64,000 nucleotides of DNA from Kondoa subrosea. Its lineage: Eukaryota. Shown here piece after piece: positions 1 through 64,000 of the stretch. The notes under the pieces are model-generated. The model was not told the DNA's origin. It saw only the letters and a program-made list of their open reading frames with translations, and ran no database searches. A program made the translations under genes and the position numbers. Location of the stretch: positions 507,528 through 571,527 of the forward strand of contig BCIN01000008.1 of assembly GCA_039545335.1 (NCBI GenBank). The letters are read 5' to 3'. Each line of letters begins with the position of its first letter. Positions within the stretch are counted from its first letter, which is position 1.

Positions 1-250
1 CTCACGACTCAAATAGAATAGCGAAGGTATCCTTTATTATATGCTCCCAGGTTAGTTGAACATCACTCTCGCCTACAAGGTCGCCTAAGCTGCTTTATTA
101 GCTAAATTGATTTGACCCACGGTTAGGACTTCGGATTAAGGACTGTAGCTATTCCTATTCCGTTTATGTCCTTCTTACGCTCTCTTCTTGTTCTGCTTCT
201 TTTCTCTCAACAGCATTGTCCTTCTTCTTCCTCTCTATTAAGTTTTGAAA

Positions 251-987
251 ATGCCACGGAACAAACAGAATATGACTCCGCGAGAAAGAGAGCAAGAAGA
301 AGCAATCTATGAAGAGCGCAAGGAAAAATATATCAAGAATCGAAAAGAGTTCGAGTGGCTTCAAGCTGAAGCTGATGCTTTGAAGCTCAGAGGACTCATT
401 GTTAGTGATTCGTGCCACCATAAGAGCAAGATCAACCGCTGAACTACAGTTCCTTTCTTTAGAACGAGGAAGAACGGAAAGAATGGGACCTCATTTGGGA
501 AGACTTGGATAAAAGATGCGAATGGTTGGACTGGTTCAAGGAAACATATCCCAAAAGTTCGGCCATTGAGTGGTTCAGCAAAGAGGAATGTGACAAAAGG
601 AGGAATGATCGAGCAAAAGCAGCATTGCAGAGATTTGACCGAAAAAAAGCCAAAGCTCAAGAGGAACGACTTGGAGCTCGTCAGAGCGCTCCCGCTCAGC
701 CTCATGACGACCAGTTCTCTCGTTTGGGGGCTCGGCTCAATCGTCCAACCCACGAATCACCTCCAGCAATGAACGGCGTTCCATTTGGACAAGCATCTTA
801 TCCGGGGTTTCCCGTACAAGCTGCACCTTATACACCTTATCCACCTCATCAGAGCTTTTACGTGCCAGCGTCTTACGCGGGCCCTTCCGTACAAGCGCCT
901 CATCCGAGCTATCCTCCGGGCTATCACGGACAAGCATCTCCTCAGGGCTACTACGGCCCCTACAATAGCTACGGAGGCCGAATGTGA
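251..987 (+). CDS. Hypothetical protein with charged helical N-terminus and Pro/Tyr/Gly-rich C-terminus
   Basis: ATG at 251. GT-AG intron 401-462 joins ORF 245..442 in frame to ORF 505..987. Confidence 0.6.
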
Positions 988-1037
988 TGAGGCTTGTCCC
1001 ATCGGGATACTAGCAATTGTAACTCACAGCCGTCCAA

Positions 1038-3252
1038 TCATGCATCGGCGATTCTTCTTTTCTGCTTCCTGACCGCTTCACGATGCCTGTGTATTCGCAG
1101 CATCAGCTCTCATCCATAGAGCTTGAGTTGCATCTCACCTTTTTCTGATCTGTTCGGTCAGTCTTCCCCGCCTTTCTATATGTCTCTCCTCCCGTTCTTG
1201 AGCACTACCTAGAGGTCTGAAGCGTTTTCCGCTCCCTGAGGTCCAGCTCCTAGCTTCCAATCTTGCTCTCTGCTCATCATCTAATGTTAGGCCCAACCGT
1301 TCTTCGTCTTCAGGTAGGAACAAAGGGAAAAAGAGCTGTTCATCTTGACCAAACATTGTCCCACGAGCGGAATCTTTCTGACTTGGTTGAACGATGTTTG
1401 CAGGTCGAGAAGGCCGAGCAGGCGCAACATAAGAAGGTTGTTCTTGTATTTCACCTGTAAAGGGATCTGTATCGAGATCAAATGGAGCCAAGGCATCGAA
1501 CAACGAGAAGCCCTCTGGTTGAATATTATCAGCGTATATATAAGCTGAAGTAGCAAAGATGATACCTTCAGCTTCTTGCGGCTTGAACATATCCTTCAAT
1601 TTGGTCATCTTGGTATCCGCTTGCGCTTCATCCATTTCAGTATCTTCTCCTGCTATCTCTTCTTCTAGTTCTTGCGCCTCTTCGATAAGCTCTGGCTCAT
1701 CAGTCTTTTCATCCTCTTCTTCAGCTGGAATGTAACGCTCAACAGCTTTCCAAGCAGTACTCTCCTGTTGCGAAATAGCAGAAGGTAAGATGATTTTCCT
1801 CTTCTTCGTTGGTACAGGTTGTTCTTCTTCTGCCATGGCAATATTCGGTTCTTTAGACTGGTTTTCAGCAACAGGTTCAACGATTTTGACTTTCTTTTCC
1901 TTTTTCTTCTTCTTTTGCGGCGGAGTCTCTTCGATGATAGTATCTGCACTGATTTGAGGTCTAGTTTCAGGCATAGGAAGAGCATCGACTTCTTCAGGCT
2001 CAGCAGGTTGGACAATGTCTTTGCGTTTCTTCTTCTTTGGCTGTTCTAATACAGGTTCGATCGTAGCTTCAGGTAGAGGATCATCCTTTTCCTGAGTCCC
2101 AGCTTCGGATTCAGCAGATACTTCTTTGGGTTTCTTCTTCTTTTCCTTTTTCTTTGATTTTTCCTTCATCGGTTCTGCAGCAGTTTCTTTCGTCTCTTCC
2201 GCCGCCGCCAGAGACTCAGGAGAAGTCAAATCGATAGCTATACTTTCTGCGGGAGCAGTAGGCCTTGCTTGACTTCCGAGCAAGCTATTGAGTAAAGCAA
2301 GTTGTGCATCTCTTTCAGTCGCAAGGGAAGTTTCGTCCAAAGAGTCTGTCAAAACCTTGACTTCCCCATCTGATAATATCTGATGTGAAACTTCTTCGGG
2401 ATCAGAACCAGAATCGGATTCTGACGAAGAAGGCGAAGGTGAAGGAGCTTTGAGCACATTTTTGGGTACTTTAGTAGGCTTCTTGCTTAGTTTCACAACA
2501 GCTTCTGAATCAGTCTTTGATAGGATAGCTTTCTCTCCTTTCAGATGAGTAGGTTGCCATTTGACTGGATCGATTTTGACTCTCTTCGCTCTTGAAGGAG
2601 GATTAGGTACAGCAGCAGGATCTCCATTTGTTTCCTTTGACTTCTTCTCTGCTTTACGTTTCTTGGATTTTGATTCAGAAGGTAAGTCAGGTAAAGGATG
2701 AGTAGGTCGAGTTGTGATTGGGAAAACGAGATGTTTCTTGTCTGCTGATTTACGCCAGCCCTAACAACACACATTCACTAGAATCAGACGAAGAGTCGCG
2801 GAAGTGTACTATGGACAAGAACATACAGGTAAACCTTCAACATTCTTCTCTGTTACTAGTTCTTGATTCGGTCCTTCCTTGCCATCAATTCCCTTGAGCT
2901 CTCGCTTCCTCTTCTTCTTATCTTTAGTTTTTGGTTGTTCTACTAAAGCAGCAGCTCTCTCTTTAGCCATCCTAACTTGATAATCTGGTTTTGCGAGCTG
3001 AATACTGAAATGACTTCCTTTCCAAGTAGAATGGTTTAATAGAGCGATACACTTGTTGAGTTTAGCAAGATCGGTTGTCAAGGTAATATAAGACCAGCGT
3101 GATGGATCTCCGTTACCGTCCAAAGCGTTCAAACGATCAATTTTTGTAACTTGTCCAAAGGAAGAGAAACGAGCTGCTAGTTGAGCTTCAGTTATTCCAG
3201 TAGGATGGCCTGATATATGTAAGCGGTATGTTTCAAGTGTGGGTATACTCAT
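1038..3252 (-). CDS. RRM-containing nucleolar protein (NOL8/Nop8-like)
   Basis: N-terminal RRM (RLHISGHPTGITEAQLAARFSSFG...LNHSTWKGSHFSIQLAKPDY) and long Lys/Glu-rich region in ORF 1135..2496. Spliced last exon ends RHREAVRKQKRRIADA*. Confidence 0.75.
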
Positions 3253-3467
3253 GCGCGCTACAACGCGGTGCGGAAGCAACCATTTATCTTTTTACTATCA
3301 GGTTATGTTTATGAGGCAATGTTTGAACGAGACGGATGAGACAAGTGTCAAGAAACAAGAGCTTTGCTGAATGCCGTGTATTGTTACATAAAACAGAGGA
3401 CTATAGAATGAGCACAAATATCCAACGGAACTGCCTGCATAGTCTCGTAACCACTTGATGATTCCGC

Positions 3468-5787
3468 CTAAAGCGAGTTGTCCTTGCAAGTGAAGACAGA
3501 AAGAGTGCCCGAATAGTCGAGCTTGATCTGTACGAGAATGTCAAAGTTAGAAACGAGCTGTGACAAAATCAACGGAATGGGACATACAGCTTCAATGGAA
3601 GTCCAAAGACCAGGACTAGTAGCATGTCATAAGCTTCACAGTGATTGTAAGCAACTGCGAGATACTCACCCAAGCATCATCAAACCAAGACCAAAGATGA
3701 AGATATTCAAGATAGTCATCAAAGTCCACTTGAAGTTCTTGAAGAGTCGATGCTTGTTCATGGCATAATAGGCCACAGACCTACACGACAGACGTCAGGA
3801 CTACTGATCTTTGGCTGAAAAAATATGTTCGACGCACCAAAGAATGAAACCGAACCACGAATCGAAAGCAGCAGACCTTCGAATACAAAATCAGTCAGAT
3901 GACAAGTGGAGAGTAAGAGAAACTCACATGATACCCAAGAAGTCACCCATTGAAGGAATAGCTTCACCCAAAACGAAAGCCACAGCCCAAATAAATACAG
4001 TGATACCAATCCATACACTCCAACCCGCTAATGTATTAGAATGAGCATGTCTAGATTTGCCCATGATGCGTAAATAGATGAATTTGGCCGCTACGTTGGA
4101 ATAGATTGCGCCAATGATAAGTGTAGGAACGAGAACGAAAGCGAAGGAAGATTTGCGCATCCAAGCATGTTCTAATCAAAAAACCATGTAAGAATGAATG
4201 TAGGGAGAAGGTTTTGGATAACGTACGAAGACTTCCAACAAGAGGAGCGGTAGCATATTGACCGGTAAAGTAATAACCGACTACTGCTACAGTAGTGAAC
4301 AGACAGAATTGAGCGATAGTGAGTGCTGCCAAAGCTTTAGGGAAATCTTGTGGTCGTTCCATTTCGGCAATGAAAGAAGGATAGAGAACTTGACCAATCC
4401 AAAGGAAAGTGCTGTATCCATTCCATCAAATTCGACTCATCTCCGATCATCATGTTATCACTTACATGTTCAATACAGCGTTGAAGGCGTTAACGAAACC
4501 AGGCTTGCCATCAGGAGAAGCGGTAGTGTAGACCTCAACACCTTTCTTTGGCCATGATCCACCATAGCCTGATGAGTATTTCAGTTTCTGATTTCAAAGC
4601 AAAGCACTGGCAACTAACCGAACCCTGGGTGATCTTCGATACCGACGTAGATCATAACCAACAAAAGGGAGATTGCCATGGCGATAGCCGAAGCGATGGA
4701 CATGGTTGCTACATTGTTGAGTGTTCGAGGCAAACTGACGATAATACCCATAATTGCTGTAATGACGGAGAAGACGACAGTGCACTGGGAGTGCTCAGAT
4801 AGAGTGTTGAGAATTTTACTGATGTGTGCCGAATTAGGTCAGAATCGCATAGCTAGATTTGCAACACTCACGATCCGGTCAACACGTGGAAACTATAGCA
4901 AAAACATCATCAAAGGAGACACGAAGAACGAATTTGTCTTAGACATACCCCATCAAGAAGATGTTGTTGAGTAGCAACATAATGGCAGTAACTTCGTAAG
5001 CTACTTGGGTGGTCAGTTTTCGCTCGCGACCTGAACTTGAGTACTACACACCGATCTTGCCCCAAGTACCAGCACCTAACAGATGGAATGCAATGTCACA
5101 GATGTTGTGAATAGATCCAGGCTACAAAATGAAGTGCGATGAGCCAAAGATGTCCGCTACTTCCACAGCCATGTGACATACGTTCTTCATAATGTATTGC
5201 CATTGAATATAAGACGTATACCAGGTGAGAAGCTAGAATAGTTCCTTTCAGCTGCTGAAGAACTCTTCGGGAAGCGATCTTACACCCAAACCAAGTGTGA
5301 CTGTACCTCCGGAATCAAGCAAAGTTCTTCGACTAGAATCATTTGAAGCTTACCCAAAATACCAGCTGTCCATCCGAGAACGGAGTACGACCAGGATAAA
5401 GCGACTGAGAGACATAAGAGACTCAGTCATGGGGGAGTCGGGAAACAAAAGATGCGGGAACTCACGAATGGCCAGACAAACATATCTGTTTGTAATATAT
5501 TGGTATAACGATACCCTCAGAGGGATATAAGAGATTCAAACTGACTCTCCGAACAAAAGCAGAGCAGTTTTCTTCCAGGACATGGTTCTGAACTTGATCT
5601 CATTGTTGGCTTCCTCTTCGACCAGTGATGCCCAAACGTCGGCTTGTGAGTCTTTACCAACCCCTTCTAAATCGTTTTTCGCATAAACTCGATCTTCAGG
5701 AGATTGATGTAGTTCTTTCTCAGACTTCTTGTCATAGCCTGGTAGCCCTGTTCCTACACCGGTATCGTAATTTCCAACTGGGTTCAT
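3468..5787 (-). CDS. Neutral amino acid permease (AAAP/Mtr family)
   Basis: Exons encode IKFRTMSWKKTALLLFGE, EMERPQDFPKAL, LGEAIPSMGDFLG and terminal FTCKDNSL*. Many hydrophobic segments and many introns. Confidence 0.9.
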
Positions 5788-5877
5788 CTGGTTGCTTTGT
5801 TGATATTAAGGTGATAAGGTTTGGAAAGAGAGAGCGGGAAAGAGAATTTCACAATCTCAAAAACACATCGAGAAATC

Positions 5878-5887
5878 TATATATAAA
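5878..5887 (-). promoter_or_regulatory. TATA-like element upstream of amino acid permease
   Basis: TATATATAAA (+ strand) lies about 90 nt upstream of the minus-strand ATG at 5787. Confidence 0.4.
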
Positions 5888-6496
5888 TGTCCCGAATTTC
5901 TCCACAAGCAGTGGGCAATGCCGGATTATTGGCAGGGCTTGGCCAGGGCTCGTAGACCCCTTTGTGCAAGCAATGACGATGAGCAGATAGAGTCAGTCCG
6001 GCCCGCGGGAACAGCATGGAGTCAAGATGAGGCGCAGAATCGAAAAGAAATTATGCGCAGTACAGCAAGCGCGATTGATCATCAGTCATTTCTTGATACA
6101 CCCGCGAGCATTGGTCTTGTCGTCTTCTGTGGCAAGTCATGACTAGACTACAAGAAGAATCCCGGGTCAGCGACAGCCTGCTCTGTCGAGGTCGTTGCTC
6201 TCAAAAACCTTGCTGCTCACCTCTGCTTCTCTTCTTTCAACTTTCACCCTCTTCCGTGCACGTTCGCCTTGGCTTTATACTTACGGACGTACCGCGCTAA
6301 TACTACTGTTTTGTAATCTGTCGTCCGGAAAAGCTGCGTACGCGTGCAAGTCGCTTAATAACACGGATTCAAGGCATCCTGACTTCGGCCGCACCTTGCT
6401 ACATAAGCTTCACCTTTCTGCTATTTCTCTTCTGCTCCTTCTTTCACGCACATCTCTCAGTCCGCGTTGTTCAGCTAAGCAACATCGAGATACAAC

Positions 6497-6981
6497 ATGT
6501 CACCATTACGCAAATGTCTTCTTCTCGGTTTGCCAGGCGATCATCCTCTCGTAGTAGGACGCATTGATCCTAAGATGCTCATGTCAATGTTGAATGCATC
6601 AAAAGAAGAAGGGTTGAAGCAAGGCTTGGATTTGGATTTAGGGTTGATCTGGCCAGAGAAAGATGGGCTGGAAGTAACAAAGAGGATGTTGGCGGAGAAC
6701 AAGTATGAAGCTTGTGTTATCGGCTTTGGTGAGTCTTCTTCTTCTTGTTCTGCTTCCTGTTAGTACTTGCTGATATCCTTTGTGATCAGGTATTCGCGCT
6801 TCACCGCAGTTGACGGAATACTTTGAAGCTGCTGTAGAAGGTTTGCTGGCATCTGTTGCTGTAAAGACTGCCTAGCTGATCTTCTTATGTAGCTTGTGTC
6901 GAGGCCAATGTCAAGCTATGCTTCAACTCGACGCCGGATACAACGCTGGCTGCTCTCAAGAGGATTCTCAAAATGCAATAG
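6497..6981 (+). CDS. Small (~120 aa) alpha/beta protein of unknown function
   Basis: Three exons: ...YEACVIGFG|IRASPQLTEYFEAAVE|ACVEANVKLCFNSTPDTTLAALKRILKMQ*, with canonical GT-AG introns. Confidence 0.75.
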
Positions 6982-7108
6982 GCGAAACAGTACGGGCACT
7001 CCTGTAATACCTCGTATGGCTACCAATGTACTGCTTATCACCTGAGATATGCTCGTTGTCCTGATTGTGAAATCTTTCACTCGCGTTGACCTGGAACAAC
7101 AATGCAGC

Positions 7109-8884
7109 ATGAACTGCGAGCTGCCTGGCTACAACTTGAAAGGTTAGCCAAATAGACAGCACAACTACACGTTCCAATATCCTTTCTTCCCCTGCAACAT
7201 CAGTCTTTCACAAATCCATTCAAGCATTGTCGAAAATCGGTGACGAGCTATCTTTCAGCGCTACTTCCGCTTCTGTGCGTGTCCTCTCGTGCTGTATCCA
7301 TCCCTTTTATGCTATCTTACCAATTCCTGCCTCCGTTCAGCAGCTCAAAATCTCTTCCACTTCTGCCTCGCGTTCTGCATTTGGTTTATGTACTTTCGAC
7401 AAAGGCTTCTTCACCCGGTTTCGAGTTACCCTAACAGAAGATAGACCTGCTGTAGATATTCAATTAGCTGCAAGGGTGCGCGAGATCTCTAGCGGGGTCA
7501 TATACTGGGCACAGCTCAAAATATCAGACAGGCTTTTCTAGCTATCCTTAAGAAATCCTCTGGCTCTTCTGTGGAGAGCGTTTCTATCACTATAGTAGAT
7601 GAAGATATTCAAGCTGCAGTAGATGCACAAGATGATAACCCTGAAGGTGGAAGTCGATTGATTGTTAAGCTGTTTTGCAAGCATGGTCTGCTTTTCATTT
7701 TCATATGAACGAGATCAATGCTAATTGAATTAAACATGCAGGCGTGATCAAGACTCATAGATTGACTTTCTCGCCCGACCAACATTTGGTAGCTTTGGCA
7801 AGTCGTGAGGCTTGCACAAGCAAATGGACTGCTAGTCCTACTGTTCTAAAACAATGGATGGTCTGTCATCTGACCTTGCTCTGACTTAAAACTGATCAAT
7901 GCTTACAGGAACACTTCTATGGAACTCGAACAGGAGGAACAGAGGAAGTGACTTTTCACTGCACACCTTCGAAATGCAACATCAAGTCATACGAATCACC
8001 GGATGCAACGGCACAGATGGATAAGAGTGTGTCTTCAGCAGTAATTCTTACCAGAGCTGACGCATTCTTGCAGATGCACTTGCTTCTCGACCTATCACTA
8101 CGTTTCTCACAGTTGCTATAGAAGACTTCGACGTCTATCAAATCAAACAAGAAGAACTCATCACCTTCGCTTTGAAGGAGTTCAAAGCTATCATTCAATT
8201 TGCGGAAGGCATCAAATCACCTTTGGAGGCAGCTTTCGCTTCAGGCGGACCGTGAGTGCACCCTCCTTCAAATAAAGTAATTCAGAAGCTCAAATTATTG
8301 GCAGACCACTCCTTATTACCATTCGAACTGAATCTTGCGTTGCTGATTTCGTAATTGCTACAACAAGCGAAGATCCAGCTAAAATCAAAGAAGAGAAACC
8401 TCAAATTCGATCAAAGAAGAAGACTACTGCACCTCTTCCCTCTCAACAACCACAATCCAGACAATCCACTCTTGCACCTCCAGCGCAAAGAAGTCAAACC
8501 CCTTTATTCCGTGAACCTACACCTGCGTTGAGGAGCACTCAACCGCCTCTCTTTAGGCAGCCTACCCCTAGTCAAATGAATGACGATTTACCTGCTTTAG
8601 CTGATCTACCTCCAATCGGTGGGAAAGGGCAAGAAGAGGATGATGAATTTGGTGAAACAGTCATTCCTGATTCGGAAATGGATGCAGCTTGGGATTTGGC
8701 TATGTCTCAATTACCTCCAGCTTCTTCTGCTGCCATGCCTCCTCTTCCAGAAAGAGTTGATTCGGTTCCACCTAATCCAGTTATTACTACTATTGTCGAT
8801 GATGCAGATACAGAAGAAGAAGAGGAAGAGCAGCTAGATGCAGCTAGAACAAGGAAGAAAGCTAGATGGCAGTTGTTTTCGTAG
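7109..8884 (+). CDS. RAD9: Checkpoint clamp subunit Rad9 (9-1-1 complex)
   Basis: FHKSIQALSKIGDEL, SSTSASRSAF, KLFCKHGVIKTHRL and TFALKEFKAII motifs, plus a disordered acidic C-tail. Confidence 0.88.
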
Positions 8885-8914
8885 CAAATTGGCACGTAGG
8901 CACATGAAAGCAAA

Positions 8915-8952
8915 AAATCTTAGATCCTAACTGAAATCTTAGATCCTAACTG
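8915..8952. repeat. Perfect 19-bp tandem duplication (AAATCTTAGATCCTAACTG x2)
   Basis: Read directly at 8915-8933 and 8934-8952. Confidence 0.9.
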
Positions 8953-9067
8953 TACCAAATTCGTGTTTACATGTGAGAGCAGGACGGATGTACGAATGCC
9001 ATTGATTTTCGAGTAGAACAGTCTAATAAACTTGCATAGCTAATACAACCTCTAGCACTTGCATCCT

Positions 9068-10462
9068 TCACTTTGCTGCTGCGATTGTCATATCTGAAAG
9101 ACGAGCGAATCGCTTGACATTGTCAGCCTCTTCTAGTACACCTGATGTGACGCAGGAGAAAGTAATGTCACGTTCCGGATCGATCCACACTACGAGACGA
9201 TATGCCTTTGAGTAAAGGATAGAGATAGTGATGAAGAGATGACATACTGAGTGTACTTCCAGCTCCGTAATTACCAAAAGTACGAGGACTGGTCAAAGAA
9301 CCAAAGAATGTTGGATGAGTGCCGGTTCCAGATAGAGCAAAACCAAGACCGAGATTGGCTGGTGGTATTTGCCAATTCTTCATCACAGAAATGCGAGCAT
9401 ACAGATTGTTTGGAGATGTACCGGTTGTTAGAGTAGTCGCCAGATCAATCATGGCTGGTGAAAGAATCCGCTTGCCGTCCAATTCGCCCTTTCTTCGAAG
9501 CATTTCTGCAAAGCGAGAAATATCACGAGCTGTGCTGACGCCTCCGACCCAAGGCATCTCTAAGTAGCAGGATTCAGATCTAAATTGCGCCTATATGCAA
9601 GGAAGGAAACTCACCAGCTCCTTCAATAACAATTTCTTGCATGACTTCCAGATCTCTTCCAGTGAACCATCCTCCAGGCTGAATGAAGAGTAAGTGACGG
9701 AAGAAGTCGATAACGTAAGAGCGGATACTCACTTTGAAGTTTGCCACGATCGGCACCATGCGATCCTTGAACTCTGCAGGAGCACCGATTCGTGTAGATG
9801 TCATGCCCAAAGGCTCGAAGATCTCTCTGTTGACTAATTCTGTGTAAGATTTCGCGCCAGTCGCTCTTCGAACCATTTCTCCCATCAATGCGTGGTTCAA
9901 AGTAGGACTGTAGTCGACCTCTCCGCCTAGAGAAATAGCAAAGAATGAGGTTATGGCGCGAATTATGTTGCGGTTTCAGCGTACCAGGTGTGCCAATTAC
10001 ATCCATCTTACAGATAGCCTTGATGACATTGCTCAAGTTGCCGAGCTCTTCGTAAGGCAGAGGTGTGGGTGTATTTGAGAGACCGGCACGGTGCGAAAGA
10101 AGATGGACAAGACTGATTTGCTCCTTCTTCGCCTGTCTGAAGCGGTCTTCGCCAATGAATTCTGGAATCCAATCAACAACGCGATCCATAAATGACATTT
10201 GACCACGTTCGACAGCTTGAAGCACAAGAGTATGAGTGAAGGCTTTTGTAAGAGAGAAGAGCCAGTAGACATCGTCAGGAGCCGTCTTGCGTTGGCTCTC
10301 CCTGTGAGCATAGCCTAGCGAAACATCCATGGCAACCTTTCCTCCTCTTGATACCACCAAGTTGGCTCCATCGTAAAGACCATCCTTGATATCCTTTTCT
10401 ATAGACGCTTGAAGACGCTTGAGTGCAGCAGCATCAAATCCAGTATGGGTCTCGTCGATCAT
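9068..10462 (-). CDS. Serine hydrolase, beta-lactamase/EstB-like family (copy 1)
   Basis: SxxK motif FSLTK, LLSHRAGL, Tyr motif DYSP, EIFEPLGM, and FGNYGAGSTLMWIDPERD after splicing. Confidence 0.93.
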
Positions 10463-10739
10463 GATAACTATTTCCGCCAAATCAGAAACGAGCCACTTCG
10501 CTGCCAGTGCACGCACCTCGTAATTGGTATGATAGGTTGAGGTAGCGTTAATGTAATAGACTATACTGGCCGTGAGCTCGCAGGACAATGCCAGCTTCTC
10601 CGCCGACCCCTCACATAACGCTTAAGAGTAATCACGGAATGCGACCGAGACGCGTGTAACCCCGCATGTTGCGGCATCGGTAATTATTGTAAACTTGTAC
10701 GAATCCTTTGCAGCCTCACAGAGAAGTTCACAATACTAG
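10463..10739. promoter_or_regulatory. Divergent promoter hydrolase/SDR-A with GTGTAACCCCGC (SYGGRG-type site) at 10654-10665
   Basis: 277-bp head-to-head gap. The motif is the reverse complement of GCGGGGTTACAC at 14339-14350, and its core is conserved in copy 2. Confidence 0.6.
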
Positions 10740-12045
10740 ATGGTTGAACACGATACTTTCGTCAATGGCTTTGCGGATGGGCAAAAGAAGAACACGCCTG
10801 GCGATGAAGCTCAATTGCGTGGGGATGTCTATGATCTCATGTAAATGCGTCGTATTGCAGGTCTCTACAGATCATGTACTAACCTGTTCTCGTTCAGCGA
10901 TCCTTTGCAATTTAAGGGCAAATGGACAAATCGAGTTGTTTGCATTACTGGATCAGCTGGAACCATAGGAACTGCAATCAGCAAGGCGTTTGCAGTAACT
11001 GGAGCCAAGTTGGCGTTATGTGATATGCGAGAAGACGATTTGAAACCAACTGTTGAAGCTTGTCGAAGTAACGGTGCAAGCCAAATCCTGACTTCAAGAT
11101 GCGATCAGACCAAGTTCGAGGACTGCAAGGCGTTCGTGGAAAAGGTTGAATCAGAGCTCGGGCCAATTCACACTTTTGTCAACTGCGCTGGTATCAGTCA
11201 TGCTGCTTTGGTGCGTGATTATGCAGCAGCAATATTTTGTCTGTATTGATGCTTTTGTGCTATAGTTTCGCGATGGGGAAGTGAAAGACTTTGAGCGTAT
11301 TATGGCCATCAACTTCAATGGCCCCATGGTTTGTTCTTCCGCTAGTCTTGATCTTATTCGAGCTGACGTTGAGCATAAAGTATTTCAACTCTTTGATCCA
11401 ACCTCTATTCCACAAACGTAAAGAAGGCTACTCAATCAATCTTGCTTCTCGATCCGGAACCATCGATTATCCTTTTACAGTTGCGTACAACGTCAGCAAA
11501 TGTGCAGTGATCCGTATGGTCGGTTGTATTCAGGAAGAAATCGACAAGAATGAAGGCATGGAGAACAACTTCTGTATCGCGCTGCATCCCGGAGGGGTAG
11601 TTTCAAATATGTCTCAGCAAAAAGGTCAAAAGGAGCCAACGAGTTTATTGAAGGCTCATCCGGAGCAGAGGGACTTTATGAGTCATGCCATTGTATGTCA
11701 GCAAAGATCTTCTCTGACATTGTCTGATTGCGTCTCTTGATAGAAACACTTCAAGACTTCGGCAAATGTATGCGCTTCTACTTGCGTCTTCTTATCCAGC
11801 GGAGCTACCAATGACTTCTTGGTTAGTTGCTTTACACAATATGATGTCGTCAAGCTGATTTTCATGAACAGAGAGGGCGATATCTGGATGTGGAAGAAGA
11901 TCTTGGCGATTTGATGAGACAGAAGGACATCATTCTCAAGAACGATCTTTACAAGCTGACAGTAGACTTCGTTGGAGGTCGTCCGAATGATGGAGGAATG
12001 TATTTGAGGGATCACCAGCCTGCTTTCAAGAGCAAGTTTGCTTGA
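10740..12045 (+). CDS. Short-chain dehydrogenase/reductase SDR-A (copy 1)
   Basis: ITGSAGTIG Rossmann motif, Asp at the end of beta2 (ALCD), VNCAG, catalytic YNVSK and LHPGGV. Ends KSKFA*. Confidence 0.92.
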
Positions 12046-12893
12046 GATGCATTTCGAGATTTGGGTAGGGTTCAAACATTGTATGATCAGCCTCATGAAG
12101 TGAACAGAACGATCCAGTCTGTTGCTACATATTTCCTGAATTTGAGAGTATAACGAGCGCAGCATAAGAGCAGAGATCCAAGACAATTAAAGAAGTCCAT
12201 TTGCAAAGAGAGCTCGCGAATCAGTCACTCAAGACACAGAACAGGCGTAGGTCCTGGAAGAATCACAGAAAATACAACGCGTCTGACAGAGTACTCTTTT
12301 TGCACGGCACGCAGGAGCAGAAGCCCAATTCGACAGCATATTCATTCACGTTGACTTCTAGTTTCGTTCAAGTCAGCAACATTGGGTCATAGCGCGACAG
12401 GGTAGCGTCCATCTTGGCAGGTATCTTGAGCCTGGTATGCTTGCTGAAGCTCGTGGCCAGGAGTAAGCCTGTTTAGAAAATGTGATTGAATCTCATCTGC
12501 ACACAACGCCTCGAGATTGCTGCTTTTATCTCCTCTGCCTGATCTGACCTTCTCTTGGTTGACTATGCTTTGCTCTGAGGCTCTCAACGAGTGAGTGTCA
12601 AGTTGGATTCTTGGAGATTACTACATATATCGCTCGCCTTCAGGGTCAATGAAGGAGCTCGGTACCGATCCAGCAATTAGTCTGTACTTCCTATGTGGTT
12701 ATTCGTGAGATAAGATGCAATCAACGGCCTGCAATCGCATTATGATGTTCTGCGTCGAGCCTTTGTCTCGCATAGATACTGCCGAACACCAGCTGGCGTT
12801 GCTGAATAAGGTTGAGCAGCTTCTCTCAATATCAGGAATTCATACAGAGAAGAGTACATTGTGTCATTTAAATACCGCTATAATGTAGTACAT

Positions 12894-14165
12894 TCAAGTA
12901 CTATCAAAGTTCCATACGTCAGCTGCAACGTCTGGTCTAATCTTTGTGAGGGTAGACATGAATTCTCCCATCCAGATCTTCTGATTAGTATCCATCCAGT
13001 CTTCGATTTCAAAGATCCGATTATCGCCAACGATGCAGCCATTTCCTGTGATAATCCTCATTCAGCGTGTCAGATCCAAAGTATAGACAGCAAGACTCAC
13101 CGTTGTACTTCTTTTCCGTGCTGAATACAGCAGCAGCTCGAGCTAAAGCTATTGGCGGCTGGATCGGTATCCCTTTACAAGCCTGTTCTACTGCTGGCGT
13201 AACAAGACCAGTCCTGTTATAGGTGGTGCGAAGATCAATAATCTTTTCTGAAAGGTGAAGCGGTCACGCACCTGGTCATATATGGACAAATCAAGTTGAT
13301 TCGAGCGTTGAATTCCGCAGCTTTGATATGACTTGCGCGCATTAAGCCCAGGAGCTGCCATGGAGGTGAGCAAGAAGATAAACTATCAGGATAGCGAACT
13401 CACACCATGCTTGGCTGCGCAATAGGTGTATAATCCAGGTGTACCGCGGTAAGAAGCCAACGAGCCTATCATACTAATCTCTCCGCCTTGAGGACTTTGC
13501 TTGCGGAAGTAATGGAATGCAAGTTTGACTGTCTTGATTGTACCGGTGAGATCAATGTCGATCTACAATGGATAAGAAGAGATGACATGAGCTAAGAAGA
13601 GGTTCATGGAAGAGATTCTTGACGTACAATTGCAGACTTTGGCGGAAGTAGTTTTCCGTTCGCGTCAACATCATCCCTACAGTGTAGAATTGAGTAACTC
13701 GATAAGCAGACGATAGTTCGAAGTATTGAGCTCACTTAAAAATGTCATAGGGTTCTCCAATTCCTGCACAAGCGCTATCTCCCCATATCAGCCTGTGACC
13801 AACGAGCTGAGCACAGAAGCAAACCTACACCACAGTATCCACGCGACCGTACTTGCTGACAGCAACTTCGAACATTTCTACTTGCTGATCCCAATTTGTT
13901 ATATCGCATTTGGAGAATGTAATGTTAGGACCTTCTTCGCCGATCGTGTTCTTCAAGTCTCCCCAAACAACCTTTGCACCTCCTCTAGCATAATATTCAA
14001 CGCAAGCTCTGTTCAAACAGAATTCGTTTGGATGCATGAGCCTTTGTCTGGTCACTGTGGTGCATTACCTCACCTGCCGATACCGCTATTACCTCCAGTG
14101 ATGATGACTACCTTGTCTTTAAGCTGAGGAAGCAGTTCTTCGTCCTTGAAGGTGATTTCGGACAT
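12894..14165 (-). CDS. Short-chain dehydrogenase/reductase SDR-B, 15-PGDH-like (copy 1)
   Basis: MSEITFKDEELLPQLKDKVVIITGGNSGIG, KCDITNW and catalytic YCAAK. Ends DVWNFDST*. Confidence 0.9.
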
Positions 14166-14440
14166 TTCGATCTTTTGCTATAATGGTGTCTTGCTATCCT
14201 GCTATTACTGCAATGTTCGGCAATTACAGATGCTTCCTCGAACAGATCCTATTTACCAAGAGATTCATGCATTCCCCACTTATAAGGGTCTTAACCGATT
14301 CTTCACCGAAGCCCCGGAATAACAGTTGCGAAAGATTCGCGGGGTTACACTCTTGTCGAGCTGATCGGTCTGGCCCCTAAATCCTGCTCTTGCTTCTTCC
14401 CTTCAGACGCTCACTCTAATTAGTATTCTACTCTATTACT
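14166..14440. promoter_or_regulatory. Divergent promoter SDR-B/MFS with GCGGGGTTACAC at 14339-14350
   Basis: 275-bp head-to-head gap containing the same 12-mer as the other promoter of this copy. Confidence 0.6.
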
Positions 14441-17400
14441 ATGGGATTCGGAGTGAAAGAAACAGCGTTGGTGTCACCATGTATCGGTATAGCTTGCACT
14501 ACTGACTTATTGTCTGCAGAGATCCTCATGTCCCAGGGACTGCCTTGTAGGGTCTTTGGGCCTGAGATGTGAATGGTTTTCTCATCCATCTTTCCAGGTT
14601 GGACGATCTCCACAAAGCAGAACATGGTGAGATCCTAGCCTGTCCTGCTTGCATGCACGATTTGACTATCTCTGATAGCCGATGTCAAGCATGAACAGCT
14701 CAAGATGGGCACAGGCAGATTTTCCCACATTGTTTGTATGTCATCTATTATCTCAAGTAACGTAGGTTCGCTGATGGTCGACGCAAGTGGTACCACAACC
14801 TACCGATGATCCTAACGAGTACGCTGCTCTTTCCCTCTATAATCCAGTATCATAGCTGAAGACTTGTATAGTCCATTGAACTGGCCAACGTGGAAAAAAG
14901 AAACTATGTTCTGGTGAGTTATGCCTTGTGCAATTGTCTCCTCTCTTTTGACCTAAGCTTCTAGGACCTCTATGTTTGTGGTACGAGCCTTACTTTGCTG
15001 TTTTTTGGTTATTGCTCAAATGTCTTTAGGCTGGTCTGGCTGGAGGTGTGGGAGTGAGTCTGGCATCTAAGTGTCCGTTAAACGTTCTACTGACTTCAAT
15101 CACAGCCTATTCTGGCTTCTGGTTTCTTGCAAGTCTCTCAGGAATGGGGCGTAACCATCGATGGAATCGCTGGTGTATGCCCTTCTGCCATTTTCTTAGT
15201 GTCTTGAGACTGATTATATATTCCACAACAGGCTAATGGATACTGCATTCTCATGATTGGTATTTCAATGGGTTTTGCTGCGGTCTTTGGTCAGAAGTAT
15301 GGTCGTCGTCCAGTCATGCTTATGGCAGTTATTTTTATGATTGCTGGTGGCAGTAAGTGAAGTTTGCAGTTTTCTTTCCCGGTGCTAAATACGCCTTGCA
15401 CAGTCTGGGCTCCGCTTAGTGGTGGTCATCTCAATTCATGGATCGGATCTCGCGTCCTTCAAGGTCTTGGTATCGCTCCTTTTGAAGCTCTCATTACCAA
15501 CCAGGTCAACGACATCTTTTTCGTTCATCAACGTGGCTTCCGTATCACCATATGGTCTTTCGTCATTCAAGCAGGAGTTGTTTGCGCTCCACTAGTGAAT
15601 GGTTACATTATCGAGTCCCCGTCACTAGGGTGGACTTGGTGCTATTGGATAGTCAGTGGGCGAGATTTGCAATGTTTTCGTGCTGATTGCTCTCTATAGA
15701 TGGACATTTTCCTCGTGATTGGGCTCGTTTTGGTCTTGTAAGATCATTTCATGGCAAAGAAAGGCCTGTTTGACTAACAAGCTATCAAACAGCCTCTTCA
15801 TGCCCGAGACAAAGTATCTGGTATGTAAGCATCAGTGAGCCATATTCATTCTGACGGCGCTCTACTCGGCAGCGACCGGAGAAACTTCGCAATGACAATG
15901 GATCTGTCGGCACTGACATTGTTACTGCTGCTGATATGGAACTCAAATCGACTGAAGATCAGAAAGCCACCGGAATGGAAACGGTTGGACATCTTGAAAA
16001 ACGCATCACGTCTGCGTCTTCATATGGCCCAAGAAAGTCTTTCGTTCAAGAGCTCAGACCTTGGTCCGGGTGAGTCAAGGAGAAGTACTGCTGCATAAGG
16101 ATAGTCTGAATGTGTTTATTACAGCTTTGTCAACCCAAAGAGCATTGGATCTATCGCATGGTCCATCGTGTCCGTCCTTGTTAGCCAAGGCCAATTCTTC
16201 AACTGACTCATTAACTCAATATAGTCCCATGTGTCTTTCACCCGTTGTTCTCACCACCTTCTCTATTCTCGCTTTCGGCCAGTGCTGGTCTGTAGTGTTG
16301 TCAACAGTCTCCTGTATGTCATTTCCCTACAGGCTGACAATGGTATTGACATCTTTAGCAGCGGTCATCTTTGCGAAGCCGCCCCTTCTCTTCAACGCTA
16401 CTCAGACAGGACTGATGAATATTGCACCTCTCATCGGTAGGTCTATCGTCTAGTCTGTCGATAAGATATCTGAGCATTCTCTCGACAGGTTTTATCGCCG
16501 CAGTCGCCGTTGCAGGTCCTTTGATTGATTAGTGCGTGATTTCGCCTTACCAATATCTGACTGACAAGATCACCTCATATAGCTTCACGGTGTATGCTGC
16601 TCGCAGAAATTCTGGCGTGTTCGAGCCCGAGTAATTACTCTCGTATGTATAGCTTGCATCAACTCATGTTACTTCTACTCCAGATTCCGGCTTTTGCTGA
16701 TTTTGCCGGGTGGTGTGATTTGCGTGGCTGCTTATGCTGGTCAGTCATATCCTGTGTCTCGTTTGCTCTGTTCTGAGGAAGATCCTCTAGGTTGGGCTGG
16801 ATTTACATCCACGAATTATGTCAGCAAACTTCGTGAGTATAACGTAATCCTGAGCTAACATACTCTGTAGAGCTCTTGGGTTGGGCCAGCATTGTATGTC
16901 TCGCTCATTGTATCTTGGCTCACTCTAACCTCTGGGTTCCAGCTTCTTTGGATTGATCAATTGTCAGTATAAGCACCTTTAGTATTTGCAATACTCTAAC
17001 AAATGATGGCTATAGTCGGATCGGGTCTATTCTTTACCGCCATGTGAGCCTGTAATCTTTGGGCTCGTAGCTTTTTGCTTACCCTAACTTGCAGTGTTGT
17101 CTATATCAATGAGGTATACTTTCTATTCTCTTTGTCAAGCTTCAATAAATTGAACCTGCGTGCGCCTTGATAGGTCCACAGAGATTGCGGTCCCGAAGGT
17201 AAGTAGAGGACTGATACCATCCAAGTTTGAGCTGATTCTGTGTCCAGCCTTTGCCGCCGTCAACCTCTGCAAAGGTGTATTGATCTATGGCTTTGTTCAA
17301 TTCGTCGGTGGATGGGTGTTCAGCAATACGTGGGTGTCGTTCTTCATGCGATTGACCTTTCTCATCCAATTTATTCTACAGTACAACTTACATTATGTCA

Positions 17401-17630
17401 GTACTTTGCGGGGTTCAGCTTGCCACACTTCTATTCGCTATCGTGAGCACTACTCTTTCCGAAAATGATGTATATCATGCTAACAGAATCTATAGCCCAT
17501 GTATAGGTACGTTGATGATCGGACTCTAACCTGACATTATTCTGTGCTCAATGCCGTTACTGTTGACAGATATGGCAAAGTCTGCAGAGCTTGGATGGCA
17601 AAACATCCTCATCTCTTTGCCACTCGCTAA
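14441..17630 (+). CDS. MFS transporter, DHA1/HOL1-like (copy 1)
   Basis: MGFGVKE...DPHVPGT, VPQPTDDPNDPLNWPTWKKE, FGQKYGRRPV, DIFFVHQRG, FMPET and NSGVFEPE motifs. Ends HPHLFATR*. Highly intron-rich. Confidence 0.9.
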
Positions 17631-17906
17631 ACAACGTCAGAAGGGAATTTCTGTCTTGGCTTCAGTGTAATTGATGGATTGTGGTTACTCCTCTGTAATA
17701 GCTAGGCAAATGGACTTGTGTTGAAAATATCAAACATGCGTTGCGTTGTCTCTCAAATTCACCGAAGTCTCTCCGTGTCAGCGCAGGCGACTCAGAGAGG
17801 ACTTAGAAAAGTTGAAGACAACATGAATCATATTAAGGACTGAAAGTAATGAACGTTATGCACATAGAGACCCTTTTTCAATAGCTGTGTTGCAACATAA
17901 TAGCGC

Positions 17907-20786
17907 TCAAGCAGAACCATACTTGGCAGCTTTGGCGTGTCTCTCTTCCGCAAGGCGGTCTGAGGTTTCGTCTTGGTACTATAGCGCTGGACGTAAGCAG
18001 AGACAACTATTGATAAGGGTCTGTGACTGACCAAAGGCTCCAATACGGTATTTCTGCGCATTAGGACCCATCGTTTGAAGAAGTAAGGCTGCAGACGTAA
18101 CTTTAGCATGAACCGGAAGCGACTCAAGGTAGAAAGCTTACGAGAGCATGCTTGAATTGATATTTGACGAAGACTGAGTTGGGAACCGAGAAGACTTGGT
18201 CGAGTTCTTCCAAAGCTGCAAAAATAATGATCAAAAATGGCCCAAATCGATAGCGACTATCCAGCATACTTCTCTGCTTGGTTTCCGGTAACCAGAGGAA
18301 TATCATACACTGGATTTTTGCTCCCTGTCAGCGCCAGCCCGCGACCAGCTAACGAGAATGCACTTACGAAGGCAATTGCATTCAAACCGGCGTAGAAACC
18401 GAATGCACCAGCTGTAGTGAAGGCCAGAACCATTCTAGGGAACGTGAGCGAGAGTACTAGCGACACAATAAATGTGAGACATAATTTCTACACGCCTGAG
18501 ACAAACTTACCTGCTGCCCAGAAGAGGCTACAATGGTGAAAAGTACAGCTATCAGCGAAAAGTATACTCATTGGCTTGAAGACATACCATGTCGCAACAG
18601 CGAAAGCCATTCCCATTTCACGTTGAGCCAGAGGGAAGACTTCGGCGGAGTAGGTGAAAGGTACTGGTCCAAAAATTAGCCGAGGAAACTTGTGAAGCAG
18701 CACCAAGACCAACCTGGACCTTCACCAACAGAGTAAAAGGCAGCGAAGAGGTAGATGAAGAGGGCGATGAGACCAACTCTGACGGTTGAGTCGATAGGTC
18801 GAATCAAGAAGCAAAGACCAGCCGCCAAAAGAGTCCAGCACATCTGAGGGAAGGTGAAGAGAAGGAGAGACCGACGACCGAAAGTATCGATGGTGAAGAA
18901 AGCTGGAATGGCGAACAAGAAGTTGATGGCACCGAAACCAAGAGAAGCGTAAAGAGCTTGGTCGTAGGTGTAGGAAGCTTGCACGAAGACAGATGAAGAG
19001 TAGAAGGCGATAATGTTAATACCTAAGAAATCGATGTGAGGGAAAGAAGGAGAAACAGTACATGGGAACACTTACCACACATTTGTTGGGCAATCATGAC
19101 AACAAAAGAGGCCCTGGTTGCACGACGAACACGAGGGATGGTGAAGAGCTCGGAGAAGCGAGCGAAGAAGGAGTTTCCACGGATGATCTGCTTCTCGGCT
19201 TCAAGTTGAACGTAAATGTAGTACATGTCACGAGCAGCTTGTAAATCGGTGAAACGCAGTCTTCGGAACGATCTGTAAGCATCGGAGTAGCGACCTTTCT
19301 TCATCAGCCATCTAGGTGATTCTGGGCAAACGTAGATAGCCAAAAGGAAGACAGCGGGCAAGAAAGCTGAGCCAAGTTGCAGCCTCCAAGCAATTCTGCC
19401 GACGTCCTTGAGGATGACGTTTGCAGCTGTTCCTCTGCAAGAATACATATTTCAGAAGCGCTTCCTTGTGTAGAAGCTGTTTGTCACTCACAAGAAGATA
19501 CCGAAAGCGGTCCAGAATTGCCAACCTGTTTGTTTCCCCAAATCAGCAATCTCGCTCACAATGGCCCATGCTTGGTGGTTAATTAGACTAACCCATAACG
19601 AGAGCACCTCGAATTTGGGCAGGAGAGTTTTCGGCGGCAAAGATGGGTACTGCGCCTCAATCTTAGCAAAATGGATTGTCGCTCCGAAGTGATACGCATA
19701 CCAGTCGATCCTTTAGCACCCATTCCGAAACCAAGAATCAAACGAACGACGAAAAGTTGCTGCCAGTTTTGAGTGAGACCAGAGCAGATAGGAGTAATGA
19801 TGAGAATAATGGCAGTGATCAAAATGCATCCTCTTCGACCAACGTAGTTGTTGATCTCCAAAAGAGTTAAGCTTGATAGAACAAAGGTCAGAGTAAGTCT
19901 GTACTTACGGGATCAGACAACCAGCATCCGAGGAAAGCTGAGCCAATATAAGGAGCCGACTGCGTCGGGTGATGAGTGCGAGTAATAGAATACCAAGGGA
20001 AGTATTTACGTTTACCAGACCGACCAACCTGCATCGGAATGAGCGCAAGTCACAGAACACAAATGGAGCACTTACCAAGTGTTGCGATCAGCATTGGTCG
20101 GCGAGTCTTCAGGGATACCCTGAATGTACAAAGATTAGCGATCGGAGCTGATGTAGATGAAAGCAACTCACAAATTCCGTAGGGAATGACAAGTTCGCAC
20201 CTATAGTCACGAGTTCAGTAGGCGAAGGACAAAGTCGCTCCGACAAAATTCCGCACCATTTGAACCAGTTTGATCCCAACCTTGAGTAGCGGCACCAATA
20301 GAGCAAAGAGCGATAGTCAAGTAGAGAAGCTTAGGGTGCGACCACTTGTGAGCATTCTCGTAGCGACTGTAAACGATCTTTAGCAAGGCTGCATAAAAAA
20401 ATGTGGTTGCTTTTTAGGACTCACATGATATCTTTGTCTTCTTCGGTCAAATTGTGCTGTGTCTCGAAACCTTTAGGGTTTTGAGCCAAGAAAGCACCCT
20501 TGAGGAACTGTTCTCTCTTGTCCTGAAGACCACGGAGCTCCACGAATCGATCGACGTCGGCTTCTAGCTGTTCTCCAGAAATACCAGCCAAAGGATTGAT
20601 GATACGAGCAGCAATGTTTTGGTTCATCAGACTGTTATAAAAGCGATCTTCAGCTTATCGACCGCCAATCTAGTCAGCATGTGCAACTGACTGAGGATCG
20701 ATATGTTCATTGTGAGTTTTGTGATCGCCCTTTTCGTATTCAGCAGGGTGCGAATCACCAGGTAAGGTGGGCTTGTTGTAGCTCAT
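17907..20786 (-). CDS. Sugar porter family transporter (polyol/myo-inositol-like)
   Basis: [42 protein letters not shown] and PETK sugar-porter motifs. Confidence 0.93.
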
Positions 20787-21654
20787 ACTTGTATAAGCGC
20801 TGTTTGAGAAGAAGGGGAAAGAAAGAAAATTTCAAATTTAGAGAGTCTCCACAATTTAGAAAAGGGGAGCTAAGTGGACGACCGGGGTTGCGTCACGCGG
20901 AAGCTAAAGTGTCCCTGGTCGATCATATCAAAACGAAGTCTCCTACAGAGACCGGCACGTCCTAACCTTCGGACGAGATAGACCTCGAGCTTGCATCCCT
21001 TTAGATTAGCTCAAGGTTAGAAGCTTAGAGTTCTCGTCAATTGGCCAGACAGAAAGAGCAGAATCCATGACGTCTGCTGCAGTGATGACACTTGTCAGAG
21101 GTTGCGCAAAGCCTTTTGCGAAATAGCAATTTGGCTTGGCGGATTGGAGGAGTGGAGAACGACATGATGAGAGGCAAAGACACGACAGTTCACTGCGCAG
21201 ACTCCTGTATGAACGAGAGTAGTCGATGTGCTTGATGAGAGGAAGCAGGTCTATTGTACTCGTGAATCGAGATGTCGCATTGTGTAATATCGAACTTATG
21301 CAACAGTGGGTCTTGTGAAAGAGAGTACTTTGATATTGGTTGTGAGGTCGAGGAAGAAGAACGACGACCCAATAGTGCATCTGACAGGCCTGACGAGGAC
21401 ATTGATGATGATTCGCAAGCCGGAGCACAGCGCTAGATTACGTAATCGGGGATTTCGAAAATTGCGTGTGTGCTGGAGCCTAAGCCGAGTGGATGAGCGT
21501 TCGTCGCTATAGAGTGGCTTCAGGCAGCAGGTGCAGCATTGACGGCGCTTTTGACGAAGCTAGAGCACGCACGCCCTCGCGCTTTGAGCACAAGCTCGGT
21601 TTTTCTTTGCAAACTTCCATTCAGCGTCATCAAGCTTGGCTACTTTACACCAAC

Positions 21655-23944
21655 ATGGATAGCCTAGCCAGAGCTCGAAGTCTATCAACGGTCTCTGAGC
21701 ATACAGATGGTACAATGACTCCTACAAATGAATTGGACCGGCCTTTGCTGCAAACTACAATCACGACTATTGCACGGCCCAGAGATACAGACAGAAGCCC
21801 TTTAGCTGCTTTAGAACCTACAGAAACGACCACAACCACTATCTCTCATGTTCATTCAAGCGGCATTGAAATTCTGAATCAGCAAGATGGAAGTCTGCAT
21901 CTCAGACCAGTCAATACTTCTCCGAGCAAGAAGAGTAGGATCAGTAAAGTCAAGAAGACAGTCACTTTTGAACCACGCATCAGTTCTTTTGATAGAACGA
22001 ATCCTTCTTCAGCTGGAGATGCTTTCAGAGGCTTTCATACTCTGTTCTGGATCTTAATGGCTATCATGACTTTCCGGACTTTTGCTATGTCGTACAAAGA
22101 GACGGGCTACTTGGTTACATTTCGGTTTGGGAGATTAATCAGTGAAGATATGGTTGTATTGGCAATAAGTGATGGTGTATTGGTCGGAGCGACGATACTG
22201 TGTTATCCGTATATTCTGCTAGTCAAGAATGGCTGGATACGGTATAGAAGATATGGCGTGATATTACAGCATCTCGCTCAATCGCTCTATTTGGCACTTG
22301 CAATTCGTTGGACATTTCATAGGCAGTGGCCTTGGGTGCAGTCCGGATGTGCGTATTTCCTTATTCATTGCAGAGGCCTACTGACGATTCTGTAGTTCTG
22401 ACATTACATTCCCTTACAATGCTCATGAAGATTCACTCTTATTGTGCGACGAATGGCGTATTATCAGAAAAGTCTTTAGAATTGAAGAAAGTTAAGAAAG
22501 AACTCGATGCCATACTAGATGCCTTACCGAGAGGAAGAAGAGGTGCTCTGAAAGAAGCCCGAGAATACTTAGATTCGGATCAACCGCCAATCAGTCCTTC
22601 TGCATCCTCTTCAGCCTTCTCAACAGCTTCTGATGCTTCATTACTCCAGAGTGATTCTACTAAACTCTCTCGACGAAGATCTTCCGCAACCGAATCAGCG
22701 ACTAATCAAGCAGACGAAGATTTTTTGCATAGCGATCATATTCTCGACGTTCTCTATTTTCATCCTGATGCCCAAATATCAGATCTCAGTTGCAAAAGCC
22801 TGGATTTGTTGGATGAGTTGAGAAGTCGAGGGAAGAACAAAGTTCTTTGGCCTGAAAATGTTTCGCTTCTCAATTTCCTGGATTATTTGTCTATTCCTAC
22901 CTTGGTGTACGAGCTCGAGTATCCCCGTACAACAATGTAAGCACGGCATCTCTCTCTCCACATATAGTGCTAAAAAGATGTTGTCGCCAACAGGATTCGT
23001 CCACTTTATGTAATTGAAAAGACTTTGGCTACGTTTGGCACTTTCTCCTTACTTTACATCATCACCGAGCATTATATCTACCCTGTTACGAAAGAAAGCA
23101 ACACAACCTTTTGGGGTATGGCTCTTGATCTGGCAGCACCTTTTATGGTCAATTACATCTTGCTCTTCTACATCAGTGAGTTGATCGAGCTCTTCGGAAT
23201 GAGCGACAGCTGACCTAGGTGTAGTCTTCGAGTGTATAGTAAGGCCTTTGAAGATCTGCATGTTCCTGGCTAATCAGTAAGGTAGTGCAACGCTTTTGCA
23301 GAACTCTCCCGCTTTGCAGACAGACAATTTTACGAAGATTGGTCAGTGATCTAGATCATTCAGCATACCTGGTGCTGATGACACGGTTCCAATGTCAGGT
23401 GGAATTCTACATCATTTGATGAATTCTCCAGGAAATGGAACAAACCTGTTCATACATTCGTAAGTCTCTTTGATCTGTTTGACAACGTTGTCCAAATTGT
23501 GATGATTGTAGCTATTACGACATGTATACGGCACGACACTGACCGCCTACAAGCTATCCAAATTTCAAGCTGCTTTTGTCACCTTCTTGCTGAGCGCAAG
23601 TTTGCATGAACTTGTAATGGCAGTAGTAACAAAGGTAGGTTTCTTTATTGCGCACTATTTGTGCATACCTGATACAGGCAACAGAAACTACGACTTTACC
23701 TCTTCGCTATGCAAATGGCTCAATTACCGCTCATTATGGTAGGGAGAGCAAAAGTCTTCAGACAAAATCCAGGACTTGGCAATGTATGGTCTCTCTTTTC
23801 GTCTTGGGACTGTACTGACATTACTTAGCTGTTCTTCTGGATTGGGCTACTGTCCGGATTTCCGTTGTTAGCTGTTGGGTTGGTCTCTTCGACATTCCCA
23901 CCGAGCGAATACTGATCTTGATCAATAGATATCTTCGTTTTTGA
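21655..23944 (+). CDS. ARE2: Sterol O-acyltransferase (MBOAT, ACAT/ARE family)
   Basis: MKIHSY, PTLVYELEYPRT, FADRQFYEDWWNS, WNKPVH and catalytic SASLHE motifs. Confidence 0.9.
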
Positions 23945-24789
23945 GAGCATAATATTACATGGCATAATATACCTCGATTCACGCCGCACTGAACTCAATC
24001 TGGCTCTATTCCCGCGCTGAAACACAAGAATCTGGATGCTACTTCTGGGACACGGTCTATCCATTGGCAGAGGTTTGTTATGCATTGAGTCGAAGCGCTG
24101 ATGATGAGACCGCCACTGCTTTGAACGGCATTTCCTTCTGTCTAGCTAATTCGCCAGAAAAGAAAAGGTCTCTTTCTGCAGGCTTCTTACGCAGGTCCAG
24201 ATTGAGTTTCCGTCAGAGCGACTCGACTGTCACTTTGTGAATCTCATGTCTGCGCAGAAACTTGTCACCTCGACCCCGTGTACAATTAGCTGTCGTATGA
24301 CAGCGTGCGTCCGACTACCTGTACAGTGATACTCTACGGTATATTCTGTCTCGAATTTCCTCTTTGTGCTCGTCCTGCTTGGCGAGAAACCATCGAGGAT
24401 TTCACTGCAGCGGCCAACCTCGACCTGTGCTGTCGCCTGCATCGTCGCATCTTCGTCGGTGCAGACTGAACCGTACATAATTCTCAGTCCAACTTTTCTT
24501 AAGCTTCGCATGCCAATGCATCACTTTGCTCCTTGCTCATGCCATCTCGCTCTTCTTCTGTTTCATGGCTCCCATTCGAGTTTACAAAGCGCGTGGACCT
24601 TGACAGAGACAAGCGTCTCAGATTTGACTTTGACGCTGTGAACTCTCCCGCTCCGATCAGAGTCGCGCAGATAAACGGGATTTCAAATTTCGAGGTCTCC
24701 ACACTGGTGAAGTGGCTGCGGTTTGCTCCTCAACTGCCGCTTCCCATTGCTCTGCACTCGAAACGAAAAGTCGCATATAGACGCGCAAC

Positions 24790-26714
24790 ATGTCAAGAAA
24801 TCTGACGGCAGAATTGGGCGCTTTGCTTGCTGGCCTGCCGGATGATCCAGATTCAAAGTTTGTCGTGGATCTGTATGATTCGTGGCATATTCTAATCTCT
24901 GTGTGATTCAGTCCATATTTGTTTCTACACGACGTGTAAGATTACTTTCGAATCGCTCAGGATCTCGCTCATATAGGAAATGCGTGGTCAGTATTCAAGC
25001 AGGTATTCCGGTACTCAATAGTCCCAGCTTCCAAGGCATCTGCTACTTCTCTTTGGCCTTGCATGTCATAGCTCTGGCATGCAATTTTGGCATAGTTGTA
25101 CAGCGATGGAGGAGTGGTCAGCTGGATCAGTCGTATATCAGCCGTCTCAGCTGACATATCTGTGATACAGGCCAAAGCTGGCTGTTTAAGAGAGCACAAC
25201 TGCCCAAAGGCAATTACATTGTTCCGAACTCTACTCTGCTCCTCTCTCTTAATGCCGGAACATACTGTCTCTTTGCTATCCCATCGATAGTAGTGCAAGC
25301 GGTCAGCTCAGAAGATCTGCCTATCTTAAGTCAAGCTAATTCGATTAATAGAATTTTGCCTTACCCAAGCTCAACGACCATGTCCCGCTCTACACCCTTC
25401 TCGCACACATGTTCTTGATGATGAGTGCATGGTCTGAGGCGTATGGATGCGTAGCAAGTGCAATTTCTTTCGAACAAACGAGCTCGTAGGTGCTCAAGCG
25501 ATACTATATGTATAATCTTGACGATTTGTTGACAGGCAAAAGGCACATAGGCTTTTCAACCTTAAACCATGGATCATTGACTCAGTCCTTTGCTCTCTGC
25601 CATTCCTTTGGGTCGGAGTCTACATACCGATTTTGGCCATACTTGATACGTTCTATGCAAGAGCTATTAGCTCAGTACGCCATATTCTTGATCTGCTACA
25701 AGAAAGAGCAGTTGGTTGGACAAGCGGAAGTGTCGATCAGCAAACAGGATCTGAGGGTAAGTGCCTGCTTTTGCAATCTCGCTTATACTTAGCTGACCGA
25801 TCTCTTCGCAGTCGTGCGCCTGATCTCCAACTTCTCGAGTGCATATGCTGTGTTTGTCGTAAGTCAAAGGATTTGTCCCTACAACAGGCGCTAAAAGAGC
25901 GCTCAGAAATACATTCCAGCTTTGGCCGCTTGGGATCTAGCCTTTCTTCTGTTACTATTCCTTGTATGCTGCTCTATGACTGGTGTGCGAAGGACTTTTT
26001 CCTGACGAGATGAACAGATCTGGTTCCCGTTTATGATTTCTCATGTCCGGATGCTTCAACGGCAAATTCATATGCTTCAGCAATCCAACAGAATAGACAA
26101 CTCCTTCGAAACCATCAGTCGTTTCACCTTGCACTCAACTTCAGATGCGCTTTCAAGTGATGTTAGTGAACTAATTTCTGTCATTCGCAAAAGACGACTA
26201 TCAGCTTTGGTCATCATGTTCTCGGCCCTGCTAAATGTCGGCATTGTATTGATGTACGTTTGCTGCTCAGAAGAAGATGAACATGGAGCTTAAGTGCTTC
26301 TATTCAGTCCGATCATCAAACCTGCTCAAGTGACAGTCCAAGCAAATCTATACCTAGCTTTCGTCGGCGGATCATATGTACGTCGACAACCTCTTCATTT
26401 GCTCCACTTCTGACTTGGGTGAGGGCTTGCAGTTCGTCTACTCCGTTTTTGGCACACCTGTAGCTGCAGTCATTCTCTGGCAAGGTTGGCAAGCGAAGAA
26501 AGTCCGAATTGCCAATTCTTCTTCGCCTCGATCAAGGAACACAAGCCCCTCCTTTTCACCTAGTCGCAAGAAGATTCCAATCGGTGGTGTTACAGTGTCG
26601 GTCACGAAAGTCACTCACGTGGACGGAAGAGATTCGTATGAAGACGATGATATTTCTATGAAGGAGGTTTCGCCAAATATGGGGACGCAGACCATAGATT
26701 ATTTTGCTTCTTGA
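24790..26714 (+). CDS. Multi-pass membrane protein of unknown function
   Basis: Spliced exons give several hydrophobic helices (GICYFSLALHVIALACNFGIVV, LLLSLNAGTYCLFAIPSIVV, FSALLNVGIVL, FVYSVFGTPVAAVILW) and a Ser-rich tail ending VTVSVTKVTHVD...FAS*. Internal splicing is only partly resolved. Confidence 0.65.
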
Positions 26715-27767
26715 AGTTGGTGATCCTGATGGGCGTGTACAGTGTATTTGGGTTGTATATAGTGATAGGGCGTGTATCAATATCAATGTGGTTGTACAGT
26801 AGCACTCATCGAGAGACCGAACGAACCATTTCAATCGTCAACGTCTCCAGGTGGTCAGAGCGAAAGTAGAGCAAGAGGCCAGTCAGAGCTGAATTGCAGG
26901 AACACGTGGAACGCTAGAGACAGATATTACATGTTGCATACACTAGAGTACAATTGCGCTTCAAGCAGATTTCTCAGCCGACATCTTGACAAAATCCTGT
27001 TGATACAATTAGATCGACGCCTGGAGAATGCTCAGTCTACTGACTTCCAGCTGTTTTGGTAGTTTTCCTTTACAAGAGAACATTTTCGTCCCATTCTTCT
27101 GCAAAGACAGCAAGGATCAACTTGCGACAATCCCTAGCTAATGTTGAAACGTACAAAGTACATGAACGAGGGTACTGCTCAGATATTTCAGCTTCTAGCA
27201 GATGACGCTCAATAGTGAGAGTCTCACCCAGAGAGACGCTGCACTCGTCTGCGACTTGCGGGCAATCGTCGATACTATTTCATATGAATCAGCCGGGTCA
27301 AAGGTGCAGCGAGCTACTCACTCGCAGGTATAGAACTTCAGCGATGTGTACTGCGCTGCCAGCTCTTCGAACTTTGGCTTGATCGCCCGACAGTTTACAC
27401 ACCTTGACTTGCATGAGCTGCCTGTAAAGGAATCTAGACGAATAGCTTACCAAGGAGCTTGGAATTCGACTATAGCTCCATTCCCATCAATCTACGCAAG
27501 ACTTTAGAGCAATTACAAAGGGAAGGGCCAGTGTCCTTACGACATCCATGAATTGAGGGAATTTAGTGATCTCTGTGATGTTGGCCATGTCGACGCTTCG
27601 CTGTTTCTTATTACGACGGCCTTGCGGTTTTGGTAGGGAACAGCGCTCAAACAGGACAAGAGTAAGTCCGGGCTATCTCGAGACGCAGATCTGCCGATGC
27701 TTAGTCATCATATTATAGTATTAGCAAGCATGACGCTTTCACACCAGTCCTGATAGCATCTGACATC

Positions 27768-29964
27768 CTATTCGTGCACCTGCAAATCCATCTCCTCCTC
27801 ATCATCTTCACTTTCGCTCTCACTTGCACTCTCATTATCCACCTCTTCCCCATTCATTATTCTTTGCCAACCCTCACTGACCACCTCCTTCTCTTGAGCA
27901 TTACATCTACTCAGCAAGCCATTCAAAACATTCTGAGCTTCTTTGATGTCTTTCTTCTTCCAAACCAAAAACTTTAATCTAGCCAGCCAATCCTCCACCA
28001 TCGCAGTATTTTGAGCAGTAGTTAATCGATGCAAAATATCCAGTTGATTTAGATCTTCTTCTGTTGCTATTCTAGCTTGAAAGAAAGATATGGAAGGTGT
28101 GCATTGTTTAACCAAAGAACCATAATCTATTGTCGTACCGGAACGAGAGCAGTAGTCGATATACCTACTCAGTACTAGATCCAAGATTGAGCCTTCGTCT
28201 TTCTTGTGATTGGAAGGAGCGAGAGAAAGAGGTAACATTTGTGCACGGGAAAGAAGTTGCAGATAAGTTTGTGATAGCGTCGACGAGGACAGTGAAGAGG
28301 AGTCTAGCCATTCTGCTTCGAGGTGATTGAGGTATATAGTCCATAGCTGACAATCAGCCATCTAGATCAATCCACATGCTAAAGTGATCAGAGGATAGAC
28401 ATACTGGTTGATTGTAAGGACACATTCTGATACTCTGTTCCAGTACAACTGAAACTTCTTCCCTCGGCTGATCACTTTGCGTCAAAAGCGAACATCTTCT
28501 TTCCCAAGCTTGTTCCGAAGAAGGGCAAAATGAAGTCATCTTCTCCGCTGCTTCTAATACATCCTGTCCACAGAGAGAAGCACAATCTAAGTAGGCCAGC
28601 CAGAACAAAGGATCTTGATGTATCGACGATTTGTTTGACGATTTTGAACTTGATTTGTAGATTTTGGTCACATTAGCAGCTAGATATGTTTGCTTCGAGA
28701 CCGTAAGTCTTATCCTGACGATCAAGAAGTAAAGAGCATACCAGAGCTTCATCCTCCGCTGTTGCTAATTGTCTAGCTAGAAATTGTAAAAAGGTAGGGT
28801 AAAGGTTTTGATTCTTCTTGCTCGCTGTTGTATACGCCTTTATACATTGACTGATTTCCAAGATCCTCTCGTCTGACGATAGATGGTCTGAGGAAGAAAG
28901 GAATCGTTCAGCTAGTAGGACCTCAGCTTCCAGTGAATTAGGGAAAGTGGATGCGATATGGGTGTAGAGATATTCGAGAAGAGAAGCTTTTAATGGACTT
29001 GCAGAGTTTTGCAGTACTTCTACTAGACGCTTGAGTATTTCAGATTGACCAGCAAAGACTGAACGCCAGTCAGTCGATAATTCGAGAATTTGGTAAGAGG
29101 CATACCTTGCAGAGCATTTGACAGTACTAGTCGAACAAGTTGACCATTGATCACGCTATCTTCTTCGTCCATTCCGTTGCCAGTAATGTTTTCTACTTCG
29201 ACAGTCAAGTCATCCATTTGCTCGTCCTGATTTCCATCAAGCGCAGGCGTGGAAACCGCTTCTTCCAATTCTACAGCTCTTTCTTTACCCTTTTGCTGAT
29301 TGATTCCAAGCACTTTCCATCTTTTCCTCATTTTGTCAGCAAAGCCAATCTCAAACTTGATCCAACTTTCCCAGATTGACCAATCTTTCTTGATGAATCT
29401 CAAAGCACGCATGATGAGTTTCCTAGTAGCTGAAGCATCTTCATGCCTTTCCGTCCATTGAATAGCAATCAACCAATATTCAGCTGAATGTGGGTTTGCA
29501 GCAATAGCAGAAGTCAGAACTTTCGACACTTGTTTGCCAGATACAGGAGTGAGTGATTTAACATGTTTTATTAGAGTATGCCACAAGATAGTAGAAGTAG
29601 GGAATCTTCTAGTAGCTATAGTGAGTAAAGTTGTAATGTGTCGAGGAATAGAGTATGTAGAGATAGAATGCGATTGTGCATTCTTCTTAGTCTTATTTGA
29701 ACGCAATTTCCTGAGCTTCTCCAACCGCTGTTCGTATTCCACATAACGCAGAAAATCGTTTGGTGTGCAATTCCGCCCAATCACAGCTCGCTCAAAGGCT
29801 GTCCTTCGGTTGACAATCTCTGAGATCTCTACCTATATATACATTCGGTTGGATACAGCTACTAATGTGAGTATTGAGCCTACATTAGAGAAGATTGATT
29901 TTTCTTGCAAATCTCGTAATTCTGCTATTTGATGCTCAAGGTTGAGCTGAACTTTGCTGCCCAT
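27768..29964 (-). CDS. UTP6: U3 snoRNA-associated protein 6
   Basis: MGSKVQLNLEHQIAELRDL, RRTAFERA and DFLRYVEYEQRLEKLRKLR, followed by HAT-like repeats (ATRKLIMRALRF). Confidence 0.9.
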
Positions 29965-30215
29965 TTGTGTATGACCAGGCGAAGGATATAATCCAGCTCA
30001 AAGGATCAGAGGTATATGACCGCAAGGTGTTGTTTGGCTGTCACAGGAAGAGAGCGACGTTTTCCGAGACAGATGAAATCTAGCATATATCACAAGTACA
30101 GGAAGTGTCACTTATGCTATTGCGAGAGCGCAGGATGCTTCAACATGAGGAGAAGCAAGAAGTCTCGACATGCGAAGTCCTTCCCCTTGCAATAGTAGGC
30201 AATAAGCAGACGATG

Positions 30216-30958
30216 TCATTCATACGGGTTGGTATGAACAGAATGAGTTGGCGCATGATGCATATCGTGAGCCTCTTCGGGATGCGGACGTTTTAGGCCA
30301 TGCTGAGATCGGGAATTGGCTTCATGATGGTGCACTTCTTGTTGAACACGGTAGTGATCCTGAGCGCTGACGATACCATGACCCGGATAGTTGTACACTG
30401 AATTGGGAACTCAGTGAGATAAAGCTTCCCAGATGAAGAGCTATAACGCAAAAAACCTACTCTTGACACCATAATTTCGATATCGATCTTCGTAAGCCAT
30501 TCTTGGAATCGCGTGACCTAGCATCGCTATCTCAACATATTAGCCTTGTACTGAAGAATGAGGCCATTGAGACTCACTGGCATGCTTAGAATGTCTACCT
30601 TCGAACCTATCATCAGAAGATGGTATCTTCGCCCAGAATGGACTAACACTTGATATCTACCACAGAATCGAATCAGAATGCAACGATCAACCTCGCATCG
30701 AGAAGACACCTACCTCCAAATAATCGCCAGAAAAATCAGACCAATCGTAGCTCCGACAGTAGCCAGACCAGCCTGCAGATTTCATAAGCTTGCTGTATAT
30801 GGAACCCATGAAATACTTACTGTAGCTCCAGCTGAGAGAGGTTTGACTCTGTAAGCTCCTCCATAGGGCTGAACGCTGACTAGGTCTCGCCTTCTCTCAA
30901 CGAAGGCCTGAGTTGAGCTTATACAGCAGAGCAGTAGGGTAAGTGGTAGAAAGTACAT
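30216..30958 (-). CDS. Small type-I membrane protein (signal peptide, RR site, TM helix, His-rich tail), paralog 1
   Basis: Six exons including 9-nt (30648-30656) and 17-nt (30578-30594) microexons. The reading frame is confirmed by the paralog at 32505-33256. Confidence 0.75.
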
Positions 30959-32504
30959 AGAGCACTGTATCTCTAAGTCTTTTACGGAATTGATCGTTCA
31001 AGCGGATCGGACGGTTAGGGAAAGTAATGAATCGAGCGCAAGAAGCTGATCCCTTTGTTCTGACGGAATTAACCAATAGTGGAATTTCTCCAAGAAATAG
31101 CAGACCTCAGAGAGCTACTCAAAACAGATTTCGAAGAGCTTTGATGAAATATTTTCGCACGATTGATCTTTCGGAGCATATCGATGAGATCAATTCACAG
31201 ACCGGAACGAGAGACAGACTTGCCATCACGCACCGTTTGCGACTCTTTATGCTAGAATCTTACGTAAGACATATCGGAGTAGTCGAAAGTACGGAAGCAC
31301 GAGCCAAAGTCGTTTCAGAATGAGCGAGTCATGTCCGGCATTCGCGCGACTCATGCTAAGCAACTCCTCTAAGGTTTAGCTATCCCTGCCACCATCTTGC
31401 CTGATACGAGCTAGTTGAGGAAGCAGGTCGAAAACCAGGTCTTGCTAGGTGTATTGCCGAAACAAAGAACCACAGGAGCAACATAATTTCGAGACAAGCA
31501 ATTTGCACAGAAAGGAGAAGTCTAGCATATAGCATACAATCACAAGAGTGCCGGTCACTTCTCTGATCGTGCGGGTACAATCTCCAATATGGGATGAGGG
31601 AGATGATCAGAGACAGCTCGAAGGTGAGGTTGTATCCTCTTGACGAAGTACCGAGTCATTTCATCGCTCGAGTCTGGGTAGCCGTCACCGAAGTTTCTGT
31701 CCATTTCAACCCAGCTCTGGAGATTCTACCTCAGATATGGATTTCTTCTCTGTTCAAAGAAACACTGACAGCTGGTTCCTTTTGCCAGACCTGATCATGG
31801 TATAGGTGTAACTATCTGGATGATATATCTCAGAAGAAGCTCTCCCTTTCCGAGCTATTCGACACACAGCGAGATCATATTCCGCAAAACAGAATCCTGC
31901 GCTTGTCGCGGAACAAACTCTTGCAATAGTGAAAGCATTCTAGCTTCTATGCTAGCTACATTCGGCTGAAATATGAAAGACAATCAGTAATGATTCTCCA
32001 AGTACCTTCCGCGCAAAGATAAACGCTCACATGCGAAATTCCAAAGTGCCCAATATCAACAGACCCACTGTTCTCCTGTATTATTTGTGGGGACCATACA
32101 GGTCCTTGATGCTTATTGCTATGCTGTTCCCGCCATTGAATCCTCACAGGTTTTTGACCTTCGGCGAAAGTTGCATTGGGCAAATATCTGGTGCAATACC
32201 CTTGCTCATCGTGGTGGTCCAAATCAGGTGAGCCACCCAGATATTCACTTTGTAGCCTGGTCTATATCCCGTCTTTCAGCCAATATTCCCACTCATATTG
32301 AACACTGAACATAAACTGACGTTGTAGTTCCACAAAGCCTGATTACGCAAGAATAGAGCTTCATGGGATCTTGCCGCAGACTCCTCGTGCCTAGCAGCAG
32401 CTTTGCCGAGTTGTGATGACAGCATACTACGCGTTACAAACTGCTGTTTTCCTCTGGATCGGTAGATCAGACTCCGGTCGACCGGAAAGCAGACAACAAC
32501 ACTC

Positions 32505-33256
32505 TTACGGGAGAGAATGGACAGGCTGAGCTGATGCGTGATGTGAATCCCGAGCCATATCTGATTGCGGAGGCTTCGGGGCACGCTGGGATCGGAGATC
32601 GGCATGATATCGCGCTTCTTGCTGAATACGGTAGTGATCCTGAGCGCTGACGATGCCATGACCCGGATAGTTGTACACTGTGTTGGGATGACAATTAAAT
32701 AGAGTTTTGGACGGAACTGACAACGCAAAAACTTACTCTTGACACCATAATTTCGATATCTATCTTCGTAAGCCATTCTTGGAATTGCATGACCTAGTCG
32801 AGCTATCTCAACATATCAGCTTTCTACTATGAATGAAGCCATCGGGACTTGCTAGCATGTTTAGAATGCCTACATTCGAATCATTCATCAGAGTTGGAAT
32901 CTCCCCCAGAATTAGACTAACACCTGGTATCTACAAGTGAGACTCATCAGTAAGTCGCAATATACCAGATGCTAATCAAAGCTGGCCTCCAGATAATGGC
33001 GAGGAAAATCAGACCAATGGTAGCTCCAGCGGTTGCTAGACCAGCCTTTCCAGCGATAAGATAAGCTTAGCATTCTGAATACGATCAACTGGCTTACAGT
33101 GGCTCCCGCTGACAAAGGTTTGACTCTGTAGGCTCCTCTATAAGGTTGAACGCTGACTAGGTCTCGCCTCTGCACCTTAGCGGCCTGACTTGAACCTATA
33201 TAGCAGAGCAGCAGAATGCAGATTCGAGAGCACATTGAAGTCGCTGCCATGAACAT
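32505..33256 (-). CDS. Small type-I membrane protein, tandem paralog 2
   Basis: Shares RRDLVSVQPY.GAYRVKPLSAGAT, GATIGLIFLAIIWRYQV and AIPRMAYEDRYRNYGVKMYNYPGHGIVSAQDHYR with paralog 1. The model needs two GC donors. Confidence 0.7.
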
Positions 33257-34390
33257 GATCGTATGAATCGATACAACGATTCAGAGACTAGACTAAAGAG
33301 TCGCCAGAATCTTCCCCTTTGTCGGCAATTTGGTCAGTTTCGATAGTGGATAATCCAAGAACAGTAGAGTCGATGCTGGTACTGGTATAGCTAGTGCGCT
33401 TTGACAAATGAAATGCAGTCGAAGCGGATCATCTCGCGAGCATAATCATGTGGTTGGACGATATGCGACCTCTTCCGCTTCGTTCTGGGTTCGATCATGA
33501 TAAGTAAGACATTTAGATCTTGAATGAGGCATCAGACGCAGCAGCAATAGTACGAATTAGGTCCGTCGAGCTGTTGACACATTGAAGCAGATGCATCGTT
33601 CCGACCTCGAGCACTAAGAAGAGATAGGCCATAGAGCAGTTCTTGTCATAAAACCAAGCAAGCCAAGGAAGCGTCCATAGTCTTCAGCACAATAAGACTT
33701 CAAATCTTGAGATAGCAAAGTTTTGCAGCGAAGCAGTTGCATGCAGGCCATGTTGCCTCTTGATAGGCTCTGGTATCATCCCTAGCATGGTATCCAAGCC
33801 TCGGCGCCTCTCAGCAGGGTAACCTCTACGTCAAGAAGGACCAGTTTCGTTTTCTCGTAACAACGGAGTGCCATCTGTTTAGAGCCTCTGATTCACTCCT
33901 GCGGTATACCAGCGCTGCTCTGTGCACGCGCATCTTTCCTGTCGTTCTTTTCGCTTTCTTCCTCAGTCGCAAAGGGAGTCTTGCTGTATTTTGCTTTTTC
34001 CTGCCGTTGTACTGGGATTTAGTCTCAATCCTCGATACTTAGAAGGGGGTGCAGAGAAGCGGGGTTTAAGATAATTCAAGTGACAAATCAAAGGAAGGAC
34101 TCATTCATTTGGTGTTTTTCCGTCAAGAAGTCCAGAAAAAAACAAAATGTACGGCTAAGCGCAGCAATGCCTTTAGTCACGCATATCATGTGTTGAACCA
34201 TTTGTCGTTCTTCGTCAGTGCACTTTTGAATCGTCGAAACTGCATTTCGAGCGAGAACGCAAAGGCCAAACACATCACGAGGGTAGATCTCAAGAGATCT
34301 CACGACTATCGAGCGAAGCAAGAATAGCAGATTGGATAGGCTATTCTTCTGACGCTTGATCAATACGGCTTCTCTTCTTTTCGCTTGGCG

Positions 34391-35234
34391 ATGTTCTTTA
34401 TTGTAAGTTTGACATTCTGCCTTTCAATTTAGCTCATTCGAGACCCACCTCTCTTTACTTTTGGAATGCTTAGAAAGAACTAGCACACACAATCAATCTA
34501 CATCCATCCTTTTTTGGTCCTTCAACAGAACAATACCTCTTAACCAAAGTCAATTCCGATGTCGAAGGTACTTGTACTGGCAAACATGGATACATCATTT
34601 CAGTCTTGCAAGTCCTTACCACTGGTACTGGTGCAATTATGCCTGGTAGCGGTGTGCGTATTCCCCCTTTCGGTCGATTGTTTGGTCTCTGAAATTGATT
34701 CACAGATGGCGGAATTCGACGTCAAGTATAGCGCGATAGTATATCGACCTTTCAAAGGAGAAGTAATAGAAGGCATTGTCTCCAATGTCAACAAAGTGAG
34801 CTCGGCTCTACCTCAATTTTCACACCAAAACTAGAGCTCATCTCCTTCCGTTCCAGATGGGTTTCTTCGCGGATGTCGGACCGTTACAAGTTTTTGTTTC
34901 AACGCATGTCAGTGACCCTTATATCACAGCATGAGACTATCTCATTCGAGACAATGGGGAACGACAGCTTATACCGCAAAACATGGTCTTCAATTCTTCT
35001 GCGAACCCACCATGTTTCGCACCCAGAAATTCAGACGAAGATGAAGAGGATAACCAGATCCAAAAAGGAACTAAAGTTAGACTAAAGATTGTGGGTACAA
35101 GAGTGGATGCAACAGAGATTTTCGCGATAGGTGCGTGGACTTTCACATTGGCAGCACGGATTTGTACTGATAAGGCAAGCGAATGCACAGGAACGATCAA
35201 AGAGGATTTCTTGGGTGCGATAGGGCCTGCTTAG
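34391..35234 (+). CDS. RPB7: RNA polymerase II subunit RPB7
   Basis: [48 protein letters not shown] and TIKEDFLG. Confidence 0.96.
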
Positions 35235-35546
35235 AAGAGGGGTAAGTAAGAACTAATGGAGGATCGATGTTTTCGAATCTTTCGCAAAAACCACAAAAAG
35301 GGTAAACTGCTTTGATCAGTGTGTGCATGTAATATGATAAGGCTTGCAATGTCAATGTCTTTTCTAAACGAGTTCAAGAGGTGACCTTCGCGAGACATTT
35401 GACGCCAAATTCGCGGATTCTTGTTTGTTTTGATTTTTGAGCGAAGGTCGATTTTTCCTTCTCACGAACGCTCATGAACAGATACCCTTACTGACCCCTA
35501 CTCTGCTACTACACATTACTCATATACCACTGATTGACTGCAGACA

Positions 35547-38500
35547 ATGGCCAGTCTACCAGAAACTCCTGCTGGATCATCTCGAATCACTCGACTCGTT
35601 TCTCGCTTCACACCTCGATCTGCCTCTAGCACTTCCTTGAACAGGCAATACCAGTCACCACAATCTGACGATGGAGAGGATGTGCAGCCGCCTATGTTCA
35701 TGTCTGAATTCATGAAAGAATACTCATCAAACAAACAATCGCCCTCCTCTGCTATGCCTGCTTCTCATTCAGCTTCAAGTTTATCTTCAATGACTGGGAA
35801 AAAGTATACTACTACTCATCAGCAAGAACAACAACAACACCCACCTTTGCGAACTAGACATTCGGAAGATGGGTCTGCTTCACCTTATAAACCACTTATG
35901 ACTACTTCCGAACTCTCTTCAAGTAGTAGAGGTCATGCGAGATCAGCTACTGGCTTAGGTGCACTAGGTATGAGTGGTTGGAACAAAAGTAAAGAAGCTT
36001 TGGTTGGCTTGACGAGGAACGGAAGTGGTGGGAAAGATAGTAAGAAATCTTCCCTCAATGGCGGCAAACGATCTAGTGCAGAAGCTTGCGATTTGGATAG
36101 CGTTGATGAATTTGCTGTGAGCTCCCTGCTCTTCTTCTAAGCTACAAGCAAAACTGATGCGTTGAAAAGGCCTATAAATCGCCGCAGCAATCTCAATCTG
36201 ATCTAGCTCAATACTCACGACCCCCTCTACATCAAACAAACTCTTTCGACCGCACTGAACCGCTCAATCAGAATGCAAGTAGTCAATATGCGAAATCCAC
36301 TCCAGGTCCAGTCAACCTCGCCGGTGGTCTTAACGAAAGCAGCAAACGATTCAGATCAGCTTTCCGTCTAAAGACTAGAACACAAGACGGAAGCACTTCA
36401 ACTTTGAGAAAAGCTGGTCGAGCGAGAGTCGTTGATCAAAACTCACCAAATGATGAACCTGGAAGTGACGTCAATGGTAGCGGTATGGAAACATCCGAGA
36501 ACGAAAAGAGTCAGTCTACTTCTTCTTTGCTTACTGCAGGCCTAATGAGAATTGTTGCTGACAGGTCCTGAAGATCGCTATGCCTCATCTTCTTCAGCTA
36601 CTTCTTCACCTGAGGATCTTGCTTTGGCTCGTGGAATGGAGCGTGTTCAGCTTGTGCCCAATCATCAACGAGAAGCATCAGATGAAAATGCTCCTCGATC
36701 ATCAATGGATCAAAGTCGACCAAGTATGGATACCCTTCGACCTGTCTTTGCTTCTTCTCGATTGCATAATCGTCTAGAAGCCGCTTCTCTAATGAGTGCA
36801 GCTCAGCAAGAAGAATTGGCTTCTTCTTCTCCGCCTCCACCTGTTCCGCAACGCGATGCTCGTCGACCTTCTCCACCTTATGGTTCTCTTTTCCGCAACA
36901 ACAATCGAACATCACCTACTCCTCCGCCTCCTTCTATTTCAGCTCCCGAGCCAGTCCAAACTTTAGCTGGAAGAGCTTCTTTCGATACTTTCAGATCAGT
37001 ACCTTCTCAAGAACCGATTGGTAGAGCTTCATCAGACATGCTTCGTCGACCTTTGGACTCTAGAACTACACAAGCTAGGGAAGACGCAGGTCGACGTTTA
37101 GCTGGAACGGCTCCCCTTCATTTCACAAAATCTACTTCAGCCTTGAGGGAGAACAGCAACTCCAGTCCGACCGCTTCTCAACCTGTTCAGACACATGAGA
37201 AGCGATCTTCAGCTACTCTAAAACTATCTAATCTCAATGCGGAGAATGTTATTCTTGCTCCTGCAAACAAGAAACCAAATGATCTGTCATACTCAAAGAG
37301 GGATCAGCATGTCTACGCTCCACCTCGAGCACCTCTACTCGATATTCCCTCATCTAGACAAGCATTGAGCGCCCCAACAGATCGAGTGATCCCACTTCGA
37401 GCTCACTCACCTTCTCCACCTGAACATCACGCTAATCAGTTTGCGGTCTTACCTGATCAACCACCTGGTCCTTCACAACCAGCTCCATCAGCACCCTTAC
37501 CTTCTGTTCCCTCAACTTCTTCTACTCAACAAGCTGCAGCACCACCAGCAAAGAAAGCTACTCATATGACCGTCAATGGAAAACAATACCTTCGATCCGC
37601 TTTATTGGGTAAAGGTGGATCTTCTCGAGTATACAGAGTAACGGATCGGGATCATAACGTCTTTGCTTTGAAACGAGTTGAATTGGGTAAAGGTGATTTG
37701 GAAACGTACAATTCGTTTTGTAATGAGATTGAATTGCTCAAGAGGTTGAGAGGACATGAGAGGATCATTCAATTGGTTGATGCTGAAGTCAATGAAGCGA
37801 AAAGGACTTTGATCATGGTCAGTCTCGATTGTCTCAGCGGAAGAAAATGTTGCTGATACCAGGAGTATAGATATTGGAGATTGGTGAAATCGATCTCAAC
37901 TCATTACTACAAGAAAAAGTTGGCAAAACGGTCAGTATGAACTTTATTCGTCATGTTTGGGAACAGGTCTGTCTATATCTCGCTTTCCCGTAAATGTCAG
38001 TCCTTATCCAGATTCAGATGCTCGAAGCGGTCAAAGTGGTTCATGATGCTGGAATCGTTCATACCGATCTCAAACCTGCCAACTTCGTTCTCGTCAAGGG
38101 TGCTCTCAAGCTTATCGATTTCGGTATCGCCAAAGCCATTCCGAGCGATACGACCAACATTGCTCGAGATCAGCAAATTGGGACTGCGAATTACATGTCA
38201 CCTGAAGCTCTGTGCGACAGTGGTATGGGAGCAAGAGGAGAAAGATTGATGAAGGTTAGCTGAAAACCCATCTTTGATCTGACTATTCTAATGCCTATCG
38301 TTAGATGGGCCGTCCTTCAGACGTCTGGTCACTCGGATGTATTTTATATCAAATGGTCTATGGCTCAACGCCGTTCGGAGCGCTTCGCAATCTACCTCAG
38401 AAAATGATTGCTATTCAAAACCCGCTGTATCAGATCGATTTCCCTTCACATGCGATACCGAGGACAAGAGAAGGTGTTGAAAGGCCTGAACTGGCTACTC

Positions 38501-38818
38501 GAGTAGAAGATGATCTGCTTCGAGTGATGCGAAACTGTTTGCGATTCGAAAGCAAGAAGAGGAGTACGATACCTGAATTACTTGAAGATGCTTTTCTATG
38601 TCGTGAAGGATCTCAAGGAGCTTCAGGTGATTTCAACGAGTGCCTGAATTGGCTTGAGCTGACGGGCGTGAACAGAAACGCCAGCTGTAATCTCGCCTGC
38701 TCTTATGTCCAGCATAGTCGCAAGTACAATCAAATGGAGCGCAGGTCGACGACCTACAGCTCAAGAACAAGAACGATTTGTTGAAGGTCTCGTTAGGCAA
38801 TTATCCGCCGCTCAGTAA
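35547..38818 (+). CDS. MPS1: Mps1/TTK spindle checkpoint kinase
   Basis: [29 protein letters not shown] and [12 protein letters not shown], with a long disordered N-terminus. Confidence 0.93.
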
Positions 38819-38978
38819 CTATATTTTGGGTGTATATACTCTTTCATTCGTGTTGTAATCTAGGTAGCTCTTAGCAAAGGGGTCTGCTATGTCTGTGTAT
38901 TGAAATGAAGCATGGCATAAACTGTACAGAAAGCGGAAGATCATATGAAAAGCTATACAAAGAAATGTCTGTGTTCAA

Positions 38979-40690
38979 TCAACTTCTTGAGTTTGCTCCA
39001 GAAGCCTCAGCTCCAGATTGAGTGGGAGAACGGGAAGGGGTGAATTTGTGCGTCTTGAGGAACTGTGCAGCTCTCAATCAGATCGAGTCCTTGCAGCTGC
39101 CGGACAAGCAAACATACCTCTTCGCGCGTCATGCAGATGCTGCCAATGCCTGACAAGTGGTCTTTCATGGCCGATCTAGACACGACGTGAGCCGAGCCTA
39201 CGTAAGTGTTTTGCAAAGGGCAATAGAAAGTTGTGGCCCCGTTAGGGGACTTGGTCTGGCGGACATGAAGCAGATCAATGCTACTCTAGATCTCATACGC
39301 CAACTGATTACTCACAAGGAAAAAATCACAGGACTCTCCGTTCACAAGGACACCAGTCATCCGAGAGTCATTGGTGTTTTGGCGACGACCCAAGGAATCG
39401 GTGGATTTCAACCCGACTCTAATGCCTGGCATGTGTGGTCGTTGTGACATGTCTGGATGGGCTGCAGCTCGCTCGCTATCCGAAAGCGAGACGAAGGGTT
39501 GAAGAGAGGAAGCAGCCGCCGAGGAATCTGACGTGGCTTGGTTCTTGTCGCGAGGATGTTCGTCGCAGAACTTTTCGAGATGGGCTTTATATCCATCTTC
39601 GGTCTGAAAAAAAGATCTCGGATGGGCATCTCGACAAGGTGGATAGTGACACTGCCACTTAGGGGCTCCAGTGCTTGCATCTGGATGAGAATAGTGCTGT
39701 TTTGAAGATGAGAACTATCATAAAAATGGTGGATTGCTACGACATACTGCTTCGAACCTTTCGAAAGCAATCACATCGTTTTGTCTTGTTCGAACATTGT
39801 CTGCGGTCAGCCTAGGTGTAGCCGTAGACAGCGGATTGATCTGACGGTGCTCAGATTCACCGGCTCCGTTGGTCGCTTTCGCTACAGCAGGCCTACACAC
39901 TCTCCAAGTTTGTGCTAGCTGTGGCCGAGGGAACCATTCGCAGCGCATTTGTAAGTGGGTTCGTAGACCATGTTCGGACGCTATTTTCTGATATGCATTC
40001 CCCTTCTCTTGGCGACAGGCTTTGTACGGACACTTGAAATAAGCCTTTTTTAGCATAAGAAGAGAAAGACTGTAAGAGATTGTCAGCGCAACCCGAAGGG
40101 CAGACAAAGTCCACGTGCCCCTATGAAGTCTCATAGTCCATAATACGTGGAAGCTGCACAATGATTTGCTGGTAACCAGACGGTGTTTCCACAGGCTGTT
40201 TTGCTCTGCCGTTCAGCTGTGCTATCTCACATGTAGACTAGAGCTGGTGAACGCTTACTTCTTGAACGGCATCTTTGTAATTGGGCCGATTACGCTCAGC
40301 CCACTTAAAATCATGAATTCGATTAACGTTCTGTGAAGCAGGCTTGACAACCTCAGAATGATGGCCTTCCTGCAGATAAGCCTTTAGCGTGTGTCCCAAA
40401 AGGGTCATCAATCAATGGCGGTGACTTACAAAATGCCAGACGTTGTCCCTCAGTACCTGCCATGTAGTCTTATCTGCAGCGAAGTCGGCGTCGTGACGAT
40501 AGTAGTTCTGGTCGATTTGCTTTATTGCTGACCAAGTGACCGGACGCCAAATGTAGTGCGTAATCCCCGTGACAAGATCGTAATTCGTACCATGGACTTT
40601 CTCCCATTGGTCGTAGTTATGATGTCTGTACCTAACGCCGTTCATTGAAACTTCTGTCATTGCCGTGGATGTATTCGAAGCAGAAGCCAT
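38979..40690 (-). CDS. Hypothetical protein with repeated CCHC zinc-finger-like motifs
   Basis: Spliced exons link ORFs 40412..40690, 39718..40161 and 39007..39216. Motifs CPYKAC-x19-HLQMRC and CHYPPC-x17-HLEKFC. Confidence 0.6.
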
Positions 40691-41322
40691 AGCTGTAGGT
40701 AGACGCGAAGTTGCAGTATATGGGAAAGAAAGCTAAGAAGAGCTTGGTCGTACGGAAAGAAGAGGGAAAAGAATCAAAATGAGAAGTTTTGATCTAGACA
40801 GCGCAGCCTCTAAGTCCACGATATGCAAAGAAGACGTTCATAGATCCTTTGATAGTCTATAATTGACGTCATTGATCAGTTGAATAGCTTTCCGATTCAG
40901 CAGCGTGGCGATCGAGTTAGAGCTATAGTAATGGAATAGGGATGCAACTCCCATGAAATCGAGGAACTCGCAAAAGTCAATTTTCGATATGGGTATCCAG
41001 AGAAGCAGCGAGTCAGATAACATATCTGAACAAGAGTTAGGAAAGAGAAGCAGATCCCAGAACGACTTGTAAGGCTTTAAACGGATTCGCTCGTAAATCG
41101 AATCCAGATTCGCGGGACAAAGGGAACAATCGCAGAGCTAGCAATTCCAGAAATACGGTCATACAGAGCCTGGCTAGAGGCTCGCAGAAAGAGACGAGTT
41201 GGCTGAGGCAGGACAACTCTTGAAAATCGGATATGCTGTTTTGTTCTTCAGCGTCCAAGTCTTTAATCTATCATGGCGTACGGCCTTCCTGTACATCCCT
41301 TGCCCTACAGAACAATGCTAAG

Positions 41323-41855
41323 ATGGTACCATACAGACTCAAATTCTTGATTCCGCCTAAAATCGCTAGCCCTTCTGCAATTGGAGCAGCAAACTCAGCA
41401 GCTCGAATGACTCAAGTTGTAGATTTCTACTCTAGAGTGAGTCCACACATACACAGACTGCTCTTGGTATTGTTTAATCGATGGTGTTCAATACAGCTAC
41501 CGAAAGGACCCGCTCAGAAACAAGGTGCTGGTGTAAACTTGTTTGCTAGATACAGACAAAGATATTTCGAAACTGGAAGTGGTGCACCTATTGTATGCTT
41601 ATCTCCTAGAGGCAAGGTAGGAGAGAGGGCTGATTTTGATTGGATATATAGGTTCATGCCATTCTCGGTTTGTTCTTGGTTGGCTGTAAGTCTGGTTTCA
41701 CCCAATAGAGAAGAAAGTGTATGCTAATGTGTGAGAACAGACACAATCGACTACAACATGCATTTGAAGGTACGGGAACAAAATGCTGGGGTAAGTAGCT
41801 TTTGACTTACCACTTGTTGTTCGTTGTACAGCACCACAAGAACAACATTCATTAG
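41323..41855 (+). CDS. ATP17: Mitochondrial ATP synthase subunit f
   Basis: LIPPKIAS, VVDFYSRLPKGP, RYF..GSGAPIVH and YTIDYNMHLKHHKN. Confidence 0.93.
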
Positions 41856-42151
41856 AAGCCTCTTCAAAAAGAAAAGGGAGAGGATTGAAGAAAGTGGTTC
41901 AGGCTTTGCAATGTAGAGTTGTTCTTTTCGTATCATTGATTTGACTTCGTTTCGTATTGTCCGATTATATTCCTCTTTTTGATCAACCGTGCGGTATAAG
42001 AGGCTATATCAGTCTGAACTATGAGTACCAGAGCAGTAAGATCTACATCACAAGAAAGCAGGTGGACAAAGCAGTCCAATCAAGGACAGTAACAACGAGA
42101 CTAATGTATGCATTGCAAGCCCAGCGGAATCAGTACAAGGTAGTACAGCGT

Positions 42152-43165
42152 TTACTTGGTATGGGCTTTTCACGGAGAACATTCAGCTTTGTTTAGGAAA
42201 CAGGCAGATAGTAGAAATCACCTATTCTCAACTTTCCAGGTTTGTAGAAATAGTTGCTGTAAGCATGATGCATGGTCTATCAGCCATCAACTGAAAGCCG
42301 CATCGTCCATGCTCACCTTGCGTAACTCTTGGGAACAAACTGTAACAGCATGAACGTGAGCGAAAAAAGATGCATCGTGGAAAGAACAGGCTTACTTTAG
42401 GCTTATTGGGTTCTTGTACGAACTGTGAGTGGGCACACTCGGTGAGCTAACACATATAGAATATTGCGCGAGAACTCACATATGGATAACCCTGCTTCTC
42501 GCAGAAATGGATAGCCGCATCTTCACGCAGTTCAATTAGCTTCAATCGAGCAGAGAGATTCATGTGCAAACCTTTAGTCTTGAACTTCATTCCGATAGCT
42601 ATTCGCGAAAGCAATTCTCTTAGTATACAATATACTGTTAAAGGTAGTTTCACGAACCTTGTTGCGTGTCTGCTGTACTTGCCCATCCCATCAACTGATT
42701 CTCCCACCTTCCAGAACCTTGCAATATATCCTGAATCAACCACCTCAACACTTGACGCTATCAACTCCTTAGGGCAGCTAAAAGGCTCACCCAATCCAAT
42801 CTCCAGTGATTAGAAGTAGCTTTCGCACTCTGAGCAGCCGTCTGATCATCATCACATCATATCAGCGCCCTTCCACTTTCGCAAAATGAGCAAATAAAGC
42901 AAGGCAGACTGACAGGTGATGGCCTATAAATCCTAACAGGTCTCAATAATAATTCCTTAGGTGCACCAGAAACGGCTCCAGCAGCGACTACATCCCCTTG
43001 AGGTCTGATTTGATCTATAGCTGTGCCAGTGGACGCTGATTGTTTAATATGCTCGATTTCTTTAGAAGTAGGGTCTGCTGTGCTGACGTATCGTTGGCCT
43101 CCCGTTAATCTAGATAGAACTGAGGTTCTTAGAGCTTGGGAACGGAGCAGAGGTCGGAGTGACAT
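42152..43165 (-). CDS. NDUFS4: Complex I accessory subunit NDUFS4
   Basis: Mitochondrial presequence, RPVRIYRP, WRLDWD, RWENQLMGWASTAD and AIHFCEKQGY. Ends KLRIAHTK*. Confidence 0.92.
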
Positions 43166-43276
43166 TGTGTTCGCTGATTTGGGAGAAGAGAGTAATGTTG
43201 GACAGTAACGGCCTGTTGGCCCTATTTGTGCGAGTGCAGCTGCGAAAGATGTCTAAGGATCTCAACCACCTGCGAT

Positions 43277-44797
43277 ATGCTTTATGTCTGTTTTTGTCTG
43301 TTTGCCTTGCGTTCTGTCGAGTCTGGCATTAGGCCTGTTGAAGGGTTACTCACTATCTTCCTCTTCTGTCCGTCTTACATGTCTCAGAGCCTTCTTATAG
43401 CCCTTACGTCCGTAAAGAATATCCTTCTTCGGACTCCCGAAGTGATCTTCTTCGGGTTTTGACGAAGCTTGTACCATCAGAAGCTCTCCTGACCTCGATA
43501 CATCTGTTGTCGCTCCAACTCCGCGCTATCAACCCTGTTGATGACCCTGATGTACTATGCTCTTCTTCTGGTTGCTCTGCATTAGCGCTGTGTTTGAGGA
43601 ACAGAATATAATCAATTGGGATAGCTCAAGAATCTCTTATTGTAAGTATAACCATATACGTGCTCTGCTTCCAGGACTGATCAAACGTATAGCTGGACAA
43701 TGGACCGATGGTATTGGGTATAAAGAAGCAGCAGCAGATCAGTAAGGTTCTGCCATCCTTCTCCTTCTCGCCCCTGACGGGTTCGGGAAACAGAGCAATA
43801 GCTACAGTTGCATATTTGAAAAGACAAGAAGTAGTAGCAGCAATCATTGGAGCCAATCATGGAGCTTTCAACATATCTATCGGTAATCAGAACGCCGCAT
43901 ATTATATGGCTCGAACTGGTCTGGCCGATAATGAGACACAGAGTATAAAATTGCAAACTCAACAATCAGGTAACAATCTTCTGACTTATTTCGTAGGTTT
44001 TCGCATGTATGCTATGATCTATTTACTGATTGATCCGGTTTCGTAGACTATGGTCAGTTTGATGAACGATCCACCTTTAAGGTTATACCAGATCATGTAT
44101 GAGCATTTGGTACGCGTTCAGCGTGTGCTCCAAGCTGATATTTAGTTTCAGTATTGGTAACGAAACCACTTCTACCACAAATCGAAACCGACCTGTCATT
44201 ACCTCTCCCATGGGTCCCTCTGAAGCACAGTCACCCACCACCGGAATATCAACCTCACTGTCATCCTCTTACTCTCACAAATCTTCATCACATTCGTCTA
44301 TTTCCTTAGGTGCTCAAATAGCGATCATCATTTCCTCAATTTTCGCAGCTTGTCTCGTCTTAGTCTTCATCTTCTACCTAGTAAGAAAAGAGCGGCAGAG
44401 GAAAGAAAGGGAGATTGTAAATGAGCAAAATAAGTTGGATGAATTCAATAACAAGGAAAGGAGGGATGTAGAGAACAAGGCTGGTAGAGAAGGTCAAGAT
44501 GATGATGAGGAAGGAGAAGAGATTGATGAGGACAAGATCAAGAGTTGTACGATTAGTGAAAGTCGAAAATGTCAATTGGATAAAGGAAAAGGGTTGGTGG
44601 ACAGAGATTCTTGGTTGAAAGAATTCAGGAGAGATTGTGGATGTAGGTCATCTTTTTCTCTGACTGTACCAATCTAAAGGGTTCAACAAATAGATTTGGA
44701 TGAGAATGATGGAATCGTAAAGAACGATGCGAAAGATACACCTGGTTCAGGCTTTACCTTACTGCCTACGTATTGCAGCTGGTCTCACATGACGTAG
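43277..44797 (+). CDS. Single-pass membrane protein (ectodomain, Ser/Thr stalk, TM, charged tail)
   Basis: ORFs 43708..44046 and 44099..44677. TM ISLGAQIAIIISSIFAACLVLVFIFYLV is followed by RKERQRK. Start and end are approximate. Confidence 0.6.
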
Positions 44798-45273
44798 GCG
44801 ATGAAGAAGCACAAAGAAGCCCAAATAGAGTGACTATTCGATTCAGTCATCGCAATGGTCAGAACAGTACGGAAAGCTTGTACACAAAGGTTTCATTCCT
44901 GCTTAGCGAAGACAGGAGCAACCCTGGCTGATTTGTCATCTTTTACAGGACGTATGACGCGCCGAGTAATGATATCGATGCTGCAAAAACGTTGAATTCG
45001 ATGATAACGGTTTTCTCAACAGCCGCTTCCTGTAAGCGCGTTTTCCATGTTATGAAGAGCGGCCCACGGCAGCTCCGGTGGAGAGCTATTTCCAGTCGCC
45101 CGCTCGCGTTTATTGCTTCTTCTTCTTCTCCTTCAACCAGAAAAACCAAACAAGACTTCAGTTTCAAGTTTCCTTTCAGCTTTCAGCTTACGCAAACCCA
45201 CACACTCTTTTGAAAAGAACTACACACTCTTTCTTACTTTACTTTCTTCTTACTTACTCAATAAATTAACACC

Positions 45274-46253
45274 ATGAAATTCAGCATCATTCTTCTCGCT
45301 TGCTCTTCTCTTCTCGTCGCCGCTGCTCCTGTCGACATCGCCGCTCGTCAAGTCAACACCCGCAAGTAAATCCCCCTCTTGAGTTGTCTACGCGTCTTCT
45401 GATTCATCGCGTCTTTCTTAGCCTTCGAGCTGGTACACGTCGCTTGACTGCTAGAGCCGCTGGTGCTTCTGCAGTAGCTCTTCAAGAAAACAAGTACTTG
45501 GTGAGTCATTCGATCTGCTTTGCGCGTGTTTTTGGCTAACATGCTTGATCAGAACTGCCAACAAATTCAGCCTCCATTCGTTTTGGACTCTGTTCAAGTT
45601 GTCAAGTCTGCCAAAACTGGTGCTGACGACGAAGACAACAGAGCTATTTGCTCTTATGTCAACCCCAAGGATTCCACAGACACCCAGACTTGTCAATACG
45701 ACGTAGGTCTTTGCAATTCTTACTATGGCAATGGCTGATCTGTTGTAATATCAGACCTCTAATGGTCAATTGAATCAACCAGTCGTTCAAGCATGCTCAC
45801 TGAATATTGATGTTGGTACCGCTCCCCCACAAGGTCTTTGCTACACTGGTTGCCGTCGTCAAAGTGAGTTTTAACCCGAAGTTTTTGTTTCCTTTGGGCT
45901 TATATAGCGAATAGCTGCAACCGGTTTGTACTTCACCGGTTCCGATCTTGAGTCTGGTTCTCCCAACAGCGGTATCTTGAACTGCCAGTAAGCTTAACCT
46001 TAGCTCCTGCTGCAGCTTCTGAGCTAAGAGACTTCCCTAGATATGCCAACTCTCAAACTCGTGCTGAAGCTGGTACCACTGATGTTCTGTGCCAATACTC
46101 CCTGGCCGATGGTACTCTGAACCCCGTCTCCGCAAACACCGCTGGATGCCCCGCCTCTAACCCTAGTATGTCTTCGCGACAAAATCCAAAGCCAAGGTCT
46201 CATTTTGTCCTACAGTCGGCATGTACTGCCTCACCAACCTACCTGCTCAGTAA
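45274..46253 (+). CDS. Small secreted cysteine-rich protein with two internal repeats
   Basis: Signal peptide MKFSIILLACSSLLVAAAP and basic pro-region. Seven exons encode two C..CxY..CQY...G.LN...C units. Confidence 0.8.
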
Positions 46254-46531
46254 ACATCCGGGTCTGGGAAGACTTGCAAGAGTATGACGCACCGGACGTT
46301 TCGCACCTTGTTTAGTTACGATTGTTTAGCTCTGCTTCTTTATCATCGTATGCTCACTGAAGCTGCCCCCTTCGTAGTGTCTCTTCATGTTTGACTTGTG
46401 TCAAAGCGCGAGATGCGCTGTGAAGCATGAGAAGCTTTTTGACACGAACCTCTTAGTCTTGAGCCTTCTATTCTTCTCTTCGTTGCCATGGACTGCTCTT
46501 GCTCCTCCGCTGTTGCTGCTGCTCGACGACC

Positions 46532-48463
46532 ATGCCGCTCAGGAAACGGAGGCCTGCTCGCTCACCAAAAATCGAAGCTCAGCCTGTCGTTTGTTTGACC
46601 TTTACCTGATCGGACAGCAATCCTTATCTACTGTTGTTTCCTCTAATGCAGATCTATTCTTTGCCTGAGATCTACTCTACTCCTTCACTGACCAATGATC
46701 TTGGCTTGACTTCGGCCACAAGGACTAGCAGATCTCCAAGTCTCCTCCGGTATACACCTAGTCTGCAATTTCACAAACCAACCTCATCGATATTGGATAG
46801 TGGTCTGCAGCCTATCGATGTAACCGGTATCAGAAGAGGATCCATTGCGTTAGTTTGCTGCTACTCGATGTTCAATACCAACGCTGACATGCACAGGACA
46901 GATCTATTTACAGCAAGTCACGATCACCTACAAATGTAGCACCTACTCCCATGCCAATCCACGCCAGAAAACGGGTGAGCAGTCCACCTCTGCTTTGATC
47001 CTAATTTGACAACCTCTCAGCCGAAAGGAATTGCGCCTCGTATCAATATTATGACCATTGGCCGCGCCGGGACGGGAAAGACGTCCTTCATCAAAACATT
47101 ATTGCGATCTTCTGAAAAAGCGAATCCTTCTGCGGAAACAGAGGCCAATCTCATCGGGTTTGGATGTACGAGCAATCATTTGCGACGGACCAATCAGGTG
47201 GAAGAGATTCAATGCGAATTAATAGCAGGAGACGAAAGGCTTGCGGTGCATGCTATCGATACGCCTGGCTTTTCATCTGGCAAATTCCCCTCGGAGGTTT
47301 ATGTCGGCTGTCACTGATACATACATGGCAGATGATTTAGCTGCGGAAGTGGCTGTAAATGGCTTCATCCGAGTGATCGAGAGCAAGCTCAACGAGACGC
47401 TCGAACAAGTATGTCGGAATTAATTGGTTGCACTCGCCTCTGAATTTGCTCATAGGAAGCACAAATTGTTCGCCAGAATCTCAACGGAGGAGAGAATCAT
47501 ATTCATCTGGTACTTTACTTCCTCCATCCCGACAGCTTTTCGTCTTCCTCCGCTACAGCTTCTTCCGCTTTGACATCCCGCTCGCCCAGTCTTCGAAACA
47601 CGAAAAGTATGCCTCAGATGGCTAAAAGATCGACTTCAACCGAGCCTCATACAGATAGTACAGATAGTACAGCAAGTCGAAAGCAAATTGCGGAAGCGGA
47701 CGAAGAGATTTTACACATGTCAAGGTCTGACTTACGGATGATCAAGAAGCTTTCGAAACGAGCAAACGTCGTACCGGTGAGCCTCTCCCGTACAAGGAAG
47801 ACTTGCATTAATCACGATCTAGGTCATCGGTCGCGGCGATACCTTGACAAGCAACGAAATTGATGCTTACAAGACGGCAGTCATGCAAGACATGAAAGCA
47901 GAAGGCATTGAATTACCTATTCAGTCGATATCCACGCAGATCTCTTTAGCTGCTTCGAATGACTTCAATGAGCAAACTTCAGAAACAGAACCAGTCGACT
48001 CAATTGAAGCATTCTCAAAGCATCTAGATGCACCATCAGATTCTCCGCCTCGTTTGGTCAGAACTCGATCGAGAAGTACGAGCACAAGAAGGAAATCACA
48101 GAAATTTCCAGTTTATGCAGATCCAGCACCTCATTCCGCCGCTTCTTTACCTTTCCTTCTCATCGCACCGGAAGATCTCCAAGTAGAGAAACCTCAATTC
48201 GTGCGGAAGTTCCGATTTGGTAGAGCTGATGTCTTGGATCCGACGCATTGTGATTTCACCGCTTCGAAGGAAACGATCTTATCCAGTCATTTCAAGGTGA
48301 ATCGCGTATTTCCTCCAGTCTCATATGCATCAAAGCTGACGAATTGCTATAGATGCTGAGGAATAAAACGCATGAGCAGCATTACGAAGCATTCAGGGTG
48401 GAAAGATTGTTGGTCAAAAGGGCGACGCAATTGTTATCGCACAATGATGTTGAGCTACTGTAA
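46532..48463 (+). CDS. Septin-family GTPase, divergent
   Basis: G1 GRAGTGKT, G3 DTPG, HIHLVLYFL, G4 region NVVPVIGRGD and RKFRFGRADVLDPTHCDF. Start is uncertain. Confidence 0.85.
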
Positions 48464-48547
48464 TATGTGATTCATGTAATTTTCGCCGTCTAGAGGTAAA
48501 TCCGTTGCCTTGTTCGATCAGATGAACTGTATAACTCTTGCTTAGTA

Positions 48548-50717
48548 ATGAGCAGCCAAAACAAGCGAAGAGTCTGCACTGAATGCGGCTCTCGCAAGTT
48601 TCACAAGGACTCGTCTACTGGTCGCATTGTCTGTCGCTCTGGCCATGTACTCCAGGTTTGCCCCGAAGATTGAAATAACACTGCTCTTCGAAGCTCACTG
48701 CAGTGAATAGGGCTACTTCCGGGAGACAGCAGAACAGGATGAAGCTCCTTCTCAGCATCTGCAATTTTCTCGAAGACTGCGCAAGAACAGGGCTAAGAAA
48801 GTGAAGACACCTTCACAGCGTAAGTACCCATCTGCTTCATGCTGCCGCGAACAGAGGTCTTATTGATCAGACAGGCTATCATGGCGATCGTGCACGTTTC
48901 CTACAATTTGAAGTAGCTCAGATTCTGCTGAGACAGCAGATTGCTACCTTGATCAAGCTGTATGATTTGCCGACCGAGTTGGAAGTAAGGAGCCCCCAAC
49001 GTCGTCCTGCGCTCTATCTCATGACTAGATAGTACATCGCAAGAGATCTTTGGGCGCTCTATGTTTCTTCCTCTGATCTTCCTGCTGCACCACTTCATCG
49101 CCCAGATGCAGTTCCCGATGCACCCGATCCAGCTGCTCAACCTCCACCTCAAACTGAAAGCGAGTCAGACATCAGTTCATCAGAGGAAGATCTAGAAGCG
49201 CATATGAAGAAAGTCAATCTGGAAGACCAGGACGTCAATCAGAATTCCAAGCCATCAAAGTACAAACGCGAGCATGATGTGACTAGAAGCATTCATCTAC
49301 ACTATACTCTCGTCATATGCTATTTGTCTTGTGCCACATTGCGAATACCTATCTTCCAGAACGATCTAATTAGGTCAGCGGTACAATTTTCCCGGCTTTG
49401 CAACATTTAGTTGACTCCGTGGTCACTTCTGCAGATTAGCTGAACAAGGGACATTGCCTTTCCTGAACTTCGCCGATCGCTTGCCAGCTAGGATGAAGAA
49501 TTTTACCTATTATTCCACTATCAATAGCTTGAATCTGGGTGTAAGTCGGCCTCTGTCCTCCAGTGTTACAAGAGTTTCATTGCCTGGTTAGCGAATGCCT
49601 CCAATTTACGCCGAAGGACCCTCGAATAACTCTTTTGCAATCAGCGTCAGTCGATTTGTTGCAATGTACAAAGAGCTGGATATCACCTTTCCCGATCTAA
49701 ATGTAGCTCCTCTGCTCTGGAGGAGCTGTAAAACCCTCAGTCTACCTCGTAAGATCTTTGATATTTCATGAGACATAGCTAATGATGTGACCAGCTACTT
49801 TCTACTGTGCGGCGAAGAAAATGCTCAGTAGACTGGATGCAGACTTCTCTTTCAACATCAAAGGAGATCCTTATGACCATTGTCGAGCCTCTACCCGTAT
49901 TGGCAAAAACAAAACACCTGAAAGCGCTTTGCTAGTCAATACGTTTATGATATCGGATGCGGTCATAATTTGTTCCATCATCATATGTGCAAAGCTAGTC
50001 TGGGGTCTGGATGATACAAGAAGGTTTGCCTCTCTCTCTTATATTACTCAACAGGCAGTCTAAAAGGCAGCTATAGGTTTCCGCAGGAGAACCAGCCTCT
50101 TTCTACTCTTCCAACGCAGGAGATGTGGCTGCAAATTGCGCAAGAGGTGTACGAAAAATCCTCATCAGATCCATTCAAGCGACTACAAGAGAAAGCGGTT
50201 GAGGAATATACGAATCAAGAAATCGACGCTTATTTAGATCACGCTGAAACTTTTCTTGATATCCCTCATCGAAGACCAAATAGTCAGTTCTCCCCTTTGC
50301 CTTTGGCTCGTGCTGACAAGGAATACAGACTTCGATAAAGTAGAACGCACTTTTCCTTTACATCCTCGATCTGGTCAACCTTTACCTTCTTCAGACTCAT
50401 CAGATCTCATATCAAACCTATTCAACTCTGTTGATTCTGAAACACATACTGTACCAAAAAGCAAGGGCATCCTGTACTCTGGCGATTTGATCCATACCTA
50501 CAAGAAAACAGATCGTCAAGGTTATTTCCCAATCGCGTTTGAGCAAGTCTTGAAGATTGCAAGTGATCTAGTTGGGATCTCGATCGATGATTTGGCTCGC
50601 TGTATTGCGGTTTTGGAAGGCAAAGTCGAGAAAGCTGATTTTGCAAAGGGATGGGAAAGCGCTTGGACAAATGAGATGGAAGAAGAGGAGCAACGAGACG
50701 TGAATATGAGCACATGA
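48548..50717 (+). CDS. RRN7: RNA polymerase I initiation factor Rrn7/TAF1B
   Basis: N-terminal zinc ribbon CTECGSRKF...CRSGH, SQILLRQQI, QEIFGRSM/DLW-region helix and LSCATLRIPIFQNDLI. Confidence 0.75.
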
Positions 50718-51091
50718 GAAGTCGCTTTTAGCGCAATTCATGCAAGGTCCACCCAACTTGGCTTCCGTCACGACAAATGTCTCAAGAAGCATATCCATGT
50801 CAGCCAGGCTTTGAAGCGGTTTCTAGCGAGTCTCATGAATGCTCTAGTGATCTCAGGCTGATGTTGCGGAGCAGAAGCTTCAACACTGAGGAGAATTGCC
50901 GTCAAGGCCGCATTGCTTTGATTGCAGAAGCGAAGACCAAATCTCCAAACATCACAGAGCAAAGAGAATCAGGGAAAGGTGTAATAATGCACAAGCACCT
51001 CTTAGGTGCAGCCATTTTTGCCGAAAATATGATTATATATGTACAACTCTTGCTTTTCCAGTCCTCTCTCTGTGGATTTGTCGTCTCATCT

Positions 51092-51977
51092 CTATACTCT
51101 AACATACTGCGCTGATGTGCCACTCCTTGGTGAACTTGTCCCTGAAGGTGGTGCTTCGTCTGTGTCGATCTGATGAATGATGTTACGAAGCATTAGATTT
51201 TAAGTCTACTAACCGCTGTACAAGTTTAGTCTAGACTGACCTCTTCTAGAATAGCATTGCCCGACTATAAAGATACATGAGTATGAGAGCGAGACTGTGG
51301 CAAAACAGTACGCACTGGTCCTGATGTCGCTGCATTTCTGGTAGTTTCCGCTCGATTGAGTACTGCAAATTTGTTGAGTGAGTACATGATTGCTTGGTTG
51401 CAATAACAGCATACCAAAGCAAGTCATGATGTTCTCAAACACTCTAGGCGGTAGAGTCCTCTGGTAAATTTGCATAAGTTCATGAGGTGCTGGGTAGACT
51501 CTTAGTGCTTTGAAGAAAGCGATTGATGCGTCGACATGGAATGCAGGACCTTTTCATCATCCCTTCAGCACGCCTTTCGCAATACTTGCGTACCGCGAGC
51601 AATCTCTCACCTCTGCCAGCCAAACTTTCTCCTAATGCAACATGCTCCAAGAAATATTGCTCTGATCGTTCCATTGTCAAGTTGTTGGCTTCAGGATCAG
51701 TAGCCAGCGCTCTAACTTCTGCCGCTAGTCGAATGTTGTCCGCTTGAGCTGCTTGAGTTGCACTTTCTTCTGCTGCTCTAGCTAATTGTCGGTTCTCCCT
51801 GGCTGCAGTGAATAGTCATGAGCATTCCTCTCAACACTTGCAGTGTTGGAGCGCACCTATCCTCCTTCTGAATGCTGGGTCATGCCTGCGCCTGTAATCA
51901 AACCAGACCGCATAGCCAACGACGGATAGAGCCAAGGTTGCTACTGTAGCTGTCACAACTTGTTTCGTTTCGACCAT
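51092..51977 (-). CDS. TOM20: Mitochondrial import receptor Tom20
   Basis: VVGYAVWFDYRRRHDPAFRR, EQYFLEHVALGESL, AFFKALRVYPAP and IYQRTLP. The 3' end is approximate. Confidence 0.88.
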
Positions 51978-52224
51978 TCTAAGTATTTAGCAAAGCAAGA
52001 GAGCGCAGAGATTCGGGCGGAAAACGAGATCTTTGCTTTGGACAAAAAAATGGAAATCAATTGTGGCAAATCTGAAGTCAAACGACAGCGAAAGAGGGAG
52101 AAGAAGAAAAGTCTATACATAGAGCTGTGCATATCTACAAAGGAGACTAACTACGTAATGAAAGACTTGATACCATGCTGTACAAAATGCACACAAGAAC
52201 GACAAGTAATGCGAATCTCTGCAG

Positions 52225-54958
52225 TCAAGAGACGATGCAACCTGAGGAATCCTATTCAGTAATGTTACAGAGCTGAAAGACATGAAGCATACCTCTGTTA
52301 AACCACCATGATCCTCTAAGCTGATCAATCCAAAATACCAAAAGTTTCAACCGCAATCGAGCGCTGGTGATCTGCGACATTGGTAGAGTTCAGCTTCGAT
52401 TCCAATAGTCAAGAAGGAGAGAGCACTCACGGGAAGAAGTTTCGCCTTTTCATACTCATAAATCGGAATAACTGCAGCCATGTAATACGAGAATTCAGCA
52501 GGCGAATCAGGCATTGGACCAAGAGTATCGTTGAGCTTCTGTCTTAACCAAGGTGCAGCACCCGTCCGAAGAACTTCCAAAAATTCATGACATCTTCCCA
52601 TGAGTTGTTCGATGGATTGTTCTTCTTTCAATTCTTCACCTCCATCTTCCCCTCTTGCAATCTTAGCAGCTCGTTCGGCAATCGCTTCCCTACTTCTTAG
52701 AATCGCAGCTTGTTCCAATATTTTCTCTTCTGATTCCGGAATATCATGAATCGCTTCAATTTGAGCAACAACATAACCATCCAAAGTCCCAGTCTTGAGT
52801 AATTTGAATCGATGAATTCCAATCGTTTCTACCATTGATCTTCCATCAGCCAAAACTTCAATCGATTTGATTTCCAGAACCGTTCCATAAAGGTATAAAC
52901 CACCTGGAGCTTGACTTGGTAAAACCATGCCGAACCGACTGTTCTTCTCTTGAGCTCTTCGCATCATCAATCGATAACGAGGTTCAAAGATATGTAGGAA
53001 AGTTGGGGTGTAAGGGAAAGCCAAAGCGCAAACGAAAATCGGTAAATCCATATGAAGCAATTCTTCTTCTTTCCTTAACGTATCCAATCGATCGAAATAG
53101 ATGGAACCAAACCCTTCTTCCAATACAGCAGTAAGAGTCTTGTTGTTGGGATGATCAATGAAGTAACCATATCCAGGTAAATCCGATCGACAGAGGGGAC
53201 ATTTATCTGAATGATCCAAAGAACGGGCCAGGCATTTTCTACAGAAGGTATGACCACAAGGAGTTGTTACCGGATCTGCGAAGATATTGGCGCAAACTTG
53301 ACAATCGAGTTCAGACAGAATATTTCGAGCCAAAGATCGATCATCTTGATTCGCTTCTTCTTCTAAAGCAGCTGGAACGGGTGAAATTCTTTTCGCTCTT
53401 TTCTGACTCTTGAACAATCCACCACTTTTCCTACCCCTTTTCCCTTCTTCATCAATTTCATCAGCAGGTGAAGATCCAGCACTATCTGTACTTGAAGCAG
53501 AAACCGTTCTCAAAGGAATAGTCATCTTTCCTTCTCCACCTAGATTATCCTCCTCTCCTTCTTCTTCAACTATCACTTCTTCCAGCAAAGGTTCTTCCAA
53601 AACTTCTTCCATAGTTTTCGAGTCCGGCATTTCTCCTCCAGTATGTAATCGATACACATCCAATCGATTAACCATGCTGACCAACTTCATAAGAAGTACA
53701 TCTGATCTTCTACGTAAAGGAGCCACTTTGCCACCTTCTGCGTTTGTAGTAGCGGGCAAAAGAAATCGATGAGCATTCTTTTTGCAATCCGATCTCGGAC
53801 AAGGATAAGTCGGTAGAGAAGAAGAATTGGTTTTCGTGTTTTCTTCAGTTTCCGTGAGAGGTGGTGATCCAGAAGAAAAGCGACGACGCAAAGCTGACAA
53901 ACGACTTCGTAACGGTGGGGGAGAAGGAGGATGAGGATCTGACCGACTTGAAATAGTTCTTGACATGTCTGTAGAGGTGGAAAGAGAAGGTTGAATGACT
54001 TCATTCAATGTGCAAGCATGACAGAGCGAATGCCCGCAACCGAGCGTGATTGGCATATTAGGTGGATCTTGACAGACTGGACAGAGGAGAATAGCTTTGA
54101 GCACATTGAGTAGATGAGCTGTATTCGGTAAAGCATCGAATGGGATCGCGGTATCCAGATCTGGGGGAACTGCTGCGACGGACATGAGAGCTGGTGAATT
54201 GTTTGTCGTATGTTGCTGCGTGCGAGCGCTTTCTAACGCAGTAGTTTTCTTCGTATTCGGATCTGCAGACAGAAGAGGCGGTTCTGAGTCGTCCCTTGAA
54301 GGAGGTCGAGGTCTACCGCTTGATGAACCCAATTCTCCGTTCTCTACTCTACGTTGTTGATGTTGAAGATAGTCCTCGACTTGCAAAGTGCCTTCATCTT
54401 CAGATAGCCAATGTTGATCAGCATCAACTCTGCGATCTCTTCGATCGGATGCAAAGCCAGTACCGCCAGAGGGCCCTGCGAGAGAAACGCCCGACGAAGA
54501 TATTGATCTTTGCAGCAATGATCGAGGACGACCTTCAGCGGAAGAAGCTCGAGTTCGATGTGGATTTATCGGACCAGAACGTTGCAAAGGTTGGATTTCT
54601 TGCGAATATGGTTGAGAGAAGGCTGGCACAGCATTGATTTGAGCAACAACAGCAGAAGACATAGTAGATGAGGGCTGTGACAATCGATTGACGAAAGATT
54701 GAGCATTGCTGTCCGGCGGTAATGTAATCTCTTGCGATGGAGGATGGATCGAGGTCTAGAAGCAAGGTTTTCGATTAGTGGCTATTGAAACCTACACAGA
54801 GGAGGTCTGAAACTCACATCGATCGCAATAGAAGGTCTAGAGTTGAACTCGATCCCCGTTTGCGCAGACTCTAATTGCAGCACTCGATCGGTTGCCTCTG
54901 CCGCTGCAGGGCTTGCCACTTCAGACAAATCTGGTGGTATGGAAGGTGTATTTGACAT
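52225..54958 (-). CDS. LON peptidase N-terminal domain and RING finger protein (LONRF-like)
   Basis: Two RING domains (second: CQVC...PVTTPCGHTFCRKC...CPLCR) and LON substrate-binding domain LHIFEPRYRLMMRR. Ends WWFNRGCIVS*. Confidence 0.92.
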
Positions 54959-55950
54959 TTCGATTGTTGAATCATGCGCAAGATTGCCGTTTGATCGAAA
55001 TATTATCGACAAAGCCTTCTCAAGACCAGCTTGGCTTTCAGGCTTGTGCAATGGCCGATCCACAGACAGAGGAATGCGAATCAGAGGGTATCTAGGCTCC
55101 GGCAATGAGCAGGGTCGAGGTGTAAGATCAACCGAAATATCGAGAACTGAATCGACGAAGTGATGCTCTCTTGTCCAATTGCCACGATTGGCTTTCCTTG
55201 AGCTTGACACGTTGTGTGGCGCCGAGGCTCGCACGACTCAACTATCGGTTCTCGGCCTGTATGGCCAGAAGATAATAGGAAGAAGCAATAATGATAATTC
55301 TAATGCGCAGCAGAATTCTGTCGAAACCGCTTCCAAAGGTTTATTATGTTGTCTATCAGTCAGTCGATGTTGTATATGGGTAAAGCGATTGCAAAGGAGT
55401 GAGAGTGCACACCTGTCAAAAGACCATTACCGAATTGGGGCATTTACTTAATCAGCCTTGTTTACTTCTTCTGTCTTCTTCTTCATATACTATGTGCTCT
55501 CCGCTAGATCTCATTATCTTTCAGATTATAATACTTTGTTTCAATCAATCTTGTCCTCTCTTTGATTTTGCTAGGATGACGATCAAGATTTGCTCGCTGT
55601 GCCTGGCCATGGGGATCAACTGCATGCACCTCAATTCTTTTCCTGCCTTCACGCGATGCCCTTTGCAATGCTAGAATCAAGGCTCCAATGGAAAGAGCAT
55701 GACGCTATACTGAGTCCTCTGAAGTGATGGAAACTGAATTGCGGCTGGCTGGATCAGCCTCGCATGGTCATTCAGCTAGTATCAGTACTCAGAAAGATAA
55801 CAGAAGTGAAGTAGCAGAAATGTTATTCAGGCAACGGGCAAGGACACTTCCGAAAGTGATATTTCAAGACAAATGTATACATCTCCCATTTTGATTTTGA
55901 TTCCGTATTCATATCGACAATCGTGTAAGTTTTTCTGAGAGCTTAGATAT

Positions 55951-58900
55951 TTAACGGTTCGCAAAGAGTTGAGGATGTTTTGACATCCATAGCCGGACTC
56001 TCTTGCCGTAGATGTACATAGGCTGATCAGTTCGGGTCAGTTTCATGTAACTCCGCAGTCAACAAGACTCACAATGGCAAAGAGAAGTGTAGCTAGCTGC
56101 ACACCGCAAAGTACAGACATGATGTATGTTGTGCTGGTCGGAGCATAGAGTCAGTAAGAACTGATGCCGTGCTGAAGGAGAGGAAGATATACGTATTACT
56201 TTGTACCCATCCGCCCACAAATTGGACAAAGCCATAAATGAGAACACCTTTCGAAAGATTGACAGCGGCGAAAGCTATGATCGGTCACATGTAAGCCAAG
56301 TCACAATAATTGATGAATCGTGAGAGTTTACCTTCAGGTCCACAATCTCGGTGCACCTATGCATATACACAATGAGCAACATGTCAGATTGGCAACTTGC
56401 GAAAATCCATACCTCATTGATATATACAACGCTGGAAGTAAGCTTCAGCAAGTAACTCTCTTCATAGAGGAGGAAAGACCAACATCGCGCTGCAGAAGAG
56501 ACCAGATCCGACTATTTGTAGAGTGATTGTGACCGTGAGAATAGCGAAGTGCAAGAGGTCTGCACTCACAATTGATAATTGATAGCATGAATACAGGTCC
56601 GACCCAAGTGGTCTATGGATTTGCGTCAGCTATTGTCCAACAGATATTGGTATTTCAATAGGTTGCTTACATAATTTGTGGCCGTGAGACCAGCCCATCC
56701 TAATATCTATTGCTTGAGCGCAGAGTAAAGCTTATCTCAAGAACGCAGAACTGACCAGCATAGGCAGCCACAGTAGCAAAGCCTCCTGGAAGGATCATCA
56801 ATAATCGGAACCTGTGAAGGAACAAGGTTCTATAAGACGGAGCGACCACAGCAACAAACACTGACTCAGGCTCAAAAGTCCCCTTATTTCTACGCGACGC
56901 AAACAAGGTGACGTAGTCGATAAGAGGTCCAGCAACAGCGACCGAGATTATCAGACCTGGCCAGCAAGCGATAAGTCGCTAGCTACAAGGTCTTGATCGG
57001 CAACGTACCGATGAGAGGCCCGATATTGGTCAATCCAGTCTGCGTGGCGTTGAATCCGAGTGGAGGTTTAGCAAAAATGACAGCTACAAGGCATGTTAGC
57101 CTTCGACCATTGGAACATCAAAACCTTACAAGCGACTGTTCCAAGGACGACAGTCCAGCATTGGCCTGCAATTGAAATTAGCGAGCAGAATCTGCAATTG
57201 TAGAAGAGACTCCTTACCAAATGCGAGAATAGAGAAAGTGGTCAGTACAACTGGTGATAAGCACATAGGACTGGTGTACAGACATAGTCAGTGTAGTATG
57301 TTAAAGACTGATACCTGACGGACACGATGCTCCATGCGATGTTTGTAATGCTTCTCGGATTGACATAGCTATGTAATAGGGCATTAGTCTTTCTTTCGAC
57401 ATAAGCTGACGCTCTGACTGACCCAGACCACGGTTTGAGGTCCTGCAGGAAACTCTTCCTTGGGCCGTATTCTATGGCTGTCGGGGTACGCTTCTCAAGG
57501 TGTCCAACCATTTCTATGCTCTCCTCTTTGTGTTCTCTGCTGGACTTGAGATCGCCTTCATGCGATAAAGGTTCCGTCGCAAGAGCGCCGTTATCAATTT
57601 GATATCGTTCAGCTCGCTGCAAGAAATCCTTGTGAAATCGTCTTTGGCCAATCTAGCTGATTGCTCACAACATATTTTGTTTCAGGCATGCAGAAGACTG
57701 CTCTACGATTTGAGCGAAGGGAGGATGATCCCATATAACGGTGACGTACAAACCAAGATCAGTCCAACACCGAGAGCTATGTCCATCTAAGATCGACCGG
57801 TTGATCAGAGGCTGTAGGCTGCAGGTAGATTGGCAGGAGCAGACATACAAACCAGTAACAGTATTCCCAACCAAGCGAAGGTTTCGATATGATGTACCCA
57901 TTCACAAGCGGCGCAGCAACAACTCCTCCGTGGACAGCGAAATTCTGTCAGTACTCATGTATGAGCCCAGGCAAAACGGCAAATAAATACAGGCCTCACC
58001 CATACAGTGATCCTAAAACCACGCTGATGGACAAAGAATATGTCTGAAAGGGCAGAATTAGTGAATGAATCTCATAGGCAATCAATGTACACACCATTAA
58101 TCTGATTAGTGACGAGAGCTTCGAAGCTGAGGTCCGTATGAGCTTCGACAGAGTATCATACACGACTAAGACATACGGTGCGATGCCTAGAATGTGGAGA
58201 GATAAGTTATAGCCTAAATCAGAACTAGGTGATTCACCTAATCCTTGAATAACGCGAGATCCGATCCACGAGTTGACGTTTTCAGCACACAAAGGTGCCC
58301 AAATGCCACCGGCAATCATCAGAATCACGCCAGCTAGCATGACTGGACGTCGACCATATTTCTGACCGAAGATTGCGGACAGACCCATTGATACGCCGAT
58401 CCTGAATACGAGACGCAGTATGGGTAAGAGGAGATTGCCAAAGATAAATAGAGATACATGAGAATGCAATAACCGTTACCACCTAGCCAAAGTTAGACGG
58501 AGACTATCAATCACTGAGCAATGCATACCAGCGATATCATTGATGGTGACACCCCATTCTCTAGAAATCTGAAGAAACCCAGAGGAAAGAATCGGCTGAT
58601 TATACCAGGATCAGCAGAGCGCCTGCTATATCGACGCAGCTGGCTCACTCCCACTCCGCCTGCCAGTCCACACTGACAAGAGTTTCAGTAGATGCTGTTA
58701 TATGTAGACTAATGTGCCACATACAACATACATAGAGACCCAGAACAGAAGTTCTTTCTTCCAAGTGGGCCAATTCAATGGACTGAGGCATCACAATGTT
58801 AAAACTAGTCCTGTTTCAACGGAAGGACAAGCTAACTCGTTGGGGTCATCGCTTGGTTGAGGAACCTTTGGTCATGCATAGCATCAGCAATGACAGGTCT

Positions 58901-59206
58901 TTCCTTGAGGATTACACTGACCAGAACAACATGCGAAAATTTCCCTTGCCCCATTTTGAGTTGCTCGTGATTGATATCACCTTATATTCAGAATTAGAGG
59001 GATTTCATGAGGAAGGAGGGAACTAACGATGTTCATTCTTGTGTAGATCATCCAAACTACAAGCAATCAGGCCGTGTCCTGTGCCACACGAGCAGGACAG
59101 CGTACAGAGAAGTCCCTGGGACATGAGGATCCCTAGAGCCCAGTTTAGCTCAACCAATTCTCAAAGTGAAATACACTGACTTGGTTTCTTTGACACCGAA
59201 GCCCAT
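55951..59206 (-). CDS. MFS transporter, DHA1/HOL1-like (copy 2)
   Basis: MGFGVKET, DPHVPGT, PLNWPTWKKE, FGQKYGRRPV and NKGTFEPE. Ends KHPQLFANR*. Confidence 0.9.
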
Positions 59207-59556
59207 TCTTGCGCTAGCTGAATCAAAGTAACAATGAGTAGGTTTGTCGGAAGAGAATCAGAGCCAAGCATGTCCCGCGCATCTCCACCACAATCCCCGG
59301 GAAGAGCTTTATCAGAGGGGTGCCGCCCGCAGGAAGCATGCCGAGAGATGCCGCGGAATGACCCTCCCAAGAAGTGAATGCATCAAAAAGAGCATTCAAT
59401 GCGGACAAGAAGGCAAGGCGGAAAGTATGAGCATTTTGAAACGGAGACTACCAGCCGGATTGAATTATGAAGAGACCTCTTCGAGTCCTTGAGAAGGCAG
59501 TCGCGAAACGTAACAATGCGACAAATGCACGCGCATGGCGCTTCCAGCAGAATTGA

Positions 59557-59566
59557 TATATAAAAG
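59557..59566 (+). promoter_or_regulatory. TATA box upstream of SDR-B copy 2
   Basis: TATATAAAAG about 50 nt upstream of the ATG at 59616. Confidence 0.5.
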
Positions 59567-59615
59567 CCCAGCTTTGCTCTTATCTAGCTTGCTTTCTCAC
59601 AAACTCGCAATAAAG

Positions 59616-60793
59616 ATGTCTGAAATCAAGTTTAACGATGAAGCACTCCTGCCTCAGCTGAAGGAAAAGGTAGTCGTCATCACTGGTGGTAACAGCGGTA
59701 TTGGAAGGTGAGATGATTCATTGTAGCGTAGATTGACAAAGACTAATGCGAAACAGAGCTTGCGTGGAATATTATGCTTCGGGAGGTGCACAGGTCGTTT
59801 GGGGAGACTTGAAGAACACGATCGGCGAAGAAGGTCCCAACATCACCTATGCGAAGTGCGATATCACAAGTTGGGCAGATCAAGTAGCAATGTTCAAGCT
59901 TGCTGTAAAAAAATATGGACGGGTAGGCTCTGTGATGTGAGAACTTCCTCATATATGATAGTCGTAGCTGATGAGATAGACAGCGCTTGTGCAGGAATTG
60001 GCGAGGCCTATGATATTTTCAAGTCAGTTTAAACATACTTACTTTTTGCACTCCACTCACGTCACGTTTGAAAGAGATGAACTTGACGCGAATGGAGAAC
60101 TTCTTCCACCGAACGATACAATCATTCACATCGATCTTTTGGGAACGATAAAGACAGTCAAACTAGCTCTTCATCATTTCCGCCAGCAAAGCCCTCAAGG
60201 TGGAGAAATCAGCATGGTGGGATCAGTAGCTTCATATCGAGGCTCTCCAGGACTTTACAGCTACAGCGCAGCGAAACACGGCGTGAGCTTTCATTAATGA
60301 TCTTCTTCATGTCTCTGCTCACATCACATAATAGCTCCTGGGCTTATTACGAGCGACATACACCAACGCTGCAGCATTCAATGCCAGAATCAATTTGATC
60401 TGTCCGTACATTACTCGGTATGTCCGGTCTTCGAATGGCTTTGAAGCTGCTAACTTTGACATCGAAACAAAGATCCGGTATGGTGACGCCAGCAGTAGAA
60501 CAAGCTTGCAAAGGTATCCCAATCCAATCACCAATCGCCTGCGCCCGAGCTGCTGCTGTTTTCACCACCGAGCAAAAGTATAATGGTGATTGTCTCAAAC
60601 CATTGGCTTTCGGTTTGCAAACTGAAGTTGACTTGCAGGGAACGGATGCGTTGTTGGAGATAACCGAATCTTTGAGATGGAAGAATGGTTGAACAGAAAT
60701 GACAAGGAATGGCTGGGAGAGTTTACATCTTCGCTAATCAAGATGACACCACAGGTTCAAGATGAATTCTGGAGTTTGGATAGTACAAAGTAG
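59616..60793 (+). CDS. SDR-B (copy 2)
   Basis: MSEIKFNDEALLPQLKEKVVVITGGNSGIG and YSAAKHG. Ends FWSLDSTK*. Confidence 0.9.
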
Positions 60794-61563
60794 CCGAACA
60801 GTATTGAGACAGAATACAATCCATCCCTTTTCAACGTGTTGTTCGTTGTGTTCTCTCGACTACGCTCTCCTTCGTCGTTACCTATGTAAGACAGTTGCGG
60901 ACACTTCAGACTTCGAACGCAGCACAGAGACTTGCGTGCATGTAAGCATGAGACCGAGCTGTTCGAACGACCTTGCGACCAGACAATCTCCCGCAATCCG
61001 ACTTGACATTCATCCATTGAGAGCCACGCAGTAAAGCACAGTCAGCCAAGATAAGATCTGAGAAAAGCAGAGGAGATGAAAGCAGCAATCTCGAGGCGTT
61101 GTGTGCAGATGAGATTCGACCACATTTTCTAAACAGGCTTACTCCTGGCCACGAGCTTCAGCAGCATACCAGATCAAAGATACCTGCCAAGATGGAAGGG
61201 AACTTGTCTCACCAGGATCCAAATGCTGCTACACTTGAGCGAAACTAGAAATCAACGTGAATGCATATGCTGTCGAATCGTACCTCTGCTCATCCGTGCT
61301 GTGCAAAAATACTACCCAATCAGACGCGTTGTATTTTCTGTGATTCTTCCAGGACCTACGCCTGTTCTGTGTCCTGGGTGACTGATTCGCGAGCTCTCTT
61401 TGATAATGGACTTCTTCAATTGTCTTGGATCTCTGCTCTTATGCTGCGCTCGTTATACTCTCAGATTCAGGACATATGTAGCAACAGACTGGATGCATTC
61501 TGTTCACTTGATGAGGCCGATCATACAATGTTATCACCCTATCCAAATCCCGAAAGAAACCTC

Positions 61564-62866
61564 TCAAGCAAACTTGCTCTTGAAAGCAGGCTGGTGATCC
61601 CTCAGATACATTCCTCCATCGTTCGGACGACCTCCAACGAAGTCTACTGTCAGCTTGTATAGATCATTCTTGAGAATGATGTCCTTCTGTCTCATCAAAT
61701 CGCCAAGATCTTCTTCCACATCCAGATATCGCCCCCTCTGTTCATGACAATCAGCTTGACGATAATATATTACGCAAAGCAACTGACCAAGAAATCATTG
61801 GTAGCACCGCTCGCGAGATATACGCAAGTGAAAGCGCATACATCCGCTGTAGTTTTAAAGTGGTCCTGCAATGGATAGAATTCGTCAACAGGCATGCATG
61901 TAGCGATATCTTTCGACTCACCTTAGCATGACTTGCGAATTTCCTTTGTTCTGGATGAGCTTCGAACAGTCTGGTTGGCTCTTTTCGTCCTGTCGCTTGC
62001 GACATATTGGATATAACGCCTCCAGGATGCAGTGCGATACAGAAGTTGTTCTCCATGCCTTCGTTTTTATCAATCTCTTCTTGAATGCAACCGACCATGC
62101 GGATTACTGCACATTTGCTAACATTGTATGCGACCGAGAAAGGATAGTCGATTGTTCCGGATCGAGAAGCAAGATTGATCGAGTAGCCTTCTTTGCGCTT
62201 GTGGAAGAGCGGTTGAATCAATGAGTTGAAGTACTGTAAGCTGCCGAATCAGGTCTGACAATTCAACACCGCTGATTGGACGCACCATAGGACCATTGAA
62301 GTTGATCGCCATTATACGCTCAAAACCCTCTATGTCACCATCCCGGAACTGACGGATGCAGACTTAATAATGGGCGAGAGAAATGCGTCGAAACTTACCA
62401 GACCTCTGCCACTGATTCCTGCGCAACATACGAAGGTGTGAATTGGTCCTAGCTCAGCTTCAACCTTATCCACAAAGGCTTTGCAATCTTCGAACTTGGT
62501 TTGATCGCAACTGGAAGTCAGAACTTGACCAGAACCATTACTTCGACAAGCTTCCGCAGTTGGCTTCAAATCATCTTCTCGCATATCGCAAATAGCTAGC
62601 TTGGCTCCAGTGACTGCAAATGCTCTGCTGATTGCTCCTCCAATGGTTCCTGCTGCACCAGTTACGCAAATAACTCGATTCTTCCATTGACCCCTGAATT
62701 GCATTGGATCTCTGTGAAGACCATCTCAGTTTGCGAATCATCCAGATGATATTGTCCCAATTTACATCAGATCATAGGCCTCTCCGCGCAATTGAGCTTC
62801 CTCTCCAGGCGTGTTCTTCTTCTGTCCATTTGCAAAGCCATTTACGAAAACATCGTGTTCGACCAT
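61564..62866 (-). CDS. SDR-A (copy 2)
   Basis: VTGAAGTIG, YNVSK and LHPGGV. Ends KSKFA*. Confidence 0.92.
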
Positions 62867-63174
62867 CTTGTGCGTTATTCAGACTGATTATCGAGCGTCA
62901 AGCAACATCCAAAGGAGCTCAAGTTCAATGCAACTTGAATGAAATGCGGGGTAAATTGTTACGCCGGTGCCGCGCTTTCTCCGGGTTTTTGCAATTCAGC
63001 ATAAGGCTTAACTGAGGGGAGCGGTATTCGGCAGCAGCTTGCTTATGGCTTTGCTTTGATTCTATTCAGTCAACACTATTCTCTATTGCATCAGCAAAAT
63101 CAGATATCGCGAGTTCTGCTTTTGTTGATAACTTGATGCCTCTGAGCTTGCCCTGATCGCTCGTATAGGCTGAA
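62867..63174. promoter_or_regulatory. Divergent promoter SDR-A/hydrolase copy 2 with ATGCGGGGT at 62944-62952
   Basis: The motif has the same relative orientation and a similar distance from the SDR-A ATG as in copy 1, while its flanks are diverged. Confidence 0.55.
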
Positions 63175-64000
63175 ATGATTGACGAAACCCACACTGGATT
63201 TGACACTGCTGCGCTGAAGCGTCTGCAAGCTTCTATTGAAAACGATGTCAAGAATGGTCTTTACGATGGAGCTAATCTGGTAGTATCGAGGGGAGGAAAG
63301 GTTGCAATGGACGTGTCAATTGGCTTCGCAAATCGAGAGACCAAGCGTTCAAGTGCTCCAGAGGACGTCTACTGGCTCTTCTCTCTTACTAAAGCTTTCA
63401 CTCATACACTTGTGCTACAAGCGTAAGTCAACTTGGTAGTCAGACCGCTCCCTCTGCTGATGCGCTGCTCCGCTTCTTTAGTGTCGAGCGCGGTCAAATG
63501 TCATTCACGGACCGAGTTGTCGACTGGATACCAGAATTCATTGGCGAAGACCGCTTTAGACAGGCGAAGAAGGAGCAAATCAATCTTGTGCATCTCCTTT
63601 CTCACCGCGCCGGTCTTGTAAATACACCTACTCCTTTGCCTTACGAAGAGCTCGGCAACCTGAGCAATGTCATCAAGGCTATCTGCCAGATGGATGTAGT
63701 CGGAACTCCTGGTATGCATGAGCTCAGCATACTCTAGATCATACTAATGGTCTCGGTCTCGGAAATCTCTAGGCGGAGAAGTCGAATACTCGCCAACGTG
63801 GTGAGTTTACCTTACATTTTCTGCGCAATATAGTTCTGAATCATGTAAAGTAATCACGCTTTGATGGGAGAAATGGTAAGAAGAGCGACTGGCGCCAAAT
63901 CTTTCACAGAGCTAGTCAACAGAGAGATCTTCGAGCCTTTGGGCATGACATCTACACGGATGGGTGCTCCTGCCGAGTTCAAAGATCGCATGGTCCCAAT
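63175..64000 (+). CDS. Serine hydrolase, beta-lactamase family (copy 2; truncated by window end)
   Basis: MIDETHTGFDTAALKRLQ, FSLTK, LLSHRAGL and EIFEPLGM. Introns at 63423-63481, 63712-63772 and 63801-63850. Confidence 0.92.

Follow-up and report, generated by a model that had tools for sequence, protein, structure and literature searches.

An anciently duplicated, inverted four-gene cluster with a serine hydrolase of actinobacterial affinity in Kondoa subrosea

The single ingredients of the locus considered here have precedents, whilst their combination is new; no description of the locus was found in the literature searched, in which coverage of subscription papers is thin. According to the available portion of one account (PMC3584928), an actinobacterial alpha-amylase moved into the Agaricomycotina with massive intron gain. 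As in that case, an actinobacterial-type enzyme is found in a fungus, seemingly intronless at its origin and acquiring introns later, and its duplicates differ in their introns, with cases of intron sliding. The enzyme family differs, however, introns number 2–6 rather than 8–22, the gene lies within a wholly duplicated cluster, and two introns align between the paralogues, where none were reported to do so amongst the alpha-amylases, even between close species.

With regard to architecture, the accessible sections on Drosophila mojavensis inversions 2h and 2q (PMC3355041) and on Atlantic herring (PMC11499932) likewise describe inverted duplicates of single-copy DNA flanking a unique segment, such inversion-associated duplications spanning 1–60 kb. 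In those cases comparison established the inversion, and frequently one copy is incomplete or degraded, whereas here each arm retains all four genes and an inversion is only a possibility. Intron transfer between paralogues was tabulated in 2012 for three events (PMC3443670, as excerpted); similarly, the present locus contains an intron common to two recombining paralogues that is far more alike in sequence than its neighbours, although this intron (349) may, unlike those cases, predate the duplication and merely have been homogenised. Fungal PF00144 serine lactamase/esterase genes, in the part of PMC5610705 available, also encode beta-lactamase-fold hydrolases proposed for xenobiotic breakdown, and an entry in the reference list of that paper is titled as describing horizontally transferred Fusarium FDB1/FDB2 clusters.

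Layout and content of the mirrored arms

The initial annotation of the window (the whole stretch of DNA analysed, 64,000 nt) described a hydrolase, SDR-A, SDR-B and MFS cluster duplicated as a whole in inverted orientation. Self-BLASTN confirms this, with gene order and strands as claimed: 14 collinear minus-strand matches of 68–88 % identity connect 9749–17631 with 64000–55950. Upon adding the next stretch of the genome, the arm match reads 9072–10214 against 64674–63482 and thus places the end of the right hydrolase at window-equivalent 64678 (G000:C8:572205). Overall, 9068–17631 is mirrored by 55950–64678 (Table 1), the final 678 nt falling beyond the window end, and the longest identical run between the arms is 68 nt. 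A DNA search of the whole genome revealed no third cluster copy, none of 10 genomic matches represented an additional hydrolase copy, and TBLASTX outside the arms returned a tandem pair at 30.2–33.2 kb and short noise only. The whole window yielded no Rfam match at gathering threshold. The inner block contains, as confirmed by Pfam, UTP6, RPB7, a kinase, ATP synthase f, a septin, RRN7, TOM20, a LON-RING protein and a sugar transporter, and lies between the RAD9 side and the MAK16/guanylate-kinase-like side of the locus.

Table 1. Coordinates of the two arms and of the segment between them
Feature	Position	Strand	Remark
Left serine hydrolase (PF00144, family VIII esterase-like), 389 aa, 4 introns	9068..10462	-	Model guided by P0001
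Left hydrolase intron 349	9190..9247	-	Candidate for intron transfer by conversion
Left divergent promoter hydrolase/SDR-A, 277 nt	10463..10739	.	SYGGGG box at 10660, CGG/CCG triplets
Left SDR-A, 346 aa, 5 introns	10740..12045	+	Gapless alignment to P0003
Left homogenised tract: last SDR-A intron, last exon, 573 nt downstream non-coding	11822..12619	.	
Left SDR-B, ~288 aa, 7 introns	12894..14165	-	Model least certain towards the C-terminus
Left divergent promoter SDR-B/MFS, 275 nt	14166..14440	.	Three SYGGGG boxes
Left MFS transporter (PF07690), 555 aa, 29 modelled introns	14441..17630	+	
Single-copy inner block	17631..55950	.	
Right MFS transporter, 554 aa, 30 modelled introns	55951..59206	-	
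Right divergent promoter MFS/SDR-B	59207..59615	.	One SYGGGG box at 59295
Right SDR-B, 289 aa, 6 introns	59616..60793	+	
Right homogenised tract	60985..61787	.	
Right SDR-A, 346 aa, 5 introns, sites as in left	61564..62866	-	
Right divergent promoter SDR-A/hydrolase	62867..63174	.	SYGGGG box at 62946
Right serine hydrolase, 389 aa, 6 introns	63175..64000	+	Continues to window-equivalent 64678 (L011)

All eight gene models read through without internal stops, as had been stated for those exons inspected earlier. Pfam assigns PF00144 via the hydrolase relative P0001, PF00106 via the SDR-A relative P0003 (131 bits) and SDR-B exons, and PF07690 for the MFS transporter, four introns of which were set by hand in the model. 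Classical SDR motifs (TGxxxGxG cofactor and YxxxK) are present in all four SDR copies, with SDR-A displaying TGxxGxIG at 51 and YxxxK at 195. An Atlas search with P0003 returned SDR clusters, eukaryotic first and bacterial at equal score, which provides a lead only. A homologue search using one SDR-B exon retained 0 of 39 candidates, leaving SDR-B and MFS without an outgroup.

Within the four promoters, SYGGGG occurs at six of its 21 window sites, despite these regions comprising 1269 of 64,000 nt (Poisson p = 5e-6; the motif was chosen post hoc, after viewing the sequence, and the background is the whole window rather than promoters). GCGGGG alone shows no enrichment across the window (8 versus 7.9 expected). 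Glucose repression acting via these boxes may be envisaged. Both left promoters also share a 12-mer that has no other occurrence in the genome, although, as random pairs of promoter-sized stretches have a common 12-mer in 61 of ~5000 draws, this is modest evidence only.

Bacterial affinity of the serine hydrolase

P0001, an 89 %-identical relative of the hydrolase, matches PF00144 at 168.5 bits against a cut-off of 27. Both hydrolases harbour an SxxK nucleophile motif (SLTK at 70) and the catalytic Tyr (Y at 165), and the nearest solved structures are family VIII carboxylesterases (best E 2e-20). P0001 falls below the curated cut-offs for a class C beta-lactamase (NCBIfam bla_class_C, 41.8 bits versus 415) and for the lipase LipE (109 bits versus 750). 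Comparison with five Streptomyces loci gives 61–62 % identity over 381 aa, and the fungal hydrolases form a clade with Actinomycetota at support 100/100. One tree nests them within Actinomycetota (90/91), whilst the other has an open fork, with an Actinomycetota clade and a fungal sister not being rejected (AU p = 0.478); both are LG+G4 trees containing no further eukaryotic PF00144 proteins. The left, right and P0001 hydrolases make up a three-way fork. Features of the host are likewise evident, in that the gene carries spliceosomal introns and a GC3 of 0.43–0.46, like neighbouring genes, and a 36-kb contig links it to the RAD9 side. As judged from these sequences, the fungal hydrolase was likely acquired from bacteria, a direction of transfer that we infer; this likely origin had been missed by the initial annotation, which overall is partly supported. 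No paper on horizontal transfer of an actinobacterial beta-lactamase into Pucciniomycotina was found in the literature searched. Fusarium FDB1 uses a metallo-lactamase, unlike the actinobacterial-type serine hydrolase of this locus.

The bacterial genes lie in a TetR-SDR-hydrolase-P450-reductase operon seen in 53 actinobacterial genomes, with an SDR directly upstream of the hydrolase in 51 of 53 loci and a P450 at at least 45 % identity also in 51 of 53; its function was not found in the literature searched. As in the fungal cluster, a hydrolase of the same subfamily has an SDR as its immediate neighbour. Despite this, the fungal cluster possesses neither P450 nor reductase, SDR-A and SDR-B are only 25–31 % identical to the operon SDRs, and a search of the fungal genome for the operon SDR and P450 gave no close match (best E 1e-9 and 6.5e-9). 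The SDRs of the fungus are distinct from the bacterial partner, and the SDR-hydrolase pairing appears to have been rebuilt from fungal parts.

Divergence and homogenisation of the arms

The four gene pairs display dS values of 0.97, 0.99, 1.39 and 1.78, with dN/dS at 0.067–0.102 for the eight intact modelled genes, upholding the proposal of purifying selection on both copies. An earlier count of 17 nucleotide differences but one amino-acid change in 40 SDR-A codons was reproduced, in windows starting at codons 155, 156, 159 and 160, amongst others. The duplication had also been termed old, which dS of about 1–1.8 bears out, but the arms are not uniformly so, owing to the putative conversion tracts described below, a point missed by the initial annotation. 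GC3 is similar in both (0.43–0.48). No RIP-like signature, defined as a C-to-T excess in one specific context and in repeats only, was found: transitions are highest at all CpG contexts (ACG, TCG and CCG), and the dinucleotide indices of the arms equal those of the inner block.

These values bear on whether the arms could be an assembly artefact, composed of two haplotypes or a misjoin. No single contig from two DNA runs spans the left arm, nor does any piece cover the whole window, and both runs derive from one sample, possibly the source of the assembly itself. However, dS of 1–1.8 and 14 differing introns are far beyond allelic and, alongside identical runs of at most 68 nt, argue that the arms are neither haplotypes nor a misjoin, rendering an artefact extremely improbable. 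The listed contig breaks coincide with short runs common to the arms, all ≤68 nt, and arm-unique and flank contigs have similar depth (X1 135–146, X2 52–59), which is a weak sign, as depth is not copy number.

At the protein level, left and right copies are 86 % (SDR-A), 75 % (SDR-B) and 76 % (MFS) identical. Relative to the outgroup, SDR-A has 32 right-private versus seven left-private residues (p = 7e-5), and 16 of the 57 residues at 233–289 differ between copies. Where retention had been ascribed to dosage or substrate divergence, the latter fits the SDR-A pair, at least, better than pure dosage.

Divergence between the arms is patchy, with a tract of ~800 nt about ten times younger than the remainder (0.14–0.15 versus ~1.4). 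The last SDR-A exon has a dS of 0.15 against 1.37 for the rest of the gene, and synonymous differences of 5/36 against 118/188 elsewhere (Fisher p = 6e-8; within-gene permutation p = 0.0002). The non-coding part of the tract has 72 differences in 573 positions (JC 0.138, z = 57), and the last SDR-A intron, also inside, is alike at 34 of 41 positions; there is hardly any alignment over the remainder of the SDR-A 3′ spacer or in either promoter (z 2.4, 3.8 and 1.0). Comparison to P0003 reveals nine sites in the last exon where the two copies agree against the outgroup and none where one copy sides with it, versus 21 and 39, respectively, before this exon (p = 2.5e-4 for the switch and p = 0.0001 in a runs test, both at the protein level with one outgroup), with outgroup comparisons resting on few records of uncertain orthology. 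The younger age of the tract, together with an outgroup equally unlike both copies there, suggests that gene conversion has acted between the arms.

Differences within the tract are uneven, at 1–11 per 50 nt, which could reflect constraint or several conversions. Blocks of ~93–96 % identity alternate with blocks of ~78 %, and the right copy contains a 133-codon antisense open frame (61261–61659), as might be expected if the conserved 573 nt were a selected element (an antisense RNA, a long 3′ UTR signal or a hidden micro-exon gene) that also constrains the last SDR-A exon, making conversion unnecessary. This is quite unlikely, however, as the left counterpart of the frame has two stops and one frameshift, Rfam matches are absent, and 12046–12620 folds no better than shuffles on either strand (z +1.97 and +3.24). 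Moreover, P0003 differs at nine of 57 last-exon residues, and the exon is thus free to vary; the intron upstream of it is homogenised too (34/41), and the non-coding distance equals the exon dS. An ESM Atlas search with the antisense frame gave no usable match, which is uninformative either way.

Besides this tract, for which gene conversion remains the preferred cause, the hydrolase is a mosaic relative to outgroup L093, its 214 third-position sites falling into 86 runs (p = 0.0017), SDR-B has a short low-divergence patch at 13931–13997 (p = 0.003 at the most favourable of three window sizes), and SDR-A before codon 290 is a mosaic at the protein level (p = 0.005) with little synonymous support (0.32 versus 0.37–0.47). 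Within-gene scans found no significant tract in the hydrolase by itself (p 0.11–0.22) or in MFS (p 0.49–0.97). High dS, 14 discordant introns and a left SDR-A that, outside the tract, is closer to P0003 than to its right counterpart would also suit an arm copied from a related fungus, by introgression or fungus-to-fungus transfer, near a resident cluster. Such an origin is very unlikely, given that a chance landing 38 kb away is improbable in a 1.12-Mb contig and 18.9-Mb genome, GC3 is alike between the arms, and asymmetric rates or a duplication predating the split explain the same pattern.

Introns, inversion and proposed history

Hydrolase introns number zero in bacteria, two in a more distant intron-bearing relative, four in the left copy (codons 159, 224, 245 and 349) and six in the right (codons 82 and 168 being right-only), and, on the gene models, were gained stepwise. 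Across the four gene pairs, 14 of 53 modelled positions differ between arms, which the initial annotation had missed; besides the two in the hydrolase, these are a left-only SDR-B intron at codon 120 and five left-only and six right-only MFS introns. Three introns are shifted in the models. Of the 39 shared introns, 37 bear out the view that most fail to align (z ≤2.9), the two exceptions having z 9.6 and 10.9. Intron 349 is the sole hydrolase intron aligning between the arms (41/49 core positions), and is absent from the relative P0154, which branched before the duplication. A search for an introner-like source matched intron 349 only to its own twin and intron 82 only to itself, these short queries making for a weak test. 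Conversion between the arms might have carried new introns of the bacteria-derived gene across (349, perhaps 224), with a crossover in the tract flipping the 38-kb block in some strains; this is unlikely, but if true, transfer, cluster rebuilding, intron gain, intron transfer and inversion would form one datable series.

As for the inner block, identity of 68–88 % and identical runs of ≤68 nt make present-day flip-flop unlikely, whilst there are indications that the arms paired in the past. It is possible, at somewhat below even chances, that duplication and inversion arose together through staggered breaks or template switching, the arms being old breakpoints and the inner block flipped, or that a later flip arose by crossover in the converted tract. 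A segment bounded at either end by inverted duplicates of single-copy genes fits the staggered-break pattern, as outlined in the accessible part of PMC3355041, herring inversion breakpoints show a like pattern in that of PMC11499932, and the conversion tracts indicate earlier arm pairing. Set against this, neither BLASTN nor TBLASTX (short weak matches only) revealed a convincing partial copy of any flanking gene beyond the arms, inverted duplicative transposition yields an identical picture, and identical runs do not exceed 68 nt. An inversion at origin is, nonetheless, compatible with the conversion-based explanation favoured here.

That explanation, held with good though not full confidence, is of a co-regulated uptake-oxidise-hydrolyse cluster, anciently duplicated, whose copies are diverging in substrate whilst being homogenised in patches. 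Within a fungal lineage, SDRs of fungal type and an MFS transporter would have been brought together with a serine hydrolase of actinobacterial type, the four genes forming a putative catabolic or detoxifying unit of two head-to-head pairs with short common promoters. It may import a carbon source or a plant or microbial compound, oxidise an alcohol or lactol, and hydrolyse the resulting ester or lactone. A single ancient duplication, inverted and 38 kb distant, would then have been followed by purifying selection keeping both copies, independent gain or loss of introns, and partial divergence of substrate-contacting regions. With the arms able to pair in a loop, short tracts would repeatedly be copied across by ectopic recombination, the youngest clear example (~800 nt, ~1/10 of the duplication age) being the 3′ end of SDR-A.

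Were only the old duplication to hold, the locus would amount to a commonplace pair of retained paralogues. Intron gains are unambiguous in a gene that was intronless at the outset, as this hydrolase gene seemingly was; orderable gains (0, 2, 4, 6) in recombining paralogues 38 kb apart thus render intron transfer, a rarely documented mechanism, testable with few sister genomes. The cluster also draws attention to an apparently uncharacterised actinobacterial SDR-hydrolase-P450 pathway, and the mirror-image pair would constitute a compact record of the domestication of borrowed genes.

Two inverted arms around a single-copy block

Self-BLASTN of the window (G000:C8:507528-571527; genome of 18.9 Mb in 27 contigs) returned 14 collinear minus-strand matches between the arms, which extend further once the adjoining stretch is added (see table). 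The initial annotation's proposal that the whole cluster is duplicated in inverted orientation is therefore real, and better founded than first described; no third copy was found in the genome searched.

Features of the duplicated cluster and its surroundings (window coordinates unless a record is named)
Feature	Left arm or single copy	Right arm	Strand or record
Self-BLASTN matches	9749-17631	64000-55950	
Match limits with next stretch added	9072	64674	
MFS intron, offset pair 1	14736-14787	58921-58866	
MFS intron, offset pair 2	15175-15231	58528-58483	
MFS intron, offset pair 3	15738-15792	57749-57698	
SDR-A residue 129 (region)	11124-11126	62435-62433	
End of low-divergence tract	12619		
SDR-B low-divergence patch	13931-13997		
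Sugar-porter gene (PF00083)	17800-20000		minus
Small tandem gene 1	30216-30958		minus
Small tandem gene 2	32245-33256		minus
MAK16-like gene	7061-8181		L011, right of window
Guanylate-kinase-like gene	8838-9780		L011, right of window

A 389-aa relative, P0001, guided the spliced alignment behind the hydrolase models, and SDR-A genes were modelled ab initio. SDR-B and MFS models came from cross-guided alignment, in which four introns of MFS and the ends of SDR-B were placed manually. All eight models read through without internal stops, as had been noticed for the exons first aligned. Aligned to P0001 and P0003, relatives that lack introns, the hydrolase and SDR-A models show no internal gaps; this supports the splice sites of these two genes, the only ones that the check covers. 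Between-arm protein identity is 90 % for the hydrolase, 86 % for SDR-A, 75 % for SDR-B and 76 % for MFS; NG86 dS for the four pairs is 0.97, 0.99, 1.39 and 1.78 (rough above 1). With dN/dS of 0.067-0.102 per pair, the suggested purifying selection on both copies holds, and the earlier count of 17 nucleotide differences and 1 amino-acid difference in a 40-codon SDR-A stretch was reproduced.

An assembly artefact is rejected because arm divergence lies far beyond the allelic range; the longest run identical between arms is 68 nt. Contigs from two public runs of one sample, possibly the source of the assembly, cover all 30 bins of 8000-19000. None among these spans the whole left arm: the left hydrolase end and the RAD9 side share one contig, the left MFS and the inner block another, and the listed breaks coincide with short runs common to both arms. 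Both arms and their flanks are similar in depth in these contigs, such depth being no measure of copy number.

The arms resemble the inverted duplicates that staggered-break inversions leave either side of a unique segment (PMC3355041), an arrangement that PMC11499932 describes as a substrate for ectopic recombination. Inversion of the inner block, at the origin of the duplication or later, is a serious possibility, albeit somewhat short of probable, and ongoing flipping is unlikely. Genes that we take, from their translations, to be MAK16-like and guanylate-kinase-like apparently lie on the right flank, and are usable as synteny markers. The inner block also holds two small genes with introns that lie in tandem as direct repeats, 75 % identical in DNA. 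Their ab initio models are hydrophobic at the N-terminus, have another hydrophobic stretch and end in a His-rich tail; the exons tried gave no Pfam match.

Uneven divergence between the arms

As initially observed, most introns do not align between arms: this applies to 37 of the 39 shared introns (z at most 2.9), the others being SDR-A intron 289 (34/41) and hydrolase intron 349 (41/49), numbered by codon. A low-divergence tract runs from SDR-A intron 289 through the last SDR-A exon into 573 nt of non-coding sequence. The old duplication originally proposed stands, but the arms do not have one uniform age. Synonymous differences occupy 5/36 sites in the last SDR-A exon versus 118/188 in the remainder (p=6e-8; dS 0.15 versus 1.37). 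In the tract's non-coding part 72 of 573 positions differ (JC 0.138), and the remaining spacer and both promoters are barely alignable. The tract gave no Rfam match and no excess of folding, and no reading frame in it stays open on the two sides alike.

When SDR-A sites were polarised with one outgroup protein, P0003, all 9 residues that vary in the last exon placed left and right together against it; upstream, 21 residues unite the two copies and 39 join one of them to P0003 (p=2.5e-4). Because those 9 residues differ from P0003, the last exon is free to vary, though identical in both copies. This pattern suggests ectopic gene conversion between arms that would pair in a loop. Clustered hydrolase site patterns against the relative L093 (p=0.0017, third positions) and a patch within SDR-B (p=0.003 at the best among three window sizes) may be weaker signs of older tracts; the scan found no such tract in MFS, and no significant window in the hydrolase scanned alone.

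Origin and introns of the hydrolase

Proteins of 5 Streptomyces loci are 61-62 % identical to both hydrolase copies over 381 residues. A bacterial genome scan retained 79 loci (53 Actinomycetota, 26 others), with at least 45 % identity to the Streptomyces protein in 53/53 and 1/26, respectively. Fungal genes and Actinomycetota form one clade, separate from other phyla, in a 23-row tree (100/100). Nesting inside Actinomycetota, as drawn in a 37-row tree with unstarred support, is not established (p-AU 0.478 in the 23-row analysis); rows of both trees were our choice from 151 extracted proteins, eukaryotic PF00144 proteins being left out. The direction is read as bacteria to fungus because 13 named genera of actinobacteria have the gene, widely, in operons and without introns, whereas only a handful of records carry introns.

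Of the 53 actinobacterial loci, 51 have an SDR immediately upstream of the hydrolase; a P450 is nearby in 51 and a reductase in 50. Since the fungal SDRs share only 25-31 % identity with these SDRs, and no close match to this bacterial SDR or P450 was found in the fungal genome, the hydrolase alone seems to have come across. The operon TetR-SDR-serine hydrolase-P450-reductase is conserved over the 13 named genera (L014-L066), with Rieske oxygenases in 5/53 loci; no function for it was found. Some actinobacteria carry two diverged hydrolase copies close together in opposite orientation (L035, 116-1255; L052 and L061, same contig).

The left hydrolase has introns at 159, 224, 245 and 349, to which the right adds 82 and 168. 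A closer relative (P0155/P0076, 88-89 % identical) shows 159 and 245 but neither 168 nor 224. Two other records, P0016 and P0154 (72-80 %), probably derive from one gene and are genomic because the gene calls run into introns; 159 and 245 are present and 82, 168, 224 and 349 absent, the absence of 168 being taken from the frame-shifted tail of P0016, in which the offset of W-x-K-W equals that in the shifted left sequence. The simplest order of intron number would be 0, 2, 4, 6, a gain following transfer that resembles the actinobacterial amylase case (PMC3584928). Intron 349 is a candidate for transfer between paralogues, of which PMC3443670 gives three cases. Over the four gene pairs, 14/53 intron positions occur in one arm only, 6 of them on the left and 8 on the right; for SDR-B and MFS, gain and loss are not distinguishable. 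In MFS, three introns differ in position by 1-2 nt from one arm to the other, possibly through intron sliding or model error.

Promoters, copy divergence and likely chemistry

The cluster comprises two head-to-head gene pairs sharing 275-409-nt promoters. Of the 21 SYGGGG sites in the window (a motif picked after inspecting the sequence), 6 fall in these promoters, where CGG/CCG triplets have twice the average density; the two elements may be CreA/Mig1 and Zn2Cys6 sites. The 5′ region of L093 also has an SYGGGG box. A sugar-porter gene, without a right twin, adjoins the left MFS and may belong to the cluster.

Of the two reasons first offered for retaining both copies, dosage or substrate divergence, SDR-A favours divergence over pure dosage, with 32 private residues on the right versus 7 on the left (p=7e-5) and 16/57 differing across residues 233-289, presumably the substrate-binding region; the private-residue counts would be no different if the duplication preceded the split from the outgroup. 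At residue 129, in the NxAG motif, the right copy has Cys, and the left copy and outgroup Asn.

Inverted duplication, paralogue conversion, actinobacterial transfer with intron gain and catabolic clustering are each already known; neither this locus nor such a combination was found in the literature searched. Every copy retains its catalytic motifs. The hydrolase falls below the cut-offs for a class C beta-lactamase, an identity that was rejected, and its nearest solved structures are carboxylesterases. Lactam detoxification or other ester chemistry is the alternative to the function that we consider likeliest, by a little over an even chance and judging from the P450-SDR-hydrolase order in bacteria: the cluster would import a plant- or microbe-derived compound, oxidise its alcohol or lactol, and hydrolyse the ester or lactone.

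What the first reader, a model, noticed from the sequence alone, without database searches (positions are those of the whole stretch)
57945..58457. Run of adjacent introns in MFS copy 2 is precisely absent from copy 1
Seen: copy 2 has introns at 57945-57999, 58044-58094, 58127-58176 and 58187-58237, while the homologous sequence in copy 1 is one uninterrupted exon (15403-15650). A fifth intron (58402-58457) is also missing from copy 1. Established: precise loss of neighbouring introns together is the expected signature of recombination with a reverse-transcribed mRNA. Inference: a cDNA-mediated conversion event occurred in copy 1. Oddly, copy 1 has its own intron (15353-15402) between these lost positions, which copy 2 lacks.
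Basis: partly seen in the sequence, partly recalled or inferred. Interest (0 to 1): 0.7.

Follow-up and report, generated by a model that had tools for sequence, protein, structure and literature searches.

The report
Intron turnover between duplicated fungal transporters
Two copies of a fungal transporter gene differ cleanly at 11 of 35 intron sites, in both directions, and three more introns have shifted by 1-2 bases; a run of four was probably removed together by a known RNA-copy route, but which copy changed could not be proved.

Summary
The five copy-2 introns are at the stated coordinates and are precisely absent from copy 1 (copy-1 intron and exon limits are off by one base). The two MFS genes (29 and 30 introns, 76% amino-acid identity) share 21 sites exactly. 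Six are in copy 2 only, five in copy 1 only, and three are shifted by 1-2 nt. Three neighbouring duplicated genes differ at 3 of 18 sites. The run is unlikely under independent losses (p 0.001-0.011) or independent gains (0.003-0.007), so a concerted loss in copy 1 through a reverse-transcribed mRNA, as described in Cryptococcus, is the best reading (about 0.6). Polarity is not shown: no intron-bearing ortholog was found, two in-genome paralogs share none of the 11 sites, and gain is clearly active in this genome. No RNA run was listed, so all junctions are predicted. The more surprising result is the pace: roughly 50 times the Cryptococcus rate, with 3 shifts among 39 retained introns against none in 28,256. 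The scan had noted twin introns and a 16-nt shift on other DNA of this genome, not this case.

The parts
14441..17630 (+). MFS transporter copy 1, 30 exons, 29 introns, 555 aa (predicted)
   Evidence: manual model reproduced by spliced alignment; MFS_1 on the largest exon E 4e-11
55951..59206 (-). MFS transporter copy 2, 31 exons, 30 introns, 554 aa, 423 of 555 residues identical to copy 1
57945..57999 (-). copy-2-only intron, codon 199 phase 0 (copy-1 numbering)
58044..58094 (-). copy-2-only intron, 184.1
58127..58176 (-). copy-2-only intron, 173.2; 1 nt from an intron (174.0) of the C1 paralog, at chance level
58177..58186 (-). 10-nt microexon of copy 2
58187..58237 (-). copy-2-only intron, 170.1 (51 nt, no in-frame stop)
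58402..58457 (-). copy-2-only intron, 115.2
15404..15651 (+). 248-nt exon of copy 1 that spans the four adjacent copy-2 intron sites
15353..15403 (+). copy-1-only intron, 148.1
14914..14964 (+). copy-1-only intron, 71.2
16532..16582 (+). copy-1-only intron, 402.2
16894..16942 (+). copy-1-only intron, 454.2
17507..17569 (+). copy-1-only intron, 536.2
14736..14787 (+). shifted intron 47.1; partner is 58866-58921 (-) at 48.0, 2 nt apart
58866..58921 (-). shifted intron 48.0 of copy 2
15175..15231 (+). shifted intron 108.0; partner 58483-58528 (-) at 107.1, 2 nt apart; the C7 paralog has 107.1, so copy 1 moved
58483..58528 (-). shifted intron 107.1 of copy 2
15738..15792 (+). shifted intron 243.2; partner 57698-57749 (-) at 243.1, 1 nt apart
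57698..57749 (-). shifted intron 243.1 of copy 2
9069..17630 (.). first copy of the inverted four-gene block (beta-lactamase-family hydrolase, two short-chain dehydrogenases, MFS)
55951..64000 (.). second copy of the block; runs about 690 bases past the window end
13563..13627 (-). intron only in the first copy of dehydrogenase 1
63423..63481 (+). intron only in the second copy of the beta-lactamase-family gene
63801..63850 (+). second intron only in the second copy of the beta-lactamase-family gene

Best explanation
After an old inverted duplication of a four-gene block, both MFS copies kept changing their introns. The four adjacent sites (codons 170-199, 86 nt of mRNA) were most likely emptied in copy 1 in one step: its own spliced mRNA was reverse-transcribed and a short internal piece of the cDNA converted the gene, with ends in the exon sequence on either side. 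The fifth site (115.2) either went in the same step, with intron 148.1 gained later, or was lost separately. The other single differences are a mix of gains and losses, and three introns moved by 1-2 nt. Shown: positions, precision, clustering, two-way differences, shifts (all as predicted junctions). Inferred: direction, single event, cDNA template.
For: Precise absence with no gap at any junction. Clustering: run of at least 5 among 6 of 30 p=0.001; at least 4 among 6 of 35 p=0.008; uniform gain of at least 5 of 6 into one exon p=0.003. The same region holds 4 and 8 introns in the C7 and C1 paralogs, so it is not a zone that rejects introns; an ancestor with none there would have had a 371-nt exon (p=0.06). 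The C1 paralog has a 480-nt intron-free stretch (p=0.002) where its relatives carry several introns, a second possible tract loss. None of the 11 discordant introns resembles another intron of the three genes or its flanking exons; the search of the five-intron stretch matched only the two copies. Recent twin-intron gains are scarce (2 in 303,674 bases), about one or fewer expected in this pair (my arithmetic). Internal adjacent losses are documented in Cryptococcus (PMC2395259 section 9).
Against: No outgroup carries any of the 11 sites exactly (0 of 11 in two in-genome paralogs and in the 23 metagenome loci kept of 70). Gain is strong in this lineage: the C7 and C1 paralogs share 3 and 0 exact sites with the pair, and a 64%-identical sugar-porter pair shares 0 of 17 and 20. 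The independent-site model gives 0.24-0.39 for 'ancestral' per intron. The tract is internal, about 1.07 kb from the stop, with 19 downstream introns kept, not the simple 3'-end pattern. Even orthologous introns of the two copies have nearly lost all likeness (mean score 21.5 against 17.9), so old copying events would be invisible. No reverse transcriptase was tested here.
Confidence: 0.6

Rival explanations
1. Clustered gains in copy 2: the ancestor had a long exon (codons 108-230) and copy 2 filled it with five new introns, perhaps by local copying of one intron to nearby sites, while copy 1 gained one.
For: Per-intron probability of gain 0.61-0.76 under the independent-site model; paralogs have almost disjoint intron sets; local twin introns exist in this genome, 8 and 9 nt apart; 170.1 and 173.2 are 10 nt apart.
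Against: Uniform gain gives this clustering with p 0.003-0.007; the five introns are no more alike than random pairs (scores 15-30, background mean 18, sd 6); twin rate predicts about one gain or fewer (and arithmetic).
Confidence: 0.25
2. Independent single losses and gains, or exact genomic deletions during break repair, that happen to cluster.
For: Turnover is high across the block (14 of 53 sites), and the other discordant introns are all singletons.
Against: Run probabilities 0.001-0.011; no shared short repeat at the two ends of these introns is evident in the junction print-out.
Confidence: 0.1
3. Gene conversion between the two copies, or from a cDNA of copy 2, moved or removed introns.
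For: Conversion between the two blocks has happened nearby: last exon of dehydrogenase 2 differs at 1 of 21 fourfold sites against 49 of 93 upstream.
Against: No raised identity in the MFS tract: 20 of 30 fourfold sites differ in codons 149-230 against 99 of 166 outside codons 108-230.
Confidence: 0.04
4. The differences are gene-model artefacts.
For: No RNA evidence for these two genes; boundary shifts are often annotation errors (PMC5010894, passages).
Against: For all 17 tested introns the chosen junction was best or unique within 15 nt and no shifted pair can be put at one position; the same method's model of the C7 paralog matches an intron-free metagenome contig of a relative over 557 of 557 residues at 92%.
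Confidence: 0.01

Closest known systems
mRNA-mediated loss of adjacent introns in Cryptococcus (Sharpton et al. 2008, PMC2395259; passages and section 9 read)
   Same: Precise loss of consecutive introns, internal to the gene, beyond independent-loss expectation, in an intron-rich basidiomycete.
   Different: There polarity came from five genomes for 31 of 49 events, gains were not found and only 49 of 33,473 introns differed; here it is paralogs, 14 of 53 sites differ, both ways, and polarity is open.
Intron sliding and near intron pairs (Lehmann et al. 2010, PMC2891723; Roy 2009, PMC2740785; Rogozin et al. 2012, PMC3488318; passages read)
   Same: Introns 1-2 nt apart in homologous genes with no change in protein length.
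   Different: Roy found no clear slide among 28,256 Cryptococcus introns (silent divergence about 0.46); the review puts 1-nt slides under 5% of introns and found no support for longer ones. Here 3 of 24 in one gene pair (3 of 39 in the block), two of them 2 nt, without cDNA proof.
Same-gene duplications of introns in fungi (Collemare et al. 2013, PMC3609843; passages read)
   Same: The genome has such twins (C7 paralog of this family; one on C2).
   Different: None of the 11 discordant introns has a recognisable twin.
Rapid lineage-specific intron gain and loss in duplicated basidiomycete alpha-amylase genes (Da Lage et al. 2013, PMC3584928; passages read)
   Same: High gain and loss in multi-copy genes of a few basidiomycete lineages.
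   Different: That study had many species and a dated transfer; here one genome.

Membership tests
cDNA-mediated concerted intron loss | Exact removal, exon sequence unchanged at the junctions | tested here: met
   no gap at any of the five junctions
cDNA-mediated concerted intron loss | Adjacent introns missing together more often than independent events give | tested here: met
   p 0.001-0.011
cDNA-mediated concerted intron loss | Introns present in the ancestor (outgroup polarity) | tested here: inconclusive
   0 of 11 sites in paralogs too distant to inform; no ortholog found
cDNA-mediated concerted intron loss | No retained intron inside the tract | tested here: inconclusive
   met for the four-intron run; the five-intron version has 148.1 inside and needs a later gain
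cDNA-mediated concerted intron loss | 3' bias of the simple poly-A-primed model | tested here: not met
   tract ends about 1.07 kb before the stop with 19 later introns kept; internal tracts are the majority in Cryptococcus, so this weighs little
cDNA-mediated concerted intron loss | Active reverse transcriptase and a spliced transcript | not tested
   not examined here; an earlier unchecked note (e1-7522664) reports a retroelement with a spliced copy of its leader
Same-gene intron duplication (gain) | Near-identical sister intron in the same gene | tested here: not met
   of 3,741 intron pairs only the C7 twin stands out (z 6.6)
Introner-like elements | Many near-identical copies elsewhere in the genome | tested here: not met
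   the 541-base stretch matched only the two copies; the other six discordant introns were not searched genome-wide, and sensitivity for 50-nt pieces is limited
Tandem exon duplication (gain) | Intron resembles the flanking exon | tested here: not met
   0 of 11 discordant introns; 2 of 87 introns reached p<0.03
Intron sliding | Positions 1-2 nt apart, no indel, cannot be placed at one site, more than chance | tested here: met
   chance of three such pairs 0.0005
Intron sliding | The two introns are homologous in sequence | tested here: inconclusive
   scores 16-25, like unshifted orthologous introns and like background
Intron sliding | Junctions confirmed by transcripts | not testable with these tools
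   no run was listed

The most novel reading that the evidence does not exclude
This basidiomycete lineage rewrites its introns tens of times faster than Cryptococcus, in balance between gain and loss, and one RNA-templated process does most of it: an mRNA is copied back with some introns missing, or put back a few bases off, and the cDNA converts the gene. Depending on the tract this gives a run of losses, a 1-2 nt shift, or a twin intron. On this reading the whole of codons 107-199 in copy 1 (six copy-2 sites gone, two new ones at 108.0 and 148.1) could be one event. It would make the origin of intron sliding directly testable in a living genus.
Probability: 0.15. Interest if true: 0.8.

Novelty: new member of a known kind. 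Interest (0 to 1): 0.4.

Why it matters
A run of lost introns is a known signature and adds little alone. What could matter is the setting. Intron structure in studied basidiomycete yeasts is nearly static, and sliding was not seen at all in Cryptococcus, yet four gene pairs here differ at 14 of 53 sites and three introns have shifted. If sister genomes confirm this, the genus is a rare place where loss, gain and sliding are frequent enough to be caught and polarised.

Tried and rejected
RNA-seq: no RNA holder was listed; this is no evidence either way, and no reads were laid. Word-based protein search with the copy-1 exon: 16 candidates, none significant. HMMER over 1.84 billion representatives: 559 hits, 150 listed, no close ortholog; the best full-length relatives are 43% identical. 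Metagenome scan: 70 loci, no ortholog of either copy; the best is an intron-free contig of the C7 ortholog; the single pattern used was biased to long exons. For position mapping I kept 23 of the 70 (GC below 0.58, score at least 230, at least one intron); their models are weak (25-47% identity to the reference). Excess of near pairs between distant paralogs: rejected; only one of 12 bins was raised (4-6 nt, p 0.006 uncorrected), so 173.2/174.0 and 454.0/454.1/454.2 are not used as evidence. Donor score, branch site, length and GC do not separate discordant from shared introns. A third copy of the hydrolase gene: none. Family searches for recent trios to polarise other cases gave only one more pair. 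Rfam on the high-identity tract: nothing. Five literature searches showed no report on this locus; they were not designed to prove absence.

Full report
Setting. The window holds an inverted duplication, about 9.1-17.6 kb against 55.9 kb to just past the window end, in an 18.9-Mb genome of 27 contigs. It carries four gene pairs: a beta-lactamase-family hydrolase (PF00144 on its closest hits), two short-chain dehydrogenases (one hit by PF00106, the other named from its sequence) and an MFS transporter. The nearest named relatives of the MFS are basidiomycete proteins (Rhodotorula, Phellopilus, Fomitiporia, Phenoliferia) at 37-43% identity, so the organism is probably a basidiomycete; I did not place it further.

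The observation. The five copy-2 introns lie exactly where stated, and copy 1 is uninterrupted at all five sites with no gap in the codon alignment. Each junction is the best or only frame-keeping choice within 15 nt. All junctions are predictions: no RNA run was listed. The method has one outside check: my model of the C7 paralog aligns over 557 of 557 residues at 92% identity with an intron-free metagenome contig of a relative, presumably a transcript.

The whole gene. Copy 1 has 29 introns and copy 2 has 30, in about 1,665 coding bases. The proteins are 76% identical and fourfold sites differ at 126 of 213 (JC 1.17, interval 0.91-1.53). The neighbours show the same thing: 15 shared, one first-copy-only, two second-copy-only, no shifts, at JC 0.64-0.78. 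So 14 of 53 sites in the block are present in one copy only. By my arithmetic that is about 0.27 (MFS) and 0.24 (neighbours) per site per unit of silent divergence, against 0.0052 times dS in Cryptococcus (PMC2395259, passages): about 50-fold, with the caveat that these are paralogs, few genes and a different distance measure.

Is the run more than chance? Yes. A run of five among six losses from 30 introns has p 0.001; if intron 148.1 is old and breaks the run, four among six of 35 has p 0.008. Uniform gain puts five of six into one ancestral exon with p 0.003 and four of six within 86 nt with p 0.007. Some clustered process is needed in either direction.

Direction. I could not fix it. No ortholog of either copy turned up. 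Two in-genome paralogs, on C7 (28 introns) and C1 (27 introns), share 3 and 0 exact sites with the pair and none of the 11 discordant sites; near matches are at chance level. This disjointness argues that gain has been heavy, as does a sugar-porter pair at 64% identity that shares none of 17 and 20 introns. A two-state model on the protein tree gives each copy-2-only intron a 0.24-0.39 chance of being ancestral; it treats sites as independent and so ignores the run. On the side of loss: concerted internal loss is an established route (PMC2395259 section 9); the region is intron-rich in both paralogs (4 and 8 introns); the C1 paralog has its own 480-nt empty stretch (p 0.002); and the gain routes that leave a trace leave none here. 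No discordant intron resembles another intron or its flanks, and the five-intron stretch has no further match in the genome. Twin introns occur, but only 2 in 303,674 bases with 0 in a shuffled control; with a rough lower estimate of 430 introns in that sample this predicts about one such gain or fewer in this pair. That argument is weak for old events, since orthologous introns of the two copies are themselves almost unalignable. Weighing these is judgement: about 0.6 for one cDNA-mediated loss in copy 1, 0.25 for clustered gains in copy 2. Conversion from copy 2 or its cDNA is not supported, since silent divergence inside the tract is not lower.

The 'odd' intron. It is one of five scattered copy-1-only introns. 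Either it was gained after a five-intron loss, or it is old, copy 2 lost it, and 115.2 is a separate loss. The model leans to gain (0.6-0.75).

The shifts. None of the three pairs can be placed at a common site by any GT/GC-AG choice that keeps the frame, and three such near pairs by chance have p 0.0005. At 107.1/108.0 the C7 paralog sides with copy 2, so copy 1 moved; both introns begin with the same six bases, and the first two bases of the next exon now stand before the intron, where they form a second GT. That fits the two-step model with a tandem donor as intermediate (described in PMC2740785 and PMC2891723, passages), and it lies at the 5' edge of the emptied tract, which may be coincidence. 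Roy found no clear slide among 28,256 Cryptococcus introns; a review puts one-base slides under 5% of introns; a study in oomycetes warns that most apparent shifts are annotation errors, which is why transcript proof is needed.

Verdict. Real, and a new example of known processes. The notable part is the pace of turnover and the three shifts. For all eight papers I saw passages only (plus section 9 of PMC2395259); no supplements were opened, and the gene-level tables there could bear on how common runs of this size are.

Noticed in passing
window 11790-12550 against about 61060-61810: A tract of 81-97% identity between the two blocks covering the last intron and exon of dehydrogenase 2 (1 of 21 fourfold sites differ, against 49 of 93 upstream) and about 550 nt of 3' non-coding DNA: probably ectopic gene conversion, or a conserved unknown element. 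No Rfam match.
   Followed up: partly
window 9190-9247 (-) against L007 499-556: The last intron of the beta-lactamase-family gene is far more alike between the copies (score 89) than the other three (19-31): a small conversion patch or a constrained intron.
   Followed up: partly
L006 4094-4143 and 4153-4203 (G000:C7): Twin introns, 38 of 51 identical, around a 9-nt exon in the C7 MFS paralog; the three residues are present in the relative's intron-free contig L025.
   Followed up: partly
G000:C2 near 2084445 (L156): A second twin-intron candidate, 42 of 61 columns identical, around an 8-nt exon.
   Followed up: no
window about 17990-20790 (-) and L144 (G000:C1): Sugar-porter paralogs, 365 of 570 residues identical, with 17 and 20 introns in the aligned part and no shared position.
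   Followed up: partly
L010 1601-2082 (G000:C1): A 480-nt intron-free stretch in an otherwise intron-dense MFS paralog (p 0.002), a candidate second multi-intron loss.
   Followed up: partly
window 30204-30937 and 32487-33214: Tandem gene pair on the minus strand, 75% identical DNA; no intron-sized gap seen in the alignment.
   Followed up: partly
window 14819-14871 and 58783-58836: Both copies have an intron at 57.2 and lack 59.2, which the C7 and C1 paralogs and four distant metagenome loci share; an old intron seems to have been replaced 6 nt upstream.
   Followed up: no
L006 4955-5011 and L010 956-1011: One predicted GC-AG intron in each of the two distant paralogs.
   Followed up: no
window 9069-10462 (-) and 63175 onward: The beta-lactamase-family gene had only two hits among 545 candidates (89% and 59%, both unnamed environmental); a bacterial origin was not tested.
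   Followed up: partly
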